Below are positions 1 to 64,000 of a stretch of DNA of 64,000 nucleotides, piece after piece (position 1 is the stretch's first letter; every line of letters starts with the position of its first letter). The notes beneath the pieces were generated by a model. That model searched no databases. It was not told the origin of the DNA and was given only the letters and a program-made list of their open reading frames with translations. The stretch lies in assembly GCA_963790305.1 (NCBI GenBank), contig CAWBOC010000005.1, positions 96,001-160,000 of the forward strand, written 5' to 3'. A program made the translations under genes and the position numbers. The stretch is from an uncultured Gemmatimonadaceae bacterium. GTDB lineage: Bacteria; Gemmatimonadota; Gemmatimonadetes; Gemmatimonadales; Gemmatimonadaceae.

Positions 1-886
1 CGCGGAACACGCCGTACGTCGTCTTCTCGACCTCCTTCCCCTCCGCGATTGCCGCATCGTAGGCGGCGCGGGCTTCGTCATAGTTCCCGAGGAACGAGTT
101 GATGTGGCCCTTCTTCAGCACCGCGACGGCGAGCTTCGAATCCTTGTCCACAGCTCGGGAATAGGCGTCGCGTGCCTGCTCCAGCTGATTCAGCGCGCGA
201 TACACGTCGCCGAGCTGCTCGTACCCCTTCGCCTCCTGCGGATCGGCGGCGATCGTCTGCTCCATGTGCCACTTCGCCTTCGCGAGATCGCGTGGCTCGT
301 TGAACAGATAGGAGAATCCCGCTGCACTCTGCGCCAGAAACATCTTCGGCTCGAGCTCGATCGCCTGGCTGTACGCCTTGCGAGCGATCTCGTGGCGGTT
401 CAGCGCGCCCTGTGCGTTTCCGAGCGCGATCCAGGCACGTGCCGACGTGGGGTGCGTCTTCACCAGCTTCTCAGCGAGCTCCACCCGGCGCTCGGCGTTG
501 TTGTCGAGAAAAGTGCGATTGATCTCGACGAGAAGACGCTCACCGTCGCTCTTGCCGGTGAGGCTCGCGTTCGCGCGATCCAGATTCTCCTTGAACTCCG
601 GTGCCGACGCCGCGGCGGCAGCCAGGTTCAGGTACCCGTACGCGAATGACGGATCCTGCTCGACGGCGAGGCGGAAATGCTCGCGTGCCTCGCGAGGGCG
701 CCCAACGTCGAGCAGCCGTTGGCCGACGTCGAAGTGCGCCCGCGCCGCGGACGACGCCGTCGTGATCGGGATTTCCTCGGCTCGAGCGACGGAGCCCGCC
801 TTCTCGCTCACCGCCACGACTTGCGCGTGTGCCCCGCCGGCGACGATCGCCACCGCGAGCAGCGCGTGTATTCTGACCCTGGTCAT
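1..886 (-). CDS. Secreted tetratricopeptide-repeat (TPR) protein, 3' end runs off the window
   Basis: Missing from the ORF track because there is no stop in the window. Manual translation from ATG 886 gives MTRVRIHALLAVAIVAGGAHAQ (signal peptide), then TPR-like helices such as AREHFRLAVEQDPSFAYGYLNLA, ARKAYSQAIELEP and GYEQLGDVYRALNQLEQARDAYSRAV. A GGAGGT RBS lies upstream. Confidence 0.8.
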   Translation of the reverse strand, partial: MTRVRIHALLAVAIVAGGAHAQVVAVSEKAGSVARAEEIPITTASSAARAHFDVGQRLLDVGRPREAREHFRLAVEQDPSFAYGYLNLAAAAASAPEFKENLDRANASLTGKSDGERLLVEINRTFLDNNAERRVELAEKLVKTHPTSARAWIALGNAQGALNRHEIARKAYSQAIELEPKMFLAQSAAGFSYLFNEPRDLAKAKWHMEQTIAADPQEAKGYEQLGDVYRALNQLEQARDAYSRAVDKDSKLAVAVLKKGHINSFLGNYDEARAAYDAAIAEGKEVEKTTYGVFR

Positions 887-1108
887 CGCTACCTCCCCCG
901 TCGAAAAATTCGGGTCGATCGATCGGGCCACGCGGTGCGCGCGACCCGATCACGTGCGTGTCCACGATTGGAGGGGGTGCGTTGACCGGCAATACAGGCA
1001 CCGTAAGGTCCCGGTCAGGATGCCGTGCTGTTTTCGGTCTCGAAGAACGCGCGAAGGCGCGACATCCCGCGCAACGTTAGGCCCTGGTCTCGACGGTTTA
1101 AGTAACGG

Positions 1109-1124
1109 TGTGACATTAATCACG
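1109..1124. promoter_or_regulatory. CRP/FNR-family-like operator (TGTGA-N6-TCACG)
   Basis: TGTGA CATTAA TCACG matches the CRP consensus TGTGA-N6-TCACA at 9/10 positions, in an AT-rich divergent intergenic region. Confidence 0.45.
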
Positions 1125-1162
1125 AATTTCGCTGCGGATGTAATGACGCCAAACACCTCGGG

Positions 1163-1178
1163 CGGCATAGGCAATGCT
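1163..1178 (+). promoter_or_regulatory. Putative sigma-54 (-24/-12) promoter for the outer-membrane protein gene
   Basis: CGGCATAGGCAATGCT has exact GG-N10-GC spacing, about 115 nt upstream of ATG 1293. Confidence 0.5.
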
Positions 1179-1292
1179 TTGTAAACAACGTTCGCAGCGA
1201 CGGTTCCGTCGCTCGGGGGGAAACACCAGATTGCCCCGTCCGCAACAACGCCCGCGGAGCAGAGCTGGAGGGCGAGGCAAGGAGATGATGAT

Positions 1293-2195
1293 ATGCAACG
1301 TCGAAGCATTCGATTCTTCCCTCTCGCCGTGGCAATGGTGCTCACGGCCGGAATCACCGCGGAGGGGGCAGCGCAGGACACCACGCGCTCGCAGACACCG
1401 GTGACCTCGACCAGACGGATTCCCGTTTCGAAAGAGGGCACGACGGTAACGGAATCTCCGGGCGCGATCTCTCGGGACAGCGCCGCGAGAGCCGATTCGA
1501 TCGCCGCCGCCGAGCGCGCGCGGCAGGATTCACTCGCCGCCATCGAGCGGGCTCGTCAGGACTCGATCGCCGCGGCCGAGCGTGCGCGTCAGGAAGAGCT
1601 CGCCAGGATCGAGCGGGCACGTCTGGACTCGATCGCGAGAGCCGAACAGGCTCGGCGGGACTCGATCGCGGCCGCTGAGGCCGCGGCTGCGGAGCGCTTC
1701 CGGGTCGGCCGCTTCGGTGGCTGGTACTTCAACCTCGGCGGCGGGATTAGCATGCCCAGGGGAGCGCTTGACGATCTGTATGGAAACGGGTGGAACGTCA
1801 CTGGCTCCGTCGGGTGGCATCCGACCGAATCGCCCTTCGGTGTGCGTTTCGACGCGACCTACGATCGCCTGAACGGGCAGTCGTTCCCGGCAGGCAGCTC
1901 GAACGAGCTTGCCGATGCGTCGGTGCTCGCCGGACTGGCTGAGGTGACACTTCGCGTCCCGCGCGCGCTTGGGCTCAACCCGTACATCGTTGGCGGCGGT
2001 GGTGTGTATCGCTTCAACGACTATGGTGTAGAGGATGCAGAGGCTTCGACGGAGTTCGGGTGGAACGTGGGCGCCGGTCTCCGTTTCGGATGGGGCTTCA
2101 CCAGCCTCTTCGTCGAATCGCGGTACATGAGCGTCGGCACGCCCGTCGAGCGCGCGACGTACATTCCGATTATTCTGGGTATAACGTTCCGTTAA
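1293..2195 (+). CDS. Outer-membrane beta-barrel protein with an N-terminal 11-aa repeat stalk
   Basis: Signal peptide, then SIAAAERARQD-type repeats, then alternating aromatic/Gly strands (GWYFNLGGG, NPYIVGGGG, FGWNVGAGLRF) ending in ITFR. A GGAG RBS is present. Confidence 0.8.
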   Translation: MQRRSIRFFPLAVAMVLTAGITAEGAAQDTTRSQTPVTSTRRIPVSKEGTTVTESPGAISRDSAARADSIAAAERARQDSLAAIERARQDSIAAAERARQEELARIERARLDSIARAEQARRDSIAAAEAAAAERFRVGRFGGWYFNLGGGISMPRGALDDLYGNGWNVTGSVGWHPTESPFGVRFDATYDRLNGQSFPAGSSNELADASVLAGLAEVTLRVPRALGLNPYIVGGGGVYRFNDYGVEDAEASTEFGWNVGAGLRFGWGFTSLFVESRYMSVGTPVERATYIPIILGITFR

Positions 2196-2200
2196 ACTGA

Positions 2201-2282
2201 AGGTCGTCGAGGTGGTCAAGGTGATCCAGGTGATCGAGGGTTCCCTTGATCACCTCGACCGCCTCGATCACCTCGACTGCCT
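2201..2282. repeat. Palindromic tandem-repeat element, family B (9-nt AGGTGATCG/AGGTCGTCG units)
   Basis: Four left units and a reverse-complement right arm (GATCACCTCGACCGCCTCGATCACCTCGAC). Confidence 0.85.
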
Positions 2283-3077
2283 TTGAAGAGTCCATTCATC
2301 CCCGCTGTCCTCAGCACTCTCCTGCTCGCGGCCACCGCGCCCGCCCAGGAGACCTACCTCGACACGGCGTACGTGGAGCTCCTGCCGCTGAGCCCACCGG
2401 TGTTCGAGTCGACGGCGCATCTCGTCTCCCGTAAGGACAGCATCGCATCGGCCAAGGCGCGTCGCGCGGCGGAGCGCTCGAGCGCGATGCGCGTCGTCGT
2501 CTCGATAGGCGCGCGGCGACTGTGGGTTGTTTCGGGCGCAGACACGCTGCTCGATGCGTCAGTGGCGGTTGGAATGGGACGCACGCTCTCGTACGCCGGC
2601 CGGCGCTGGACGTTCGCGACGCCGATCGGGGTGCGCAAAGTACTGGAGAAGCGTTCGACACCCTACTGGCGTCCGCCCGATTGGGCGTACGCCGAAGTCG
2701 CGCGCGAGCACGGGCTGCGGCTGGAGCGTCTCGGCGCGGATCGTCCAGTGACCCTCGGCGACGGACGGCTGCTCGTCGTCCGTGACAGTCTCGTTGGCGT
2801 GATGATGCCCGATGGCTTCGCACCCTTGCCCGTCGAGGAGCACATCGTCTTCGATGAGACGCTCTACGTCCCGCCACTCGGCACTCGCAACCGCCTGATC
2901 GAAGGAGAGCTGGGGACCTACCAGCTCGATCTCGGCGAGGGCTATCTTCTGCACGGCACGCCGCACGAGGAGTCGATCGGCCTCGCGACGACGCACGGCT
3001 GCGTCCGGCTGAAAGGCCACGACATCGAGTGGCTGTTCGCGAACGTGCCAGTGGGGACGGCGGTGTATCTGTACTGA
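2283..3077 (+). CDS. L,D-transpeptidase (YkuD family)
   Basis: Signal peptide; C-terminal LLHGT...IGLATTHGCVRL catalytic His/Cys motif; ends VPVGTAVYLY. Confidence 0.85.
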   Translation: MKSPFIPAVLSTLLLAATAPAQETYLDTAYVELLPLSPPVFESTAHLVSRKDSIASAKARRAAERSSAMRVVVSIGARRLWVVSGADTLLDASVAVGMGRTLSYAGRRWTFATPIGVRKVLEKRSTPYWRPPDWAYAEVAREHGLRLERLGADRPVTLGDGRLLVVRDSLVGVMMPDGFAPLPVEEHIVFDETLYVPPLGTRNRLIEGELGTYQLDLGEGYLLHGTPHEESIGLATTHGCVRLKGHDIEWLFANVPVGTAVYLY

Positions 3078-3080
3078 AGG

Positions 3081-3200
3081 CGAATGCGGAATGCGGAATG
3101 CGGAATGCTGTTAAGACCTTCAGCGATTGAGGGCTCCGGTGGTTGAACCGGAGCCCTCTCGCAGTACGGTCTTACCCGCAATCCGCATTCCGCATTCCGC
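3081..3200. repeat. Palindromic element, family A (7-nt GCGGAAT units) with an internal hairpin
   Basis: (AATGCGG)x3 ... GAGGGCTCCGGT-loop-ACCGGAGCCCTC ... (CCGCATT)x3. Confidence 0.85.
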
Positions 3201-3207
3201 TTTCTAT

Positions 3208-5389
3208 ATGATCCATCGTCACGCCATTCGCGTCGTTTTCAGCACCGTCGTTTTCGCGACCAGCGTAGCCCACGCTCAGCGCCCCTGTGACGTATCGCCG
3301 GCGCCGAACGGGCCGAGCCGCGACCTCTACTGCATCGAGCTGGTTGCCGTGCCTGGGGTTGCCGAAGCGATCGGGCGCGTTGAGCTCGCGTATCTGCCCA
3401 ACCCCTTCACCGTCGCGGCGCTCCCCGACGGGCGGTTGCAATACCAACCGATCGCATACCTCAGCCGCCTTCCTCCGCCAGCGTCGTTAGGTGCGTTCAC
3501 GCAGTACGTCGCGTGGATCAGCTCGACGAGCATGGACTCGGTAGCTCGACTCGGCACCGTGACCGAGGGCACCACCTCACTTCCGGCGATCGGTCTCGAG
3601 AAGTTCATCATTCTCGTCACGGCTGAGCCAGCGGGCGACGGCGCAGCGCCGCGCGGTCGTATCGTTCTTCGAGGCCAGTCGCCTTCGACACGCCTTCAGC
3701 CACCGGAGATCGTGCAGCTCGCGCTCGGCGCCATGGTCGATACGAGCTCCCGGGCGCCAACCGTCGATCACTCCAGTCATGGTGCGCACGGCACGACGGC
3801 CGAGATCAGGGCGCGCGGCGCTCCGGCGAGCTGGACCTCCGTCCCCATGCTTCCGGGGCTGCAGATGCTCGCCGCCGAAATGGCGCTCCGTCCCCAGGTA
3901 TCGCCGTGGCTTCCGGCGTGGTCGGACACGCTGCCGCTCGTGCAGCCGTCACGGCTCGTCCGCCTCGACAATGGCGATACGCTGCACCTCGACGCGGGAC
4001 TCGTCAGGCGGTCGTTCAAAGGGCGCGACGTGGCGATGTATGCCTTCAACGGACAGCACCCCGGGCCGTTGCTGATGGTGCCGCAGCATGCGGAGATCGT
4101 CGTCGTGCTTCGGAATGCGCTCGATCAGCCGACTACGATCCACTGGCACGGCGTGCGCCTCGACAACCGCTTCGACGGCGTGCCCGATCTCACGCAGGCG
4201 CCGGTGCCGCCCGGCGGCCGCTTCACCTACCGGATTCGCTTTCCCGACGCCGGCATCTACTGGTACCACCCACACGTGCGTGAGGACGTGCAGCAGGAGC
4301 TCGGCCTTTACGGCAATCTGCTGATCCGGTCGCCGCGCCCCGACTATTACGGACCTTCCCATCGCGAAGAAGTGCTCATCCTCGATGACCTGCTTCTCAC
4401 CGAGTCGGGCCTCGTCCCGTTCGGCGCTGAAGCAGCGACTCACGCGTTGATGGGGCGCTTCGGTGACGTCCTGCTCGTCAACGGCGAGCCTGGCTACCAG
4501 TTGGATGTGCGCCGCGGCGAGGTCGTCCGCTTCTTTCTGACGAACGTCTCCAACACGCGCACGCTCAACCTGTCATTCGCCGGCGCGCGAATGAAAGTCG
4601 TCGCGTCCGACGTGGGAGCTTTCGCCACCGAGGCATGGGTCGAGAGCGTCGTGATCGCGCCCGCGGAGCGGTACGTGGTGCACGTTCGTTTCGACGTGCC
4701 AGGAACGACGACCCTCGTGAATCGCGTCCGCGGACTCGATCATCTCTTTGGTCGCTTCTTCGCGCACGTCGACACGCTCGGGGTCATTCGCGTCGGCGAG
4801 CAGCCCGGGGTTCCCGATCTCGCGGCGAGCTTCGCCGTGCTGCGCCGCGATAGCGTCGCGACGGCCAATGCCGAGCGCTACCAGGAGCGGCGTGTCCCGC
4901 CCGCCGGATCGGTCCCTCGTCCTCTCCCTTCGCCGGCGCGATCTCCCGTTCATCACGAACCAGCTCCTCCAGCTCGATTCGATCTACTTCGCGCCGATCG
5001 AGTGGATCGGGACGATGCCCGCGATGAACTGGGCCTCGGACGCCCGGCAAGTGACGTGGGTGCTTCGCGATCCGGCGACGGGCCGCGAGAACATGGACAT
5101 CGACTGGCGCTTTCGGCGCGGGCAAGTCGTGAAGCTCCGGCTCGTCAGCGAGCGGCAGAGCGTGCACGCCATGCAGCATCCGGTGCACATTCACGGACAG
5201 CGGTTTCTCATCCTGGCGGTCAACGGCGTTCCCACGCGGCATCGCGCCTGGAAGGACACCGTCTTGCTCCCAGCAGGTGCGACGGTGGATCTTCTGGTCG
5301 AGATGAGCAACCCGGGGCGGTGGATGCTGCACTGCCACATCGCCGAGCATCTGTCGGCGAACATGATGATGGCCTTCACGGTGGAGTGA
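3208..5389 (+). CDS. Multicopper oxidase, split by a +1 frameshift near 4881
   Basis: Cu motifs HWHG and WYHPH are in the first frame; HPVHIHG and HCHIAEHLSANM are in the 4748..5389 frame. Deleting one C in TACCAGG joins them as ERY-RSGVSRPP. Confidence 0.85.
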
Positions 5390-5393
5390 CCTC

Positions 5394-6839
5394 ATGAGAC
5401 GGTACCTAACGACGCTCGGAGTTGCCCTCGCCCTCCTGGCGACAGGACTCGGCGAAACCCTCGCCGCACAGCGGGCGGACTCGCTTTCCTCCAACGTCCG
5501 CGAGTTCGTCTCCGTCGCCGAGCCGGTGGTGGCGCTCACCGGCGTGACGGTGATCGACGGGACCGGTGCGGCCCCGCGCCGCGATCAGACGATCGTCATC
5601 CGGAACGGGCGCATCGCCGAGGTCGGGCCTGCGTCGCGAGTGAAGACGCCGGCGGGCGCGCGCGAGATATCGTTGGCAGGTCACACCGTCATTCCTGGGC
5701 TGATCGGGATCCACGACCATCTCTTCTACACGGCGGCCGGCGGGCGCGCCGTGCAGATGGGATTCACCGGGCCACGTCTGTATCTCGGATCGGGAGTCAC
5801 GACGATCCGCACCACCGGCGGCCGGTCGCCGTACGCGGAGATCAACACCAAGGCCGCCGTCGACGCCGGCCGCGTCCCCGGTCCGCGTGTCTATCTCACC
5901 GCCCCCTACATCACCGGAGGCACGGGCGGCGGGGCGGGCAGCATGGCCGCGATCAATTCACCCGAGGCGGCTCGCCGATTCGTCGCGTACTGGGCGGCGG
6001 AAGGAATGACGTGGATCAAGGCCTACACCGACATTAGCCGCGCCGACCTCGGGGCCGCGATCGACGAAGCGCACAAGCGCGGCATGAAGGCCACCGGTCA
6101 TCTCTGCTCGGTGAGCTTCCGTGAGGCGGTGGAGCTCGGCATCGACAACCTCGAGCACGGGATGCTGGTCGCGTCGGACTTCGCGGCCGGAAAGCCCGTC
6201 GATGTCTGCCCCACGAACTACATGGCGGGCATCGCGCAGGCGAATCCGACCGGTCCGGAAGCGCAGGCGGTGATCAAGACGATGGTCGATCGCGGCGTGT
6301 CGATGACCTCGACGCTGGCGGTGTTCGAGCCGTTCGTGCCCGGTCGCCTGTCCAACGATGAGCGCACCTTGTCGATGATGACGCCGCCGCTGCGCGACGC
6401 CTATAAGACGCTCAAGCATCGCATCGACTCCGCGCGCTCCAGCCCGTTCACGGAACAGGTCTTCAAGAACGCGCTCGCCTTCGAGCGCGCGTTCGTGCAG
6501 GCCGGGGGTCTCCTCGCGGCAGGGGTCGATCCCACCGGAGCCGGTGGCGCGCTCGCGGGCTTCGGGGATCAGCGCAACTACGAGCTGCTGATCGAGGCGG
6601 GGTTCACTCCTCAGCAGGTCGTGCAGATCATGACGCTGAACGGCGCCAAGGTGCTCGGCGCGCAGGAACGGTTAGGCAGCATCGAGGCGGGAAAGCTCGC
6701 CGACCTGGTGGTGCTGCGCGGCGATCTCGTGGCGAATCCCCTCGTCATCCGTGAGGTGACGACGGTGTTCAAGGACGGCGTGGGGTACGATTCGCCGAAG
6801 CTGTTGGCGGCGGTGAAGGGGCGGGTGGGGATTGATTGA
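5394..6839 (+). CDS. Secreted amidohydrolase-family protein
   Basis: PGLIGIHDH (HxH), IKAY, GHL, EHG and GVD metal ligands; GSIEAGKLADLVV. Confidence 0.9.
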   Translation: MRRYLTTLGVALALLATGLGETLAAQRADSLSSNVREFVSVAEPVVALTGVTVIDGTGAAPRRDQTIVIRNGRIAEVGPASRVKTPAGAREISLAGHTVIPGLIGIHDHLFYTAAGGRAVQMGFTGPRLYLGSGVTTIRTTGGRSPYAEINTKAAVDAGRVPGPRVYLTAPYITGGTGGGAGSMAAINSPEAARRFVAYWAAEGMTWIKAYTDISRADLGAAIDEAHKRGMKATGHLCSVSFREAVELGIDNLEHGMLVASDFAAGKPVDVCPTNYMAGIAQANPTGPEAQAVIKTMVDRGVSMTSTLAVFEPFVPGRLSNDERTLSMMTPPLRDAYKTLKHRIDSARSSPFTEQVFKNALAFERAFVQAGGLLAAGVDPTGAGGALAGFGDQRNYELLIEAGFTPQQVVQIMTLNGAKVLGAQERLGSIEAGKLADLVVLRGDLVANPLVIREVTTVFKDGVGYDSPKLLAAVKGRVGID

Positions 6840-6842
6840 GGG

Positions 6843-6990
6843 CGATTGCGGATTGCTGACGGCGATTGCGGATTGCTGATTGCGGATTGCGTGCAAGACC
6901 CTTAGCGACAGAGGGCTGCGGTTCACCACACCGGAGCCCTCTGCATCGTATGCCCTTACATGCAATCCGCAATCAGCAATCCGCAATCGC
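6843..6990. repeat. Palindromic element, family A (GCGGATT/GCTGATT units); core homologous to 3081-3200
   Basis: The core AAGACC...GAGGGCTGCGGT...ACCGGAGCCCTC...CTTAC resembles the copy at 3113-3175. It lies between convergent genes. Confidence 0.85.
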
Positions 6991-6992
6991 TC

Positions 6993-7622
6993 TTATCCCG
7001 CCATGCCGAACATGAGCAGCTCTGTGGCGGTGAGCGTCAGCACTTCCGTTGATGGCGCGCTCTTGCCGCGCACCTGTCCGTCGATCGCGAGCATGGCGAG
7101 GCCGTGCACGAGCGCCCAGGCCGTGAGCGCCATCGCCTGCGGATCTCCCGACCGCACCAGCTTCTGGCGCTGGAGCATCGCGATTCCCTCCCGCAGAAAC
7201 CCGAACACCTCGTTCCGGGACGCCGGTGCGATTGCCGGATCCGCCGCGAGCTCGCTGCCGAACATCACGCGGTACTCATCGGGGTGCGCGACCGCAAACT
7301 GGACGTAGGCGAGGGCGATTGCCTGAAGACCACCGCGTGAGGTCTGCTGCGGCTTTCGCAGCGTCTTCTCTGGCGACTCCGCCGCAGCGCGAAGCTGGGC
7401 GTGAAGGCGCTTGAAGCCCTCGTCGGCGACCGCGGCGACCAGAGCCGCTCGATCGGCGAAGTGACGGTACGGGGCCATCGGGCTCACGCCCGCCGCGCGC
7501 GCGAGCGCGCGCATCGTCAGGGCCTCCGGCCCGCCCTTCCGTAAGAGCGGCATCGCCGCGGCCAGCAGCGCGCGGCGCAGGTCGCCGTGGTGGTACCCCT
7601 GCTTCTGGACGCGTTTAGCCAT
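6993..7622 (-). CDS. TetR/AcrR-family regulator
   Basis: MAKRVQKQGYHHGDLRRALL...LTMRALARAAGVSPMAPYRHF HTH; C-terminal WALVHGLA. Confidence 0.9.
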   Translation of the reverse strand: MAKRVQKQGYHHGDLRRALLAAAMPLLRKGGPEALTMRALARAAGVSPMAPYRHFADRAALVAAVADEGFKRLHAQLRAAAESPEKTLRKPQQTSRGGLQAIALAYVQFAVAHPDEYRVMFGSELAADPAIAPASRNEVFGFLREGIAMLQRQKLVRSGDPQAMALTAWALVHGLAMLAIDGQVRGKSAPSTEVLTLTATELLMFGMAG

Positions 7623-7634
7623 GAAACTGAATCT

Positions 7635-7680
7635 ATGTTGACATCGTATACTCTGCCAGGTATGTATACAGTGTCCACAT
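7635..7680. promoter_or_regulatory. Paired operator sites and divergent promoter between the TetR gene and its target
   Basis: ATGTTGACATCGTATAC and GTATACAGTGTCCACAT are near inverted copies; TTGACA at 7638-7643. Confidence 0.65.
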
Positions 7681-7698
7681 TTTGCCGGAGCATCCCCC

Positions 7699-8415
7699 AT
7701 GTCGCTCGCTCATCGCGCCCGTCTCGACAGCTGGCTTCCCGCGCTGCTCCTCGTCGCTGGATCGCTCATCTTCCTCGGCGCCGGACGGCACCACCCCATC
7801 ATCGACGCCACGCTCGGTCCGCCCGGCAGCGATGAGTACTTTCGGGCGTTCGCCGCGCAGATGCTCCACATGCCGAACTGGGAAAGCATGCATCTCGGGA
7901 TCCTGGTCGGCCCAGTCCTGTGGACGCTAGGGCTCGCTAGCATCGCACGCCTGGTTTCGGCGAGAGCGACTTCCCTCGCCGATGTCGGCAAGACGGCCCT
8001 GATGCTCGGCGCGAGCTTGTGGGCAATCGCGTTCGTGCTCGATGGATACGTCGGACCGCGCCTCGCGCAGGTGCTCGCGACGGCTGGGGTTGGTGCCGAC
8101 GCGCTCGCCATCAAGACGTTCAGCACGAATCAATACATGATGGCGCGGCTCGGAATGCTCAGCATCGCGTTCATCGGCGGCGCGATTCTCGTGATCAGCG
8201 CCGCGATGCTCGTCGGGTCGCCTCTGCGGTCGTGGCGCACCGTCGTCGGCGGGCTCGGCGTATTCGTTGGCGGCTGGCCCTTGATCGCGGCGGCTCGCGG
8301 AGAATTCTGGCCGGGGCCATTCACGAGCCCGTATTGGACAGCGACCGCGCTCACGCTGGGCATCTGGTTCCTGTTGCTCGGAACCGCGATGCCGGGGATG
8401 CGACGCATTGATTGA
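7699..8415 (+). CDS. Multi-pass membrane protein of unknown function
   Basis: About six hydrophobic segments; HP...W-x3-HL-x2-L-x-G motif shared with 27931..28599. Confidence 0.75.
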   Translation: MSLAHRARLDSWLPALLLVAGSLIFLGAGRHHPIIDATLGPPGSDEYFRAFAAQMLHMPNWESMHLGILVGPVLWTLGLASIARLVSARATSLADVGKTALMLGASLWAIAFVLDGYVGPRLAQVLATAGVGADALAIKTFSTNQYMMARLGMLSIAFIGGAILVISAAMLVGSPLRSWRTVVGGLGVFVGGWPLIAAARGEFWPGPFTSPYWTATALTLGIWFLLLGTAMPGMRRID

Positions 8416-8417
8416 AG

Positions 8418-8509
8418 CGAGACTGCGAGCTGCGATCTGAAAGCCTCAGGAAGCTTCCAATGCCACACGTAGCTTCCGGTTTTTAGTTCGCAGCGTGCAG
8501 TTCGCAGTG
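8418..8509. repeat. Palindromic element, family F (CTGCGAG / TTCGCAG units)
   Basis: ACTGCGAGCTGCGATCTGAAAGCC ... GGTTTTTAGTTCGCAGCGTGCAGTTCGCAGT, with an inner GGAAGCT/AGCTTCC stem. Confidence 0.65.
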
Positions 8510-8517
8510 GCCTTTAG

Positions 8518-8589
8518 AGGCGCGGGCCGGAATCGAACCGGCGAGTGGGAGTTTTGCAGACTCCTGCCTTACCACTTGGCTACCGCGCC
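8518..8589 (-). tRNA. tRNA-Cys(GCA); CCA not encoded
   Basis: GGCGCGG acceptor stem, TAGCCAAGTGGTAAGGC D-arm, GGAGT-CTGCAAA-ACTCC anticodon arm, GCCGG-TTCGATT-CCGGC T-arm, U discriminator followed by CTA. Confidence 0.97.
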
Positions 8590-8600
8590 GAAGTCCTTGC

Positions 8601-8629
8601 AATCTAGCGCGATAGCGAGGGTGGCTCAA
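8601..8629 (-). promoter_or_regulatory. Sigma-70-type promoter of tRNA-Cys
   Basis: Minus strand reads TTGAGC-N17-TAGATT, 11 nt upstream of the tRNA 5' end. Confidence 0.6.
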
Positions 8630-8682
8630 GCGAGTCTAGGCACGTCTGAAATCTGAATTCTGATATCTGACGTCTTTGCCGT

Positions 8683-9438
8683 TCAGGCGTGCCTTGATGC
8701 TGGAACGCGCGCGATCATCGGCGCGCGGAGCTGCGTCGCCAGCCACGCCGCCGCGTCCTCTGTCGCCTCCGCCGGAAGGATGTGGCCCGTATTCCACCAG
8801 CGCATCTCCTTCGGCTCACCAGCCGCGGCGAAGAGTCGGTCGGCGTCCACGGGACGCACCGTTTGATCGTACCGGCCATGCGTCATGAGCAGCGGGCGCC
8901 CCGACAGCTTCCGCACCGCCTTGAGCGGATCCGCGACCGTTCGAATCAGCCGCTCGAACGGCGTGCCGAGCGGAAGGTCGCCGGCGGCCGCGAGCACGAC
9001 GGCGCGGACGCGCTTGTCGCGGGCCGCCGCCGCAACGCCCACGTACGCACCTAACGAATAGCCCACGATCGCCAGCCTCGAGGGATCATAGCGCTCGTGC
9101 TTGGCGAGACAGTCGAGCGCAGCTGCGCATTCCGCGAGTGCCAGGCGCCAATGACGGACCAGCGCCATCGGATTGAGCAGCGACTGCCGCTGGAGGGGTG
9201 CGTCCCGATCGCCATGCAGGGGAAGATCGATCGCCAGCGAGGCCACGCCACGGGATGCCAGCGCGCGGCCCACGGTGTCGGCCATCCGCTCCTTTCGCGA
9301 CGAATAGCCGTGGAGCAGCAGCGCCGCGGGCACCGGGTGCTCGAGGCCCGGCGGAAGGAGAAGAATCGCGGGAACGACGGCATCGCCGACGTGCAGCCGC
9401 AACGCGTGCCGCTCGACCTTCCCGTTCTGGTTTGGCAT
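8683..9438 (-). CDS. Alpha/beta-fold hydrolase
   Basis: LLHG, GYSLG nucleophile elbow, HGRYD and GH catalytic triad pattern. Confidence 0.9.
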   Translation of the reverse strand: MPNQNGKVERHALRLHVGDAVVPAILLLPPGLEHPVPAALLLHGYSSRKERMADTVGRALASRGVASLAIDLPLHGDRDAPLQRQSLLNPMALVRHWRLALAECAAALDCLAKHERYDPSRLAIVGYSLGAYVGVAAAARDKRVRAVVLAAAGDLPLGTPFERLIRTVADPLKAVRKLSGRPLLMTHGRYDQTVRPVDADRLFAAAGEPKEMRWWNTGHILPAEATEDAAAWLATQLRAPMIARVPASRHA

Positions 9439-9565
9439 GGGGTGTCAGCAACGGGCAAAAAGCTCGCCCGCGGCTGGCATTCTCGCAGTTCCCTGTGCAT
9501 ATCCGTAGCCCGGCGATGCGCCACCCTGGGGCGCCTTCGCCGCGTCTCACCGTCTCGGAGGACTC

Positions 9566-12457
9566 ATGCACGCGTCCCGCTGCGCCGCGCTCCTGCTCGC
9601 GGCCGTTCTCGTCGCCCCAATCGGTGCACAGCAAGCGCACGACGCCGAGTACACGGCGAAGATTCGAGAGCTTACGCCGACCGACGTGAAGTGGAAGTTC
9701 ACCACCGAGCTCGTCGACCACCTCCCGGCATCGGCGACGGTACCGTCCCCACTCAAGGTCCTCGGCTACGTTCCCGGCACTCCCGGGCGTCTGTCATACG
9801 TCGCCGACATCAATCGCTACTTCCGTGCACTCGACGCGGCGTCGCCTCGCGTGTCGCTCGTCTCACTCGGCACGAGCGACGAAGGGCGCGAGATGCTCCT
9901 CGCGGTCATCGCCGACGAGGCGACCATGTCGCGCCTCGAGGAGTATCGGACGATGCTCGGTCGCATCGCGGATCCCCGCGGCCTGACGGCGGAGGAGAAG
10001 ACGCGCCTGCTCGGCAGCGCGAAGCCCATCTACTGGCTCACCGGATCGATCCACTCTCCGGAGATCGGCAGTCCGGAGATGCTGATGGAGCTCGCGTATC
10101 GGCTGGCCGTCGACGAGTCGGAGTTCGTGAAGACGATCCGTTCCGGCGTCATCACCCTGATCACACCGGTGACGGAGGTCGACGGACGCGACCGCATGGT
10201 GGACGTCAACAAGCTCACGCGGCAGCTCAAGCTCGGGCCGCAGGGCGTGTCGCTCATCTACTGGGGGAAGTACACCGCACACGACAACAACCGTGACGGC
10301 ATGGTGCTCTCCCAGAAGCTCACGCAGAACGTGATGAAAGGATTCCTGCACTGGAAGCCGGTCGTTTTTCACGATCTGCACGAGTCGGTGCCGTTCCTGT
10401 ACACGAGCACTGGCACCGGTCCGTACAACGACGAGTTCGACCCGATCGTGATTCAGGAATGGCACACCCTGGCGTACCAGGAGATCACCGAGCTCACGCG
10501 GCGCGGGCTACCCGGCGTGTGGACACACGGCTTCTACGACGGGTGGGCGCCTAACTACATGCTGGCGATCGGCAACCTCCACAACAGCATCGGTCGTTTC
10601 TACGAGACGTACACATCGACCGGCACCGATTGTCAGACGGTGAAGCTTCCGGCGACGCAGACGGAGCGCCGCTGGGACCGCCCGAACCCGCCCGTGAACG
10701 GCGTGAAGTGGTGCATGCGCAGCAACATCAACTACCAGCAGTCGGGTGTGATGATCGCGCTCAAGTACGTCGCCGACCACTCGCGCACCTTCCTCGACAA
10801 CTATCTCGCGAAAGCCGATCGGATGGTGCGGAAGGGGCAGACGTCGGCACCGTACGCGTTCGTGATTCCGCGCGACCAGCGTCGCGTCGCGGAAGCGGCC
10901 GATCTCGTGAATCTGTTCCGGGCCCACGGGGCGGAAGTGCACGTCGCCGACGGAGACTTCGAGATCAAGGGGGCAGGAGTCAGGAGTCAGGGATCAGGGG
11001 GGGCCGGGGCACGAGGGGATAGCGCAGGTGCTGCGCGCCCCGTGTCACCTGACTCCGCAACGCGCCCCCTGGTTCCTGACTCCCGACCCCTGACCCCTAC
11101 GACAGTCAAACGCGGCGACTGGATCGTGCGCCTGGATCAGCCGTATACGGCGACCGTCCGTACGCTGCTCGCCGTCCAGAAGTACAAGGCCGACGATCCG
11201 CCGCCGTACGACGACACCGGCTGGACCCTCGACGAGCTGCGGCACGTCGTGACGTACAAGATCAGCGACTCGACCGTCCTCGCGAAACCGATGACCTTGA
11301 TGACGGCCGACGCCAAGGTCGAAGGAAGCCTGTCCGGAGACGGTGGTGTCGTGCTCGTCGAGCACCTGGGCGACTGGCGCTCGGCGGTGCTTCCCTGGAA
11401 GGTGGGAGGAACGCGCGTGCGTGCAGCCGAGGTGGCGTTTACCGCGGCAGGGCGCACGTGGCCGGCGGGCACGTACCTCGTTCCCGCCGACGGGCGCGCG
11501 CGCACCGCGGTCCGTGACCTCGGCCTAACGGCTGTCGCGGTCGCCAGCGCACCCACCGTTCGTACGCACGACGTCAAGCCGCCACGCGTGGCGCTCGTGC
11601 ACTCCTGGCTCGAGACGCAGAACGAAGGGTGGGTGCGCTACGCCTTCGACCAGCTCGGTGTGCCCTATACGTACATCTCTGATCAGTCTCTCGCGGCATC
11701 CGGCCGTCTCGACGCCTTCGATGTCCTGGTCTTCCCGCACGTGAATGGCTCGGCGCAGGCGCTGATCAACGGTCGCCCAATGACAGGGCCGCCGATTCCG
11801 TGGAAGAAGACGGCGCTCACGCCGAACCTCGACAAGTGGGACACGACCGACGACATCCGCCGTGGCATGGGGCTGGACGGAGCGGCAGCGTTGCGACGCT
11901 TCGTGGAGCGCGGCGGCGTTCTCATCACGACCGGCAATACGTCGCGTCTTCCGATCACGTTAGGCTTCAATCCGACGGTCAGTGAAGCGGAGGCCCGAAC
12001 GCTGCGTGCTCGCGGCGCGATCTTCCGTGCGAAGGGCGACACGACGGGAAGTCCCATTCTGTACGGCTACGAGCGCTCGACGTTCCCGGTGTATTTCAAC
12101 CAATCGCCCCTCCTCTCGGTGCAGCCGCCCGACACGACTGGACGTCTCGATGCGGTCGATCCTGCCATCATCGCCGACATCGAGCGCCAGCGCGGACGCA
12201 TCGTGCTGCGATTCCACGACAAGGCCGATTCATTGCTCGTGTCCGGACTGCTCGTGAACGGTGGTGAGATGACGGGCAAGGCGGCGGTGGTCGATGCACC
12301 GGTCGGACGGGGTCATGTCGTGCTCTTCGGCATCCGTCCAATGTGGCGTTGGCAGTCCCAGGGCACGTTCGCGATGCTGCTGAATGCAATGGTGCACTGG
12401 GATCATCTGGGCACGATCACAAGGGTAGAGAAGCCAACGGTGGCGGCAGGGCAATGA
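9566..12457 (+). CDS. Secreted M14-family zinc carboxypeptidase-like protein
   Basis: Signal peptide; GSIHSPE (HxxE), DNNRD and HDLHE; C-terminal GATase-like region. Confidence 0.85.
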   Translation: MHASRCAALLLAAVLVAPIGAQQAHDAEYTAKIRELTPTDVKWKFTTELVDHLPASATVPSPLKVLGYVPGTPGRLSYVADINRYFRALDAASPRVSLVSLGTSDEGREMLLAVIADEATMSRLEEYRTMLGRIADPRGLTAEEKTRLLGSAKPIYWLTGSIHSPEIGSPEMLMELAYRLAVDESEFVKTIRSGVITLITPVTEVDGRDRMVDVNKLTRQLKLGPQGVSLIYWGKYTAHDNNRDGMVLSQKLTQNVMKGFLHWKPVVFHDLHESVPFLYTSTGTGPYNDEFDPIVIQEWHTLAYQEITELTRRGLPGVWTHGFYDGWAPNYMLAIGNLHNSIGRFYETYTSTGTDCQTVKLPATQTERRWDRPNPPVNGVKWCMRSNINYQQSGVMIALKYVADHSRTFLDNYLAKADRMVRKGQTSAPYAFVIPRDQRRVAEAADLVNLFRAHGAEVHVADGDFEIKGAGVRSQGSGGAGARGDSAGAARPVSPDSATRPLVPDSRPLTPTTVKRGDWIVRLDQPYTATVRTLLAVQKYKADDPPPYDDTGWTLDELRHVVTYKISDSTVLAKPMTLMTADAKVEGSLSGDGGVVLVEHLGDWRSAVLPWKVGGTRVRAAEVAFTAAGRTWPAGTYLVPADGRARTAVRDLGLTAVAVASAPTVRTHDVKPPRVALVHSWLETQNEGWVRYAFDQLGVPYTYISDQSLAASGRLDAFDVLVFPHVNGSAQALINGRPMTGPPIPWKKTALTPNLDKWDTTDDIRRGMGLDGAAALRRFVERGGVLITTGNTSRLPITLGFNPTVSEAEARTLRARGAIFRAKGDTTGSPILYGYERSTFPVYFNQSPLLSVQPPDTTGRLDAVDPAIIADIERQRGRIVLRFHDKADSLLVSGLLVNGGEMTGKAAVVDAPVGRGHVVLFGIRPMWRWQSQGTFAMLLNAMVHWDHLGTITRVEKPTVAAGQ
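10972..11098. repeat. Family C palindromic element located in-frame inside the M14 peptidase
   Basis: CAGGAGTCAGGAGTCAGGGATCAGGGG ... CCTGACTCC...TCCTGACTCCCGACCCCTGACCCCT, translating as GAGVRSQGSGG...VPDSRPLTP. Confidence 0.8.
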
Positions 12458-12502
12458 GATCAACGTCCGCGGACGTTGATCTTCCACATCATGGAGCTCC
12501 GA

Positions 12503-13948
12503 ATGCGCATATATCTCAGTTCTGTTCTGATCCTGGCATCAGGCTCCGCGCTCGGTCAGACGCGCCCGACTCTCTTTGACGACGCCGTTCGCGCCATGGG
12601 TGGCGAGGCCGCCATTCGCGCCGCGACGTCGCTCACCATCGAGGCCACCGGGCGCAACTACAACTTCGGCCAGGGGATGTCGCCGGGCGTCCCGCTTCCG
12701 CGATTCGATGTGAGCGAGCTGCGTCGGTCAACCGATCTCACCGGCGTGCGCCATCGTCATGAGGTCACCCGCACGGCGGCGTTCACGACGGCGGTGACGA
12801 CCCCCCAGCGGATCGTCTTCGGCCTCGATGGGGACATCGCGTACGCCGTGGCACCTAACGGCAACGCGACTCGCAATGTCGCGGCGGCGGTGGCGCCACG
12901 GCGCCACGAGCACTACCACCACCCGCTTGTGCTCGTGCGGGCTGCGCTCGAGCCCGGGGCGGAAATACGGGCAGCGGGCACGCAAGCTGGCAGCCATGTG
13001 CTCCGCATCAAGCTCAGTCCGACGGACAGCTTCCAGCTTTGGCTCGACCGCCAGACGCACCTGCCATCCCGCATCCGCTCGGTTCGATACGACGTCAACC
13101 TTGGCGACGCCCTCTACGAGACACGGTTCGAGAATTGGGCCCCCAGCGGATCGCTCCAGCTCCCGACGCGGATGGCGAGCACCTTGGCCGGCGCCGTGGT
13201 CGCGGAGTATGAAGGCGCGCGCAATGTCGTCGCGACCGAGGCCACCGACCTGGCGGCGCCTGAAGCAGCCCGGGCCGCCGCGCCGACACCGCCGGTGAAC
13301 GTCACGTCGGAAGAGCTCGCCCCCGGCGTCTGGTACCTCGCCGGCGGGTCGCACCATAGCGTACTCGTCGAGTTCGATCAGTACCTCATGCTCATCGAGA
13401 CTCCGCAGAACGACGCGCGCACCCTTGCCGTCATCGCCAAGGCGCGCGAGCTGCGGCCGGACAAGCCGCTCCGCTACGGGGTGAACACGCATCATCACCA
13501 CGATCACTCCGGTGGCGTGCGCGCGGCGATCTCGGAAGGACTCACCATCCTCACGCATTCGGGGAACGTGGCGTTCTTCCGTGATGTCGCCCGTCGGCCG
13601 CATACCCTTCAGCCGGATGCGCTCGCGCGCTCCCCGAAAGCGCCCACCATCGTTCCGGTCGGCGAAAAGCGCGTGTTCCAGGATCGCTCCCGCACCGTCG
13701 AGCTCTACCACCTTCGCGGCAACCCGCACACCTCGACGATGATCGTTGCGTATCTGCCGACGGAGCGCCTGCTGGTGCAGGCCGACGCCTACAACCCGCC
13801 CGCGCCTAACGCCCCGCCGCCACCGTCGTTCCCCTTCGCGAAGAACCTGGTCGAGAACGTCGAGCGCCTGGGTCTGCGTGTCGACCGAGTCGCGGCGCTG
13901 CATGGGAGGGTGGTGCCGTTCTCGGAGATCAGGGAGGCGGCTCAGTAA
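12503..13948 (+). CDS. Secreted MBL-fold metallo-hydrolase with an N-terminal beta-rich domain
   Basis: NTHHHHDHSGG (HxHxDH), PHT and ALHG motifs; signal peptide; GGAG before ATG 12503. Confidence 0.85.
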   Translation: MRIYLSSVLILASGSALGQTRPTLFDDAVRAMGGEAAIRAATSLTIEATGRNYNFGQGMSPGVPLPRFDVSELRRSTDLTGVRHRHEVTRTAAFTTAVTTPQRIVFGLDGDIAYAVAPNGNATRNVAAAVAPRRHEHYHHPLVLVRAALEPGAEIRAAGTQAGSHVLRIKLSPTDSFQLWLDRQTHLPSRIRSVRYDVNLGDALYETRFENWAPSGSLQLPTRMASTLAGAVVAEYEGARNVVATEATDLAAPEAARAAAPTPPVNVTSEELAPGVWYLAGGSHHSVLVEFDQYLMLIETPQNDARTLAVIAKARELRPDKPLRYGVNTHHHHDHSGGVRAAISEGLTILTHSGNVAFFRDVARRPHTLQPDALARSPKAPTIVPVGEKRVFQDRSRTVELYHLRGNPHTSTMIVAYLPTERLLVQADAYNPPAPNAPPPPSFPFAKNLVENVERLGLRVDRVAALHGRVVPFSEIREAAQ

Positions 13949-14044
13949 GAGGTGGTCGAGGTCGTCGAGGATGTCCAGGTGATCGAGGGAACGTCGTCGC
14001 CTCTCCTCGATCACCTCGCCGTCCTGGACGACCTCGACCACCTC
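13949..14044. repeat. Palindromic element, family B; overlaps the 3' end of the TPR gene
   Basis: GAGGTGGTCGAGGTCGTCGAGGATGTCCAGGTGATCGAGG ... CCTCGATCACCTCGCCGTCCTGGACGACCTCGACCACCTC. Confidence 0.85.
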
Positions 14045-14964
14045 CGCAGTTCGGCCTCCGCCGCGATCGCCCCGAACGGCGCCCAGTTTCCCGTCGCCAC
14101 GATTCGCTGAAAAATCGCTTCGGCACGCACACGGTCGCCGGTGTAGAGATACCAGTTCCCAACCCCGTATGCGGTCGTGACGTCATCGAGCGCGGCGCTC
14201 GATGACGCCGAGAGCAGCGAATCGGCCGATAGCTCGCCCTTGTACATCAGAAGCAGGCGGTGGTAGGCGCCATTCTCAATGACATCGAGGTCGGCGCGGA
14301 TCGGCTCGAGGACGCGCGCGGCTTCCGCGTCGCGACCGAGACGACGGAGCGTCATGTACAACCAATGCGACGTCGCCACGAGCATGTCGGGATTCTTCGA
14401 GACTTCCATGCAGGCGCGATAGGCATTCAGCGCGCGCTCGAAATCGCCCTTGAGGTAATGAGCGAGCCCCAGATGGTACCAGATGTTCGACTGGAGCGTG
14501 CTCGTCGGCGTGTTGCGCGCATTGGGAATGCCGTCGGGCTCGATCTCGTCGGCGCGACCGGACGTGAGCGACGCCGCGCGCTCGAGATCGACGATCGCGC
14601 GATCGAAATCCCGGATCGTGATGTAGCGATGCCCGCGATGCCGGTAGAAGCGAGCATCACGCGGATGCCTCTCAATGCCCCGCGTGTAGATCCCGATCGC
14701 TTCACGAAAGCGGCCGAGATACGCGGTGCGTCGCCCAAACCAGATCAGCGCATCGGCGTCCCCGGGAGCGGCGTAGCTTTGCTGCCGCGCTTCGGCCAAG
14801 GCTTCCTCGTAGCGACGTCTCGTATCTTCCGGCAACGCGGGACGCGCCAGCGGTCGCCCCAGCAGGGACGTGGCCTCCACCTCGCCGCCCTGCGCTGCGG
14901 GCTGCGGCGCGGGGTCCGAACGGCAGGAGGCGAAAAGCAGGAGTGCAGCAGCGAATCGTCGCAT
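14011..14964 (-). CDS. TPR-repeat lipoprotein
   Basis: Lipobox FASC; TPRs such as YRHRGHRYITIRDFDRAIVDLERA and IWYHLGLAHYLKGDFERALNAY. Confidence 0.85.
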   Translation of the reverse strand: MRRFAAALLLFASCRSDPAPQPAAQGGEVEATSLLGRPLARPALPEDTRRRYEEALAEARQQSYAAPGDADALIWFGRRTAYLGRFREAIGIYTRGIERHPRDARFYRHRGHRYITIRDFDRAIVDLERAASLTSGRADEIEPDGIPNARNTPTSTLQSNIWYHLGLAHYLKGDFERALNAYRACMEVSKNPDMLVATSHWLYMTLRRLGRDAEAARVLEPIRADLDVIENGAYHRLLLMYKGELSADSLLSASSSAALDDVTTAYGVGNWYLYTGDRVRAEAIFQRIVATGNWAPFGAIAAEAELRRWSRSSRTAR

Positions 14965-15067
14965 GGTTTCTTCGTCCGAAGGTGTTCAGCTTCGAGCTGC
15001 CGGGACCACGGGGCTCCAACTTCCGGACCCCTGACCACTAGCTCCTCGGTCTCTTATCGTATCAAAC

Positions 15068-15733
15068 ATGCTCATCGGCGTGGCGGGAATGGTGGGGGCG
15101 GGCAAGACGACGCTGACGCGAGCGCTTGCAGCGCGATTCGGGCTCCAGCTCGCGCTCGAGAGCGTTGACGAGGACAACCCGTGGCTCGAGCTGTTCTACC
15201 GCGACACCGACAGCCGCCGGGCGTATTCCCTCGAGTTGCAGCTCCACTTTCTTGCCACCCGCTTCGCGGCGATGCGCCGCATGCGCGCGCAGGGCGGAAG
15301 CTGGATTCTCGACCGCACCTGGTACGAGGACGCCGAGGTGTTCGCCCACGGATTGTACGAGCGCGGACTCCTGTCGCGCATCGAGCACGATCTCTACATG
15401 CGACTGTACGTAGAGCTCCTCCATTCCCCCGCCGCTCGACCACCGAAGCTGCTCATCTATCTTCACGGCCCGCTCGACGTACTACTCGGCCGCATCCGCA
15501 CACGCGGCCGCCCGTCGGAACGCGAGACTGAACCCGAATACTGGGCCCACCTGCACGAGCGATACGAGCGGTGGATCGGCAACTTCCGCCACTGCCCCGT
15601 GCTCGGCGTCAATGTGCGCGATTACGACGTCGTGGCCGATCCGGCGGCGCTCGACGCGATCGTTCACCGCATCCGAAAACACCTCGAGCCAGCGATCCCG
15701 CAACACGAATTCTGGGAAGCGGTCTCCGGCTAG
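15068..15733 (+). CDS. Deoxynucleoside kinase (dNK family)
   Basis: GMVGAGKTT P-loop, LQLHFL, DRTWYED and RIRTRGRPSE lid. Confidence 0.92.
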   Translation: MLIGVAGMVGAGKTTLTRALAARFGLQLALESVDEDNPWLELFYRDTDSRRAYSLELQLHFLATRFAAMRRMRAQGGSWILDRTWYEDAEVFAHGLYERGLLSRIEHDLYMRLYVELLHSPAARPPKLLIYLHGPLDVLLGRIRTRGRPSERETEPEYWAHLHERYERWIGNFRHCPVLGVNVRDYDVVADPAALDAIVHRIRKHLEPAIPQHEFWEAVSG

Positions 15734-15746
15734 TCGCGCAGCGCGA

Positions 15747-15971
15747 TCAGCTCGGGCGTCGCCCGCGTCTTCCCGCCACCACCAGCGCGATTCCCGCCAC
15801 CAGAGCCACGCCGCCGAGCACCGGGCTGATGGTCCCTCTTTCTTCGACCGTCGCGCCGATCGGTCCCACCCGCACCGTCTCGCTCCGCTTCGTGTAGCTG
15901 ATCCCTTCGAACGCGAGCACGACCGCGCCGAGGATGACGAGCAGGATTCCGACGAGAGTTGCGATGTTCAT
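15747..15971 (-). CDS. Small two-TM membrane protein (DUF3185-like)
   Basis: MNIATLVGILLVILGAVVLAFEGISYT...VGPI...GGVALVAGIALVVAG. Confidence 0.75.
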   Translation of the reverse strand: MNIATLVGILLVILGAVVLAFEGISYTKRSETVRVGPIGATVEERGTISPVLGGVALVAGIALVVAGRRGRRPS

Positions 15972-16007
15972 GGGCAGAGAGCTCCGATGAAGAGTGGGCC
16001 TGGACGC

Positions 16008-16140
16008 CGAATGCGGAACGCGGAATGCGGAATCTGCGATAGACCATCCATTAAGCGGGGTCTTGTCTAATTCCGCATTCCGCATTCCGCATTGATGGTG
16101 GGCGTCCTATTTGCAATCCGCAATCCGCAATCCGCAATCG
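16008..16140. repeat. Palindromic element, family A
   Basis: (AATGCGG)n left arm; (ATTCCGC)n and (AATCCGC)n right arms. Confidence 0.8.
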
Positions 16141-16147
16141 CCCTCTC

Positions 16148-16951
16148 GTGTCTCTTCGTTCAATCTCGCTCCGCCGCCGCGGCTCCATGCCGGCGGGATT
16201 CCCCTTCGACGTTCCCGTCGTGCGCTCGCTCGAGACGCTCGAGCTGAGCACGGGAGTCACCTTCTTCGTCGGCGAGAACGGATCGGGGAAATCCACGCTG
16301 CTCGAGGCACTCGCGCTTGCGGCCGAGCTGCCGACGGTCGGCAGTGATGAGACGCGCCAGGACGCAACGCTCGATGCGCAGCGCGCGCTCGCCAAACACC
16401 TCACCCTGTCGTGGACCACTCGCTCGAAGCGCGGGTTCTTCCTTCGCGCGGAGGATTTCTTCGGCTATGCGAAACGTCTATCTCGCATGAAGGCCGAGAT
16501 GCGAGAGCGCATCGCGGAGATCGAGCGCGAGTACGAGGGCCGCTCCGAGTACGCGCGGGGGCTCGCCATGGGGCCGGCGTACGCGTCACTCGCCGCCATC
16601 GAGGGGCAATATGGCGGCGACCTCGATGGCCGTTCACACGGCCAGAGCTTCCTCACGCTTTTTCAGGCGCGGTTTGTGCCAGGGGGACTGCACCTGCTCG
16701 ACGAGCCGGAGGCTCCGCTGTCGCCGCAGTCCCAACTCGCGCTCATGGCGCTCATGCAGGACATGACCGCCGAGGGCGGCCAATTCGTCATCGCAACGCA
16801 CTCGCCCATTCTCCTCGCCTTCCCTGCCGCAACGATCTACACCTTCGACCGCACCCCACCGGAGCAAGTCGGGTTCGAGGACCTCGAGCACGTGAATCTC
16901 ACGCGAGCGTTCCTGAACAATCCGGAGTCGTTTCTACGGCGCCTCACCTGA
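16148..16951 (+). CDS. Orphan ABC/AAA-type ATPase (COG3910-like)
   Basis: GENGSGKS Walker A, SHGQ signature, LLDEPE Walker B and IATHSP. Confidence 0.85.
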   Translation: MSLRSISLRRRGSMPAGFPFDVPVVRSLETLELSTGVTFFVGENGSGKSTLLEALALAAELPTVGSDETRQDATLDAQRALAKHLTLSWTTRSKRGFFLRAEDFFGYAKRLSRMKAEMRERIAEIEREYEGRSEYARGLAMGPAYASLAAIEGQYGGDLDGRSHGQSFLTLFQARFVPGGLHLLDEPEAPLSPQSQLALMALMQDMTAEGGQFVIATHSPILLAFPAATIYTFDRTPPEQVGFEDLEHVNLTRAFLNNPESFLRRLT

Positions 16952-17077
16952 GGCGCTGACGCTGCACCGTTTTGCACCGTAGCTCGAAGTCTTCCAGCAG
17001 GTTGCGGCTTCATGACCCCGCTCGTCTTTTCTCGGGTCGCGCCGCGACCCATGAGCGCCCCCGCCCTACGACGCAGT

Positions 17078-19151
17078 ATGGCCGACTTCATCACCGCGGT
17101 CTACATCTCGTTCATCATCCAGGCCGGTGGCGCGCTCCTCACGGCCGCGGTGTTTCGTAGTTTTCAACGGTACTACCAGAAGGCGTATCTCACGCACCTC
17201 CAGTGGAGCTGGCTCGCCCTCAGCGTCCACCTGCTTGCCGGCGCGGTCGGGCTCTATCTGTCGAGCACTTTCGACGCGACGCACCCATTTCGTCTCCTCG
17301 TCAACATCATCGCCGGGATCGCGGGATTCACGCAGATCCCGCTCGTGCTTTTTGGGACCTATGAGCTGACGACCGGGCGCTCGATCTCTGCCCGTTTTGT
17401 GAAGCGCGCCCTGCTCGCCGCCGCGACGACGGGCCTCGTTACCGCGATCGTGTTCGTCTGGAAGGAAGATGCCGGCTTCGCGCGATTCCTCGCGCGCGTC
17501 GGGCTGCGCGCGATTCTCTCCGGCACAGGGTTCCTCGCGGCCGCGTTCGGGATCTGGCGCGTGCGCGCGACCGTACAGGGACTGGGCCCGCGGATGGTGA
17601 GCGGCGCCTTTTTTGTTTACGGACTTCTCCAGCTGCACTACCTCGGCGTCGCGATCTACGAATCGATCTCACAGAACTACCCGGCCTACGTCTCGTACAC
17701 CGGCTTCCTCGACATCCTGATGTACTTCCTGATGGCGCTCGGCACCGTCATCTCGGCTGCTCGAGAACGAGCAGAAGACCGCGATGCAGGCCGCCGCGCA
17801 GATCGAGCATCTCGCCTATCACGACACGCTCACTGGCCTGCCCAACCGACAGCTCTTTCTCGACCGGCTCAATCTCGCCATCTCGCACGCGCACCGGTCG
17901 CAGCGCCGGCTGGCCGTATTCTTTCTCGATCTCGATCGCTTCAAGGTCATCAACGATTCGCTCGGCCACGCGATCGGCGATCGTCTGCTGCAATCGATCT
18001 CACGTCGCCTCACCGGACTCCTGCGCGAAGGCGACACGGTCACGCGCATCGGAGGCGACGAGTTCACGATCCTCGTTCCGCATCTCCAGCACTCCGACGA
18101 CGCCATCGTCGTCGCGCGTAAAGTGCGTGACGCGCTGAAGCATCCGATCGAGATCGATGGCCGCGAGCTCTACGTCTCGACGAGTATCGGCATCTCGCTC
18201 TACCCGAACGACGGCGAGGACGCCAACGCGCTGCTGCGCAACGCCGACGCCGCCATGTACCGCGCCAAGGCACAGGGCCGCGACACCTTCCGGCTGTACG
18301 CGCCGGCGATGAACGCGAAAGCGCTCGAGCAGCTCGCGCTCGAGAACGGGCTGCGCAAGGCGATCGCGAATGGCGAGCTCATCATGCACTACCAGCCGAT
18401 CGTCAGCTTCGCGACCAGCCGCGTCGTCGGCGTCGAGGCGCTGATTCGGTGGAATCACCCCGAGCTTGGACTGCTCTATCCGGCGGACTTCATCTCGCTC
18501 GCCGAAGCGACGGGACTCATTGGACCGCTCGGGGAATGGTCGCTCAAGGAGGCATGCACGCAGGTGAAGGAGCTGCGCGAGCGCGGCCTCTCCAACCTGC
18601 ACGCGGCCTGCAACCTGTCGGTGCGACAGATCCAGCAGCTCGACTTCGTCGAGATGATCTCATCGATCCTTCACGACACCGGCCTGCCGGCAGAGGCGCT
18701 GGATCTGGAGATCACCGAGAGCATCGCGATGCAGAGCGACGACGACACCATCGAGAAGCTGCGCGCGGTGAAGCGCCTCGGCGTGAGAATCTCGATCGAC
18801 GACTTCGGCACCGGCTACTCGTCGCTCAGCGCCCTCCGTCTCTTCCCGGTGGATTCGCTCAAGATCGATCAGTCCTTCGTGCACGACATCACCGCGACCT
18901 CGGGCGACGCCGCGATCGCCACCGCCGTCATCGCCATGGCGCACTCACTCGACCTGACCGTGATCGCGGAGGGTGTGGAGACCGAGGGCCAGCTGGCGTT
19001 CCTGCGCGGCCGCGGTTGTAACGCGTACCAGGGCTACTACGTGAGTCACCCGCTGACGGCAGAGGAGTGCGAGGCGGTGATCCGGGCTCATGATGGGATG
19101 CCGATCGGGGTCAAGAAGAGAAAGACGGGCCGCATAGCGAAAGCAGGTTAG
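17078..19151 (+). CDS. Membrane-sensor GGDEF-EAL protein, +1 frameshift near 17755
   Basis: About 7 TM helices in the first frame; YHDTLTGLPNR, GGDEF, EALIRW and DDFGTGYSS in the second. Removing one G from TCTCGGCTG joins them as VIS-LLENEQKTAMQ. Confidence 0.88.
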
Positions 19152-19158
19152 GGAAAAC

Positions 19159-20721
19159 CTACCTGACCCGTATCGCATCAGCGATCACGACGTACCCAGA
19201 CGTAGTCCAGCGAGACAGCTGAACACGATTCCACCCAGCGGGGAAGCTCCAGGTCCCCAGGGTATTCCATGCGGCCCCATGCTGCTGCTGGTTCACGTAC
19301 ACCGTCGCCAGCCTCTCCCCCGCTGACGTCAGCACGAGATACGGCGCGCTTGGCGCGCGGTTCGTGCCCGAGGTCCACCAGGCATCGATCGTTCGCGTTG
19401 CGGGCGCGTCGAGATAGAACCAGAACGTCGCTGGATCGCTCACCGCCTGCGTCGCGGCGAAAGCGTACCCGGAGCCATAGTGCCCCGCCGTCGCGGCGGA
19501 TTCGGTCCACGACGCCGAGAATTCCGCGCGGCCGCGCGCGGGATCGTTCGCGCCGTTGTTGCTGTCGATGATGAGCGTGCTGCCGCAGTGCTGCTCGATG
19601 CGGCGCAGATAGTCCGCCCATGGCCAGTTCGGCCCCGGGTCCGTCCGGTTGTGCGGCTGGAGCTTGCCGTGCGCGACGATGTGCAGCTGGTCGCGCGGAA
19701 TCCCGCGATCCCGCGTGATGTCGCAGACCAGCCGTGCCGACGCGTCGATCTGCGACGTCGACCACGATGGCTGCGATGCGAAGCCGGCGTGCTCGATGCC
19801 GATCGTGAAGTGATTGCTCTGTTGACCGTTGCGCGCGCAGTCATGATTGGAATTGAGCGTGCAGTCGTACGTCGCGGCGATGTGCCAGGCGCGCTTCGGC
19901 TCCTCGACGAGCTGCGAGATCTCGGAGCCATCCTCGTTCACGACGTAGTGCGCGCTCACGTTCGAGACGGGATTGACGAGCCACGCCCAGCAGCCGGCGT
20001 AGTTCCCCTCGCACGTGTGGATGATGATCATGTGCGGGGTGCCGGCGTCGCCTGGCGCGCGATCATCGAAGTTGGGTGACGGCCTCCAGATCGCGCTGGC
20101 GAAGTCCGCGCTCGACGTCGTGATGATCGATGGGCGTGGAAAGGCGACGCTGGCGTCGATGCGCGGGATGCGTGTGACGACGCGTCCCCGCTGCTCCACG
20201 TCCAGTCCGCGCCGCAACAGACCGTAGACCGCATCGTGCACGTACGACCCGACCGCCTGCGGATGCGAGATCCCCGAGTATCTCGCGACCGCCGCCGCCC
20301 AATCTCCGATTCGAGTGCGGTCGACCGAGAGCTCCTCGGCGTAGGCGCGCAGCAGCGCTGCCCCCGCACGGATGTTCGCGCGTGCATCGGTCTGTGCTCC
20401 CGCGATCGACACGCCAGCCAATGTCGCGCCGCGAATCAGTCTCTCGCCACGCAGTGCCATGACGCCAAACGCCGCCGGCTGTCCGTCGAATTCCGTGTCG
20501 CCGCGGACCATCTGCATCCGCGTTTCTGCGAACGCCACCGCCTTGAGGAGGGCCGAGGGAACACCAAACTCGCGCGCCGCCGCCTCGAAGTGCACGTCGA
20601 GCGGCCCTGCCTGGAACGTTGCCGATGACGCGACGTCCGTCACGCGCGTCGGCAGGTCCGAGCAGGCGAGGATGACCGGGACTACGAGCCCCGGAAGCAG
20701 GAACGACCGAGTTCGTCTCAT
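19159..20721 (-). CDS. Lipoprotein N-acetylmuramoyl-L-alanine amidase (amidase_2) with N-terminal lysozyme-like and C-terminal carbohydrate-binding-like domains
   Basis: Lipobox ILAC; FEAAAREFGVPSALLKAVAFAETR; IIIHT, SAHY, AWH, GIEH and DPG; C-terminal beta domain ending VIADAIRV. Confidence 0.85.
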   Translation of the reverse strand: MRRTRSFLLPGLVVPVILACSDLPTRVTDVASSATFQAGPLDVHFEAAAREFGVPSALLKAVAFAETRMQMVRGDTEFDGQPAAFGVMALRGERLIRGATLAGVSIAGAQTDARANIRAGAALLRAYAEELSVDRTRIGDWAAAVARYSGISHPQAVGSYVHDAVYGLLRRGLDVEQRGRVVTRIPRIDASVAFPRPSIITTSSADFASAIWRPSPNFDDRAPGDAGTPHMIIIHTCEGNYAGCWAWLVNPVSNVSAHYVVNEDGSEISQLVEEPKRAWHIAATYDCTLNSNHDCARNGQQSNHFTIGIEHAGFASQPSWSTSQIDASARLVCDITRDRGIPRDQLHIVAHGKLQPHNRTDPGPNWPWADYLRRIEQHCGSTLIIDSNNGANDPARGRAEFSASWTESAATAGHYGSGYAFAATQAVSDPATFWFYLDAPATRTIDAWWTSGTNRAPSAPYLVLTSAGERLATVYVNQQQHGAAWNTLGTWSFPAGWNRVQLSRWTTSGYVVIADAIRVR

Positions 20722-20785
20722 CGATTAGTAGTACCGCCGCAGTCGCGAAAGTGTTCTCGACGAACTGGGCGGGGCTGAAAACGGC

Positions 20786-21008
20786 AACATCATTCCGGCA
20801 TCCAGGTTCAAAGGGGGGACGCGGATGAGGCGGATGCAGCGGATCAGGCGGATCGTTCCTGGCGCAGAGAACTCTCCTCGCGCAGGAAAAAGCAACCGCT
20901 TTTTGCTCCTGGGAAGGAGAGATCGCGGTGCACGGAGCAATCCGCCGCATCCGCTGCATCCGCCGAATCCGCGTCCCCCCTTTGAACCTGGATGCCAGTA
21001 ATGATGTT
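20786..21008. repeat. About 220-nt long hairpin element, family E (GCGGATGCA-type 9-mers), with a perfect 30-bp inverted repeat
   Basis: GGCATCCAGGTTCAAAGGGGGGACGCGGAT (20797-20826) is the exact reverse complement of 20967-20996; outer AACATCATT/AATGATGTT. Confidence 0.9.
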
Positions 21009-21009
21009 A

Positions 21010-21736
21010 CTAGTGCTTATGCCCCGCGGAATGCTGAGCCTCGAATCCCTGATCGAGCGACACATGCACCATCCATCCGAAGATCTGCGGGATGAATCGC
21101 GCGTTCTCGCGCTCACACTCAGCCTTGGTGCTGATCGCGCCGGCGGGGCCAAACTTCATCTGGCTGCCCACCATCTCGCGCCAGCGCTGCCGGTCGCGCG
21201 GACGTGGCGCGCAGATGTTCACGTGCGCGTGCCACTGCGCGAGGCTGAGCGGAACACGCGCGTTGAGCTCGTCAGGCGTTGCATCCTTTCGCGCGACGTA
21301 CATCGCACCCACGAGTGTGTAGCCGCCGTCAGGCCGACGTTCGTATAGCAGCGAGCTCGGCTTCCGCGCGTCGAACGACCGGCCTTCCCAGATCGCGCGC
21401 CCGTAGTTGGTGAAGTGGTACACCTTCATCGGGACGTTCGGCAGGAAGATCTTGTAGCCGTCGTCGATCGCCTTGCGATAGTCGCGATACGGCTCGAATG
21501 CCCTCGCGCAAACCGCGCAGAATCTCTTCGCCGCGGGCGCTGTCGCGCGCGCTGGGCGCGCGCATCGCCGTCAGCTTGAGGTGTGGCGTCTGCACAATGG
21601 GACCGCCCATCGCGGCGGCGCCACCGGCGGCGGTGGGATCGGCGCTCTCGCCATGCGAATGGTCGTGGCTCTGCGCCTCGACGCAGCCGGGCAAAAACGC
21701 GAGTCCAACGAGAATGAAGGCAGATCGGATCGACAT
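21010..21736 (-). CDS. His-rich exported hypothetical protein, +1 frameshift near 21498
   Basis: Removing one T from GGCATTCGAG joins MSIRSAF...LREG to IEPYRDYRKAIDDGYKIFLPNVPMKVYHFTNY. It has HDHSH, WHAHVNIC and WMVHV motifs. Confidence 0.75.
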
Positions 21737-21834
21737 GAGTCCCCCAGGAGGTCACGGCCGGGTGAATACGTAGTAACTACCCCGCGCCGCACACTTCGTT
21801 GGACGACCGACCGATCGCTCTCGTTAAGCCGCTT

Positions 21835-22518
21835 CTACCGCACCCCGGCCGATGCCGAAGAGACACCGGAGCCCGGAACCAACGCGTGAAGCGTGGGAGC
21901 ATGGAGCAACGCATCCTCGTCGCCGATGAGCGCAAGCTCGATGGTGCGATCGAGTGACCCGCCCATGGTCACATACAGCCGTGGATCCCGAACGTCGTGC
22001 GGCACATCGATCACCACTGCGTGAGTGAACGAATGCCCGGCTTCGACTGGGCGCTCCAGATCGAGCTGCGCGCGCCCCAGTGCCTGCTCGGCCTCGAGCG
22101 AACGCGCATGTCGAAAGCCCTCCGCGTCGACGATCACGATGTCCGGCTGGTCCAGTTGGAGCGGCACGCGACGGGCGTCGCTGCTCACCCGTAGGGTGAT
22201 GACGTAGAACGTCCCGCCCGCACGAATGCCGCCGATTTGGGACATCGTGTCGACGTGCTCGACGGCGACGCCCATATGACAATCGAGATAGAACCCGCAG
22301 AAGCGCTTGGTCTCCCCAAGCGCGAGAATGCGCTCGCGACTCGTGAGCGATGTGACGACGAGAACCGTCGCGTACGCGGCGACCCACGCAGCCACGACCA
22401 GCGCGATCGATCGCGCGACTGGCGCGCGTCCACGTCGAACGAGCGCAATGCACGCGACCCCCAAGGCTAGAATGCCAAGGATCGTCGCCGCGAGAAGTGG
22501 AACGCCGGGAAGCTCCAT
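21835..22518 (-). CDS. Membrane-anchored protein with an Ig-like (DUF4352-like) extracytoplasmic domain
   Basis: Two N-terminal TM helices; GGTFYVITLRVSSDA and IVDAEG motifs; CGFYLDC pair. Confidence 0.65.
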   Translation of the reverse strand: MELPGVPLLAATILGILALGVACIALVRRGRAPVARSIALVVAAWVAAYATVLVVTSLTSRERILALGETKRFCGFYLDCHMGVAVEHVDTMSQIGGIRAGGTFYVITLRVSSDARRVPLQLDQPDIVIVDAEGFRHARSLEAEQALGRAQLDLERPVEAGHSFTHAVVIDVPHDVRDPRLYVTMGGSLDRTIELALIGDEDALLHAPTLHALVPGSGVSSASAGVR

Positions 22519-22545
22519 AAGGGCCTCAGGGAGAGGGTCAGCAAG

Positions 22546-22564
22546 TACTTTATACTACAAAGTA
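22546..22564. promoter_or_regulatory. AT-rich palindromic operator TACTTT-N7-AAAGTA
   Basis: Perfect 6-bp inverted repeat in the 80-nt divergent spacer before ccdA. Confidence 0.5.
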
Positions 22565-22598
22565 AACGAACGCAATGGCTGTCGCGTAACTTTCTCCC

Positions 22599-23318
22599 GT
22601 GATCCAGCTCCCCGAGATCGGGCCCCTGCTCACCGACCGCCCGCTCACCGCGCTCCCGCTCGCGTTCCTCGGCGGCGTGCTGACGAGCCTCACGCCATGC
22701 ATCTACCCGATGATCCCGATCACCGCGTCGATCGTCGGGGGACAGGCAGTCGGCAGCGCTCGGCCAAGCAAACGACGCGCGGTCGCGCTGACCTTTGCCT
22801 ACGTCCTCGGGCTCGCACTCGTCTACGCGGCGCTCGGGCTGCTCGCGGGAATGACCGGGACGATGTTCGGAACGGTCAGCACGAACCCATGGCTGCACCT
22901 GGTCATGGCGAATCTGCTCATCCTGGCGGCATTGGCGATGCTGGACGTCATCCCCATCCGCCTGCCCGCCGCACTCACGACGCGCGCGGCCTCGGTCGGA
23001 GAGGGCGGCCGTGTTACCGGTGCCTTTCTCATGGGCAGCGCCTCGGGTCTCGTCGCCGCTCCCTGCTCGGCGCCCGTCATGGCCGCCGTGCTCACCTGGG
23101 TTTCTCTCACCAAGAGTGCAGCGCTCGGCTTCCTCTACCTCTTCGTATTCTCGCTCGGCATGTGTACGCTGCTCGTCGCCGTCGGGATCTCGGTGGGGGT
23201 GCTCGGGGTTCTTCCAAGAGCAGGGGCGTGGATGATCTGGGTAAAACGTCTCTTCGCGCTCATCATGCTCATCGTCGCCGAGTACTATCTCGTGCGAATG
23301 GGAGGGTTGTTGATATGA
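22599..23318 (+). CDS. ccdA: CcdA/DsbD-type transmembrane disulfide reductase
   Basis: SLTPCIYPMIP and AAPCSAP conserved Cys motifs; 6 TM helices. Confidence 0.9.
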   Translation: MIQLPEIGPLLTDRPLTALPLAFLGGVLTSLTPCIYPMIPITASIVGGQAVGSARPSKRRAVALTFAYVLGLALVYAALGLLAGMTGTMFGTVSTNPWLHLVMANLLILAALAMLDVIPIRLPAALTTRAASVGEGGRVTGAFLMGSASGLVAAPCSAPVMAAVLTWVSLTKSAALGFLYLFVFSLGMCTLLVAVGISVGVLGVLPRAGAWMIWVKRLFALIMLIVAEYYLVRMGGLLI

Positions 23319-23830
23319 AGGTGTTCGCGCTCGCGGCATTGGCACTGACGCTCGTCTCGACGTCTGCATCCGCGCAGGACGGCGGGCTTCCCGTTGGTGC
23401 GGTCGCGCCGTCGGTGTCCCTCGAGACGCTCGACGGCAAGCGCATGGAGCTCGGCTCGCTGATCGGGAAGACGCCCCTCGTGCTCGAATTCTGGGCGACG
23501 TGGTGCGGCAACTGCGAGGAGCTCGAGCCGACGTTTCAGGCGGTGCAGAAGAAGTTCGCGGGGAAGGTGCGCTTCGCGAGCATCGCCGTGGCGATCAACC
23601 AGTCGCCGGAGCGCGTCCGCCGCTGGGTCGCGCGGCACAAGCCGGGACGGGATGTTTTCTACGATTACGCCGGAGACGCCGCCGAGCAGTATGACGCGCC
23701 GGCAACGTCGTTCGTGGTGATCGTGAATCGCGAAGGGCGCGTGACCTACACCGGCGTAGGTGGCAAGCAGGATCTCGAAGGCGAGATCGCGAAAGCGATG
23801 AGGAACCCTAGGGCGCTGGATAAGCGCTAG
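23315..23830 (+). CDS. TlpA-family thioredoxin-like disulfide reductase
   Basis: FWATWCGNC; signal peptide; ATGA overlap with ccdA. Confidence 0.9.
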   Translation: MKVFALAALALTLVSTSASAQDGGLPVGAVAPSVSLETLDGKRMELGSLIGKTPLVLEFWATWCGNCEELEPTFQAVQKKFAGKVRFASIAVAINQSPERVRRWVARHKPGRDVFYDYAGDAAEQYDAPATSFVVIVNREGRVTYTGVGGKQDLEGEIAKAMRNPRALDKR

Positions 23831-23912
23831 GAGCGCTGGGGAAGCGCTAAGGGTTTTTCAGCGCTATTCCAGCGCCCCAGCGCTTTTCCAGCGCTCTAGC
23901 CTCTTAGCGCCT
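23810..23912. repeat. Palindromic element, family D (AGCGCT-core 9-11-mers)
   Basis: GCGCTGGATAAGCGCTAGGAGCGCTGGGGAAGCGCTAA ... CAGCGCTATTCCAGCGCCCCAGCGCTTTTCCAGCGCTCTAG. Confidence 0.8.
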
Positions 23913-26538
23913 CGGTCGGCTGCACTCGCATCGCCCGCATCGCCGGAAGCGCGGTAGCAACGAGCGACGTCACCAGGATCACGAGTGCGACGATCGCGTA
24001 TGTCACCGCGTCGCGCGAGGTGGTCTCGAACAACATACCGGATAGAGCGCCGCCTGCCGCGGCGGCGCCGATCGTTCCGAGCGCCACGCCGAGCCCGACC
24101 ATCGCAACGCCGCTGCGCATTACGGTCGCCATGATGCTGCGCGCCTGCGCGCCGAGCGCGACGCGAACGCCGATCTCGTGATTGCGCTCGGCCGTCGCAT
24201 GGCTCACGACGCCGTACACACCGATCGCGGCCAGCACCAAGGCCGCCAGCGAGAAGGTGAGCAGCAGCGCCAGATGAAAGCGGCGCGCGCGCAGCGAGTC
24301 CTCGAGAAGCGCATCGAGAGTCGTGGGATCCTCGACCGGCATCGCTGAGTTGATCGCGCTCAGCTCGGCCCGCAGTGCCCGCAGCGCGGTCGCCGCGTCG
24401 TGTTCTCCTCGCACGACGAAAGTGAGCCCGCCCGTCGGCGATTGCGCGTGCGCGAGGAATATGGTGGGGTGTGGTGCTGCGTGGAGCCCTTCATGACGCA
24501 TGTCACCCACGATGCCGACAATCTCTGTCGTCGTTTCGACACCCATGAAGCGCACGGCTATGCGGCGACCGATGGCCTCACCCTCTCGAAAGTGTCGACG
24601 CGCGAACGCGGCGTTCACGATCATCACGGGCGTCGTGTTGGCGCGGTCCCGCTCGTCGAACAGTCGCCCACGCTGCAGGGGTGATTTCAAGGCCTCGAAG
24701 TACGCTCCCGCGACGATCGCGAGGTGTACCGAAGGCCACTCCGCGGCGGACGGGCGCGCTTCTCCTTCGATGACGTAGTTGGCTTCGTCCGCGCCGATCG
24801 GCGGTGACAACGGCAGCGATGACGTCACGCCAACGGCGGTCACACGCGGCGCACCGTTCAATCGCTCCACAGCCTGCCGGACGAACTCCGCGCGACGCGC
24901 CGGGTCGCGATAGTGTTGCCACGTTTGCACCGTGCCCACCGCGACATTCGCGGTGTCGTAGCCCCGCTCTACGCGGAGCAGCGACACCAGACTTCGCACC
25001 AGAAGTCCCGCGCCGACGAGGAGCATTGTCGCCAGCGTCACCTGGCCAATGGCGAGCGCCGAGCGCAGCCCGCGCGTTCGAGGACCCGCCGTCGATGTGC
25101 GGCCACCCTCCTTCAGAGCCTCGCCGAGGTTTCCACGCGCCACCCACGCCGCGGGGAGAGCACCGGCCGCGATGGCCACGAGAATCGCCGTCACCGTTCC
25201 GAACAGGAGGACGCGCGCATCGATCGCGAGCTCATCCATCCGTGGGATGTCCCGCGGGCCTAGTGCTCTTACTACATCGAGGGCCCATGTCGCGGCGAGC
25301 ACGCCAAGGGCCGCTCCGACAATGGAGACGAGCAACACTTCGGTGAGCATCTGCCGCGCGAGTCGCCCGGGCCGCGCGCCAAGTGCGCCGCGAATGGCGA
25401 ATTCGCGTGCTCGACCCATCGACCGGCCGAGGACAATGTTGGCGACGTTGGCGCACGCGATGATCAGCAAGAGCACCACTGCAGCCGCGAGCGTCGACAG
25501 GGCCCCGCGTGCATCCCCGAGCAAGGCGTCCTCGAGCGGCGTGATGAGCACGCCCATTTCGCGATTGGTGGCTGGGTATGCGAGCGCGAGCTCAGAGGCG
25601 ATCATCGACATCTCGCGTTGCGCCCGCTCGAGCGTCGTTCCGGGGCGCAGTCGGCCGAGGACGGTCCACCACCCGTCGCTTCGGCGGACCTGACGGACGT
25701 CGGCAGTGATGGTGAGGGGCACCCATGCGTCACGACCCGCTGGCAACGCGAATCCGCGCGGCATCACACCGACGACGACGAATGGAGCGCCATCGAGCGT
25801 GATCGACCGGCCGATGATGGTCGAGTCTCCGGCGAACCGCTCGCGCCACATGCGGTCGCCGAGGATCACGACGCGGTCGGATCCGGGCGTGAACTCGTCA
25901 GGCCGAAAGGTGCGCCCGAGGCGGGCCGGCGTTCCGAGCAGACTGAAGAAGTCAGTCGACACGAGCCACACCGGGAGCGACGTCATCCCCTGATCGGTGC
26001 GGTGATCCAGGCTGTAGGGCACGGCCGCCGAGAGGTGCTCCAGCGTGCGCGTGCGCTCGCGCCAGTCGACAAAGTTGCCGGGGGCGACATCGTCGAGCGC
26101 GCCGTCGGAGAGCGTCTGTTGACGCACGGCCACGAGCCTGCCCGCACTCTCGTACGGCAACGGCTTGAGGAGCACGCCGTCGATGACGCTGAAGATCGTG
26201 GTCGCCGCGGCAATCCCGACCGCAAGAGTGATCACAGAGACCGCGGTGATGCCGGGGCTTCGGCGCAGCATGCGGGCACCGATGCGCAGATCCTGCGCGA
26301 AATCCTCGATCGGGCGAACCCCGCGCTCGTCGAGACACTCTTCGCGAAGGCGAGTGGAATCTCCGAACGAGCGTTGGGCGCGCGCGCGAGCTTCGGAGCG
26401 GTCGACGCCGGTCGCGGCGAGCCGCTCGGTCTCCATGTCGATGTGGAAGGCCAGCTCGTTCTCCACATCCCGCGAGACCGCGCGTTTCTGCACGAGCGCG
26501 CGGAGCCGATACCAGGCGGCGTGTGGCGTCATCATCAA
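23896..26538 (-). CDS. ADOP-type duplicated ABC permease (MacB/FtsX domains)
   Basis: ELAFHIDME prefix, QDLRIGARMLRRSPG, LLIIACANVAN, REFAIRGALGA and EIGVRVALGA. Confidence 0.92.
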   Translation of the reverse strand: MMMTPHAAWYRLRALVQKRAVSRDVENELAFHIDMETERLAATGVDRSEARARAQRSFGDSTRLREECLDERGVRPIEDFAQDLRIGARMLRRSPGITAVSVITLAVGIAAATTIFSVIDGVLLKPLPYESAGRLVAVRQQTLSDGALDDVAPGNFVDWRERTRTLEHLSAAVPYSLDHRTDQGMTSLPVWLVSTDFFSLLGTPARLGRTFRPDEFTPGSDRVVILGDRMWRERFAGDSTIIGRSITLDGAPFVVVGVMPRGFALPAGRDAWVPLTITADVRQVRRSDGWWTVLGRLRPGTTLERAQREMSMIASELALAYPATNREMGVLITPLEDALLGDARGALSTLAAAVVLLLIIACANVANIVLGRSMGRAREFAIRGALGARPGRLARQMLTEVLLVSIVGAALGVLAATWALDVVRALGPRDIPRMDELAIDARVLLFGTVTAILVAIAAGALPAAWVARGNLGEALKEGGRTSTAGPRTRGLRSALAIGQVTLATMLLVGAGLLVRSLVSLLRVERGYDTANVAVGTVQTWQHYRDPARRAEFVRQAVERLNGAPRVTAVGVTSSLPLSPPIGADEANYVIEGEARPSAAEWPSVHLAIVAGAYFEALKSPLQRGRLFDERDRANTTPVMIVNAAFARRHFREGEAIGRRIAVRFMGVETTTEIVGIVGDMRHEGLHAAPHPTIFLAHAQSPTGGLTFVVRGEHDAATALRALRAELSAINSAMPVEDPTTLDALLEDSLRARRFHLALLLTFSLAALVLAAIGVYGVVSHATAERNHEIGVRVALGAQARSIMATVMRSGVAMVGLGVALGTIGAAAAGGALSGMLFETTSRDAVTYAIVALVILVTSLVATALPAMRAMRVQPTEALRG

Positions 26539-26542
26539 TGCA

Positions 26543-26875
26543 TCACGTCATCTGCAGCACGAGCCGCACCGCCTCGGCGTATTGTCGCCAGGTAGCGGTC
26601 TCTTCATCGAGCTGCCGACGGCCGGCGGCGGTGAGGCGATAGTATTTCGCCTGACGATTGTTCTCCGTCACCGCCCAGGAGGAGGCGATCAGCCCGCGGG
26701 CCTCCAGTCGGTGCAGGGCGGGATAGAGCGAGCCCTGCGCGACCTGAAGCACGTCGCGTGAGGCATACTGCAAGCGCTGCGTGATCCCCCATCCATGCAT
26801 CGGCTCGACGGAGATCGTCTTGAGGATGAGAAGGTCGAGCGTCCCCTGAAGGAGGTCGACGGTGGACCGGGGCAC
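26543..26875 (-). CDS. PadR-family regulator (acidobacterial ADOP-associated type)
   Basis: DLLQGTLDLLILK, HGWGI, QGSLYPALHRLE and ENNRQAKYY; GTG start after AGGAG. Confidence 0.92.
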   Translation of the reverse strand: MPRSTVDLLQGTLDLLILKTISVEPMHGWGITQRLQYASRDVLQVAQGSLYPALHRLEARGLIASSWAVTENNRQAKYYRLTAAGRRQLDEETATWRQYAEAVRLVLQMT

Positions 26876-26880
26876 GGAAG

Positions 26881-26937
26881 CTCCTGTAGACGGTCGACAG
26901 GGACGATGGGAGAACTCCTGTAGGATGTCAAGAGGAA
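26881..26937 (-). promoter_or_regulatory. padR promoter with two palindromic operator boxes
   Basis: CTCCTGTAGACGGTCGACAGGGA and CTCCTGTAGGATGTCAAGAGGAA; minus-strand TTGACA-N17-CATCGT overlaps them. Confidence 0.7.
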
Positions 26938-26943
26938 AGAACT

Positions 26944-27027
26944 GGCGCTGGAATAGCGCTGAAGAAGGGCTGGAACAGCGCTGGGGTTCCAGCGCTCCTC
27001 CAGCGCTCCCAGCGCTGTTCCAGCGCC
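26944..27027. repeat. Palindromic element, family D
   Basis: GGCGCTGGAATAGCGCTGAAGAAGGGCTGGAACAGCGCTGG ... CCAGCGCTCCTCCAGCGCTCCCAGCGCTGTTCCAGCGCC. Confidence 0.85.
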
Positions 27028-27033
27028 TGTTCG

Positions 27034-27876
27034 CTACGTCACCCCAACCAGCTCCTCGCTCTTTTCCCAAAGCTCTCGAGCAAGCCCGGACCGACGAGTC
27101 TGCCGCGGGAACGATGCCCTTCGCTGACGCACGAAGTAGCATCCCGTTATCCCGGTGACTGCGCTCGAGGCGGCCAGACGGACGATCGGAGCTGCGCCAT
27201 CCTCAGGAGCTCTCAACGACCACTCCCACGTCTTCCGGATCCAGCGTGGCCATTCGCGCATGAGGTCGGTCGCGACGACTCCAGGATGCACACAGTTCGC
27301 CGCCACGTTGCTTCCCCGCAGCCGCTCGGCAAGCTCGACCGAGAACAGCATGTTGGCGAGCTTCGTGTCGCAATACGCGCGAAGGCCGGACGAGGCGCGG
27401 GCGGTGCCGATATCGGCCGGGATTACGCGTCCCAGGATTCCGAACCGCGACGTGACATTGACGATTCGCGCCCTGTCGGCGGCGCGCAGCTGCGGAAGCA
27501 GCTGATTCGTGAAGAGGAAGGGACCGAGGTGATTGACCGCCCAGGTCATCTCGAATCCGTCCACGCTCTCGCGGCGTGAGCGCAGGTGGACACCAGCATT
27601 GTTCACCAGCACATGGACTGCGTCGTGATTCGAGGCGATCTCCGCAGCCGCGGCGCAGACCAATGCCAGCGAGGCGAGGTCCAGGGCGACGAACGAGACG
27701 GCGGCCCCGGGAGCAGCCGCTTCACGCACCCGCTGCGCAGCCCTTTCGCCTCGGTCACGATCGCGACCGAGCATCACGACGGTCGCTCCCATCCCGGCGA
27801 GTGCGGTGGCAGTCGCGAGACCGAGTCCCCGCGTCGCTCCCGTAACAACGCACACGCGTCCAAGGAGGTCGATCAC
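27034..27876 (-). CDS. Short-chain dehydrogenase/reductase (retinol-dehydrogenase-like)
   Basis: TGATRGLG, NNAG, VNHLGPF and YCDTK. The start is uncertain (27876 or 27921). Confidence 0.88.
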   Translation of the reverse strand: MIDLLGRVCVVTGATRGLGLATATALAGMGATVVMLGRDRDRGERAAQRVREAAAPGAAVSFVALDLASLALVCAAAAEIASNHDAVHVLVNNAGVHLRSRRESVDGFEMTWAVNHLGPFLFTNQLLPQLRAADRARIVNVTSRFGILGRVIPADIGTARASSGLRAYCDTKLANMLFSVELAERLRGSNVAANCVHPGVVATDLMREWPRWIRKTWEWSLRAPEDGAAPIVRLAASSAVTGITGCYFVRQRRASFPRQTRRSGLARELWEKSEELVGVT

Positions 27877-27930
27877 CTCGCGTGAGGACTGGCGCCGTTC
27901 TTCGCGGCGTGGAGTATTCATCTCACTGTT

Positions 27931-28599
27931 ATGTCGCCTGTGACCATCGTTCTCGCTCTCGTGCTGCTCATCGGCACCGCGTTGCATGGCGTCGGTGCGC
28001 TCCTGCACCCGATGCTTGCCGGTGACGGCGCCACACAACTTCGCACGATCGCCGACATGGCGCACTGGCGAGAGCTCCACCTGGTCATGCTCGCCGGCAG
28101 CGGCCTCATCGTCGCGGGCGTGTGGGTTCGGCTGGTGGGAGATCGCGCGTTCGTTCGTCCCCCGCTCGTCGCCGCCCTCGCGGTGATCTCCATCGGGGTG
28201 ACCATCAACGCGCTCAACATCGCGTACATGACGGGCGCCGGGTGGCACATGGCCTCGCAATTTGCCGCGGGCGATGCCTCCATGGTGCCGCTGTTCGACG
28301 CGACCCATCCCATCGGCCTCATGGCCGCCCGCTTCGGCAACTTCATCGTCGCGCTTGGTGCCCTCGTGCTCGGCTGGGCGGAATGGCACGACGCCGAGCC
28401 GCGCCGTGTCGATGCGGTACTGGCGTGGATCGCGGGGGTGGGCGGTCTGGTTGGCGCGATCTTCTTCCTGGAGTCGAGCCGTATCGCGCTCGCCGCGGTC
28501 GCCCTGCTCTCGGCTTGGCAGGTCGTCACCGCGCTCAGGGCCCTTACCTTGTCGGTGAGGGGGTCGCGCCGTACGATCACCGAGGATACCAGGAGTTAG
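27931..28599 (+). CDS. Multi-pass membrane protein, probable paralogue of 7699..8415
   Basis: About 6 TM helices; LHP...HWRELHLVMLAG. Confidence 0.75.
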   Translation: MSPVTIVLALVLLIGTALHGVGALLHPMLAGDGATQLRTIADMAHWRELHLVMLAGSGLIVAGVWVRLVGDRAFVRPPLVAALAVISIGVTINALNIAYMTGAGWHMASQFAAGDASMVPLFDATHPIGLMAARFGNFIVALGALVLGWAEWHDAEPRRVDAVLAWIAGVGGLVGAIFFLESSRIALAAVALLSAWQVVTALRALTLSVRGSRRTITEDTRS

Positions 28600-28688
28600 G
28601 AGTCAGGAGTCGGGAATCAGGGGAACAGCGCTGCGCCGCAGGCGTGCGTATCTGACAACTGACACCTGACGTCTGATCCCTGACGTCT
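28591..28688. repeat. Palindromic element, family C-like (GGAGTCA left arm, CTGAC-type right arm)
   Basis: AGGAGTTAGGAGTCAGGAGTCGGGAATCAGGG ... CTGACAACTGACACCTGACGTCTGATCCCTGACGTCT. Confidence 0.7.
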
Positions 28689-28711
28689 TCGGACGTTCAC
28701 CTTGGAGACCC

Positions 28712-30385
28712 ATGCGCTTACTCGCTCTTCTTGTCGGGTTCGCCTTCCCCTGCGTCGCTCTCGCCCAGGACGGGACCTGGGCGCTGACCAATGCGCGGAT
28801 CGAGACGGTCACGCGCGGCGTCATCGAGCGTGGCACCATCGTCGTGCGCGATGGTCTCATCGAAGCGGTTGGCGCCGAGGTGCGGCCGCCCGCGGATGCG
28901 CGCATCGTCGATCTCGCCGGAAAGCGCGTATACCCGGGCCTCATCGATCTCACCTCGACGCTCGGACTCGCGAGCGCTCCGCCCGCCGGTGGCGGACCTG
29001 GAAGCCAGGGCGCCGCTGCGTCTCAATCGAGCAGTGCAACCGTCCGCAATGTCGGTCTCGAGCCCGGACGCGTCATCGCCAGCGAGCTGCGGCCGAGCGC
29101 CTCCGACATTCGCGCCGCGCGAGATGTGGGGATAACGACGGTGCTCGTCGCACCGTCGCGCGGCGCCTTCCGTGGACTCTCGGCGCTCGTCCCGCTGCGT
29201 GATGAATCGGCCGAGCAGTACGTGGTGAAGTCGCCTGTCGCGCTGCACATGGGCTTTCAAGGCGCGCAGGGAACAGGCTTTGGAGGGCGCTACCCCGCCA
29301 CGCTGCTTGGCGTCATCGCCTACGAGCGCCAGTCGCTGTACGATGCCCGCCATCATGCGGCGCTCCAGGACCGGTATCGCGCCGGTGCTCGCGGTGCCGT
29401 GCGTCCCTCATACGATGCCGACCTCGACGCGCTCGTTCCCGTCGTGCGCGGAACCGTTCCGGCATTCTTCGCCGCCGACCGCGAGAACGAGATACGCCGC
29501 GCGGTGCGCATCGGTGATGAGTTCGATCTCAAGCTCACCATCGTCGGGGCCACGGAAGGTTTCCGCGCGATCGACGCGCTCAAGCGCGCGGATGGTATCG
29601 TCGTCTCGCTGGACTTCCCGCGCTCGACCGACGTGACGGGGTGGTCCTATCGCTCGACCCGGCGCCACGCGCTGGAGGACAGCGCCGCCACGGACAGCGC
29701 CGTCCGCCGTACGCTCGAGGCCAATGCAGCCACGCTTCACACCGCGGGCATTCGTTTCGCGCTCTCGTCAGGCGGAGCGCGACCGGGCGATTTCCTCGGG
29801 AACGTTCGCAAGGCGATCGCCGCCGGCCTGCCGCGCGAGGTGGCGCTTCAGGCACTCACCGTCCGCGCCGCTGACCTCGCGGGCGTCGGCGCACAGCTCG
29901 GCAGCATCGAGGCCGGGAAGATCGCCAACCTCGTGGTCACCGAGCGCGACATCCTCGGAGACAGCGCGAACGTGCGCATGGTATTCGTCGACGGCATTCG
30001 ACACGAGGTCATTGCGCAACCCGCCGCGGAGCGGCGGCGAGGGGCGGGAGGTGAGCGCGGCGGCGGTGAGGGAGGCGAGAGCGCGCGCGTCGCTGGAACG
30101 TGGGACATCACGGTGACGTCGCAACAGGGCGAGAACCGCGCGAGCATGACCGTCACACAATCGGGCGCCACGCTCGAAGGCACGATGGCGACCGAGATGG
30201 GCACGGTGCAGGTCACGGACGGCCGCATAACGGGTCAGCGTGTCGCCTTCTCGATCGCGGTGCCGATCAGCGGTCAGACGACGACCATCGTGTTTCGCGG
30301 AACAGTCGACGGGAATCGCATGACGGGCACGGCCGACCTTGGGGCGATGGGGAGTGCAACGTTTACGGGAGAGCGGAGACCATGA
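28712..30385 (+). CDS. Amidohydrolase-fold protein lacking the HxH ligands, with an extra C-terminal beta domain
   Basis: PGLIDLTSTLG replaces D-x-H-x-H; GSIEAGKIANLVV; tail AGTWDITVTSQQG...FTGER. Confidence 0.82.
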   Translation: MRLLALLVGFAFPCVALAQDGTWALTNARIETVTRGVIERGTIVVRDGLIEAVGAEVRPPADARIVDLAGKRVYPGLIDLTSTLGLASAPPAGGGPGSQGAAASQSSSATVRNVGLEPGRVIASELRPSASDIRAARDVGITTVLVAPSRGAFRGLSALVPLRDESAEQYVVKSPVALHMGFQGAQGTGFGGRYPATLLGVIAYERQSLYDARHHAALQDRYRAGARGAVRPSYDADLDALVPVVRGTVPAFFAADRENEIRRAVRIGDEFDLKLTIVGATEGFRAIDALKRADGIVVSLDFPRSTDVTGWSYRSTRRHALEDSAATDSAVRRTLEANAATLHTAGIRFALSSGGARPGDFLGNVRKAIAAGLPREVALQALTVRAADLAGVGAQLGSIEAGKIANLVVTERDILGDSANVRMVFVDGIRHEVIAQPAAERRRGAGGERGGGEGGESARVAGTWDITVTSQQGENRASMTVTQSGATLEGTMATEMGTVQVTDGRITGQRVAFSIAVPISGQTTTIVFRGTVDGNRMTGTADLGAMGSATFTGERRP

Positions 30386-31773
30386 GAACGATCGCGATGG
30401 TATTGGTGAGCACGGCGCTTGGCGCGGTCGCGCTCCCGGTCGCCGCGCAGCAAACGACCGCGGTGCGCGACACGGCCCGCCTGCTCTCGTATCCGATTCC
30501 TCCCGCGGGCCGGCTGGTGGCGATCACCAACGCCACGATCATGACGGCCTCGAATGGAACGATTCCGAAAGGAACGGTGGTCATCCGCGATGGAAAGATC
30601 GCCGCAGTCGGAGCCAATGTCGCCGTGCCGGCCGGTGCGCAGGTCATTGACGGAAATGGGAAGTACGTGATTCCGGGCATCGTCGACGCGCACTCGCACA
30701 GCGCGGCCGAATCCATCAATGAGGGGACGCAGTCGATCACGGCGCAGGTCCGCATGGAGGACGTTCTGCGTCAGGATGCGCTCGGACTCTATCGCGAGCT
30801 CGCGGGCGGGGTCACGACCCTCAACATCCTGCACGGATCGGCAAACACCATCGGGGGCCAGAACGCAACGGTGAAGGTCCGCTGGGGATTGCCCGCCGAC
30901 AGTCTGCTGTTTCAGGGCGCGCCTCCGGGAATCAAGTTCGCGCTCGGCGAAAACGTGAGGCAGACGAACCGCACCGTGCTGCCGGGTCAGCAACGGCGCT
31001 ACCCGCGCACGCGCATGGGCGTGGAGGAGCTGCTGCGCGACGCATTCACGCGCGCGCAGGAGTATCGCCGCGAATGGCAGGAATACGAGCGCGGCAGACG
31101 GAATGTGAAGAAGGGTCAGACCGCACCGATTGCGCCGAAGCGCGACCTCCAGCTCGATGCGCTCGTGGAGGTGCTCGAGGGGAAACGGCTCGTGCATTGC
31201 CACTCGTACCGCGCGGACGAGATCCTGATGATGCTCCAGGTCGCGAAGGACTTTGGCTTCCGCGTCGCGAGCTTCCAGCACGTGCTCGAGGGCTACAAGG
31301 TCGCCGACGAAATTGCCGCCGCCGGCAGCGGCGCGTCGACCTTCGCCGACAACTGGGCGTACAAGCTCGAGGCCTTCGACGCGATTCCGCATAACGCGGC
31401 GCTCATGGCGGAGCGCGGCGTCCGCGTCTCGATCAACTCCGACTCCGACGAGCGTGCACGGCGTCTCTACCAGGAGGCCGCGAAGGCCATGCACTACGGC
31501 GGCGTCTCGGAGGACGAAGCGCTGAAGATGATCACGCTCCACGCCGCCTGGCAGCTGGGCATCGACAAGCGGGTCGGCTCGATCGAAGTGGGCAAGGATG
31601 CCGACCTCGCCATCTTCAATGGCCATCCCTTCGCGCCCGCGTCGCGGGTGGAGATGACGTTGATCGACGGGCGCGTCTTCTTCGATCGCAGCACCGCGCC
31701 AACGCTCGAGTACCTGATGGAGCTCATCCGCCAGAAGCAGGGACCGCGGCAGGTGACGGAGGTGCTGCCATGA
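30382..31773 (+). CDS. Amidohydrolase-family protein with catalytic motifs intact
   Basis: PGIVDAHSH, IKFALGEN, HCH, QH and NSD; ATGA overlaps on both sides. Confidence 0.9.
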   Translation: MRTIAMVLVSTALGAVALPVAAQQTTAVRDTARLLSYPIPPAGRLVAITNATIMTASNGTIPKGTVVIRDGKIAAVGANVAVPAGAQVIDGNGKYVIPGIVDAHSHSAAESINEGTQSITAQVRMEDVLRQDALGLYRELAGGVTTLNILHGSANTIGGQNATVKVRWGLPADSLLFQGAPPGIKFALGENVRQTNRTVLPGQQRRYPRTRMGVEELLRDAFTRAQEYRREWQEYERGRRNVKKGQTAPIAPKRDLQLDALVEVLEGKRLVHCHSYRADEILMMLQVAKDFGFRVASFQHVLEGYKVADEIAAAGSGASTFADNWAYKLEAFDAIPHNAALMAERGVRVSINSDSDERARRLYQEAAKAMHYGGVSEDEALKMITLHAAWQLGIDKRVGSIEVGKDADLAIFNGHPFAPASRVEMTLIDGRVFFDRSTAPTLEYLMELIRQKQGPRQVTEVLP

Positions 31774-33101
31774 GGGGCTTTAGATTGCGGATTGCGGATT
31801 GCGGATGGTCGGCAATCGTAGTGCTCGCGAGCGTTGCATCCGCCCAGACACCGATCCGCAATCAGCAATCCGCAATCGTCGTGATCCAGAATGCGACGAT
31901 TGTGCCCGTGACGGGCCCCCGCATTCAGAACGGGAGCATCGTTCTCCGCGGTGGGCGCATTGAAGCCGTCGGGCCGAACGTCGCAGCGCCCGGCGACGCG
32001 CGCGTCATCGACGGCACCGGGCTCTTCGTCTACCCGGGCATGATCGACGGCGGTACGCAGCTCGGGCTCACCGAGATCAGCTCCGTGCCAGGCGGCGAAG
32101 ACACCGAGGAGATCGGCGACTTCAACCCGCATAACGTCGCCCTGACGGCGGTGAACCCGCATTCGGAGCTCATTCCCGTCACGCGGGTCAACGGCGTGAC
32201 GACGGCCATTACCGCCGCCGAGGGTGGGCTGATCAGCGGGCAGGCAGGGCTCATCGACCTCATGGGATGGACGCCGGCCGAGATGGCCGTTCGGCGGCAG
32301 GCGGCGATGGTGGTGAGCTATCCCTCGTTGGGTGGTGGTGGGTTCGGCGGCGGGGGCGGAGGCGGGGGCCAGCAGCGGCCCGAGTCAGAGCGTCGCGAGG
32401 AGCTCGACCGGCGGACGCGCTCGCTGCGCAGCTACTTCGCCGATGCCAAGGCATACACCGAGATGAAGGGACGCGTGGCGAGCGGGGGCGGCGTTCGCAA
32501 GGTGAACCAGGCGATGGAGGCGATGACGCCGATCATGCGCGGGGAGATGCCGATCATTTTCGACGTCACGACTGTCGATCAGATTCGCGGCGTGCTGGCC
32601 CTCGCCGACACCTTCGGCATCAAGGTCGTGCTGCGCGGCGCCCGCGAGGCATGGCGCCTGGCTGACACGCTGGCCATGCGGAAGATCCCGGTGATCGTCG
32701 GTCCGTTGACCACCGTCCCCGGCGCCGATGATCCATACGACATGACATACGCGAACCCCGGTGTGCTCGCGCGCGCCGGAGTGAAGATCGCGTTTCAGAC
32801 ATCCGACGCCGCCAACTCGCGCAACCTCCCCTACAACGCGGCATTGGCTGTCGCCTACGGCCTGGACGCGGACGCTGCCTTACGGGCGCTGACGATCAAT
32901 GCCGCCGAGATCTTCGGAGTGGCCGATCGGTATGGAAGTCTGGCGCCGGGGAAGGTGGCGAACGTCGTGGTGACCAGCGGCGACCCAATGGACGTGCGCA
33001 GCGTCGTCCGCCACCTCTTCATTCGCGGGCAGCCGGTGCCGCTGGATGATCGGCATACGAGGTTGTACGAGCAGTTTAGAGCGAGGCCGCGAACGCCGTA
33101 G
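31770..33101 (+). CDS. Amidohydrolase-fold protein lacking the HxH ligands
   Basis: PGMIDGGTQLG; RVNGVTT; GSLAPGKVANVVV. Confidence 0.85.
   Translation: MRGFRLRIADCGWSAIVVLASVASAQTPIRNQQSAIVVIQNATIVPVTGPRIQNGSIVLRGGRIEAVGPNVAAPGDARVIDGTGLFVYPGMIDGGTQLGLTEISSVPGGEDTEEIGDFNPHNVALTAVNPHSELIPVTRVNGVTTAITAAEGGLISGQAGLIDLMGWTPAEMAVRRQAAMVVSYPSLGGGGFGGGGGGGGQQRPESERREELDRRTRSLRSYFADAKAYTEMKGRVASGGGVRKVNQAMEAMTPIMRGEMPIIFDVTTVDQIRGVLALADTFGIKVVLRGAREAWRLADTLAMRKIPVIVGPLTTVPGADDPYDMTYANPGVLARAGVKIAFQTSDAANSRNLPYNAALAVAYGLDADAALRALTINAAEIFGVADRYGSLAPGKVANVVVTSGDPMDVRSVVRHLFIRGQPVPLDDRHTRLYEQFRARPRTP
31783..31876. repeat. Family A element embedded in the signal-peptide region of 31770..33101
   Basis: GATTGCGGATTGCGGATTGCGGAT (LRIADCG) ... 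ATCCGCAATCAGCAATCCGCAATC (IRNQQSAI). Confidence 0.8.
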
Positions 33102-33228
33102 GGGTCAGGGGTCAGGAGTCAGGGGTCAGGGGGGGTCAGGGTGAAGGTTTCAGGAGAACGCGCGCGCCGCACTCCTGGAACCTCGACCCTGACGCCCCTG
33201 ACCCCTGACTCCTGACTCCTGACCCCTA
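33099..33228. repeat. Palindromic element, family C (GGGGTCA/GGAGTCA units)
   Basis: TAGGGGTCAGGGGTCAGGAGTCAGGGGTCAGG ... CCTGACCCCTGACTCCTGACTCCTGACCCCTA. Both ends supply the TAG stops of convergent genes. Confidence 0.9.
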
Positions 33229-33510
33229 GCTGACGATCCCTTCCCCGCCGTTCTCCAGCTCCTCGCCGCCGTGCCGCCGCCGAATGTGCTCCATGAGCGA
33301 CCGCCGTCGCATGGACTTGCGCAGCTCTGCGGCAATGTGTGCACGCCGCGCCGCATCGAGCAGGCGATCGCTCAAGCGCTCCATCTCCCCCGTCGATTCG
33401 TCGGCAACGTTGCGGACGTCACACAGCTCTTCGATGCTCCGGTTCAGGTCCGACTGCACCTGATCGAGCATCGAACGCGACGGATCACGCGGCTTCCCTC
33501 GAAAGGCCAT
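33226..33510 (-). CDS. Small helical hypothetical protein
   Basis: Strong AAAGGAGG RBS before ATG 33510; 94 aa, charged and helical. Confidence 0.65.
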   Translation of the reverse strand: MAFRGKPRDPSRSMLDQVQSDLNRSIEELCDVRNVADESTGEMERLSDRLLDAARRAHIAAELRKSMRRRSLMEHIRRRHGGEELENGGEGIVS

Positions 33511-33583
33511 TGGGCGCCTCCTTTCCGTCCCCCCGCAGGCACGCACTCTACGGCGAGCTCGCCGCCATCGAAGGGAACTACCT

Positions 33584-35056
33584 CTAAGGCAAACTTTGTG
33601 CTTCGTGCGCCAAGCCGTCGAGGAGCCGAGTCACATGCTCGTCGTGCGTGAACGGGTTCATCATTGTGACTCGGAGCACACGGCGACCCCCCAGAACCGT
33701 CGAGGTGATCCATCCTCGCCCCGATCGGTTGTATCGCTCGCGCAGATCTCGATTCAGCTCGTCGAGCGCGGAGTCATCGCGCCGGGGCGATCCGGTCCAG
33801 CGGAAGCACAGAATGTTCGACTCCGGCTCATGCAACGCCTCGAAGTCGGCACGAGCGCCAATGGCGTCGTGCAGGGTCCGCGTGACAGCGCACAGACGGT
33901 CGTAGAGCGCTCCCATACCGTCGGCGCCGTAGCGCTGCAGCGCAACCCAAACCTTCAGGGCATCAGCGCGGCGTGAGCACATGAAGCTGCGCACCCCCTG
34001 ATCCGCGATACGGTCGCTGTCCTCTCCGTGGAAGAGATAGGGCGCCTGCTGAGCGAACGCGGCGTCGAGATCACGCTCGTCACGAACCAGTAGCAAGCCC
34101 GCAGAAAGCGGGAGGAGCATCATCTTGTGCGGATCCCACGAGACCGAGCTTGCGTGCTCGATGCCTCGCATCCGTACGCGGTGCGCGGAGGAAAACAGCG
34201 CTGACGCACCGTGGGCGCCATCGACGTGAAGCCACACGCCGTGCGTCGCGCACACCTCGCCTATCGCCTCGAGATCGTCGAACGACCCTGTAGCCGTAGA
34301 GCCGGCGGTTGCTACCACCGCCATGACACGCGTGCCTTCTCGCGTGAGCTGCTCGAGCCGTCGCTGCAACACATGCACATCCATGCACAGCGCACGCGAT
34401 GAAATCGCGATCGCACGCCTCGTCCCGAGCCCCAGTTGTGCGATCGCACGCGTGACCGAGTAGTGCGCATGCTCACCGTGCAGCACCACGGGAGCGTTGG
34501 CGGCGACGCCGCCTTCCCACGCCTCGGGGAGGGCGCGTGCGCGCGCCGCGAGAAGAGCCGTGAACGTCGCCTCCGTGCCGCCCGTCGTGAGGGTGCCGCC
34601 CCCGCGAGGACCCAACCCGGCAAGGTCGACCATCCAGCGCACGACGCGATGCTCGATCGCGGTGAGCGTCGGCGACATCTCGCGCACGGCCAGCGAGTTG
34701 TTGAGCATCGAGATCACCGCCTCCACCCAGATCGCCGCCGGCAAAGGCGCTGAAACCTGGTGCCCCATGTACATCGGATGCGTGAGGTGGTTCGCGTCGG
34801 GCACCGCATCACGGGCAATCCGATCCACCACATCGCGCAGTGCTCTTCCCTGCCGCGGCATCGGCTCATCGAAGCGCTGGGCAATCGCCTCAATCGATTG
34901 CGCCGTCGATACAGGCCCCACCTCAGCCCCCGTCTCCTCGAGATAGCGAGCGACGAGCTCGACAAAGAGGGAGCCGGAATCGCGACTCGAATCGAGCGCG
35001 AGGTCGCTCAGGATGTCGTTGGATATGTGAGAACTCGCTCCTCGTTCCTCTTTCAC
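33584..35056 (-). CDS. Group II PLP-dependent decarboxylase (DABA-decarboxylase-like)
   Basis: YMGHQVS, GGTEA, HYSV, HVDGAHG and WDPHK (PLP Lys). The GTG start overlaps the upstream TGA. Confidence 0.9.
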   Translation of the reverse strand: MKEERGASSHISNDILSDLALDSSRDSGSLFVELVARYLEETGAEVGPVSTAQSIEAIAQRFDEPMPRQGRALRDVVDRIARDAVPDANHLTHPMYMGHQVSAPLPAAIWVEAVISMLNNSLAVREMSPTLTAIEHRVVRWMVDLAGLGPRGGGTLTTGGTEATFTALLAARARALPEAWEGGVAANAPVVLHGEHAHYSVTRAIAQLGLGTRRAIAISSRALCMDVHVLQRRLEQLTREGTRVMAVVATAGSTATGSFDDLEAIGEVCATHGVWLHVDGAHGASALFSSAHRVRMRGIEHASSVSWDPHKMMLLPLSAGLLLVRDERDLDAAFAQQAPYLFHGEDSDRIADQGVRSFMCSRRADALKVWVALQRYGADGMGALYDRLCAVTRTLHDAIGARADFEALHEPESNILCFRWTGSPRRDDSALDELNRDLRERYNRSGRGWITSTVLGGRRVLRVTMMNPFTHDEHVTRLLDGLAHEAQSLP

Positions 35057-35574
35057 CCGGTCAGCTCCAATTCCAGGATTTTCCGAGCGGGTAACGGGTC
35101 GACCGTCCTGTAGCATTGCAAGCGGTCAATGGTCACCGGCTCCTCCACGAGCACCGAAAGCAGCTGCCTGCGCTGCGCGACATCGAGCGTGACATAGAAG
35201 CTGAGCGTCGCGTGAGGCGTGAATGGGAATCGCGCCGGCTGGAAGGGCAGGCCCGACGTTGCGATCCGGTCATGGAGCGCGCGCAGCGGGCCGTGCGGAT
35301 CGAGCGGAAGAACGATGATGTCGGTTTGCATGAACCGCATGGGCGCACCCAGCCGCGCTGTGATCGGCGCCGTCGTCTCGGCGATCGGCGCGAGCGCGGT
35401 GTTCAGTGCCTCGAGTGGAACGTTGAGTGGAATGGGGCCGACGCCGGAGGATCCGGTAATCGTGATGTGCGGAACCGACGTGCTCGCCAGCCGTCGATCG
35501 ATGCTCTCCTGCGCCGCTCGCACGATCTCCCGCGCTGTGCCGTTGAGCTCGGAGATGATGAAAATGCCGTCCAC
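35053..35574 (-). CDS. 2H phosphoesterase (2'-5' RNA ligase family)
   Basis: Two HxT motifs: PHITI and FTPHATL. Confidence 0.85.
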   Translation of the reverse strand: MDGIFIISELNGTAREIVRAAQESIDRRLASTSVPHITITGSSGVGPIPLNVPLEALNTALAPIAETTAPITARLGAPMRFMQTDIIVLPLDPHGPLRALHDRIATSGLPFQPARFPFTPHATLSFYVTLDVAQRRQLLSVLVEEPVTIDRLQCYRTVDPLPARKILELELTG

Positions 35575-35585
35575 GGTGGGGAAAA

Positions 35586-35690
35586 GGCGCTAGAGGCGCT
35601 AGAGGCGCTAGAGGCGCTGGGGCGACACGCTGGCCCGATTTCTTCGTACTGTCGCCAGCGCCCTTAGCGCCTCTAGCGCCTCTAGCGCCC
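35586..35690. repeat. Palindromic element, family D
   Basis: (AGGCGCTAG)x3-4 ... (CTAGCGCCT)x3. Confidence 0.88.
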
Positions 35691-36671
35691 TTGCCGTCCT
35701 ACGACCTCACCGCCTGCCCCGTCTGCACGTCGAGCGACGCTGAACAGATCGCCAGCGCCGAGGAGGCGCGCGCGGAGATGGAGGAGCTGTGGGAGTTCCA
35801 CCAGCGGCGGCTCCGGCCGGCAATACCGCCGCGCGCGCTGGCTGACCGCGTCACCTTCTCTCAGAACCCGCCGCTTCGCCTGGCGCGGTGCCGGCAATGC
35901 TCGCTCGTGTATCGCAATCCGCGGGAGCGGGCTGAAGAGCTGGTCGAGACGTACGCGAGCGAGATGCCTGACGACGCTACCCTGCGGACGCTCCACGAGA
36001 ATCAGCGGCGCGCGTACCGCGCGCAGGTTCGGCGTCTCGAGCGCGCTCACGGACGTCGCGGAGCGGGGCTCGAGGTCGGGAGCTACGTGGGTGCGTTCCT
36101 CGCCGCCGCGCGGGACGTCGGTTGGACCTTCGAGGGTCTGGACATCAACGCCCACGCGGCTGCCTTTGCCTGCCGCATGGGATTTCGCGTCACCGTGGGC
36201 GAGCTCGACGAGGTCACCGGGCGGCGATTCGACGCCGTCGCGATCTGGAATACCTTCGAGCAGCTTCCCGACCCGCGCGCGGCCGCCGTCACCGCCCGGC
36301 GGCTGTTGAACACCGGCGGAACGCTCGCCATCCGCGTTCCGAACGGGGAGGCGTACATGACCTTCCGCCGCGCGCTTCGTGGTCCGTTCGCGTCAATCGC
36401 GCGGGCGGCCCTCGTCCACAACAACCTGCTGGGCTTCCCCTATCGTCACGGATTCACCCCTGCGTCGCTCACGCGTCTACTCCATGACGCCGGCTTCGGA
36501 GATGTTCGTTTCCATGGTGATACCCTTGTCCCCATTGGCGACCGTTGGACACGCCGCTGGGCGCGGATGGAGGAACAGGTGGTCAAGGCGCTGTTGCGAG
36601 GTGCGGTGAGAAGTAGCAGGTTAGGGCAGCGATATTCGCCCTGGATCGAAGCTTACGCGCGTGCACGTTGA
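35691..36671 (+). CDS. Class I SAM-dependent methyltransferase with an N-terminal Zn-ribbon
   Basis: CPVC and CRQC pairs; LEVGSYVG; FDAV..WNTFEQLPDP; GGTLAIRVPN. Confidence 0.85.
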   Translation: MPSYDLTACPVCTSSDAEQIASAEEARAEMEELWEFHQRRLRPAIPPRALADRVTFSQNPPLRLARCRQCSLVYRNPRERAEELVETYASEMPDDATLRTLHENQRRAYRAQVRRLERAHGRRGAGLEVGSYVGAFLAAARDVGWTFEGLDINAHAAAFACRMGFRVTVGELDEVTGRRFDAVAIWNTFEQLPDPRAAAVTARRLLNTGGTLAIRVPNGEAYMTFRRALRGPFASIARAALVHNNLLGFPYRHGFTPASLTRLLHDAGFGDVRFHGDTLVPIGDRWTRRWARMEEQVVKALLRGAVRSSRLGQRYSPWIEAYARAR

Positions 36672-36729
36672 TGTGCTCGCAACGCGGTACCCCTCCCCGC
36701 GTCACCCCTTTCATCCCACCTAGCCGCGC

Positions 36730-38973
36730 ATGCCGGACGTGACCGGGGAAGCTACCCTCGGCTCGATTCTCGAGACCCTCGTGCCGGTGATGGCGCAGGC
36801 GGGTAGCGCGGGCAATGCGGCGGTCCTTCTCCTCGAGCGACTCGTCTCGCGACGGAGCTGCACCGCGGGGTGGGTCGGACGTCTCACGGAACGAGGGGAG
36901 CTCATCGGGCTCGCCGAAGTGGACGTCGGCATCAGCGCGGGCGACGTGCACATTGCCGCCGCGCAGGCCATGCATCCGCTCATCCGTACCGCCGTTCGTC
37001 CCGGGGAGCCGCCTCATGTCGCCCCGGTGCGCGAGCTCGGCATGGAGCAGGCCGCGATCATCCCGATGCCGGTCCTCGAGCCGGCGCGGTTCGCCCTCGA
37101 GAGCGCGCAGCACGTGTGGGCCTGGGGCGTGATGGCGCTCGCCGTTTCGCGGCGTCCAACCGCCGAGGAGATGGACCTGTGGGCCCGGCTCGCTCGGTCG
37201 CTCGGCAGCGTCATCGCACGGCTGGAGCGTGACGCCACTCGCGTTGCCGCCGCCGCGGCGGCCGCCCGGGATCGCGCGCTGCTGTCCGATGTCTTCGAGC
37301 ACCTGCCAGACGCGATCGTCATAACTGACGCCGAGAACCGCGTCGCGATCGAGAACGAGCGCGCCCGCGCGTTGCTGCGCACACCCGAGGAGGGGGCCAG
37401 CGAAGGTCTGCGCCGGGCGACCGAGCTCAACACCCTGCTCATGTCATCGTTCCTGTCCCGTGCGGTCCTTCAAGGCACCGGGTCGGGTGAGTCTCGCGAC
37501 GTGACGCTGGTGAATCCGGTCGACGGCAGCGACCTCACGTTCGAGGTTCTCTCGGTGAGACTGACGGGGCGACGCGAGCGCGAGCCGCTCACCGTCTCGC
37601 TGCTTCGCAACGTCACCGACCTCAAGCGCGTGACGGAGGCGCTCACCGCCCAGTTCTCCCGCGCGCGCGACGCGGAACGGGAAATCCGAAGCGAGCGAGA
37701 CCGACTCGAGATCATCCTCGAGAACGTGGCCGACCCGGTCGTCGTCACCGACATGGCCGCAGGCGTGCTCCTCATGAATCGCGCGGCCGAGCGGCTGTTT
37801 CAGGCCCCTGAAGAACCAGGGCCGCTCGTCGCGGAACGCACAGCCGCGTCATTCTCGGTGCGCGCGAACGACACGATTTTCACCTCGTACATCTCCGATT
37901 TCGCTCTCGATCCCGATGAGACGCGCCGCACGACCTTCCGCCTCATGGATCCGACCCGGAAGACGGACTTCCCGGTGGAAGCGATCGCAGGCAAGGTGAT
38001 GAACGAGCGTGGCGAGCCCATCGCGATCGTCACGGTCGTGCACGACCTCAGCGTCGCCGAGGAAAAGGAAAAGCTGGCGTCGCAGCTGATGGTGCTGAAT
38101 CGCGATCTCGAAGCCCGAGTCGCCGAGGCGACGTCCGAGCTCGAGGAGCGCAATCGGCGACTGGAGCTGCAGCGGGACGAGCTTCGGCGCGCGTCGCAGC
38201 TCAAGTCGGAGTTCCTCGCATCGATGTCGCACGAGCTGCGCACACCGCTCAACGCGATCATCGGTCACACGCAGAACATCCTCGACGGTCTCTACGGCCA
38301 GCTGGCGCCGCAAGTACAGATCATTTCGCGCCGCATCGAGCAGAACTCGAAGCATCTGCTGATGTTGATCAACGACATCCTCGACCTGGCGAAGATCGAA
38401 GCCGGCGAGATGCCGATGACCATCGAAGAGGTGGAGTTGCTGCCGCTCGTCGAGGATGTGCTGCGCACCCTGGAGCCGATGGCGCAGCGGCGCTCACTCT
38501 CGCTCACACTCGAGCCGAGCATGTCGCGCGCGCGCATCCGCAGCGACCAGATGAAGCTCCGGCAGATTCTCACGAACCTCGGCTCCAACGCCGTGAAGTT
38601 CACCATCAAGGGCGGAGTTCGCGTTCGCGTCGTGGATGTCGAGGGCGGCGTTTCCATTACCATCGAGGACACCGGCATCGGGATCCCGCATGATCTGATC
38701 GAGACGGCCTTTCAGGACTTCCGCCAGCTCGATCAGAGCTACACCCGCCAGGAGGGTGGCACCGGTCTTGGGCTTTCGATCACGCGCCGTCTGGTGGGCT
38801 TGTTAGGCGGCCGGCTGTTCGTGCGCAGCCGGCCTGGCGTGGGCTCGCACTTCCGCGTGGAGCTTCCGATCTTCCCTGGGCAAGCACCGCGGCTGGAGGG
38901 CGACGTCCTCGTGATCGAGGAGGGGCCGGTCTCGACGGATCCCTCTGTCAGCTCCTCCATGAGGGGCGCATGA
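36730..38973 (+). CDS. PAS-PAS sensor histidine kinase
   Basis: FEHLPDAIVITD and LENVADPVVVTD PAS starts; EFLASMSHELRTPLN; NAVKFT, DTGIGI and GGTGLGL. Confidence 0.93.
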   Translation: MPDVTGEATLGSILETLVPVMAQAGSAGNAAVLLLERLVSRRSCTAGWVGRLTERGELIGLAEVDVGISAGDVHIAAAQAMHPLIRTAVRPGEPPHVAPVRELGMEQAAIIPMPVLEPARFALESAQHVWAWGVMALAVSRRPTAEEMDLWARLARSLGSVIARLERDATRVAAAAAAARDRALLSDVFEHLPDAIVITDAENRVAIENERARALLRTPEEGASEGLRRATELNTLLMSSFLSRAVLQGTGSGESRDVTLVNPVDGSDLTFEVLSVRLTGRREREPLTVSLLRNVTDLKRVTEALTAQFSRARDAEREIRSERDRLEIILENVADPVVVTDMAAGVLLMNRAAERLFQAPEEPGPLVAERTAASFSVRANDTIFTSYISDFALDPDETRRTTFRLMDPTRKTDFPVEAIAGKVMNERGEPIAIVTVVHDLSVAEEKEKLASQLMVLNRDLEARVAEATSELEERNRRLELQRDELRRASQLKSEFLASMSHELRTPLNAIIGHTQNILDGLYGQLAPQVQIISRRIEQNSKHLLMLINDILDLAKIEAGEMPMTIEEVELLPLVEDVLRTLEPMAQRRSLSLTLEPSMSRARIRSDQMKLRQILTNLGSNAVKFTIKGGVRVRVVDVEGGVSITIEDTGIGIPHDLIETAFQDFRQLDQSYTRQEGGTGLGLSITRRLVGLLGGRLFVRSRPGVGSHFRVELPIFPGQAPRLEGDVLVIEEGPVSTDPSVSSSMRGA

Positions 38974-39851
38974 GACGTGTCGTGTGTCTCGGTGTCGCTG
39001 GTCTCGCGGCGCTCATGCCGCTCACCGAGGCGCTGGCGCAAGGCCAACCCACCCAGGAGCCGTTGCCGGAGCAGACTCTCCGCGATCTCTCCGGGCGCGA
39101 CCGCGTCGCGCATCTCGCCATCAACGGCGCCCTCGGCGGATTCAGCTCGGCGATGTTCGCGCTGGCCCGCGGAAAGAATCCTTGGCGCGCAGCACTCGTG
39201 GGGTTCGGCGGTGGCGTCGCACTGGGCGTGGGCAAGCAGGTCGCCGGCAAGCGCTTCGACGGTGCCGGTCTCCTCGGCCGACAGCTCGCGTCAGTTGGCA
39301 CTTCCTTCGTGCGCAGCGCGTCCGAAGACACGATGGTCGTCATCGTACCCGTGGGGCCGATGACGTTCGAAATCCGGCCCAGCGCCGTGGATCGCGTGCG
39401 GCCGCGCGTGAATCTCGTCGCCACGACGGCGCTGCTGTACTACGTCATCCGTGATGATACCCGTATCGATGTGGGCGCCACTTTTTCCGCTGGCGCCCCG
39501 GTGTTTCGCTTTCCGACGGAGACGGTGTCGACACGCGACGGCATCATCTTCGGGCGAATGGATTTCGGAACGATCGTCCTCGGAGCGCAGCCATCCATCC
39601 TCGATGCACAACGACGCATGACGCTGCCCCACGAGTCGATTCACATCGTGCAGTACGACTTCCTGGAGCAGGCACTCTCCCTGCCGCCGGAGCGCGCCAT
39701 CCTGCGAAAGCTGGGCGTGGGCGAAGGCTTTCTGCGCCATGTCGACCTCGGGGTTATCTCCCTGATGCTCGCGGGTGTGCTGCAGATGCACATGGACTAC
39801 GACGACCGCCCGTGGGAGCGGGAGGCGGTGATCCTGACTGAAGGGCGGTAG
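38970..39851 (+). CDS. Exported or membrane hypothetical protein
   Basis: Signal peptide, Gly-rich hydrophobic segments, HESIH (HExxH) and PWEREA; ATGA-coupled to the kinase. Confidence 0.7.
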   Translation: MRRVVCLGVAGLAALMPLTEALAQGQPTQEPLPEQTLRDLSGRDRVAHLAINGALGGFSSAMFALARGKNPWRAALVGFGGGVALGVGKQVAGKRFDGAGLLGRQLASVGTSFVRSASEDTMVVIVPVGPMTFEIRPSAVDRVRPRVNLVATTALLYYVIRDDTRIDVGATFSAGAPVFRFPTETVSTRDGIIFGRMDFGTIVLGAQPSILDAQRRMTLPHESIHIVQYDFLEQALSLPPERAILRKLGVGEGFLRHVDLGVISLMLAGVLQMHMDYDDRPWEREAVILTEGR

Positions 39852-39857
39852 AGCCTC

Positions 39858-39986
39858 GGGGTCAGGAGTCAGGAATCAGGGATCAGGGGGTGTCAGGGTA
39901 AAGGTTCAAGGAGAACGGCTCGAGCGACTCCTGAAACCTCTTCCCTGACACCCCCTGATTCCTGACATCCTGACTCCTGACCCCTA
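39858..39986. repeat. Palindromic element, family C; core homologous to 33099-33228
   Basis: Shared core GTCAGGGT(G/A)AAGGTT..AGGAGAACG...ACTCCTG(G/A)AACCTC..CCCTGAC. Confidence 0.9.
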
Positions 39987-40802
39987 GCGTCCCCGCATAA
40001 CGAGCGGCCGCGTCGCCCAGCCGGATTCCCCCTCGGGCACCACCACCACGCCCAGCAGCCATCGGTCGATCCGATTGTCCGGATGCGTGTGGTGATACTT
40101 CACCACCTTGATGCCGGCGAACGTTCCGATCAGCCCGCCAATGAGCACGTCGCTCGCCCAATGCTTGTTGTCGTACATCCGCGACAGCGCGATGAGCCCC
40201 GCGCCACCGTACATGACCGGCGCGATGTACCACACCGATTGCGGCCACCAGCGGCGCGTTTCGTCCACCACGGCCGCGGCCGCGGCGAATCCGATCAGCG
40301 AATGGCCCGACGGGAAAGAGCGGTACTGCTCCTGGTTCCATCCGCGCATGAAGCCGAAGTTGTGCGGCTTGTCGATGTCGACGTAGGGTCGCTGTCGGCC
40401 CGCGGTGATCTTGATCAGGTTCGTCACCAGCAGACCGGCGATGATCGCCTCGGTACCGTGCAACCCCAGGTCGGCCATGCGCTCATTGTCCGCCAGCCTG
40501 CCGATTCCGTAGAGCGCGCCGCCGATGAGGTAAGCTCCCGGTTGCGCGATGGTCTCGACGACCCGCGACACCCGACGAAAGAACCGATTGGTCTGCGGCG
40601 CGCCTTGCAGGTAATCGGCGAATCGCTTGTCGAGCGGCGCAATGGCCACCGTCGCGAAGATGACGCCGCCGGCAAAAAGCGCGTCCTCCGCCGTGAACAG
40701 CGGCTCTTGCGACGTCTTGAGACTGTCCTCCGACGGTTGCGCGAGCACACGCGCGGGAAACAGGAGCGCAGCACAGAGCGCGAGCGTCGTTGAGAGGCGC
40801 AT
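39984..40802 (-). CDS. PAP2-family phosphatase
   Basis: KITAGRQRP, SFPSGH and SRMYDNKHWASDV. Confidence 0.93.
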   Translation of the reverse strand: MRLSTTLALCAALLFPARVLAQPSEDSLKTSQEPLFTAEDALFAGGVIFATVAIAPLDKRFADYLQGAPQTNRFFRRVSRVVETIAQPGAYLIGGALYGIGRLADNERMADLGLHGTEAIIAGLLVTNLIKITAGRQRPYVDIDKPHNFGFMRGWNQEQYRSFPSGHSLIGFAAAAAVVDETRRWWPQSVWYIAPVMYGGAGLIALSRMYDNKHWASDVLIGGLIGTFAGIKVVKYHHTHPDNRIDRWLLGVVVVPEGESGWATRPLVMRGR

Positions 40803-40809
40803 GTGACGG

Positions 40810-40879
40810 GCGATTGCGGAGTGTGGATTGCGGACGATGGGCAAGAGCCAACGCAATCCCCAATCCGCAATCCGCATTC
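40810..40879. repeat. Palindromic element, family A
   Basis: GATTGCGGAGTGTGGATTGCGGA ... CGCAATCCCCAATCCGCAATCCGCATTCC. Confidence 0.75.
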
Positions 40880-40918
40880 CCTGTTGCGTACCTCTCACGG
40901 CTCGACCAACCTATCCCA

Positions 40919-42379
40919 ATGTCACGCTCCCCTCTCGACCTCGATCACGACACGATGCGCCGGCTCGGCCACCTCGTGGCCGACACGGTTGCGGGTCACC
41001 TCTCGACGCTGCGCGACCAGCCCGCGTACGCAACCCTCGACACCGCGACGGCCGAGCGGCTGATCGAGCGCCGAGCGCCGGCGCGGGGCACTGACTTCGA
41101 GACGTTGCTCGCGACATTGCGCGATCGCGTCTTTCCACACGCCGCTCGCGAGCCCCATCCGGGATTCATCGCGTATGTCCCGAGCTGCCCGACCTTTCCC
41201 GCCGTACTCGGCGACTGGTTGGCGACGGGCTTCAACTTCTTCGCTGGCGTATGGCCGGTCGCGGCTGGCCCCAACGAGGTCGAGCTCGTTGTGCTCGACT
41301 GGTTTCGCCAATGGCTGGGGATGCCGGAAGGCACGGGCGGACTTCTTACGTCGGGAGGGTCGGGCGCCAACCTCACCGCAATGATTGCCGCGCGGCATCG
41401 CGTCACGGCGGGCGACGCATCCGTCATCGCCAGGCTCACGGTCTACGCATCGGACCAGGTGCATTCATCGGTGACGCGTGCTGCCTGGCTCGCTGGCGTT
41501 CCGCGTGAGCACGTACGTTCGCTGCCGACCGATGACGAATACCGTCTGCGCGCCGACGCGCTGCGGGTATCCATCGCGCGCGATCGCGCGATGGGGCTAC
41601 GGCCGCTCATGGTCGTCGCGAATGCCGGCACGACGAACACCGGCAGCGTCGATCCCATGCACGAGATCGCGGATCTGTGCGAGCAGGAGGATGTGTGGCT
41701 GCACGTCGACGCCGCCTATGGCGGCTTTGCCGTACTGACGGACATCGGACGACGCGCGCTGGCCGGCATCGAGCGCGCCGACTCGGTAACGCTCGACCCT
41801 CACAAGTGGTTGTTCATCCCCTTTGAATGCGGATGTCTGCTCGCGCGGGATCCAAACCGGCTCAAGGCGGCGTTTCAGATTTTTCCCGAGTATCTGGCCG
41901 ATGCTCAGACCGGCCACGAGGCGGTGAACTTCGCCGACTACGGCGAGCAGCTCACCCGCTACGCGCGCGCGATCAAGGTCTGGACGTCGGTGAGCTACTT
42001 CGGAACGGATGCCATTCGCGATGCAATCGAGCGCGGGATGATGTTGGCGCGTCGCCTGGAGGAGCGCATTCGCGAGACGTCAGCGCTGGAGATTGTGTCG
42101 GCGGCGCGCTTTGGCGTCGTGTGCTTCCGCGTGCGGCCGAACGGAATCGACGGCGCTGCCCTCGACGCGCTGAATGAGCGCGTACTGGCACGTATCGTCG
42201 GCGAGGGGCGCTACTTCATCTCGTCGACACGCCTGCGAGGGGCATTCGCGTTGCGCGCCTGCATTCTCGGATTCCGGACCGCCGAGGAGGACATCGACGG
42301 TCTCGTGCGGGCAGTGGCGGAGGCCGCGAGCAATGTGGCCGCGGTCACGCCCTCCCGGCCAGCCCGCGCACCGACCTAA
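40919..42379 (+). CDS. Group II PLP-dependent decarboxylase (aromatic-L-amino-acid-decarboxylase-like)
   Basis: HPGFIAY, SGGSGAN, HSSV, HVDAAYGG and LDPHKW. Confidence 0.9.
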   Translation: MSRSPLDLDHDTMRRLGHLVADTVAGHLSTLRDQPAYATLDTATAERLIERRAPARGTDFETLLATLRDRVFPHAAREPHPGFIAYVPSCPTFPAVLGDWLATGFNFFAGVWPVAAGPNEVELVVLDWFRQWLGMPEGTGGLLTSGGSGANLTAMIAARHRVTAGDASVIARLTVYASDQVHSSVTRAAWLAGVPREHVRSLPTDDEYRLRADALRVSIARDRAMGLRPLMVVANAGTTNTGSVDPMHEIADLCEQEDVWLHVDAAYGGFAVLTDIGRRALAGIERADSVTLDPHKWLFIPFECGCLLARDPNRLKAAFQIFPEYLADAQTGHEAVNFADYGEQLTRYARAIKVWTSVSYFGTDAIRDAIERGMMLARRLEERIRETSALEIVSAARFGVVCFRVRPNGIDGAALDALNERVLARIVGEGRYFISSTRLRGAFALRACILGFRTAEEDIDGLVRAVAEAASNVAAVTPSRPARAPT

Positions 42380-42810
42380 CGAGCGCCGAAGTCCCGCTCG
42401 GGGTGAACGTTGGAGATGGCGGGAAGCCCGCCGGAAATCCGCGTCCACGTTCGGATCGTCTCCTCGAGCTCGTCGAAATCGAACGGCTTGACGAAGACGG
42501 GGCGTCCGAGCGCGCGGACGTGACGGCCGAGATCGGCGTTGGCGGCAATGTCACCGGTGACGAAAATCGTATTGCGAGCGACGCGCGGATGATGCTCCTG
42601 CAGCCACGCGTAGAGCTCGAAGCCGCTGCCGTCATCGAGCCAGACATCGACGATCGCCCCATCGAAGACGAGGCGTGCACAGGCGGCTCGCGCATCGGCG
42701 AGCGAGCCGGCGGTGTGCACTTCGATCCCGTGCAGTTGCAGCGCGTGTTGCACTACGCGCCGCATCGAGGGCTCGTCATCGACAAAGAGAACGACAGGCA
42801 TCTTCAACAT
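42376..42810 (-). CDS. Single-domain response regulator (receiver)
   Basis: LFVDDE, IVD (phospho-Asp), VTG and VKPF. Confidence 0.88.
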   Translation of the reverse strand: MLKMPVVLFVDDEPSMRRVVQHALQLHGIEVHTAGSLADARAACARLVFDGAIVDVWLDDGSGFELYAWLQEHHPRVARNTIFVTGDIAANADLGRHVRALGRPVFVKPFDFDELEETIRTWTRISGGLPAISNVHPERDFGAR

Positions 42811-42942
42811 CCGGTGAAGCGAGGCGGTCGAAGATAGCGAGGGCGATCGGCATGTCAAACCCGTCTCACACGAACGTGATACGCGTCACGCATTCGTGTG
42901 CGCGGGCTTGCTTCGCATCACGAAACGCGCTACTTCAGGCGC

Positions 42943-43855
42943 ATGCTGAGCATTGATCTCACCGGACGGCGCGCGCTCGTCGCAGGGGTCGCCGACGACC
43001 GCGGATACGGCTTCGCCATCGCGAAGGCGCTGGCCGAAGCGGGCGCGTCGATCGTACTGGCCACGTGGCCGCCGGCGCTCAACATCTTCCTGAACCTCCT
43101 CGAGCGCGGGAAGATCGACGAGTCGCGAGCCCTCACCGGAGGTCGGCTGCTCGAGTTCGAGAGGATCTACCCGCTCGACGCCGCGTTCACGACGCTGAGC
43201 GAGGCAACTCCTGACATCCTCGAGAACAAGCGGTATCGCGAGGTCGGCGACTTCTCGATCGAGGGCCTCGCGAAGCGGCTCACCGATGATTTCGGTGAAC
43301 GGCCCGTCGACATCGTCATTCACTCCCTCGCCAACGGGCCCGAAGTCAAGAAGCCGCTCATGGAGACGAGTCGTGGCGGCTACCTCACCGCGATGGGGGT
43401 GAGCGCGTATTCCATGGTGGCGATGGTTGGCCGCTTTGCCCCGCTGATGCGCGACGGTGGCGCGTTTCTGTCGCTAACCTACATGGCCAGCGAGCGCGTA
43501 ATCCCGGGGTATGGGGGCGGCATGAGCTCGGCCAAGGCCGCGCTCGAAAGCGACACGCGCGTGCTCGCGTACGAGGCGGGCCGCAAGTACGGTACGCGCG
43601 TGAATTGCATTTCCGCCGGCCCGCTCGCGTCGCGCGCCGCCAGCGCCATTGGCATCATCGAAGCGATGGTCGAGTACTGCTCGGCCAACTCACCGCTCAC
43701 CGAGCACCTCTCCCCTGCCGAAGTCGCGAACACGGCAGCGTTTCTGTGCAGCCCGCTCGCGAGCGGGATCACCGGAACGGTGGTGTACGTGGACAAGGGG
43801 TACCACTCGAATGGGAATGGCGGTAGATAGATCAGAGGCGCTGGAAAAGCGCTGA
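42943..43855 (+). CDS. fabI: Enoyl-ACP reductase, plant/chlamydial-type FabI; +1 frameshift near 43810
   Basis: AGVADDRGYG, HSLANGPEVKKPL and YGGGMSSAKAALESD. Removing one A from CACTCGAATG restores ...DKGYHSMGMAVD. Confidence 0.9.
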
Positions 43856-43922
43856 GGGCGCTGGAGGAGCGCTGAAGTCCCAGCGCCGTTCCAGCGCCCT
43901 CAGCGCTGTTCCAGCGCTCTCC
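43834..43922. repeat. Palindromic element, family D
   Basis: GGCGCTGGAAAAGCGCTGAGGGCGCTGGAGGAGCGCTG ... CAGCGCCGTTCCAGCGCCCTCAGCGCTGTTCCAGCGCT. Confidence 0.85.
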
Positions 43923-43928
43923 AATCTT

Positions 43929-44963
43929 CTAAGGCTTCTTCTCCTTTCCCGATTCTCCACCCGACTCCCCGCCGCTCCGCGTGGGCTTCGAGGACGGAGC
44001 CGGTTCGGCGCTCGACGACGTGCTCGAGCTGCCACGAGCGTTTTGGACGGGATCGCCCGAGCCTCCGGAACTGCCGCGCGCGGAGCGCACGGGTGAATGA
44101 CCTGACTCTCGACCAGGGTAGTGCACCACTTTGCGTGGCGAGCGCGCACGCAAGTCCGCCGTCGGTACTCGAGCACCCGGCTCGGCACGCCGACGCTTGT
44201 CGACCCCGGCGTCGCTGAGCTCCACGCCGTCGCGCTTGCCGCCATTTCGCGGGGCTCGTGGAGCTTCCACTGTGCCGGGTTTGGACGCCTCTGGTGCGCT
44301 GGCGACGACAGAAGGCTCCGCGTCGCCCGGGCATCCATAGTAGGGATAGTTCGACGCAACGCGGAAGACGCGTCCGTTGGCGCACGTCACGAGCCTGGTG
44401 AAGGCGAACACCGGCATCGACGGTGGTGCGGGCCAATCGACGAACAGATCCGTCGCCCAGTCCTCGTCGGCCTGCATTGGAACGACGATCTCGGTAAGCC
44501 GATCGATGACGTCGTATGGACGATACGACGCGTACATCCGGCCAAGGACCCGACGCGTCGCACCTAACGACGTCTGCAGCCGTTCGAGGTTGAGCGGGGC
44601 GGCCGACGCCACGGCGTAGTAGTATCGCGGCTGGTAGCTCGCGTGACCGAACGGATCGGTGTAGTAGAACATCCGCCCGGGTTGCAGGATGAGGTTCGCG
44701 TAGTGCGCGCTGGAGGCCACGTCATGCCCGCTCTGGGACGGATAGACCATCGTCGCGCCGCGCCCAGGAATGATCTCGAACATTGCGACGTGCGCGTCGC
44801 GATTGGTGAAGATCGGGTAGATCGGGCTGCTGCCGGCGGGGAAGCCGATCCAAACCCGGAGCGGCGGTGGGGCCTCGGGCTCCACCCCCTGCACGCGCGG
44901 AGCGGGTGCGCACGCAGCGAGGGCGGTGGTAGCGAGAACGAGGGTTGTCAGACGCGTCCGCAT
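43929..44963 (-). CDS. Hypothetical lipoprotein with a disordered C-terminal tail
   Basis: Lipobox LAAC; AAGGAGG RBS; S/G/P-rich tail. Confidence 0.75.
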   Translation of the reverse strand: MRTRLTTLVLATTALAACAPAPRVQGVEPEAPPPLRVWIGFPAGSSPIYPIFTNRDAHVAMFEIIPGRGATMVYPSQSGHDVASSAHYANLILQPGRMFYYTDPFGHASYQPRYYYAVASAAPLNLERLQTSLGATRRVLGRMYASYRPYDVIDRLTEIVVPMQADEDWATDLFVDWPAPPSMPVFAFTRLVTCANGRVFRVASNYPYYGCPGDAEPSVVASAPEASKPGTVEAPRAPRNGGKRDGVELSDAGVDKRRRAEPGARVPTADLRARSPRKVVHYPGRESGHSPVRSARGSSGGSGDPVQNARGSSSTSSSAEPAPSSKPTRSGGESGGESGKEKKP

Positions 44964-45050
44964 TGTTCCCTCCTTCGCGATCCCGGCGGTGGTGCTGAAT
45001 TGTATACAAAGTTGGTGCCGTTCGGCCGGTCCGCAAGGGCCGGCTGGACG

Positions 45051-46025
45051 TTACCCCTCGCGTTCCCGCTTTCGGACCCCGCTGACGAACGCGTCCTGGG
45101 TTTGCTTCCGCTCCTCGCCCCAGATAACGAGCAGCGCCATGATGCCGTAGATCGGCAGGTGTCCCACTAGCTCGCGCCACCCGAGGAACGGGAGAGTCAG
45201 GTTGAAGGGCACCCAGAGGATGAGCGTCATGAGCCGGACGAAGGCGCCAGAGATGAGCAGCAGCCCGAACGTCAGCTCGACCGTGCCCGCGATGAGAATG
45301 AAGTCGGCGTTGCTGACACCGTCAAAGCCGATCGCCGGAAAGAAGTTGAGGGGATACCGCTCGAGAAAATCCACCCCCATCGGCACGTTCCACAGCTTCT
45401 CCGTGAACGCCAGCGTGACGATGCCGACTCCCGTGAGAACCCGCAGCACGGGCACCGCGCGTGGGACGAGTCCCTCGAGCGGGCGATGGAAGCGCTGGAA
45501 GGTCATGTCGAGCGCGCCCGGCCCGCGTCCCATGACGAACATGAAAAACGCCACGCCGAGGAAGAGTGCGTGCTCGAGCAGGAGGAGAGGGCCGAACCAG
45601 ATCGCGCCCACGAGCCACACCAGCGCAAGGAGGGCGGCGCCAATTCTCGTCGCCGCACCGTAGAGGAAGCTCAGCGCGATCACGATCTCGGTGAGGGCGA
45701 CGAGACCGCCGAAGAAATTGTAGGGCAGCGCGAGATTCGGAACGAACAGCTGGAGCTGCACGCCGGCGACGAGCAGCGGCACCGCCGTGTGCACGCCGAA
45801 CACGAGCGGCATCCATGAGAGCAGCCGCTGATAGTTCTCCCAGTCCATCCCCAGCTGCAACGGGCCGGGGACGATCTCGCGGCGCCGGCGCGCTCGCCAC
45901 GCCAGCGCAGCCACCCCCGTCACAGCGAGCGCGATCGCGAGCGGCACCGCGGTCTGCGTGGTGAAGAGCTGCGAGAAATCGACGGGATGCTGGCGCGAGA
46001 CGAACCAGCGTTCGTGCAGAACCAT
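45051..46025 (-). CDS. DoxX-like multi-pass membrane protein
   Basis: HERWF start, about 8 TM helices, AFTEKL and ELVGHLPIYG. Confidence 0.75.
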   Translation of the reverse strand: MVLHERWFVSRQHPVDFSQLFTTQTAVPLAIALAVTGVAALAWRARRRREIVPGPLQLGMDWENYQRLLSWMPLVFGVHTAVPLLVAGVQLQLFVPNLALPYNFFGGLVALTEIVIALSFLYGAATRIGAALLALVWLVGAIWFGPLLLLEHALFLGVAFFMFVMGRGPGALDMTFQRFHRPLEGLVPRAVPVLRVLTGVGIVTLAFTEKLWNVPMGVDFLERYPLNFFPAIGFDGVSNADFILIAGTVELTFGLLLISGAFVRLMTLILWVPFNLTLPFLGWRELVGHLPIYGIMALLVIWGEERKQTQDAFVSGVRKREREG

Positions 46026-46111
46026 AGGTTGTCGAGGTCGTCAAGGATGTCGAGGTGATCGAGGTGAAGTCGCCTGGATCACCTCGACGACCTCGATGAC
46101 CTCGATAACCT
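46026..46111. repeat. Palindromic element, family B
   Basis: AGGTTGTCGAGGTCGTCAAGGATGTCGAGGTGATCGAGG ... CCTGGATCACCTCGACGACCTCGATGACCTCGATAACCT. Confidence 0.88.
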
Positions 46112-46116
46112 TTGCT

Positions 46117-46701
46117 TCACCCCACCGGCTGCCGCAAAATCGTCCTCAGCTTCTCCTCCTCCACCCGCCGCGGGTCGGAGAGGTAGATCTCGTGATGGCG
46201 GCCGCGGAACGACAGGCCGTGCTGCTTCGCGAACGCGCGCATCTTCGCGATGGTCGGTTGCTCTGCAGTGTATGGGCCAATGTGCAGCACTTGCACGCAC
46301 TTTCCCTCATCCAGCGTCTCGAGCGTGACGCGAGCCACCGCCTCGTCTTTCTCGCGCTCCATCAGCTTCGTCACCGCCTCGGAGAGATGCTTCTTCGTGA
46401 TGAACTCGGGAACACGGATCAGAAGCTGCCATGTCCAGTCGACCGATACGCCTTCCTTCCACCAGACGCCTTCGAGCTTGGAAACGGCGTAGTCCGACCC
46501 GGCAGCTTTGCTCGCCATCTTGATCGTGAACGACACGGTGTAGAGCGCGCCCACCGCGTTCGCGAACTCCGCTCCTCCCGGCTTGCCGTGCCCGGTGATC
46601 GCCAGGTAGCGCGCGGGCGCGATGTCCACGAGCGTCGGCTCCCGAGGAGCGACGTACTCGTCGCGATGCTCGCGGTAGAGATCGAGTTTGGCAGGGGCCA
46701 T
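46117..46701 (-). CDS. GyrI-like small-molecule-binding protein
   Basis: YLAITGHGKP, KLEGVWW, HIGPY and HHEIYLSDPRR...LRTILRQP. Confidence 0.88.
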   Translation of the reverse strand: MAPAKLDLYREHRDEYVAPREPTLVDIAPARYLAITGHGKPGGAEFANAVGALYTVSFTIKMASKAAGSDYAVSKLEGVWWKEGVSVDWTWQLLIRVPEFITKKHLSEAVTKLMEREKDEAVARVTLETLDEGKCVQVLHIGPYTAEQPTIAKMRAFAKQHGLSFRGRHHEIYLSDPRRVEEEKLRTILRQPVG

Positions 46702-46720
46702 CGTCGGCACCATGTCGGAG

Positions 46721-46800
46721 GAATGCGGGATCCGGAATGCGGAAATGCGTAGCCCTGACAAACGACGCTCGGTAATCCGCATTCCGCAATCCGCATTCGC
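46721..46800. repeat. Palindromic element, family A
   Basis: GAATGCGGGATCCGGAATGCGGAAATGCG ... AATCCGCATTCCGCAATCCGCATTC. Confidence 0.8.
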
Positions 46801-46868
46801 TTCTCGCGCAGTCGCGATCAGACTACTAGAATCTGGGTTTCGCACCCCATTTCTGCGAGGTAACCCCT

Positions 46869-47822
46869 ATGTCCGCCCTCCGTGTCCCCGTGCTGGCCGC
46901 CCTTGTCCTCATCGGCTGCGCTCGGGACGAGACAGAAGCCACTGGCGATAGCGCCGCCGGTGTTGCCGCTCCCGCCGAATTCTCTCGCGCCGCCAGCATT
47001 CAGGGCGAGTTCAAGACGCCCGAGGCAGTTCGCTTCGACCCGACCGATGATGTGTTTTTCGTGTCGAACATCAATGGCTCCCCGGCCGAAAAGGACAACA
47101 ACGGGTTCATCAGCCGGGTGCGCGGCGAAGGCGGCGAGATCGACTCTCTCATGTTCATCGCCGGCGGCCGCGGGGGCGTGACCCTGAACGCGCCGAAGGG
47201 CCTCGCCATCACCGGCGACACCCTCTGGGTGACGGACATCGACGCCGTGCGCGCGTTCAACAAGAAGACCGGGCAGGCGATCGCCTCCTATCCCATTCGG
47301 GGTGCCGTCTTCCTCAACGACATCGCAACCGGTCCCGACGGCGCACTCTACATCACCGACACGGGCGTCCGCATCGACGCATCGGGAATGACGCACCCGG
47401 GTCCGGATCGGGTCTTCAAGCTGACGCGCGCAGGCCAGGTCTCGACCGCCTTGCGGTTCGACTCTCTCATTGGCCCCAACGGAATCACCTGGGATGAGGG
47501 GAACCAGCGCTTCATCATCGTCGCCTTCGCCGGGAGTGACATCATGACGTGGAAGCCCGGCGATTCGGCCGCCACGACGATCGCCAGCGGCAAGGGCCAG
47601 TTCAATGGCGTCGAACGGCTCGCCGACGGTCGCATTCTCATCTCGAGCTGGGCCGACTCGAGCATTTACGTCCTCGACGGATCGGCGCTCGTACGCGCGG
47701 TGCCCGGTGTGGCGGGGCCGGCGGACATCGGTATCGACACGAAGCGGAATCGCGTCGCGATTCCACTCTTCGAGGGCAACCGCGTCGAGCTGTTCGCGAT
47801 TCCGGCGAAGGACGGCATGTGA
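46869..47822 (+). CDS. SMP-30/gluconolactonase-like beta-propeller lipoprotein
   Basis: Lipobox LIGC; TPE, NAPKG, FLND, GPNGI and GPADI blade motifs. Confidence 0.85.
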   Translation: MSALRVPVLAALVLIGCARDETEATGDSAAGVAAPAEFSRAASIQGEFKTPEAVRFDPTDDVFFVSNINGSPAEKDNNGFISRVRGEGGEIDSLMFIAGGRGGVTLNAPKGLAITGDTLWVTDIDAVRAFNKKTGQAIASYPIRGAVFLNDIATGPDGALYITDTGVRIDASGMTHPGPDRVFKLTRAGQVSTALRFDSLIGPNGITWDEGNQRFIIVAFAGSDIMTWKPGDSAATTIASGKGQFNGVERLADGRILISSWADSSIYVLDGSALVRAVPGVAGPADIGIDTKRNRVAIPLFEGNRVELFAIPAKDGM

Positions 47823-50311
47823 CGGGGCGCGAGCTCGCGGTCGCCGCGGCGGTGTTGATCACCGCCGCGGCGTGCTCGCGAACCGCGGAGACATCTCGAG
47901 CTACCGACGATGCGCGCCGTCTCCCCACCGGCGCGCGTCTCGATCCGGCCGGTCGAAGCGTCGACGTCGGCTCCATGCCGCTCGCGATGACACTGTCGCC
48001 AGACGGTCGCCACGTCCTGCTCCTGCTCAACGGCTGGCGCGAGCAGGGCCTCCAGGTTCTCGATCGCGCGACCGGCGCCGTCGTCCAGACGGTGCCGCAG
48101 GCGGCTGCGTTCCTCGGCATGGCGTTCTCCCCTCGTGCGAACGTCCTGTTCGTATCGGGAGGCAATCAGGACGTGGTGTACCGCTACGACTGGAACAACG
48201 GTCGTGCAACGTTGCGCGACTCCATGATCCTCGCGCTGAAGCCAGACCGACGGCGCTCCGGCACGCGCTATCCAGCCGGCATGGCAGTGTCGCCCGACGG
48301 GACGCGACTCTATGTCGCGGAGAACCTCGCTGACTCGCTCGCGGTGATCGATCTCGGGAGCCCGCAAGCGGGCACCCCGCGCGTCGTGGCGCGACATGCG
48401 ACGGAGCGCTATCCCTATGGGGTCGCCGTCGCGCCTAACGGCGATGTGTACGTCTCGGCGTGGGGTGGACACACGGTGTCCGTCTTCACACCCAACGCGG
48501 CCGGCGGGCTCGACGACGGCGGCCGCATCCGTGTCGGCCGGCACCCATCGGCGCTCGAGCTCAACGCCGACGGGTCGCGTCTCTTCGTGGCATCCGGAAG
48601 CACCGACCGCATCGCGGTGGTCGACACACGGGGGAAGCGGCTCATCAAGCATCTCGACGATCCCCCGCCCGAAGGGCCCGCCGAAGGAAGCACGCCGAAC
48701 GCCCTGGCGCTGTCGCGCGATGGCAAGCGCCTCTTCGTCGCCGAAGCCAATGCCAACGCCGTCGCCATCTTCGACCTCTCGGCGCTGACGGCGAACGACA
48801 CGACTGCGCGCGGCAATGATCAGCTCGCCGGTCGGATTCCGGTTGGGTGGTATCCCACCGCCCTGGCGCTGGCCGGCGACACTCTCTGGGTGGTGAACGG
48901 CAAGGGACACGGCACGTCGCCGAACCCCGGCTACCCACACCCGGGCACCGGCACCCACCTCTCGCGCCCGACGACCTACACGCTCGGCCAGCTCTCGGGC
49001 ACGGTGACGATCCTGCCTAACGCGCGCGTTCGCGATCGGGACCTCGAGCAATTCAGCGAGCGGGTGGCACGGGCGAACAACTGGACCTCGCGACGCCCGC
49101 CGTCCTCGGCGTATCCGCCGATCGAGCACGTGGTGTACATCATCAAGGAGAATCGCACCTACGATCAGATCCTCGCCGATCTGCCCCAGGCCGACGGGGA
49201 TACCTCGCTCCTTTTCTTTCCACGTCCCGTATCGCCGAACCATCACGCGCTGGCGGAGCGTTTCGGTATCTACGATCGATTCTTCGTGAATGCGGAGGTG
49301 AGCCCCGACGGTCACAACTGGTCAGTAGCCGCGTACACGACCGACTATCTCCAGAAGACGGTTCCGTCCAACTATTCGGACCGCGGGCGCACGTACGATT
49401 ACGAGGGCACGAACCGTTGCACCGAACGCCCGTGCGAGCCACCCGAGGATGATGTCGCGGAGCCGGCGAGTGGCTACCTGTGGGATCTCGCGCAACGTGC
49501 GGGAATCACGTTCAGGAACTACGGCGAGTTCGTGATTCCGGAGGGTGTCGATCCGGAGTCGCGCATGCCCGCGGGGTACAAGGGAAGCAAGCCGTTCCTC
49601 GCTGCGAATACGAACCGCGAGTTCCCGGGATACGACCTCAACATCACCGATCAGCGGCGCGCCGACGTCTTTCTCGCCGAGTTCCAGCAGTTCGTGCGCG
49701 ACGGCCGGATGCCGCGGTTGATCGTCCTGCGTCTCCCGAACGATCACACGGCAGGCGCCCGCGCCAACGCGCCTACCCCGCGCGCCTACATGGCCGACAA
49801 TGATCTCGCGCTCGGCCGCATCGTCGAAGCGATCTCGCGATCGCTGTTCTGGCGCAGCACGGCGATCTTCGTCGTGGAGGACGACGCGCAGAACGGCCCC
49901 GATCACGTCGACTCGCACCGCACGCCGTTCTTTCTCATCTCCCCGTGGGCGCGGCCCGGTGTGCACCATCGCTTCACCAACACGACCGACGTCGTCGCCA
50001 CCATGGAAGAGATTCTCGGACTCGGCTCCCTCTCGCAGTTCGATTACTACGGCCGTCCACTTCGCGACGTGTGGACCGAGTCGCCTGATATCGCGCCCTA
50101 TCGCGCCCTCATTCCGGCGGTTCCGCTCGATGAGCGCAACCCGTCCCAAGGACGCGGCGCTCGCGAGTCGGAGCGGCTCGACCTCTCGTTCGAGGACGTG
50201 GCCGAGGAGGACCTCTTCAACCAGATCCTCTGGCGGGCCATCAAGGGCGAGAACGTGCCGTTCCCGGGCGTCACGAGGATGTCAGCCCTGGAGTGGAAGC
50301 GAGCGAAATGA
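47819..50311 (+). CDS. YncE-type beta-propeller fused to a phosphoesterase/alkaline-phosphatase-like domain (lipoprotein)
   Basis: GTGA overlap; AAAC lipobox; SPDG and YVAE blades; YIIKENRTYDQ, LPNDH and EDDAQNGPDHVDSHR. Confidence 0.88.
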   Translation: MTGRELAVAAAVLITAAACSRTAETSRATDDARRLPTGARLDPAGRSVDVGSMPLAMTLSPDGRHVLLLLNGWREQGLQVLDRATGAVVQTVPQAAAFLGMAFSPRANVLFVSGGNQDVVYRYDWNNGRATLRDSMILALKPDRRRSGTRYPAGMAVSPDGTRLYVAENLADSLAVIDLGSPQAGTPRVVARHATERYPYGVAVAPNGDVYVSAWGGHTVSVFTPNAAGGLDDGGRIRVGRHPSALELNADGSRLFVASGSTDRIAVVDTRGKRLIKHLDDPPPEGPAEGSTPNALALSRDGKRLFVAEANANAVAIFDLSALTANDTTARGNDQLAGRIPVGWYPTALALAGDTLWVVNGKGHGTSPNPGYPHPGTGTHLSRPTTYTLGQLSGTVTILPNARVRDRDLEQFSERVARANNWTSRRPPSSAYPPIEHVVYIIKENRTYDQILADLPQADGDTSLLFFPRPVSPNHHALAERFGIYDRFFVNAEVSPDGHNWSVAAYTTDYLQKTVPSNYSDRGRTYDYEGTNRCTERPCEPPEDDVAEPASGYLWDLAQRAGITFRNYGEFVIPEGVDPESRMPAGYKGSKPFLAANTNREFPGYDLNITDQRRADVFLAEFQQFVRDGRMPRLIVLRLPNDHTAGARANAPTPRAYMADNDLALGRIVEAISRSLFWRSTAIFVVEDDAQNGPDHVDSHRTPFFLISPWARPGVHHRFTNTTDVVATMEEILGLGSLSQFDYYGRPLRDVWTESPDIAPYRALIPAVPLDERNPSQGRGARESERLDLSFEDVAEEDLFNQILWRAIKGENVPFPGVTRMSALEWKRAK

Positions 50312-50317
50312 TTTTCC

Positions 50318-50422
50318 AGGTGATCGAGGTCGTCGAGGTGATCAAGGTGAACGTGGGCTAACCGGCTTGTCCGCGAGGTCACATACCTCGACAGCCTCGA
50401 CGACCTCGACGACCTCGACCAC
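50318..50422. repeat. Palindromic element, family B
   Basis: AGGTGATCGAGGTCGTCGAGGTGATCAAGG ... CCTCGACAGCCTCGACGACCTCGACGACCTCGACC. Confidence 0.85.
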
Positions 50423-50458
50423 ATTGGCTATCTCAACACCGTCACTCCAGAGGACGCC

Positions 50459-52138
50459 ATGCAGACTCCGCAGTACGATGCGATCGTCGTGGGTTCGGGG
50501 ATCTCCGGCGGCTGGGCCGCAAAGGAGCTCACCGAGAAGGGGTTGCGTGTCCTGCTGCTCGAGCGCGGCCGCAACGTCGAGCACGTCAAGGACTACGTCA
50601 ACGCGACGAAAGGGCCGTGGGAGTACCCGCACCGCGGTGGGCGCACGAGGGCAATGGAAGAGGCGTACCCCGTGCTCAAGCGGGATTACCCGCTCAACGA
50701 GAAGAATCTCGAGTTTTGGGCATCCGACAAGGACTCGCCGTACACCGAGGTAAAGCGGTTCGACTGGTTCCGCGGATACCAGGTCGGCGGCAAGTCGCTC
50801 ATGTGGGGGCGGCAGAGCTACCGGTTGAGCGACTTCGACTTCGAGGCCAACGCGAAAGACGGCATCGCGATCGATTGGCCCATCCGCTATGCGGATATCG
50901 CCCCCTGGTACGACTACGTCGAGCGGCACGCCGGCATCGCGGGGTCGCAGGAACGGCTGCCACAGCTTCCCGACGGACAATTCCAGCCGGCCATGCCGCT
51001 CAACTGCGGCGAGGAGATGATCGCCGGCCGTCTGACCCGGCTGTACGACGGACGCCGGCGTCTCATCCCCGGCCGGACGGCGAATGCGACGCAGGCGTTG
51101 CCCGGGCGGCAGGCCTGTCAGTACCGCGACGCATGCTGGCTGGGATGCCCGTACGGCGGATACTTCAGCACGCAGTCCTCCACGCTTCCGCCCGCGATGA
51201 AGACGGGCCGCCTAACGCTGAAGCCATTCTCGATCGTCAGCGAGGTGCTGTACGATCGTGACCGCAAGCGGGCGACGGGCGTGCGTGTCCTCGACGCCGT
51301 GAGCAACGAGACCGTCGACTACACCGCGCGCGTCGTCTTCCTCTGCGCGTCGGCCCTCAACTCGACGTGGCTCCTGCTCCGCTCGGCCACGAGCGTGTGG
51401 CCCGGCGGGCTGGGGAGCAGCTCCGGCGAGCTCGGTCACAATCTGATGGACCACCACTTCCGCGCCGGTGCGGAGGGTGAGCTGGAGGGGCTGAACGACA
51501 AGTACGTGTACGGACGTCGTCCAACCGGGTTTTACATCCCCCGCTATCGCAACCTGTTTGGGGAGAAGCGTCCGTATCTGCGCGGATTCGGCTACCAGGG
51601 AGGGGCCGATCGCGCGGGCTGGTGGCGAGCGGTGTCGGAGCTGGGAGTGGGCGGAGCCTTCAAGGACCGGATGGCCGAGCCCGGCGGCTGGGGCATCGGG
51701 GCCACGGCGTTCGGCGAGATGCTGCCTAACCATGCGAACAAGGTGGGTATCGATCAGACGAAGACCGACAAGTGGGGGATGCCGGTGCTCAAGATCGATT
51801 GCGCCACCGGTGAGAACGAGCGGCTCATGCGCCGCGACATGATCGCCGACATGGCGGACATGCTGGAGCAGACCGGGGTGAACAACGTGAGGACGTTCGA
51901 CAACGAGTATTTCCCGGGGATGGGAATTCACGAGATGGGGACGGCGCGCATGGGCCGGGATCCCAAGACGTCGGTGCTCAACAAGTGGAACCAGGTGTGG
52001 GACGCGCCGAACGTCTTCGTCACCGATGGCTCCGGCATGGTGTCCGCCGCCTGTCAGAATCCGTCGCTCACGTACATGGCGCTCACCGCTCGGGCCGCCG
52101 ATTATGCGGTCGGCGAGCTCAATCGCCGCAACCTTTGA
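50459..52138 (+). CDS. GMC-family FAD oxidoreductase (glycoside 3-dehydrogenase catalytic-subunit-like)
   Basis: GSGISGGWAAKEL, CQYRDACWLGC Fe-S Cys cluster, HEMGTARMG and QNPSLT. Confidence 0.9.
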   Translation: MQTPQYDAIVVGSGISGGWAAKELTEKGLRVLLLERGRNVEHVKDYVNATKGPWEYPHRGGRTRAMEEAYPVLKRDYPLNEKNLEFWASDKDSPYTEVKRFDWFRGYQVGGKSLMWGRQSYRLSDFDFEANAKDGIAIDWPIRYADIAPWYDYVERHAGIAGSQERLPQLPDGQFQPAMPLNCGEEMIAGRLTRLYDGRRRLIPGRTANATQALPGRQACQYRDACWLGCPYGGYFSTQSSTLPPAMKTGRLTLKPFSIVSEVLYDRDRKRATGVRVLDAVSNETVDYTARVVFLCASALNSTWLLLRSATSVWPGGLGSSSGELGHNLMDHHFRAGAEGELEGLNDKYVYGRRPTGFYIPRYRNLFGEKRPYLRGFGYQGGADRAGWWRAVSELGVGGAFKDRMAEPGGWGIGATAFGEMLPNHANKVGIDQTKTDKWGMPVLKIDCATGENERLMRRDMIADMADMLEQTGVNNVRTFDNEYFPGMGIHEMGTARMGRDPKTSVLNKWNQVWDAPNVFVTDGSGMVSAACQNPSLTYMALTARAADYAVGELNRRNL

Positions 52139-52151
52139 GGGAACCACGTCG

Positions 52152-52859
52152 ATGACTGCACACGAAGACACGCCCACTGTGATCCATCGCCGCGAGGCCA
52201 TCCGCCGCGTCGGGCTGATACTCGGCGGTGTGAGCTTCGTTGGTGGGACCGCCCTGCTCACCGCGTGCGAGCGGGGGCGTCCGACGACGAACAACCAGCG
52301 CATCGGAGAGTTCACCCCCGAGGACATCGCGTTCCTCGACGAGGTGGCGGAGACGATGCTTCCGGAGACGAAAACCCCCGGAGCGAAGGCGGCACGGACA
52401 GGCGCCTTCATGGCGCTCATGGTCACGGACACGTATGAGCCCAAAGACCAGCAGGTCTTTCGCGAGGGCATGCGGAAGCTCGACGAGGCCAGTCAAAAGG
52501 CGAACAACGTCGGGTTCATGGCCGCGACGCCGCAGCAGCGCCTCGCCCTGCTCGAGCAGCTCGACCGTGAGCAGAAGACGTATACCGAGGCCCGTGACGC
52601 GGCGCGCCGTGAGTCGGCTCCGAGCGCGGAAGAGCATCTGCCCGACCAGCGGAAGGAAGCAGCTCCGGGGACTCCGACGACAATCACCGCCGACGCGCCC
52701 GCGCACTACTTCCGGATGATGAAGGAGCTCGCGCTCCTGGGGTATTTCACGTCGGAGATCGGTTACACGCAGGCGCAGCGGTACGTCGAGTCACCAGGCC
52801 GGTTCGACCCGTGCGTTCCGTATACGCCTGGCGAGAAGGCCTGGGCGCCACACGCTTGA
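52152..52859 (+). CDS. Gluconate-2-dehydrogenase subunit 3 family protein (Tat-exported partner)
   Basis: Twin-arginine HRREAIRR; TPGAK; MKELALLGYFTSEIG. Confidence 0.88.
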   Translation: MTAHEDTPTVIHRREAIRRVGLILGGVSFVGGTALLTACERGRPTTNNQRIGEFTPEDIAFLDEVAETMLPETKTPGAKAARTGAFMALMVTDTYEPKDQQVFREGMRKLDEASQKANNVGFMAATPQQRLALLEQLDREQKTYTEARDAARRESAPSAEEHLPDQRKEAAPGTPTTITADAPAHYFRMMKELALLGYFTSEIGYTQAQRYVESPGRFDPCVPYTPGEKAWAPHA

Positions 52860-52863
52860 AACC

Positions 52864-52955
52864 AGGTAGGCGAGGTCGTCGAAGTGATCGAGGTGATCGA
52901 GGGAACGGGTTTTCGCCTTGACACCCTCGACAACCTCGACATCCTCGACGACCTC
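52864..52955. repeat. Palindromic element, family B
   Basis: AGGTAGGCGAGGTCGTCGAAGTGATCGAGGTGATCGAGG ... CCTTGACACCCTCGACAACCTCGACATCCTCGACGACCT. Confidence 0.85.
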
Positions 52956-52960
52956 TAGTC

Positions 52961-54070
52961 ATGACCTGGCGCCGCTGGCTCATCACGATCGTCTCCTTCG
53001 CCGCCAGCATCGGCGTCTCCATCTGGATCATCTTCCGTAGCTGGCCGGTCGAGGAGCGCTCGGTCGGCCTGCCGCTTTTCGCCCACGCTCTGTGCGCCGC
53101 CGCGGTGGCCATCGATCTCGCGCTGCGTGCGATGAAAATCCGGCTCAGCGGCGCATCGCTCGGTATCCCTGTTTCGTTCGGCGTCGCCATGCGCACCGGC
53201 CTCGCCGGAGACTTCGCGGCGGCGATCACGCCAGCCCGCACCGGAGCGGAGCCCGCGCGCTATCTCGTCCTCGCCAAGGCGCGCATCTCGCCGGCCGCGA
53301 CATTCCTGCTGCTCTTCGCCGAGCTCTTTCTCGAGATGCTCGCGCTCGTGATCGTGGCCATGGGGATTGCGCTCTTCTTCACCGAGGAGCCGGACTCGAG
53401 CCTTGGCTGGATCGTGGGACTCGTCGGTGGATACGCGACGTTCGTCATTGGCGTGGGGCTCGCCGCCGTGTTGCTGGCGTGGAGGCGCTCGAGCGGGCCG
53501 CCCCCGCGATGGGCCAGGCGCATTGGGTTCAACGCCTTGCGCTGGCGCGCGATTCAGCGCTCGCTCCGGCGGCTGCGGTCGAGCGCGACACTCGTTCGGG
53601 ACGCGCGACTCGACTACTTCATGCTCGGACTGCTGGTGTCGGTGCTGCACGTGCTGGCGCGGCTGGCGGTGCTGCCGATCATCGTCTACTCGTTAGGGGG
53701 CGAGGCGCCGCTCTCGAAGCTCGTGCTGTGGCCCCTGGCGCTGTTCTACGGCGCGGTGATCGCACCGGTGCCCGGCGGGGGCGGCATCGTAGAGGTAGGG
53801 TTCAAGGCGACTCTGGGTGGGGTCATTCCCGTTGCGCTCTTCGGGGCATCGCTCGTGTGGTGGCGCTTTTACACGTTCTACCTGTACATTCTGCTCGGCG
53901 CGCTGGCAGCCGGCGGAACAGTGCTGCGGGCTCTTCGTTCCGCGGAGGAGAACGGAAACGCGGAGGAGAACGGAAACATGGAGGAGATCGCGGCCGGGCC
54001 GGAGGTGACGCCGCCCGAGCCCCACAAGGCACACGCCGTCGAGCACCAGGTGGCCGACCAGCTTCCGTGA
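52961..54070 (+). CDS. Lysylphosphatidylglycerol-synthase TM (flippase-like, UPF0104) protein
   Basis: ITPARTGAEP, PVPGGGGIVE and WWRFYTFY. Confidence 0.88.
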   Translation: MTWRRWLITIVSFAASIGVSIWIIFRSWPVEERSVGLPLFAHALCAAAVAIDLALRAMKIRLSGASLGIPVSFGVAMRTGLAGDFAAAITPARTGAEPARYLVLAKARISPAATFLLLFAELFLEMLALVIVAMGIALFFTEEPDSSLGWIVGLVGGYATFVIGVGLAAVLLAWRRSSGPPPRWARRIGFNALRWRAIQRSLRRLRSSATLVRDARLDYFMLGLLVSVLHVLARLAVLPIIVYSLGGEAPLSKLVLWPLALFYGAVIAPVPGGGGIVEVGFKATLGGVIPVALFGASLVWWRFYTFYLYILLGALAAGGTVLRALRSAEENGNAEENGNMEEIAAGPEVTPPEPHKAHAVEHQVADQLP

Positions 54071-54739
54071 GATCACTTACTCGCTGCGCGCTTCTCCTCG
54101 TGCTGTCTGCCTGCGGTCGCGACGCCGGCCAGGCAGGGTCCGATACCGCCCGCGGACCGACCATCACCATCCGCCGCACCCGCGATGTCGATCTCACCGG
54201 GGATCGCCGACCCGAGCACTTCGTTGTCCTCGCCACCGGCCCGCGGTACGACTCGCTCAATGTGACGCTCGAGATCCGGTCCCCGGACGATTCGCTCCTC
54301 TTCACCGACGCCTGGGACTCAAGCCTGTACTTCGAGAACGACGACCGGTCGCAGCTCACCGACTCCGTGGTCGAACAGCGAGTGCGCACGCAGATCGACT
54401 CGCTTCTCGCCAGCACGGCTTTTCGGCCGGGCGGGAGCGCGCTCACGACCGACGAGCGCCTGAACCGGGAAGGGATGCACGACGCCATCCGCGATGATGT
54501 GGCCGAGAATGTGGCGGCGGGCGAACCAGATCCCGATCGATTCCTCGACGCCCGCGACCGCCGCAGCGGCCATCGACACAATCGCGCATGACCGCGTGAG
54601 CGACGCGCGCGTTGAGTCGCTGGTGGCAGAGCTGCGTGACCGGCCGACCTTTCGCTACTTCGCGGGCGGGGAGGCGAATTACGCGATCGCCTGGTCGGAG
54701 GAGGAGAGAAGGTTCGTTACGATCTGGGCATGCTGCTGA
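54067..54739 (+). CDS. Hypothetical lipoprotein, +1 frameshift near 54509
   Basis: GTGA overlap; LSAC lipobox; DLTGD motif. Removing one A from GAGAATGTGG joins it to MWRRANQ...VTIWACC. Confidence 0.72.
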
Positions 54740-54802
54740 TTTGGGAACGGCAAAGACGTCGCCCCTTGACCGCGATCAACCGCCGTGCTCATACTGGCTC
54801 CT

Positions 54803-55381
54803 GTGAGCTTAACACCTGTTCAATCAATCCGCCCCCAGCTCCTCGCTTCCGCCCTCGAGGTCCTTCACGAGCAGGGGCTCCAGGCAGTGACCATGCGCGC
54901 CGTCGCCGACCGCGCCGGAGTAACAGCGCCCGCGCTCTACTGGCACTTCGCCGACAAGGAGGCGCTCATCCGCGAGGTCGGACGGGAGGTGTCACGGACC
55001 TTCCGGGATCGAATGCTCGAGGCCAACGCCGCCAACTCCGAGGAGCGACTCCGGCGAAGCCTCGCGGTGTTCCGGAGCTTCGCGGTCACCTATCCCTCGT
55101 ATTTTCATATGCTTTTCGTGCGGCCGCCGACCTCGAAACGGGGCGAGATTCGGGACGGGGGTGCCAGTCCCGCCATCTTCCAGCTCCTCACCGACCGCGT
55201 CGCCGACTGTATGCGCGACGGGAGCCTGGCCAAGGGAGATCCACCGAGCGTAGCCATGTCGCTTGTCGCGCTCGCTCAGGGTTTGGTGGTTCTCCACCGT
55301 GGGGGACGCTTCGCCTCGGACGCCGCCTTCGCTCAGTTCTTCGATCTGTCCATCGAGCGCATGATCGTCGGGCTGCGCTAA
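54803..55381 (+). CDS. TetR/AcrR-family regulator
   Basis: VTMRAVADRAGVTAPALYWHFADKEAL HTH. The start at GTG 54803 is inferred from the upstream TTGACC-N18-CATACT promoter. Confidence 0.88.
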   Translation: MSLTPVQSIRPQLLASALEVLHEQGLQAVTMRAVADRAGVTAPALYWHFADKEALIREVGREVSRTFRDRMLEANAANSEERLRRSLAVFRSFAVTYPSYFHMLFVRPPTSKRGEIRDGGASPAIFQLLTDRVADCMRDGSLAKGDPPSVAMSLVALAQGLVVLHRGGRFASDAAFAQFFDLSIERMIVGLR

Positions 55382-55382
55382 G

Positions 55383-55415
55383 GTGCCTGCATCTCCTTAA
55401 CGCATGTTAAGGCAC
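55383..55415. terminator. Hairpin between convergent genes (terminator or operator)
   Basis: CCTTAAC-GCAT-GTTAAGG perfect stem at 55395-55412. Confidence 0.4.
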
Positions 55416-56489
55416 TAATCCCAGCAGCTTCCGAATTCTCTCGAGTCGCTCCGCCGGCGCCGGGCCGGTGAGAGTGAATTCCTTGCCGCTCGCATCGGTC
55501 CATTGAATCGTCGTGCTCACGGCCGCACTGTCCTGCCGAGGCGCGTTCGCCACGCGCCGTTGCTCCAGCTCGAGCACCTCGGGCGCGGGCGCCCGCTCAT
55601 CGAGGGTCACCAGGATTCCGTCCACGCGGTAAATACGGCGCCGCACTTCACGGCCGCCCTCCGTCATCTTCTCTTCCTGGACGAGACGGGGACCGTCCGC
55701 CAGCGCCGCGACACCGGTAGCGCCTCCAACCGTCGGCGCGGCGGGACGAGGCTCCGCGTAGCGCGCCGAGGCCTCGACAGCCCGCCGTCGCGCCAGACCG
55801 CCGGCGACCTTCTCGGCCGCCGAACCGCCGGCCTGCGCCGACGACACGCGCGCTTCCTCGCGTTGCGTCGCGACTGTTTCTGAACGGACGGAGTCATCGG
55901 TGCCGCTGGCTGGAGCGCTCGCCGCCTCCGCGACCACGGTCGGGCCCTGCTGAAGCAGGGCGACGGCCGTTGCGGAGTCCCTCTCCCGATTACCGGCAGC
56001 GTCTCGGGAGGGAGGCGGGGATGCTGGGGCAACCCTCACGGCCCCTCGGGTCCTGGTCTGTGCCTCATCGCGCGACTCTTCTGCGGCCACGGGCGGCGGA
56101 GTCGGCGAGTCCGCGGCCGCCAGCTCGAACGTGCGAGCCGGCTCCGATGCCAGGTCAACGACGGAAGCCTGCGGCGTGTTGCGGGCCATGACGAGCGCGA
56201 GTGCCCCGCCGGCGACGACCAGGGTCACCACCGCGGCGATCTTCTCCCGAACGAGCCACGTGGTCAGCGACCGGCGGCCCCACTGCGCACCCGGACTCGC
56301 GCGAACGCTCGGGACATCATCGAGCGCAGTGAGAATGCGCGAGGACGCGGCGATCAAGCCGCGCGCCTCCGCGGTCGCATCCGCGCACATGGTGCACGAC
56401 CCGACGTGCGCCTCGACGCGTGCGGCCTCGTCGGGGCTCAGCCCTCCGTCGAGCCAGGCGTGAATGGTCCCTTCGTCAAGATGCTGCAT
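55407..56489 (-). CDS. Anti-sigma factor with zf-HC2 domain
   Basis: HLDEGTIHAWLDG...HVGSCTMC; one TM helix; long low-complexity extracytoplasmic part. Confidence 0.85.
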   Translation of the reverse strand: MQHLDEGTIHAWLDGGLSPDEAARVEAHVGSCTMCADATAEARGLIAASSRILTALDDVPSVRASPGAQWGRRSLTTWLVREKIAAVVTLVVAGGALALVMARNTPQASVVDLASEPARTFELAAADSPTPPPVAAEESRDEAQTRTRGAVRVAPASPPPSRDAAGNRERDSATAVALLQQGPTVVAEAASAPASGTDDSVRSETVATQREEARVSSAQAGGSAAEKVAGGLARRRAVEASARYAEPRPAAPTVGGATGVAALADGPRLVQEEKMTEGGREVRRRIYRVDGILVTLDERAPAPEVLELEQRRVANAPRQDSAAVSTTIQWTDASGKEFTLTGPAPAERLERIRKLLGLVP

Positions 56490-56997
56490 GCGTCCCTCGC
56501 GCTCTCGCGCGCTGTTGTTCTTCATAGACTTCAACGAGGCGGCGCCGGGCCCTCGAGAGTGTCGTACCGACCGATCCTGGCGACAACTCCAGTGCCACGG
56601 CGATCTCCTCGTAGCTCAATCCTTCCTCGCGCATGAGGAGCGCGAGCCGGTCTCGTTCGGCGAGCGCGTCGACGGCACGACGTGCCATGGCCGCCTCCTG
56701 CGCCCGCTCGAGTGACGTGGGCTCCTGCTCCGCCGGTCCTTCCGCGCGCTCTCGCTCGGCGAGCAGTGCGAGATGGCGCCGGCGTCGAGCATCCTTTCGC
56801 GCTTCGTCGCGCACGAGGTTGGTGGCGACGGCGAAGAGCCACGCACGCTCGTTGTCGATGCGATCCTGGCGGAGGGCGCGCAGGAAGGTTTCCTGCGCGA
56901 CCTCCTCCGCCCAGTCGCGGTCGCCAAGCCGGCGCGTGAGATAGCGCACGAGCGGAGCGTTGTAGGTGCGAAACAGCCGCTCGACGTCGTCGGTCAT
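56476..56997 (-). CDS. ECF sigma factor
   Basis: AEEVAQETFLRA, AWLFAVATN and GLSYEEIA...GSVGTTLSRARRRL. Confidence 0.93.
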   Translation of the reverse strand: MTDDVERLFRTYNAPLVRYLTRRLGDRDWAEEVAQETFLRALRQDRIDNERAWLFAVATNLVRDEARKDARRRRHLALLAERERAEGPAEQEPTSLERAQEAAMARRAVDALAERDRLALLMREEGLSYEEIAVALELSPGSVGTTLSRARRRLVEVYEEQQRARARGTHAAS

Positions 56998-57009
56998 TCG
57001 CTCACCGGC

Positions 57010-59215
57010 TCACCACGCCGCCACGATCGACTTGATCTCGGCGGCATTCATTCGGACGGCGCCGTCCGGCGACACCGCGATCGCGACGTTCGTGCCCCGC
57101 ACGAGCACCCGGTCGCCTAACGCAAAGGCAGTCGCGAGGTCGGGCAGCTCCCGAACCAGGGCGAAGTATGCTTCGGAATACGCCTGCACCTTGACCACGC
57201 GTGTGCCCTCCGAGAACCGGGCGTCCGTCCACACGCTGTCGCGCATGACGAACGTCCGCGTACCAACCCGCCTCGAGATGATACCCCTTTCCTCGAGCGC
57301 CGGTGCCGAGGCAGCGTCGGCTTGCGACAACGTCTGCGCACCTCGCATGGCCGAGGCAGCCTTCGCCTCTTCGAACCGGCGCACCCGTGCTTCGGGCGCA
57401 GCCGAAGTCGCCACCCCACGTGTCATGTCACGACCGCTCTGGTTGGCTACCATCCCGGGCTCGAGCACGAGGTACGAGGTGAGCTCCGTGGGGATGCCGT
57501 ATCGCTCTCCGAGCGAGCGGATCTCATCGTCGATCTCCGGCGACGCGCCATTGCGCCGGCGCTCCGCACTCAAATACCCGACGCGCTGCGTCGCCCACAG
57601 ACGCGCCACGAAGACATTCTCGCGGTCGCGGTCGGGCAGCTCGGCTTCGGTCGTCCACGACACCCGGCCGTTGGTCGATTCACCCTCGAAGCGCACGAGG
57701 ATCGTTCCACTTCCTTCGTACCGTGCGAGGACGACGAGGTCCTGGCCGGCGAACAGATCGTACGGCCCAGCGGGATGCATCTTCGACAATCGCGCTCCTT
57801 CCACACGCACACGCAGATCCGTCGCAACGGGATTCGTGAGCCGCGACGCGACGATGCTCACCGCCCGCTCCACGGATTCATCGGGTCGAACGAAGTGTGC
57901 GGTCCCCCGCCCCTCCAGGGCCAGCCGCTCGAGCAAGGCGACGTTGAGATCGGCGCCAACGCCGAAGGTGAAGATGCGTCGCCGTCCGCGCTCGGTCGCG
58001 GCCTGTGCGGCAATCCGCTCAGGATTGCGCTCGCCGACCGTTGGCTCACCGTCGGTCACGAACAACACGAGTGGCAGCCGGCCATTGTCGGCGGGAACGG
58101 ACAGCGCTTCTTCCAGCGCGCCGGAGATGTTCGTGGATCCTTCCGCGCGTAGCCGATCGAGGTAGCGCTCCGCCGCGGCGATATTCTCGCGCGTCGCGAA
58201 CACGGGCTCGTCGCGGAAGTTGCGCACGTCGCTCGCGAAGTCGATCAGTCTGAAGCGGTCACGGGAGGACAGCGTCGCCAGGAGCTGCTTCCCAGCCTCA
58301 CGCGCCTGCTGGATTTTCTTTCCACTCATTGAGCCGGACACATCAAGGACCAACGTGATGTCGCGCGGAGTCTCACGCGGAGCAATCGCCGGGGGCGACA
58401 GGGTGAGCAGGGCGAAGCCTTCCTCACGCCCCGGAGCGTGTGACAGCACGCCGATCGCCGCGCGCGTTCCCCGGCGAAGTGGAAGGAGCAACGTCATCTC
58501 CGCGCGCACCGCCCGAGAGCTCGACGCGGGCCATCTCGCGGTCATCGCTGACGCGCAGATCGTGCGTCGGCGAATACGGGCGGCCGTAGCTCGAACGAGG
58601 ATAGCTCAGACGAAACTGGAGCCTGCCCTCCGGAGCCTCGCGATCGCGAGCGACGTCCGCGACGGGACCTGAATGTCCCCCCCGGAAGTAGTCCACCCGC
58701 ACCGCATCGCCCTCACGCTCGGCCACCGCATGAAAGCGCACGACGACGCGGCGCGTTTCGCCAGCACCGATCGGAAAGATTCTCGTCCGCAGGAGCCCAT
58801 GGCCCATCCACTCCACGAGTGCCGGGTCTCGGCTCTGCCTGACGATGTCCTCGTAGATGCGTCGTGCCTCGTCGGCGCTCATCGTCTCCCCGGCGACGAG
58901 CTCGCCGTTGATCTCGAGCTTCAGTCCCTCGAACGCGGCGTTTTTCGGAAGCGGAAAGAGATAGTCCGCCTCGCCGATTCCGCCGCCCCGGTTGATGAAG
59001 GTCTCTTCCACCTCATAGTGCAGCACGCCGTCGCGCAGCTCGACCTCGACGTTGCTGGCCCGTCGGTGGACGTCGGAGACTGGAACCCGCCGGCATTCGC
59101 GCCCCGGACACCCCGGACAGGGGATCGGGGCACAGGGCCGTGGAATGATCCGCCCCTGCGCCAGTGCCGGCGCTGGGGAGAGCAGGAGAGCAAGAACGAG
59201 AATGGCGAGACGCAT
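57010..59215 (-). CDS. Secreted VIT + VWA domain protein, +1 frameshift near 58500
   Basis: The VIT part (EADYLFPLP, ARRIYEDIV, DPALVE) and the VWA part (DVSGSM, GSTNI, TDG) are in different frames. Removing one G from CGCGGAGATG joins GGAR-EMTLLLP. Confidence 0.87.
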
Positions 59216-59285
59216 TTTTGGCTTCCGTTGGGTGACGATATGGAGACGTCGACGGAGGCCGGACTTGCACAGCGCGCAAAAACAA

Positions 59286-59394
59286 AGGCGCTAGAAAGCG
59301 CTAGAAGCGCTAAAGGCGCTGAGTTACAGCCGCTTTTAGCGCCTCTAGCGCCTCTAGCGCCTTGTCTCCAGCGCCTCTAGCGCCTCTAGCGCCT
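59286..59394. repeat. Palindromic element, family D
   Basis: AGGCGCTAGAAAGCGCTAGAAGCGCTAAAGGCGCTG ... (TAGCGCCTC)n. Confidence 0.88.
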
Positions 59395-60272
59395 CAAGAA
59401 GCTTCCCCTCGCCGCTGCTCGCCGCCCGATCGGGCCACCACTCGAACCGCCAGGAGGTTCTTGTCGGCACGCCCGAGGACTTTCGTGAGGTTCTCGCGCG
59501 GATAGCGCACTGCCCAGCCGAGCGAGAACTCGACGGGCGCGGACCGGAGCGCGGAGCGCTGCAGCCGGGCGACGACCTGCTGAACGCGCTCGCCGTCGGC
59601 ATTGGCGAGCAATATCACGAACTCGTCGCCGCCGAGTCGGACCACCGCATCCTCGGCGCGAACGTGGCGCATGAGGAAGCGGGCCATTTTCACCAGCGCT
59701 CGATCGCCCGCCTGGTGCCCAAAGCGATCGTTGAATTGCTTGAAGTGATCAATGTCGATGATGATGCATCCCCATGACTCACCGGGATGCGCGCTCGCCC
59801 GCCGCTCGAGCGTCGAGAGATAGCGGCGGTTGTAGCAGCCGGTGAGCGGATCACGGAGGCTCTGCTGCACGAGATCGTCGGCGGCTCGCTTTCGCGCGGT
59901 GATGTCGACGATCACTCCGTAGTAGTACACGTCGCCAGTCTGCGCCTCGCGGACCGCGTATGTGGTGTCGAGCACCGTGCGTGTCGTGCCGTCAGGACGC
60001 CGGAGCTCGAGCTCGAGCTCGAGAGTGTGCCCTTCGCTATCGACGACGTCGAGCACGCGCGGCCGCTGGGTCGGGTCGATGAGGAACTCATCGACCCGAC
60101 GGTCTTTCAGCGCCTGGACCGAGTCGACACCGAGGATTTCGAGCATCGCCGGATTGGCATCGACGAATTCGCCTTCCGGCGTCGTGATGTACATGCCGAC
60201 CCGCACGTGGCGCACGAGCTCGCGCAGTGTCTCTCCCTCACCGAGACTCGGCCGGTGCGACCGCGGCTTCAT
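59394..60272 (-). CDS. PAS-GGDEF diguanylate cyclase
   Basis: PAS domain (FVDANPAMLEILG); DPLTGCYNRR, DIDHFKQFND, RAED I-site and GGDEF. Confidence 0.93.
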   Translation of the reverse strand: MKPRSHRPSLGEGETLRELVRHVRVGMYITTPEGEFVDANPAMLEILGVDSVQALKDRRVDEFLIDPTQRPRVLDVVDSEGHTLELELELRRPDGTTRTVLDTTYAVREAQTGDVYYYGVIVDITARKRAADDLVQQSLRDPLTGCYNRRYLSTLERRASAHPGESWGCIIIDIDHFKQFNDRFGHQAGDRALVKMARFLMRHVRAEDAVVRLGGDEFVILLANADGERVQQVVARLQRSALRSAPVEFSLGWAVRYPRENLTKVLGRADKNLLAVRVVARSGGEQRRGEAS

Positions 60273-61501
60273 TGCGAGACTCCTCCGTTTTCGCGCGCGG
60301 GGATCGCGGTGGCGGTGGGCTCCTCCACCTCACGAACCGGCGTGGTCTCATCCACGACGACGAGCCGTCGGTCGAGCTGCCGCATCATCGAGCAGAATGC
60401 GCGTGCCACATCAGGGTCGAATTCCGTCCCCGCGCGCGACTCGATGTATTCCAGGGCGCGCTCCGATTCCCACGCATCGCGATAGGGGCGGCGCGTACGC
60501 AGTGCATCGTACACGTCACACACGTGAACGAGCCGGCTGGCACTGTGGCAGTCGCGACCGTAGTGGAGACAGGGATAGCCTCCTCCGTTGAGCATGATGT
60601 GATGCTCGTAGGCGACCACGGCGGCGAGATCGAGCTGCTTGTCGCTGGCGAAGATGATCCGCGCCCCATCGGCGGGGTGCCGGTTCATGATCGCGCGCTC
60701 TTCCGGCGTGAGGCGGCCCGGCTTTACCAGGATCTCGCGTGGGATGCGCACCTTTCCGAGGTCGTGCAGCAGCCCCGCGACGCCATACGCACGAACATCG
60801 CGCTTGCCGAGTCCCATGAACTCCGCCAGCGCCATCGAGAGCACGGACACGTTCATCGAATGCGTGGTCGTGTACTGGTCGAACTCCTTCAGCTCGAGCA
60901 ATGGGATGACGACCTGACTTTCGCCGTGCATGGCAACCGACAGCGAGCGCACGACCGCCTCCGCTTCGACGAGTGGCAGCTCGCCGCGGTGCTCCACTTC
61001 GCCGTGCAGCCAGCGGACCGCTTCGGCTTCCTCGCCGAGCGTGTAGGTGATGGTGGCCGTCGGCAGCACCGCCTCGCTTGGCGCCTTCAGCCCAGTCGCG
61101 CCCCGCACACCAATGGCGCCGAACCGAATGCTGGACGGGCGCGTCTGGCGTTGCTCGGTGGTGTCCACCGTCAATGCCGTAAGGCGCGACATGATGTCAT
61201 CGAGGAAGGTCTCGTAATCTTCGCGCGTCACGCCGGGCTGGAGCTCGATGCGCTGGATGCCCGCCGCCGCCAATCGCCCACCCCATTCCCACTCGCGGAG
61301 CTCGCGCAGCGCTCGCTCTCCGTAGATCACCTCGGCTCCAAGGAACGAAAACCGGGCGGAGGGATCATATTTCTGAAGCGCTTCGAGGTGCTCGAAGGCG
61401 TTGTCGATGGCCTTTACTCGCGCGGGATGGCCGTCGCCGTACAGCGCCATCGTCGACAGCGCCTGCGCGAACGCGGAGAGGAAGCGTGTCGGCTCGCTCA
61501 C
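60269..61501 (-). CDS. HD-GYP cyclic-dinucleotide phosphodiesterase with an unnamed N-terminal domain
   Basis: DQYTTTHS, LLHDLGK, HP, EHH, GGYP and DVYDALRTRRPYR. The GTG start overlaps the upstream TGA. Confidence 0.9.
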   Translation of the reverse strand: MSEPTRFLSAFAQALSTMALYGDGHPARVKAIDNAFEHLEALQKYDPSARFSFLGAEVIYGERALRELREWEWGGRLAAAGIQRIELQPGVTREDYETFLDDIMSRLTALTVDTTEQRQTRPSSIRFGAIGVRGATGLKAPSEAVLPTATITYTLGEEAEAVRWLHGEVEHRGELPLVEAEAVVRSLSVAMHGESQVVIPLLELKEFDQYTTTHSMNVSVLSMALAEFMGLGKRDVRAYGVAGLLHDLGKVRIPREILVKPGRLTPEERAIMNRHPADGARIIFASDKQLDLAAVVAYEHHIMLNGGGYPCLHYGRDCHSASRLVHVCDVYDALRTRRPYRDAWESERALEYIESRAGTEFDPDVARAFCSMMRQLDRRLVVVDETTPVREVEEPTATAIPARENGGVSQ

Positions 61502-63600
61502 GCCTGGTGCCCGGTCGCCATGACGGTATTGCGGATCTCGACGTCGGTCGAGCCGAGCGCGAGCGCAAGCACGGCGCCCACGCCGCGGCCTCGCGCCCAA
61601 TGGGTCGCGAGACCGTTGAGTGCCGCGAGCATGGTGGGGGACTTTGGCGCGAGTCGCGGTCGACCGAAGAGTCTCCGCGATGCGCCCGCCGCGCGCTCCA
61701 TGAGCCACTCCAGCACCTCCGTCGTCCGAACCAATGCAATGACGGCGATCGCGTGCGAGCTCAGCTCCGCGTCGAGCGTCCCCTCGGTCACGCGCCGTTG
61801 CAAGATGGCGACCGCGGACAGCGGACACCGGCCGGACGCAGCCTGGAGCGCGACGCGAAAAACGCGCTCGTCGCTGTCGTCGAGGCCGGCGCAGATCGCG
61901 CGCTCCCTGGCGGCGGGGACGGCGACCAGAATGCGAATGGCTTCGCGACGCACACGACCATCGGCATGCCGCGCATAGCTCGTGCCCAGATCGACGTTCT
62001 GATCACCGAGGTCGGCGAGGAGCATCAGCATGTTGCGCACGACGAACCAGCGCTCGTCAGGCAATCGGGCCGTGATGGCCGTTGTCGCCTCCGGTCCGAG
62101 CTGGACGAGGAGATCGAGCAACTTTCGGCGAATCGCCCGCGATGGGGACACCTCGAGCGCGTCGAGCAGCGGGTCGGCGGCGGCGAGCTTGAGCCGCGGA
62201 ACGAGGTGGTCGACGAGCGTGAAATCGATCGGCACCTCGCGGAGTGCCGTGCGAAGCTGTTCCGGCGACGCAAGCTGTCGCCACATGGCGGCGGCCGCCC
62301 GGCTCTGCTCCGGAGCGTTCGATACCAGCGTGAACAGGCGCAAGAGGTCTCCGCGCCGGATCATCGCCTCGACCGCCCGCGTCACCGGCTCACCTAACGA
62401 ATCGACCTCGAGGCTCATCTGGATGATCCGCTCCGGCTCCGGTCCATGCGAGGAGGGCTCGGTCGTGGCGAAGAGCGGTGCCGCCTTCGCCATGTGGTCG
62501 AGGACGACGCGATAGTTCCCCGGATTGGGATCGTCGAGCGTCCAGTCACCAATGAGGCGCTGCACGTGATCGCGAAGCTCGCTCTCCGCACCGGCACGCA
62601 TCTCGGGACCCGCGCCCTGCTCGGCGTGCGTCGCGAGCTTCGTGAGCAGGCGAACGAGCGAGTGCGAAATCGTCTGCTGCGACGTGTCCGCGGCGGCCTG
62701 CACGAGCTCCATCACGGCGTCGACCGCCATCCCCTGCGCGGCATCGAGCATGAAGCGTTGCCGCTGCGAGAGATCGCCTCCCATTTCGAGCAGTCGCCGA
62801 AGTGTCGCGGGATTGAGCGCGCTGACCATCGTCGAAATGCGCTTCTGGAGCGCCTGCGATTCCGCGCCGCCCTTGCGCTTCAGCTCCTCGGCGATCTGGA
62901 GCAGGTAGCCGACGATGACCTGGTCGTACGCCACCTCGCGACGGTGCTCGTCGATCGCCTTCGCCACGACCACGGGGTCGGTCGACGGAACCTCGCCGGT
63001 CGTGGATGCGGCCGATTCGGCGAACATTGCGGCGCGCGCAAGCCCGACCCAGAGCTGGGCAGCACGTGCACCCGCCTCTCCGCTGCTCCCGCCGCCACCA
63101 GCGGCATCTTGCGAGGAGCGCTCACTCGCCAGCTCCAGCTGGTCGTACGTGAGCGGAAAGGCGCGAATGTGCGCCCAGCGGCGAAGCTCTTCCGCGGGCC
63201 GCAGGCCTAACGGCGTGACGCTGCGCTCGGCATCGGCGGCGATCGTCTTGAGAAGATCGGCGACCTCATCCCGCGCAATGCCGCGCAGGAACTTCACGGC
63301 ACCGAGGTGGTGTCGGTGGAGCCGATGCGCGAGGTCGCGCAGGAGGGAGTTACTCGCGGCGGTGACGACTCCCTCGATGACGAGCTGCTGGCGCGCAACG
63401 CCAAGCGAGAGTGTGGCACGGTCCTGCAGCAGGCGGACGAGGCGGAGCACGAGCGCGTCGACGGCGCCGGCCAGCAGGGGATGCCCCGACGGGTAAATCG
63501 CGTTCTTGTGCAACGCGATCGACAGCTCGATGAGGAAGTCGGCGAGGTCGCGCGACAGCGCCGCGCTCTCGCCCGAGGCGGTCGCGTGCGCGTGGGTCAC
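61498..63600 (-). CDS. Large helical protein with C-terminal HEAT-like repeats
   Basis: LPDERWFVVRNML, HADGRVRREAI and LDDSDERV; N-terminal IYPSGHP domain. Confidence 0.8.
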   Translation of the reverse strand: MTHAHATASGESAALSRDLADFLIELSIALHKNAIYPSGHPLLAGAVDALVLRLVRLLQDRATLSLGVARQQLVIEGVVTAASNSLLRDLAHRLHRHHLGAVKFLRGIARDEVADLLKTIAADAERSVTPLGLRPAEELRRWAHIRAFPLTYDQLELASERSSQDAAGGGGSSGEAGARAAQLWVGLARAAMFAESAASTTGEVPSTDPVVVAKAIDEHRREVAYDQVIVGYLLQIAEELKRKGGAESQALQKRISTMVSALNPATLRRLLEMGGDLSQRQRFMLDAAQGMAVDAVMELVQAAADTSQQTISHSLVRLLTKLATHAEQGAGPEMRAGAESELRDHVQRLIGDWTLDDPNPGNYRVVLDHMAKAAPLFATTEPSSHGPEPERIIQMSLEVDSLGEPVTRAVEAMIRRGDLLRLFTLVSNAPEQSRAAAAMWRQLASPEQLRTALREVPIDFTLVDHLVPRLKLAAADPLLDALEVSPSRAIRRKLLDLLVQLGPEATTAITARLPDERWFVVRNMLMLLADLGDQNVDLGTSYARHADGRVRREAIRILVAVPAARERAICAGLDDSDERVFRVALQAASGRCPLSAVAILQRRVTEGTLDAELSSHAIAVIALVRTTEVLEWLMERAAGASRRLFGRPRLAPKSPTMLAALNGLATHWARGRGVGAVLALALGSTDVEIRNTVMATGHQA

Positions 63601-63782
63601 GGTCCCCTCCGGGGACGCGTGGCGAGTGCGATCGGTTGCGGGCGGCGCTGGGCTGAATGCACGGCTGCGTCGGGATGGGTACCAAGGTCCCGAAAGAAAG
63701 ACGAGCGGGGACCGCCCCCGTTACGGTCGTCAGGCGGGGGCCCGGGCCCCGCAAGTCCCTGTGAAGCAAGCCATTTAGCCCG

Positions 63783-63798
63783 TGGCACATGCGTTGCC
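63783..63798 (+). promoter_or_regulatory. Sigma-54 (-24/-12) promoter
   Basis: TGGCACATGCGTTGC matches TGGCAC-N5-TTGC, about 75 nt upstream of ATG 63872. Confidence 0.65.
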
Positions 63799-63871
63799 AA
63801 TTGCAGTTCCCGCCGGCCCTCCCGACCCGCGCGATGCGGGGACGCGAAGGCCGCCTAACGCGGAGGAAGTC

Positions 63872-64000
63872 ATGGCAGCAGAGCGCAAGAAAGGATCGTC
63901 CGGCCGGGGCTCGAGCCGGTCATCCGGGCGCGGGAGTGAAGGCCGCGGCAGTTCCGGCGGAAGCGGCGGATCGGCTCGCGGCGCGAGCTCGAAGCGCGGG
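63872..64000 (+). CDS. Start of an S/G/R-rich low-complexity protein, truncated by the window edge
   Basis: GGAGG RBS; MAAERKKGSSGRGSSRSSGRGSEGRGSSGGSGGSARGASSKR. Confidence 0.6.
   Translation, partial: MAAERKKGSSGRGSSRSSGRGSEGRGSSGGSGGSARGASSKRG

Follow-up and report, generated by a model that had tools for sequence, protein, structure and literature searches.

An asymmetric octamer, GCCTAACG, is the most over-represented 8-mer in the 4.31 Mb genome of the uncultured soil bacterium of the Gemmatimonadaceae from which the window (the whole 64,000-nucleotide stretch of DNA analysed here) derives. What keeps the word in place acts on the DNA, against codon preference. The word may mark DNA for uptake or for recognition as self, in the manner of DUS, USS or HIP1, a reading to which we give somewhat less than an even chance. 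The original prediction had placed 18 copies of the heptamer CCTAACG in the window, and every coordinate and strand is exact, with 14 copies on the plus strand and 4 on the minus strand. The flanks of the heptamer extend it to the full word, G being found at position -1 in 67% of copies and at position +8 in 74%; the core is C-C/A-T-A-A-C with G preferred at either side, and the sequence past these eight bases is random. Within the window the variants are GCCTAACG (10 copies), ACCTAACG (7 copies) and CCCTAACG (1 copy). Genome-wide, 855 copies of GCCTAACG are present against 39.9-44.3 expected from order-2 and order-3 Markov models, an excess of about 20-fold, and its heptamer, with 1229 copies on both strands, likewise heads the 7-mers. 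A second variant, GCATAAC, is enriched 4.0-fold (324 copies), and other RYYYAAC words show no enrichment in this genome. In 100 dinucleotide-preserving shuffles of the window the mean was 2.58 copies (sd 1.49, maximum 7) and none reached 18. The enrichment that had been claimed is therefore real, while the expectation of about 7 copies offered with it was too high, so that the true enrichment is stronger.

By our own crude gene calls (3904 called genes), 15 of the 18 window copies lie within genes, one supplies stop codons and two are intergenic. The reading frames that had been proposed were recovered as NCG-TTA-GGN in eight copies, CCT-AAC-G in four and C-CTA-ACG in three. TTA and CTA are indeed scarce, with 1088 and 1768 codons, respectively, in all called genes, and 451 of the TTA codons (41%) and 198 of the CTA codons fall inside the word. 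Shuffling synonymous codons within genes (30 replicates) gave 109 heptamers where 940 are observed, and 43 octamers where 691 are observed. Across the genome the word encodes 13.6% of [SPTA]-Leu-Gly tripeptides and 23.6% of those of the form Pro-Asn-[VADEG], and in rpoB it is used at four of the seven [SPTA]-Leu-Gly sites despite the rare codon. Intergenic copies (198 of 1229, 16%) occur at the background rate for a genome that is 14% non-coding, and every usable frame is used. The proposal of a DNA-level signal under selection thus withstood both the codon-preserving shuffle and the count of TTA codons outside the motif, which show codon preference to be overridden, and conservation at orthologous sites adds support.

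Conservation was scored as heptamer identity in aligned sites of four congeners with 78-85% DNA identity to the source genome. Of 55 aligned pairs, 38 preserve the window heptamer unchanged, compared with 21-35% when all heptamers are counted. Among copies read as NCG-TTA-GGN, the CCCTAACG copy at 53691-53697 (minus strand, in a plus-strand gene) is kept in all four congeners. The ACCTAACG copies at 3485-3491 (minus strand, in a plus-strand multicopper-oxidase gene) and 9050-9056 (plus strand, in a minus-strand hydrolase gene) are each kept in three of three, as is the GCCTAACG copy at 57116-57122 (plus strand, in a minus-strand VWA gene), and ACCTAACG at 44563-44569 (plus strand, in a minus-strand gene) is kept in two of two. 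A single minus-strand gene carries two plus-strand copies in this frame, ACCTAACG at 62393-62399 (kept in two of three) and GCCTAACG at 63206-63212 (one of three). A plus-strand M14 peptidase gene also holds GCCTAACG on the minus strand at 11958-11964 (three of four); at 11524-11530 this gene has GCCTAACG on the plus strand, read as C-CTA-ACG (three of four). The same frame is used by the plus-strand GCCTAACG copy at 51211-51217 in a GMC oxidoreductase gene (two of four) and by ACCTAACG at 5405-5411 (plus strand) at the start of an amidohydrolase gene, which is missing from all four. Those read as CCT-AAC-G, all on the plus strand, are ACCTAACG at 12854-12860 and GCCTAACG at 13805-13811 (two of four each), and GCCTAACG at 48434-48440 and 49016-49022 (three of four each). 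The plus-strand ACCTAACG copy at 42375-42381, unaligned in the congeners, supplies two stop codons: TAA (42377-42379) for a plus-strand decarboxylase gene and TAG, read from CTA (42376-42378) on the opposite strand, for a convergent minus-strand response-regulator gene. The two remaining copies are GCCTAACG on the minus strand at 1075-1081, intergenic by the crude gene calls and kept in congeners G008 and G004, and GCCTAACG on the plus strand at 63854-63860, intergenic and unaligned.

Sites are kept in related species, and occurrence of the word is lineage specific. Enrichment is confined to scattered genera of one Gemmatimonadota order, with up to 6360 copies per genome; closely related genera differ in density from fewer than 10 to as many as 1247 copies per Mb, and genus g38 alone spans 13 to 974. 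Genomes that do not have the trait typically hold 5-40 copies, against 100-300 of the reversed word, and because the word is rare there it would discriminate self from foreign DNA. In a 400-kb sample of the motif-poor relative G010 there was no alternative abundant word (top z-score about 12), and we therefore see no system of dialects such as that of the Neisseriaceae. Spacing is more even than random: in the source genome 91 gaps are shorter than 500 bp where 164 are expected, and in a sample of G016, the densest genome, the coefficient of variation is 0.76 with 33 gaps below 100 bp against 115 expected. Motif density is lower in atypical DNA: occupancy falls from 19-21% in the two highest GC3 sextiles to 8.5% in the lowest, the source genome's integron cassette array has one copy in 30 kb, and one 37-kb stretch of 63% GC has none.

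We propose that GCCTAACG would be a recognition word read on double-stranded DNA, whatever the strand, frame or gene, and that the force favouring it would hold copies at many of the sites compatible with the protein sequence, against codon preference. Its most likely role would be that of a 'self DNA' tag for natural transformation. Fragments with the word would be preferentially taken up or integrated, and word-bearing alleles would spread by recombination, a form of molecular drive, up to the point where mutation and codon selection offset the gain. Even spacing is known for USS from the H. influenzae literature, and inverted pairs serving as terminators are common for DUS. Like these words, GCCTAACG is short and non-palindromic (it differs from its own reverse complement), with copies numbering in the hundreds to thousands in a genome, on both strands and, within genes, in several frames; it is also lineage specific, with density varying widely among related genera, more evenly spaced than chance and kept at orthologous sites, and both orientations are about equal with no replichore polarity (628:601; 599:630 relative to the G-rich strand). 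It differs in belonging to another phylum and being another word, of 8 bp with no extended flank; inverted motif pairs acting as terminators are absent from the source genome, and the motif-poor relative offers no alternative dialect. Beyond general background, the properties of DUS (Neisseriaceae) and USS (Pasteurellaceae) are taken from PMC3630211, PMC2397512 and PMC3458573.

The comparison extends to HIP1 (GCGATCGC) of cyanobacteria, likewise an octamer of extreme abundance and patchy phylogenetic distribution. According to PMC13756078, HIP1 is polyphyletic, spreads by substitution without indels, is conserved in coding and non-coding DNA and is quasi-periodic, and substitution spread without indels, conservation in both kinds of DNA and quasi-regular spacing are common to the two words. 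The same paper describes decades in which HIP1 had no known function, and a recent argument that it is an uptake tag. HIP1, however, is a palindrome containing methylase sites, whereas GCCTAACG is asymmetric and is tracked by no methylase.

ComEC is encoded in all 31 genomes, motif-rich and motif-poor alike. DprA gave a match of 239 bits and ComEA a weak one of 28.9 bits; four secretins were found, and type IV pilins are present, including four GspH-type minor pilins. This competence machinery is necessary and not discriminating: its genes also occur in motif-poor genomes, and since ComEC is equally present there the machinery fails to explain the patchy distribution. In Neisseria the cognate receptor is a ComP-type minor pilin. 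Of the four GspH-type pilins, the one profiled across the 31 genomes fails to follow the trait, with good orthologues in motif-poor genera and none in G016. Our literature search found no paper on competence in Gemmatimonadota.

All of the sequence evidence would fit the binding site of a chromosomal protein about as well as an uptake tag. On this account the copies would be bound by an abundant sequence-specific protein, nucleoid-associated or chromosome-organising, with each site weakly selected, a possibility that we rate as unlikely but the strongest of the alternatives. It would agree with copies that are strand-symmetric, evenly spaced, both genic and intergenic and conserved at orthologous positions. 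Furthermore, copies are sparser on contig C6, which carries the terminus switch in GC skew, than on the rest of the genome (1.88 and 2.97 per 10 kb; p = 1e-5), and this recalls the terminus-excluded site families of SlmA and Noc. Known families of this kind, however, have tens of sites, compared with 855 to 6360 here, and without a drive, selection on thousands of sites, each dispensable by itself, against codon bias would be hard to sustain. The swings in density among closely related genera and within g38 are odd for a housekeeping architecture protein, and a candidate protein was not found.

A methylation-linked ratchet, in which the word is the target of a methyltransferase and near-matches are converted by methyl-directed or mismatch repair, appears quite improbable; in an extended form, the uptake system might read the methylated word. 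Such conversion was reportedly once proposed for HIP1. With its adenine next to last, GCCTAACG has what we take to be the form of an MmeI or type IIL site, and the source genome encodes a 1021-aa Eco57I/MmeI-like N6-methylase. HIP1 is described as working in a methylation-dependent manner in PMC13756078. When methylases were compared across genomes by gene presence or absence, however, the Eco57I-like gene proved to be vertically inherited, with orthologues in 29 of 31 genomes whether rich or poor in the motif, and when 8 rich and 13 poor orthologues were aligned, no residue at any column was common to the rich lineages and missing from the poor. The D12-class methylase does not follow the trait: genus g1 and four poor genomes have it, and the rich G012, G016 and G030 lack it. 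C5 methylases are found in two of the 31 genomes, both poor, and PF01555 methylases are absent from the source genome and present in one of nine genomes of genus g1. PF01555 methylases likewise do not follow the trait. A ratchet based on repair of cytosine deamination is therefore left without an enzyme.

The word also has an integron counterpart. The original prediction did not recognise it as a described motif, and for the dispersed motif this agrees with the literature searched; GCCTAAC, however, fits the attC inverse-core consensus RYYYAAC, a textbook integron word, as given in PMC3053210. Among motif-poor relatives, attC sites ending in GTTAGGC or GTTAGAC have GCCTAACG itself as their 5' box, and the identical box is found in attC sites of G021, G019, G009, G011, G018, G020 and G026. 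The source genome's own attC sites instead have GCATAAC or GCAGAAC as their box. It is conceivable, albeit quite doubtful, that the octamer is an integron R-box in genome-wide use, one word marking cassette ends and tagging the whole chromosome. If so, DNA uptake, or integrase docking, and cassette traffic would share one recognition signal; cells would preferentially import both their own kind of DNA and DNA with cassette ends or, alternatively, the integrase would be able to land at thousands of places on the chromosome. Dispersed copies were considered as attC sites themselves and rejected, as they have no partner box, no hairpin and no cassettes. An attC profile search of the source genome gave 33 matches in the array on contig C9 and 8 outside it (contig C8 and the end of contig C7), with no solitary attC or cassette at any dispersed copy, and CCTAAC followed by GTTAGR within 40-140 nt occurs in only five places in this genome, none of them in an array.

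More doubtful still is that the copies would serve the integron integrase, or a tyrosine recombinase related to it, as docking or secondary recombination sites similar to attG, with the R-box half-site spread chromosome-wide. The letters are identical to those of attC, GCCTAACG matching the 5' box and GTTAGGC the 3' box in related genomes, the enriched variant GCATAAC is the box of the source genome's own attC sites, and integrase genes exceed the family cut-off in 22 of 31 relatives and in five of five further motif-rich genomes. Non-classical genomic attG sites are used by integron integrases, according to PMC12901181, which cites Loot 2024. In integron attC sites an RYYYAAC box is paired with a GTTRRRY box 50-150 nt further downstream, the two enclosing an imperfect palindrome, and the sites lie in co-oriented arrays. 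The dispersed copies, however, stand in ordinary conserved genes, cassette-free and with neither partner box nor hairpin. In G016, the densest genome, the only integrase is frameshifted, and G012 and G005 gave no more than weak matches (about 94-96 bits, below the cut-off), which resemble other tyrosine recombinases most closely. No enrichment is seen for other RYYYAAC words, the second position of the word is invariant in dispersed copies but varies among attC boxes, and cleavage hotspots would be expected to be lost rather than gained through gene conversion.

A polar guide sequence, whether a recombination hotspot like Chi or a guide for FtsK like KOPS, is very improbable. These are likewise over-represented octamers of kilobase-scale density, and about one copy per 3.5-5 kb in the source genome is comparable to the density of Chi in E. 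coli. The 14:4 split in the window, taken in the original prediction as a property of the motif, also pointed this way (binomial p = 0.031), but the genome-wide split is 628:601 and the window skew is local chance. Relative to the G-rich strand the split is 599:630 (p = 0.39), the two sides of the GC-skew switches in contigs C5 and C6 show an equal split, and neighbouring copies are independent in orientation (615 same, 601 opposite). The Chi and KOPS analogies fail because neither strand skew nor replichore bias exists genome-wide, orientation being unlinked to replication; in addition, RecC (PF04257) was found in none of the 31 genomes, the E. coli control being positive.

Finally, there is next to no prospect that composition, codon usage, amino-acid motifs or a repeat element produced the enrichment as a side effect, an account that retains nothing in its favour after the controls: the count is reproduced neither by Markov models of order 1 to 3 nor by dinucleotide or synonymous-codon shuffles, the flanks are random beyond the eight bases, and four unrelated peptide contexts as well as intergenic DNA are all in use.

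A pattern search of the window returned 18 copies of the heptamer CCTAACG, 14 on the forward strand and four on the reverse (as CGTTAGG), and every coordinate in the original prediction proved exact. Dinucleotide-preserving shuffles of the window (n = 100) gave a mean of 2.58 copies and a maximum of 7. In the source genome (G000; 4,313,030 bp in 13 contigs, 66% G+C) there are 1229 copies of the heptamer (628 forward, 601 reverse) against an order-2 Markov expectation of 105.6, and it and the overlapping GCCTAAC are the most over-represented 7-mers at Markov orders 1, 2 and 3. It is the core of an octamer, GCCTAACG, which far exceeds every other 8-mer in over-representation (855 copies, with 39.9-44.3 expected). 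In a positional profile numbered from the first C of CCTAA, 67% of copies have G at -1, 89% have C at +6 and 74% have G at +7. Single-mismatch counts in G000 indicated that the outer positions of the word are tolerant and that changes are rare at positions 2 and 7; GCATAACG is enriched too (253 copies, 7 times expected). A different word, AAGCGACG, is not enriched in G000 (238 copies vs 229 for its control). We rejected a longer consensus, as the flanks beyond the word are random both in G000 and in its densest relative, G016.

Genes were called in G000 by a simple codon-score method (3904 genes, 85.7% of the genome). The 1229 copies fall as NCG-TTA-GGN in a gene on the opposite strand (449), CCT-AAC-G (211), C-CTA-ACG (198) or C-GTT-AGG (75), supply a TAA stop (49) or a TAG stop on the other strand (49), or are intergenic (198). 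A single window copy, at 42375-42381, provides the stop codons of two convergent genes, TAA ending a decarboxylase gene on the + strand and TAG a response-regulator gene on the - strand. The original prediction held that the word is a DNA-level signal forcing rare codons, and it withstood both attempts at refutation. When synonymous codons were shuffled within each gene (30 replicates), 109 coding heptamers were obtained vs 940 observed, and 43 coding octamers vs 691; this shuffle is conservative, because the motif's own rare codons stay in the shuffled pool. Moreover, the word holds 451 of the 1088 TTA codons in the called genes (41%) and 198 of the 1768 CTA codons, so TTA and CTA are not equally common outside it. 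The word spells 13.6% of [SPTA]-Leu-Gly and 23.6% of Pro-Asn-[VADEG] tripeptides, 3.2% of x-Leu-Thr and 0.9% of x-Val-Arg, as expected if a force favouring the motif were balanced against the number of disfavoured codons required. At the level of sequence, these analyses establish a word on double-stranded DNA, blind to strand and frame, which some lineages actively maintain against codon bias.

A comparison of orthologues, proposed with the original prediction, came out in its favour. The window was compared with the syntenic regions of four congeners by alignment (G001, G003, G004 and G008; identity 78.5-85.2%), and the heptamer was letter-perfect at 38 of 55 aligned site-genome pairs (69%), vs 21-35% for all heptamers in the same alignments (binomial against 0.29, p about 1e-9, the related genomes not being independent). 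Where a copy has been lost, a synonymous neighbour one step away stands in its place, for example CCGAACG, CCTGACG or CGTTGGG, and some copies are present solely in other congeners, which implies site turnover.

The proposed strand skew, on the other hand, is not a property of the motif: the genome-wide split is even, and the 14:4 split of the window (p = 0.031) is best read as chance. GC skew switches near 400 kb on contig C5, of which the window is positions 96001-160000, and near 200 kb on contig C6, and forward and reverse counts are equal either side of both switches. Replichore polarity was rejected, as none appeared in cumulative counts over all long contigs or when strands were assigned by local GC skew (599:630, p = 0.39); local clustering of orientation was rejected likewise, neighbouring copies being independent (615 co-oriented vs 601 opposed). 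This lack of polarity removes the analogies with Chi and KOPS that had been drawn. RecC (PF04257) was found in none of the 31 related genomes searched, so the RecBCD pathway appears to be lacking there.

Across these 31 relatives, every one of the nine genomes in the source genus, g1, is rich in the octamer (382-1006 copies), as are G012 (605), G016 (6360 copies in 5.1 Mb) and G030 (345) outside it; the density of the word reaches 1.25 copies per kb. Another 18 of the 31 have 3-65 copies, vs 44-433 of the reversed word used as control. Among 301 genomes sampled from the phylum, the octamer exceeds the control in a single order, to which about 200 of them belong. The family f1 genomes above control are G000, G008, G115, G125, G160, G235, G291, G292 and G298, with G072 marginal; in family f2, genus g68 alone is above control (G168, G206 and G213). 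Families f4-f12 (103 genomes) have none above control, the highest count being 70 copies vs a control of 179. Four unpublished genomes (G015, G079, G118 and G198) enter the tallies solely as motif-poor rows, and no conclusion rests on them. Within a single genus, g38, G235 and G291 carry about 3900-4100 octamers and G287 carries 66. An alternative abundant word in a motif-poor relative was rejected, since a 400-kb sample of G010 held none comparable.

We also compared rpoB in 24 genomes. The gene carries no copy in the 10 motif-poor genomes and 1-10 copies in 8 of the 14 rich or intermediate ones, and different rich genera carry copies at identical codons. Two [SPTA]-Leu-Gly sites are CGTTAGG in G000, G016, G235, G291 and G298; there, motif-poor G287 and G010 have CGCTCGG or CGCTGGG. 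At three sites G235 and G291 have CGTTAGG (CCTTAGG at one in G291) vs CGCTCGG in G287. Occupancy of [SPTA]-Leu-Gly in rpoB is high (G000 4/7, G016 4/5, G235 6/8, G291 5/7, G298 4/7), so the shared positions may reflect near-saturation of a few permissible sites rather than common descent. An rpoB tree was built by a quick maximum-likelihood search (22 rows, midpoint root). It omits G287 and G009, whose sequences are partial, and G012 and G018, in which no rpoB was found. Rich genera fall in at least four separate places of f1 with poor genera nested among them, and rich g68 and g18 fall outside f1. By this tree the trait was either lost many times or gained several times.

To our knowledge, hyper-abundant lineage-specific words that override codon usage are found in very few groups (Neisseriaceae, Pasteurellaceae and cyanobacteria). 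Such words leave the clearest trace in genomes of a preference for exchanging 'self' DNA, and the present word adds a strong new case from a soil phylum that has been little studied and is mostly uncultured. Our first-ranked reading, offered tentatively, is that the octamer is an uptake or self-recognition tag, its closest known kinds being the uptake sequences of the first two families and the cyanobacterial octamer HIP1. For HIP1, a role as a methylation-dependent uptake tag has recently been argued (PMC13756078). Literature queries with the present word gave only primers and unrelated uses among the matches listed, and no account of the dispersed motif was found in the openly accessible literature searched. 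As for uptake machinery, G000 has DprA, secretins and pilins, with ComEA weakly detected; ComEC was rejected as a correlate because it is universal among the 31 relatives, and one GspH-type minor pilin because it does not track the trait across them.

The layout of the copies bears on the tag reading as well as on a second, unlikely one, that they are sites of a chromosomal binding protein. The mean gap in G000 is 3.4 kb and short gaps are too few (91 under 500 bp vs 164 expected). In a 429-kb sample of G016 the mean gap is 570 bp (coefficient of variation 0.76), with 33 gaps under 100 bp vs 115 expected, 463 of 200-800 bp vs 328, and 21 over 1.6 kb vs 43. Copies are distributed evenly along gene length. 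The lowest GC3 sextile shows half the occupancy of the top two (8.5% vs 19-21%), and G+C is lower in the longest motif-free stretches of G000, six of the 12 longest of which lie on C6. Copy density on this contig, where a putative terminus lies near 200 kb, is 1.88 per 10 kb vs 2.97 elsewhere (p = 1e-5). The 28.5-kb motif-free stretch of the window (13812-42374) contains ordinary genes and fits the exponential tail; it was rejected as a special region, there being 12 gaps over 16 kb vs 11.7 expected.

A methylation ratchet is more doubtful still. One-mismatch neighbours at positions 2 and 7 are depleted to 0.23-0.30 of expectation, which we do not accept as evidence of a repair ratchet, since sub-words of the motif itself inflate the Markov expectation for these neighbours. 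G000 encodes an N6-methylase of 1021 aa (C7:233022-236087) resembling Eco57I and MmeI, a family normally met in mobile restriction systems. Its inheritance here is unusual in being vertical: an orthologue is present in 29 of 31 genomes across the order, and identity drops from 87% to 37% in step with relatedness. This breadth, with no residue pattern tracking the trait, led us to reject it as the protein recognising the word. A D12-class methylase, also present in G000, and the C5 and PF01555 methylases were rejected because their profiles over the 31 relatives do not track the trait. No protein recognising the word was found among the methylase, ComEC and minor-pilin candidates profiled; sharp contrasts between close genomes, such as that in g38, make it findable by comparative genomics.

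Less probable again is that the copies are integrase-related sites: dispersed copies sit in ordinary conserved genes, with no partner box and no adjacent attC-profile hit, and were rejected as attC sites or decayed cassettes. The resemblance behind this reading comes from the motif-poor genomes, whose few copies cluster in one orientation on single contigs at intervals of about 500-650 bp. These clusters are textbook cassette arrays in which each copy forms the 5' box of an imperfect palindrome about 100 nt long, with GTTAGGC or GTTAGAC at its end, and they match the attC definition of RYYYAAC and GTTRRRY boxes (PMC3053210). Only GCCTAAC and near variants are enriched among NNNNAAC words; the RYYYAAC class as a whole is not. 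The identity of word and box could be coincidence, but this is unlikely by our reckoning, since 16 of about 8200 heptamer classes fit RYYYAAC. Integron integrases can use non-classical genomic attG sites (PMC12901181), so a functional link between word and integrase is possible. In a phylum rich in integrons, the exact match of the word to the attC box also suggests that transformation and the traffic of cassettes may be connected, which can be tested.

Of the 31 relatives, 22, G000 among them, have an integron integrase scoring above the family cut-off, as do all five further rich genomes. Integrase presence was rejected as a correlate of the trait, being found in rich and poor genomes alike. 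The G016 integrase lies in three pieces in different frames (C182:835-1781) and appears to be a pseudogene, and G012 and G005 have only weak, sub-cut-off matches (about 94-96 bits) nearest other tyrosine recombinases; judging from these genomes, the trait does not require an intact integrase. The G000 integrase (C9:694912-695922) is co-oriented with its array ('inverted' layout) in a chromosomal integron (C9:694912-726000) with 33 attC-profile hits over about 30 kb at 60-63% G+C, at least 22 pattern-matched attC sites of 131-140 nt, and one motif copy in 30 kb. Eight further hits lie at C8:5984-27302 and C7:274397-274533, those on C8 forming a second cluster without an integrase. The attC boxes of G000 are GCATAAC/GCAGAAC and GTTATGC/GTTCTGC. 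Arrays of motif-rich G298 use NNCTAACG...CGTTAGNN, the NNCTAACG boxes including GCCTAACG, and we therefore rejected the idea that rich genomes avoid GCCTAAC in their own integrons, although G000 does not use it; this test is weak, as a strict hairpin detector found few sites and contig ends cut most arrays. In practical terms, the word is a sensitive marker for binning and for detecting foreign DNA or cassette arrays in these genomes.

Other repeated sequences accompany the word. An intergenic repeat of about 85-110 bp lies at 43837-43917, 46026-46111, 52864-52955 and 59285-59398 of the window; its matches to many contigs of the genus, on both strands, indicate that it is palindromic, REP- or MITE-like. 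The second most enriched octamer of G000, TCCGCATT/AATGCGGA, was rejected as a relative of the motif because 435 of its 628 copies are intergenic and its distance to the motif is not fixed; it probably belongs to this palindromic repeat. A separate word family, GCTAGAGG / CCTCTAGC / AGCGCCTCT, occurs in 198-268 copies in G000, up to 15-fold enriched under an order-3 model.

What the first reader, a model, noticed from the sequence alone, without database searches (positions are those of the whole stretch)
10972..11098. Intergenic-type palindromic repeat located in-frame inside a peptidase
Seen: family C arms, the same units as at 33099 and 39858, lie in the middle of the 963-aa M14 peptidase ORF without breaking frame. 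They add about 42 low-complexity residues between VHVADGDFEIK and TVKRGDWIVRLDQPY. Known: Rickettsia palindromic elements insert into coding sequences in this way. Inference: the elements are mobile or expandable and generate new protein loops.
Basis: partly seen in the sequence, partly recalled or inferred. Interest (0 to 1): 0.7.

Follow-up and report, generated by a model that had tools for sequence, protein, structure and literature searches.

The report
Palindromic repeat read as protein loop
A copy of a hairpin-forming DNA repeat that normally sits just behind genes lies in frame inside a peptidase gene of a soil Gemmatimonadaceae bacterium and is read as a floppy 43-residue surface loop, as happens in Rickettsia; here the copy is old and inherited.

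Summary
Observation confirmed. Window 10968-11098 holds two 37-nt inverted arms, 84% complementary and 57 nt apart. They lie in frame in the 963-aa M14-like ORF 9566-12457.

A profile built from 48 other copies matches the segment at E 7e-20. The genome has 103 such loci, and 69 of the 94 long ones carry stops in all six frames. The peptidase copy is open only in the frame used. It reads CGA where 44 of 48 copies read TGA, and AAG where 21 of 48 read TAG.

The same element, with the same two changes, sits at the same site in five congeners. It is missing in the one congener that lacks the family, and in other genera. It is therefore inherited, not a recent jump.

The site is the tip of a beta-hairpin: 4 residues in basal relatives, up to 133 elsewhere. 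The model is disordered there. The insert evolves almost freely (dN/dS 0.44-0.85, against 0.05 for the rest of the gene), but its arms change more slowly than synonymous sites.

Two other lineages carry their own genome's heptamer palindromes in this same loop.

Verdict: an RPE-like case from an undescribed repeat family. How the arms got there is unresolved. The scan's earlier notes held nothing on it.

The parts
9566..12457 (+). ORF of 963 aa. It is an exported M14-like zinc peptidase with an N-terminal signal-like stretch, and it hosts the repeat.
   Evidence: ORF. (PF00246, E 3e-11). H163, E166, H269, H272 and E347 are invariant in 60 orthologues; dN/dS is 0.05 outside the insert.
10967..10969 (+). 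Codon AAG (Lys468) at the position where the family's left end reads TAG.
   Evidence: TAG in 21 of 48 family copies and AAG in 6 of 48. AAG in all five orthologues that keep the left arm.
10968..11004 (+). Left arm. It is the G-rich heptamer array (GGRGTCA)n, read as GAGVRSQGSGG.
   Evidence: pair I1. (nhmmer alignment with high posterior probability); p-distance to orthologues is 0.08-0.24.
11005..11061 (+). Centre of 57 nt with its own inner stem, read as AGARGDSAGAARPVSPDSAT. Whether it came from the element or from the older loop is unresolved.
   Evidence: fold; no match to other copies beyond 15 nt; p-distance 0.31-0.50, apart from 0.16 between the closest pair G004-G008, with indels; no significant similarity to the centres of L080 and L084.
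11062..11098 (+). Right arm. It is the C-rich heptamer array (YCCTGAC)n, read as RPLVPDSRPLTP.
   Evidence: p-distance 0.14-0.30.
11084..11086 (+). Codon CGA (Arg507) at the position where the family reads TGA in this frame.
   Evidence: TGA in 44 of 48 copies. CGA in G004, G005 and G008, and CCA in G001.
33098..33234 (.). Canonical intergenic copy of the same family (short subtype).
   Evidence: E 3.4e-36.
39850..39991 (.). Canonical intergenic copy of the same family (short subtype).
   Evidence: E 1.9e-39.
28585..28684 (.). Degenerate intergenic copy of the family.
   Evidence: E 9e-08.

Best explanation
Window 10968-11098 is a genuine copy of the genome's heptamer-armed palindromic repeat. 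The genome holds about 100 copies, and most lie directly behind stop codons. This copy came to lie in the tip of a beta-hairpin of an exported M14-like peptidase in an ancestor of the genus.

It survived because the site tolerates almost any disordered sequence, and because this copy lacks the family's two usual in-frame stops: it reads AAG where the family's left end usually reads TAG, and CGA where the right arm reads TGA. Since then it has been inherited vertically and translated as a 43-residue low-complexity loop. The loop evolves nearly neutrally at the protein level, and in some species it has decayed or been partly deleted.

Shown:
- membership of the family;
- the reading frame;
- the loss of the two stops;
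- shared ancestry within the genus;
- relaxed constraint on the insert;
- loop position, from the alignment and a predicted model.

Inferred:
- that the event was an insertion of a whole element, not assembly in place;
- that the peptide is made;
- that the slow change of the arms reflects DNA-level forces (hairpin selection, slippage, or gene conversion with the roughly 100 other copies) and not protein function.

The confidence given is for the shown core: a family copy, in frame, inherited within the genus, tolerated as a disordered loop. For the specific route, insertion of a whole element, I give about 0.55.
For: Family membership:
- E 7.2e-20 against a profile of 48 other copies, covering both arms at the family's usual overall length.
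- 103 loci in the 4.3-Mb genome.

Stops:
- 69 of 94 loci of 100 nt or more have stops in all six frames. The peptidase copy is open in one frame only, the one used.
- CGA against TGA in 44 of 48 copies, and AAG against TAG in 21 of 48.

Inheritance:
- Orthologous inserts score 62, 53, 50, 34 and 15 bits in G004, G005, G008, G001 and G002, with the same AAG and CGA.
- G003 keeps CCGCCTGCCTCG where G001 has the arm-derived ACTCCTGCCTCC, and L075 keeps AAGGAGTC. Both therefore look like deletion remnants.
- G003 pairs with G001 in the tree, with SH-aLRT 88.

Family distribution: found in 7 of 8 genomes of the genus and 0 of 16 genomes of other genera of the same family.

Loop position:
- 25 of 26 orthologues from outside the Gemmatimonadota have a minimal turn.
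- Loop lengths run from 4 to 133 aa in 40 full-length Gemmatimonadota orthologues.
- In the domain model (mean pLDDT 80.6) the strands are at residues 465-472 and 510-514, with pLDDT below 50 at 475-503.

Constraint:
- dN/dS is 0.44-0.85 over 34-43 insert codons, against 0.05-0.13 over 920 other codons.
- The DNA hairpin is strong only in G000: z -4.6, against -0.4 to -2.2 in four congeners and +0.7 in G002.
Against: - No empty site with a target duplication was found, so transposition itself is not shown.
- The arms abut the two beta-strands exactly. No older loop residues are left outside them, which a simple insertion into a 20-60-residue loop would not predict.
- The centre carries Asp-Ser motifs like those in arm-less loops of other genera. 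L094, for example, has ARGDSA. The centre could therefore be the older loop and not element sequence.
- In IleRS the same heptamers occupy a loop of unchanged length: 18 aa in 8 of 9 genus members, with or without heptamers. That looks like replacement in place, not insertion.
- The arms diverge 2-5 times more slowly than synonymous sites of the same gene, so the insert is not simply decaying.
- No evidence of translation. Public contigs break at the repeat.
- The tree is the quick one; the careful search did not finish.
Confidence: 0.8

Rival explanations
1. An old palindrome with rewritten arms. A hairpin-forming element has sat in this loop since before the genus split from the L080/L084 lineage. 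Its arms are repeatedly overwritten to match whichever heptamer family dominates the genome, by ectopic gene conversion, slippage or template switching. The centre is inherited.
For: - The peptidase loops of two other lineages carry inverted heptamer arrays of their own genome's family.
- L080: arms of 29 nt, 79% complementary, 58 nt apart (57 nt in G000), built of GGGGAGC/GCTCCCC. That array occurs 105+135 times in its genome G042, against 1+4 for the control.
- L084: CTCGGCCCTCGGC/GCCGAGGGCCGAG, 13 nt and 100% complementary. The array occurs 63+82 times in G041, against 1+1.
- L080 and L084 are sisters, yet their arms differ.
- In all three lineages the arms span the loop from strand to strand and flank an Asp-Ser-rich centre.
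- The arms change more slowly than synonymous sites.
- The IleRS loop has the same length with and without heptamers.
Against: - The three centres are not significantly alike as DNA (local alignment against 1000 shuffles: p 0.08, 0.86, 0.08).
- At orthologous intergenic sites, where species differ in arm type the centre differs too. That is whole-element turnover, not arm-only change.
- Old and new arms share no homology on which conversion could start.
- Loops of sister clades such as L082, L085 and L087 show no palindrome (z -0.2 to -1.1).
Confidence: 0.22
2. Assembly in place. A single G-rich heptamer array arose or expanded in the loop by slippage or short templated insertion. The second arm was then copied from it in inverted orientation by fold-back (quasi-palindrome) template switching around the resident loop sequence.
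For: - Single G-rich arms exist in two other genes of this genome: IleRS and a maltokinase-like gene, where G000 and G005 have about 9 residues more than G004 and G008.
- L086 carries a lone (CGCAACC)n array in the same peptidase loop.
- G042 has lone arrays next to unrelated hairpins.
- Heptanucleotide tandem repeats are reported as the commonest long simple repeats in many prokaryotes and as prone to slippage (passages of PMC4679880).
- The arms lie exactly at the base of the loop.
Against: - Both arms match the family consensus, not merely each other.
- The spacing and total length equal those of ordinary copies.
- The left end sits where the family's TAG sits.
- No intermediate with one arm only is seen among the peptidase orthologues of the genus, other than forms that look like deletions.
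Confidence: 0.12
3. Recent transposition into the gene in this genome: the copy is young and mobile.
For: The G000 copy is the best preserved. It scores 72.5 bits and has a hairpin z of -4.6.
Against: - The same site, the same AAG and the same CGA are seen in five other species whose synonymous divergence from G000 is 0.56-0.80.
- The profile was built from G000 copies, so it favours G000.
Confidence: 0.02
4. The loop peptide has been recruited for a function, such as an adhesive or regulatory loop, and is kept by selection on the protein.
For: - The frame has stayed open in six species.
- All indels are multiples of three.
- The left-arm peptide GSGVRSQGSG is fairly constant (alignment).
- dN/dS is below 1 (0.44-0.85).
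Against: - dN/dS is about ten times higher than in the rest of the gene.
- The segment is shortened or lost in G002, G003 and L075 without loss of the gene.
- The arms are also conserved at orthologous intergenic sites, where no protein is made.
- An open frame is required anyway for the downstream 450 residues.
Confidence: 0.06

Closest known systems
Rickettsia palindromic elements (RPE). Ogata et al. 2000 and 2002, seen only as cited in passages of PMC10969869 and PMC3733652; the 2002 paper is not held.
   Same: - A dispersed palindromic repeat of about 100-150 bp lies in frame inside a gene that stays functional.
- It adds a peptide segment at a place the fold tolerates.
- It is shared by related species.
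   Different: - A different phylum (Gemmatimonadota), and no sequence relation was tested.
- The arms are tandem heptamers.
- The canonical copy carries stops, so it is not built to be read through.
- Only 1 full and 2 half copies of 103 loci are in genes. The review says nearly half of the RPEs lie in ORFs.
- Most copies sit behind stop codons.
Intragenic REPs (GTAG- and CGTC-tagged palindromes), Di Nocera et al. 2013, PMC3733652. Abstract and passages seen.
   Same: - Extragenic hairpin repeats lying mostly downstream of ORFs, with a minority inside genes in flexible loops.
- tRNA synthetase genes are among the hosts.
- In Xanthomonas recB, different REPs lie at about the same site in two species. 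That resembles the three lineages with different palindromes in this one peptidase loop.
   Different: - REP units are 20-40 bp with a GTAG or CGTC tag and are often linked to RAYT transposases.
- Here the unit is 125-145 bp.
- The base triplet before the first G is GTA in only 6 of 84 copies and CTA in 25 of 84.
- No Y1 transposase domain was found in the 94%-complete genome.
MITEs that make in-frame fusions (intragenic ERIC, BOX, Correia). Review PMC10969869, passages seen.
   Same: - Terminal inverted repeats and no coding capacity of their own.
- About 100 copies per genome.
- Occasional in-frame intragenic copies.
   Different: - No target-site duplication, empty site or parent insertion sequence is shown here.
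- The arms are arrays of a 7-nt unit whose number varies.
- Related species carry other 7-nt units at the same sites.
Heptanucleotide tandem repeats of prokaryotes (TAACTGA repeats of Beggiatoaceae and cyanobacteria), PMC4679880. Abstract and passages seen.
   Same: - Lineage-specific 7-nt units in short tandem arrays, mostly intergenic and next to gene ends.
- They can be translated only in the orientation that lacks stops.
   Different: - Those are direct repeats, mostly upstream of start codons; only one inverted pair is reported.
- Here the arrays come as inverted pairs that form long hairpins behind stop codons.

Membership tests
Rickettsia palindromic elements (RPE) | Dispersed palindromic repeat of roughly 100-150 bp | tested here: met
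   103 loci, most of them 120-170 nt, each with inverted arms.
Rickettsia palindromic elements (RPE) | Copy inserted in frame in a gene that remains under purifying selection | tested here: met
   One open frame, the one used. dN/dS is 0.05 outside the insert.
Rickettsia palindromic elements (RPE) | A large share of copies lies inside ORFs and encodes a conserved peptide | tested here: not met
   1 full and 2 single-arm copies of 103 loci are in genes. 69 of 94 loci have stops in all six frames.
Rickettsia palindromic elements (RPE) | Sequence relation to RPE-1 to RPE-10 | not tested
   No RPE sequence was at hand. Rfam gave only sub-threshold hairpin matches.
REP / REPIN | Short (20-40 bp) palindromic unit with a GTAG or CGTC tag | tested here: not met
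   The unit is 125-145 nt. GTA precedes the first G in 6 of 84 copies, CTA in 25 of 84.
REP / REPIN | A RAYT (Y1 transposase) in the genome | tested here: not met
   PF01797 was not found in G000, which is 94% complete. The same search rings in 6 of 14 control genomes.
REP / REPIN | Location downstream of ORFs | tested here: met
   With a crude gene finder that covers 42% of the genome, the stop codon of an upstream same-strand gene lies 0-15 nt from the element in 29 of 32 cases, and touches it in 13.
MITE | Terminal inverted repeats | tested here: met
   Arms of about 40 nt.
MITE | Target-site duplication and empty sites in relatives | tested here: inconclusive
   TA precedes the left end in 40 of 84 copies, but my detection of the right end was faulty. 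G003 has short or empty sequence at several sites, but the flanks are too diverged to read a duplication.
MITE | A parent insertion sequence with the same ends | not tested
   Only the Y1 transposase family was searched.
Peptidase M14 (the host gene) | Match to the family model, and zinc-binding and catalytic residues | tested here: met
   PF00246 at 43.9 bits against a cut-off of 21.6, N-terminal part only. H163, E166, H269/H272 and E347 are invariant in 60 orthologues. Assigning these to zinc and catalysis is from my recall of carboxypeptidase A.

The most novel reading that the evidence does not exclude
Gemmatimonadaceae genomes each maintain their own family of foldback elements, whose arms are arrays of a lineage-specific 7-nt unit. 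Some genome-wide process keeps rewriting those arms at fixed sites, including inside protein-coding loops. The process could be frequent ectopic conversion or an unrecognised enzyme that writes heptamer arrays beside hairpins. As a result, part of a protein's sequence follows the genome's selfish-repeat fashion and not its own descent: the same peptidase loop spells GVRSQGS...PDSRPLTP in one genus, and other repeat-derived peptides in two other lineages.
Probability: 0.2. Interest if true: 0.75.

Novelty: new member of a known kind. Interest (0 to 1): 0.5.

Why it matters
This shows, outside Rickettsia and the proteobacterial REPs, that a non-coding hairpin repeat can be carried for a long time inside an active enzyme gene.

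It also gives a simple rule for when that is possible in this family. The G-rich arm has no stop in any frame, and all three arms or half-elements found in genes are read in that sense. The C-rich arm puts TGA in frame every 21 nt, so a whole element needs at least one change.

For annotators: low-complexity loops in these genomes can be repeat-derived, and short-read assemblies break at them.

The wider pattern would be the more interesting lead if it holds. It consists of species-specific heptamer palindromes at the same intergenic sites, and in the same protein loop in three lineages. It offers a natural system for asking how dispersed palindromes are homogenised.

Tried and rejected
- **Full-length structure.** The 963-aa job on alignment A1 had not finished. 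I used a 251-residue domain model instead.
- **Foldseek.** The domain model had no PDB match at E 0.001 or better.
- **Sequence search of solved structures.** 0 hits at E 0.01 or better.
- **Rfam.** Only sub-threshold matches to microRNA hairpin models, none near its gathering score.
- **Public sequencing runs.** 24 runs listed; the best holds 0.29 of the sampled words. Contigs of 4 runs were laid. None bridges the repeat: pieces stop at 10962 or cover only the arm at 10968-11009. The one RNA run shows only short pieces. Nothing follows for presence, absence or expression.
- **Earlier notes of the scan.** Nothing relevant.
- **Centre of the element.** blastn-short of the 57-nt centre against the genome gave only the self hit and chance 12-17-nt matches. 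Similarity of the centres of G000, L080 and L084 was not significant.
- **Presence/absence polymorphism of full elements.** I compared 3 sites of the window and 5 informative sites out of 8 on two other contigs. All were occupied in every congener examined except G003, so no clean empty site and no target duplication.
- **Crude gene finder.** It covers only 42% of the genome and its right-end detection failed. I use only the left-end figures.
- **Literature.** Searches for such repeats in Gemmatimonadetes (6 papers, titles and abstract starts seen, none relevant) and for heptanucleotide inverted repeats (12 of 876 listed) gave no description of this family.
- **Restriction or methylation sites in the heptamers (GANTC, GATC, GGCC).** Considered as the reason for the units, then dropped. 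The sites are not common to all the units seen.
Full report
**What is there**

The window is G000:C5:96001-160000 of a 4.31-Mb, 13-contig, 66% G+C assembly. Titles of public records that carry orthologues place it in the Gemmatimonadaceae.

ORF 9566-12457 (+) encodes 963 aa. It has a signal-like N-terminus and a Peptidase_M14 match (PF00246, E 3e-11).

Inside it, 10968-11004 and 11062-11098 are inverted arms of 37 nt, 84% complementary and 57 nt apart. The arms are arrays of the 7-nt unit GGRGTCA and its complement. The same units make up the intergenic palindromes at 33098-33234 and 39850-39991. The two-unit motif occurs 18 times in the window, against 0.17 expected.

**The family**

A regular-expression scan found 102 clusters in the genome, 70 of them with both arms. 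They fall into two subtypes:
- a short one of about 125 nt with one inner stem (48 copies);
- a long one of about 140 nt with two G+C-rich inner stems around CTCATCTGATGAG (22 copies).

Profiles of the two subtypes find 103 loci.

The peptidase copy was not used to build the profiles. It scores 72.5 bits (E 7e-20) over model positions 10-150 of 156.

Canonical ends read TAGGGGTCAGG...CCTGACCCCTA. With a crude gene finder, the stop codon of an upstream same-strand gene touches the element in 13 of 32 cases and lies within 15 nt in 29.

No Y1/RAYT transposase domain was found, and no Rfam family reaches its threshold.

**Why this copy can be read**

(GGAGTCA)n has no stop in any frame. Its complement puts TGA in frame once every three units.

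Accordingly, 69 of 94 loci of 100 nt or more have stops in all six frames. Of the rest, 17 are open in one frame, 7 in two and 1 in three. The peptidase copy is open in exactly one frame, the one used.

When the 48 short-subtype copies are aligned to it, codon 11084-11086 is CGA where 44 of 48 copies have TGA. Codon 10967-10969 is AAG where 21 of 48 have TAG.

**Other coding copies**

Of the 103 loci, 10 have some frame open for 50 or more codons on both sides. Only three of these lie in recognisable genes with coding-like composition:
- the peptidase, with a whole element;
- isoleucyl-tRNA synthetase, with one G-rich arm, read PNNQESGVRSQGAGG, just before KMSKS;
- a maltokinase-like gene, with one G-rich arm, read RGQESGVRGRG.

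A scan of all long, coding-like frames for peptides spelled by the arms found the same three. It also gave six chance 5-mers.

**History at the peptidase site**

Orthologues were found in 38 of 41 related genomes, and the more distant ones align in two pieces that break at residues 472/513.

Of 15 orthologous loop segments, 6 match the family profile. All 6 are from the same genus:

| Genome | Bits |
|---|---|
| G000 | 72.5 |
| G004 | 62 |
| G005 | 53 |
| G008 | 50 |
| G001 | 34 |
| G002 | 15 |

G003 and 8 segments from other genera do not match. One of those 8, L007, is from G015, which is marked unpublished; nothing rests on it.

All five congeners that keep the left arm have AAG. G004, G005 and G008 have CGA, and G001 has CCA.

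The family itself was found in 7 of 8 genomes of the genus (not in G003, which is 98% complete). It was found in 0 of 16 genomes of other genera of the same family. Weak matches appear in 7 of 16 genomes of two other families.

G003 and L075 keep short strings that match arm remnants. In the quick maximum-likelihood tree G003 pairs with the element-bearing G001 (SH-aLRT 88), and the genus clade has 100 (the careful search did not finish).

I therefore read one gain before the genus radiated, followed by decay and deletions.

**The site**

Of 76 loci from public genomes, 72 could be read across the loop.
- Among orthologues from outside the Gemmatimonadota, 25 of 26 have a minimal turn such as ...ETKEGKF....
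- Among 40 full-length Gemmatimonadota rows, the stretch between fixed anchors is 4 aa in 4, 11 aa in 4, 22-64 aa in 29 and 122-133 aa in 3.

A domain model was built from a 57-sequence alignment of residues 400-650 (mean pLDDT 80.6, pTM 0.73). It puts strands at residues 465-472 and 510-514, with pLDDT below 50 at 475-503.

So the repeat fills the tip of a beta-hairpin that is a long-standing hot spot for low-complexity sequence. It did not create the loop.

**Constraint**

By the Nei-Gojobori method, dN/dS of the insert against G004, G008, G005 and G001 is 0.51, 0.74, 0.44 and 0.85 (34-43 codons). For the other 920 codons it is 0.055, 0.052, 0.048 and 0.128.

The insert is not uniform:

| Part | p-distance between species |
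|---|---|
| Left arm | 0.08-0.24 |
| Right arm | 0.14-0.30 |
| Centre | 0.31-0.50, with indels |

The exception for the centre is 0.16 between the closest pair, G004 and G008. The gene's synonymous p-distance from G000 is 0.40-0.49.

The arms thus change more slowly than neutral sites, and the centre about as fast. Hairpin stability is exceptional only in G000 (z -4.6 against 100 dinucleotide shuffles). The five congeners that keep the element lie between -2.2 and +0.7.

**The complication**

Three things sit badly with a plain insertion.
1. The arms abut the two strands, with no older loop residues outside them.
2. The centre carries Asp-Ser motifs like those in arm-less loops of many other genera. 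The codons differ, however: 27 of 44 Asp-Ser pairs in those loops use AGY for Ser, against 2 of 14 in this genus.
3. In IleRS the loop is 18 aa in 8 of 9 genus members, whether or not it is spelled with heptamers. In the maltokinase-like gene, by contrast, G000 and G005 have about 9 residues more than G004 and G008.

More striking is what two other lineages show. Of 36 loops scored, the only other one with a strong hairpin signal is L084 (z -4.3).
- L084's loop holds inverted CTCGGCC-type arrays (13 nt, 100% complementary). Its sister L080 holds GGGGAGC/GCTCCCC arrays (29 nt, 79% complementary, 58 nt apart).
- Each array type is a dispersed family in its own genome: 63+82 hits against 1+1 for the control in G041, and 105+135 against 1+4 in G042. 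They often occur there as inverted pairs.
- L086 has a lone (CGCAACC)n array in the same loop.

At orthologous intergenic sites, the congeners likewise carry palindromes with different 7-nt units: GGAGTCA, GGGGCCA, GGCGCTA, GGGATCA and GGGTCGA. Usually the centres differ too. G003 has short hairpins or nothing there.

So either this loop and these sites are hit again and again, or the arms are rewritten in place. The centres of G000, L080 and L084 are not significantly alike (p 0.08, 0.86, 0.08), so I cannot decide between the two.

**Comparison with what is known**

In-frame palindromic repeats are known:
- RPEs of Rickettsia;
- intragenic REPs in several species, including in tRNA synthetase genes, with different REPs at about the same site of recB in two Xanthomonas species;
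- intragenic ERIC and BOX elements.

These come from passages of PMC10969869 and PMC3733652. Heptanucleotide tandem repeats are a common class of bacterial simple repeats (passages of PMC4679880).

Two searches found no description of this family (listings only).

I file it as a new member of a known kind. It works like an RPE, but it fails the RPE trait of frequent coding copies. It also fails the REP traits of a short tagged unit and a RAYT.

**Limits**

- Translation is not shown.
- Public contigs break at the repeat.
- The full-length fold did not finish.
- The tree is the quick one.
- All relatives are metagenome-assembled genomes.
- Supplements of the cited papers were not opened. Additional file 3 of PMC3733652, which lists intragenic REPs, might hold closer parallels.

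Noticed in passing
G000:C9:61000-66500 (locus L146), minus strand: The isoleucyl-tRNA synthetase gene is split over three overlapping frames: ORFs of 271, 604 and 571 aa, with an open frame of 640 aa against about 980-1400 in relatives. These are either indel errors in the assembly or a broken gene. The breaks are not at the heptamer arm.
   Followed up: partly
Orthologous intergenic sites of window 28585, 33098 and 39850, and G000:C5:853304, 855363, 861192 and 865940 (loci L021-L069): Species of the genus carry palindromes built from different 7-nt units (GGAGTCA, GGGGCCA, GGCGCTA, GGGATCA/GGGTCGA) at the same intergenic positions, with both arms changed together. G003 has short hairpins or almost nothing there.
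   Followed up: partly
G000:C5:861192-861347 compared with G004 (L061): The centre of the long subtype, with its two unlike inner hairpins, is in opposite orientation in the two species at the same site. That is what recombination between the inverted arms would produce.
   Followed up: no
L028 (G003), the site orthologous to window 39850-39991: G003 has an unrelated palindrome of about 300 nt at this site, so it has its own repeat families.
   Followed up: no
Peptidase loops of L113, L115 and L117: Loops of 122-133 residues, rich in GRGG repeats, at the same hairpin tip. They show no palindromic signal (z about 0).
   Followed up: no
Peptidase loops of other genera: Asp-Ser pairs recur in the loop, as in RPDSAARRDS. 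There they are mostly encoded GAC AGC (22 of 44), although 166 of 201 Asp-Ser pairs elsewhere in the same genes use TCN for Ser. In L080, L084 and L086 the units GCNGAYTCNGC are themselves small palindromes.
   Followed up: partly
window 15023-15035: A lone C-rich arm fragment (CCGGACCCCTGAC), followed by CTAG, lies between two genes. It is probably a remnant of a family copy.
   Followed up: no
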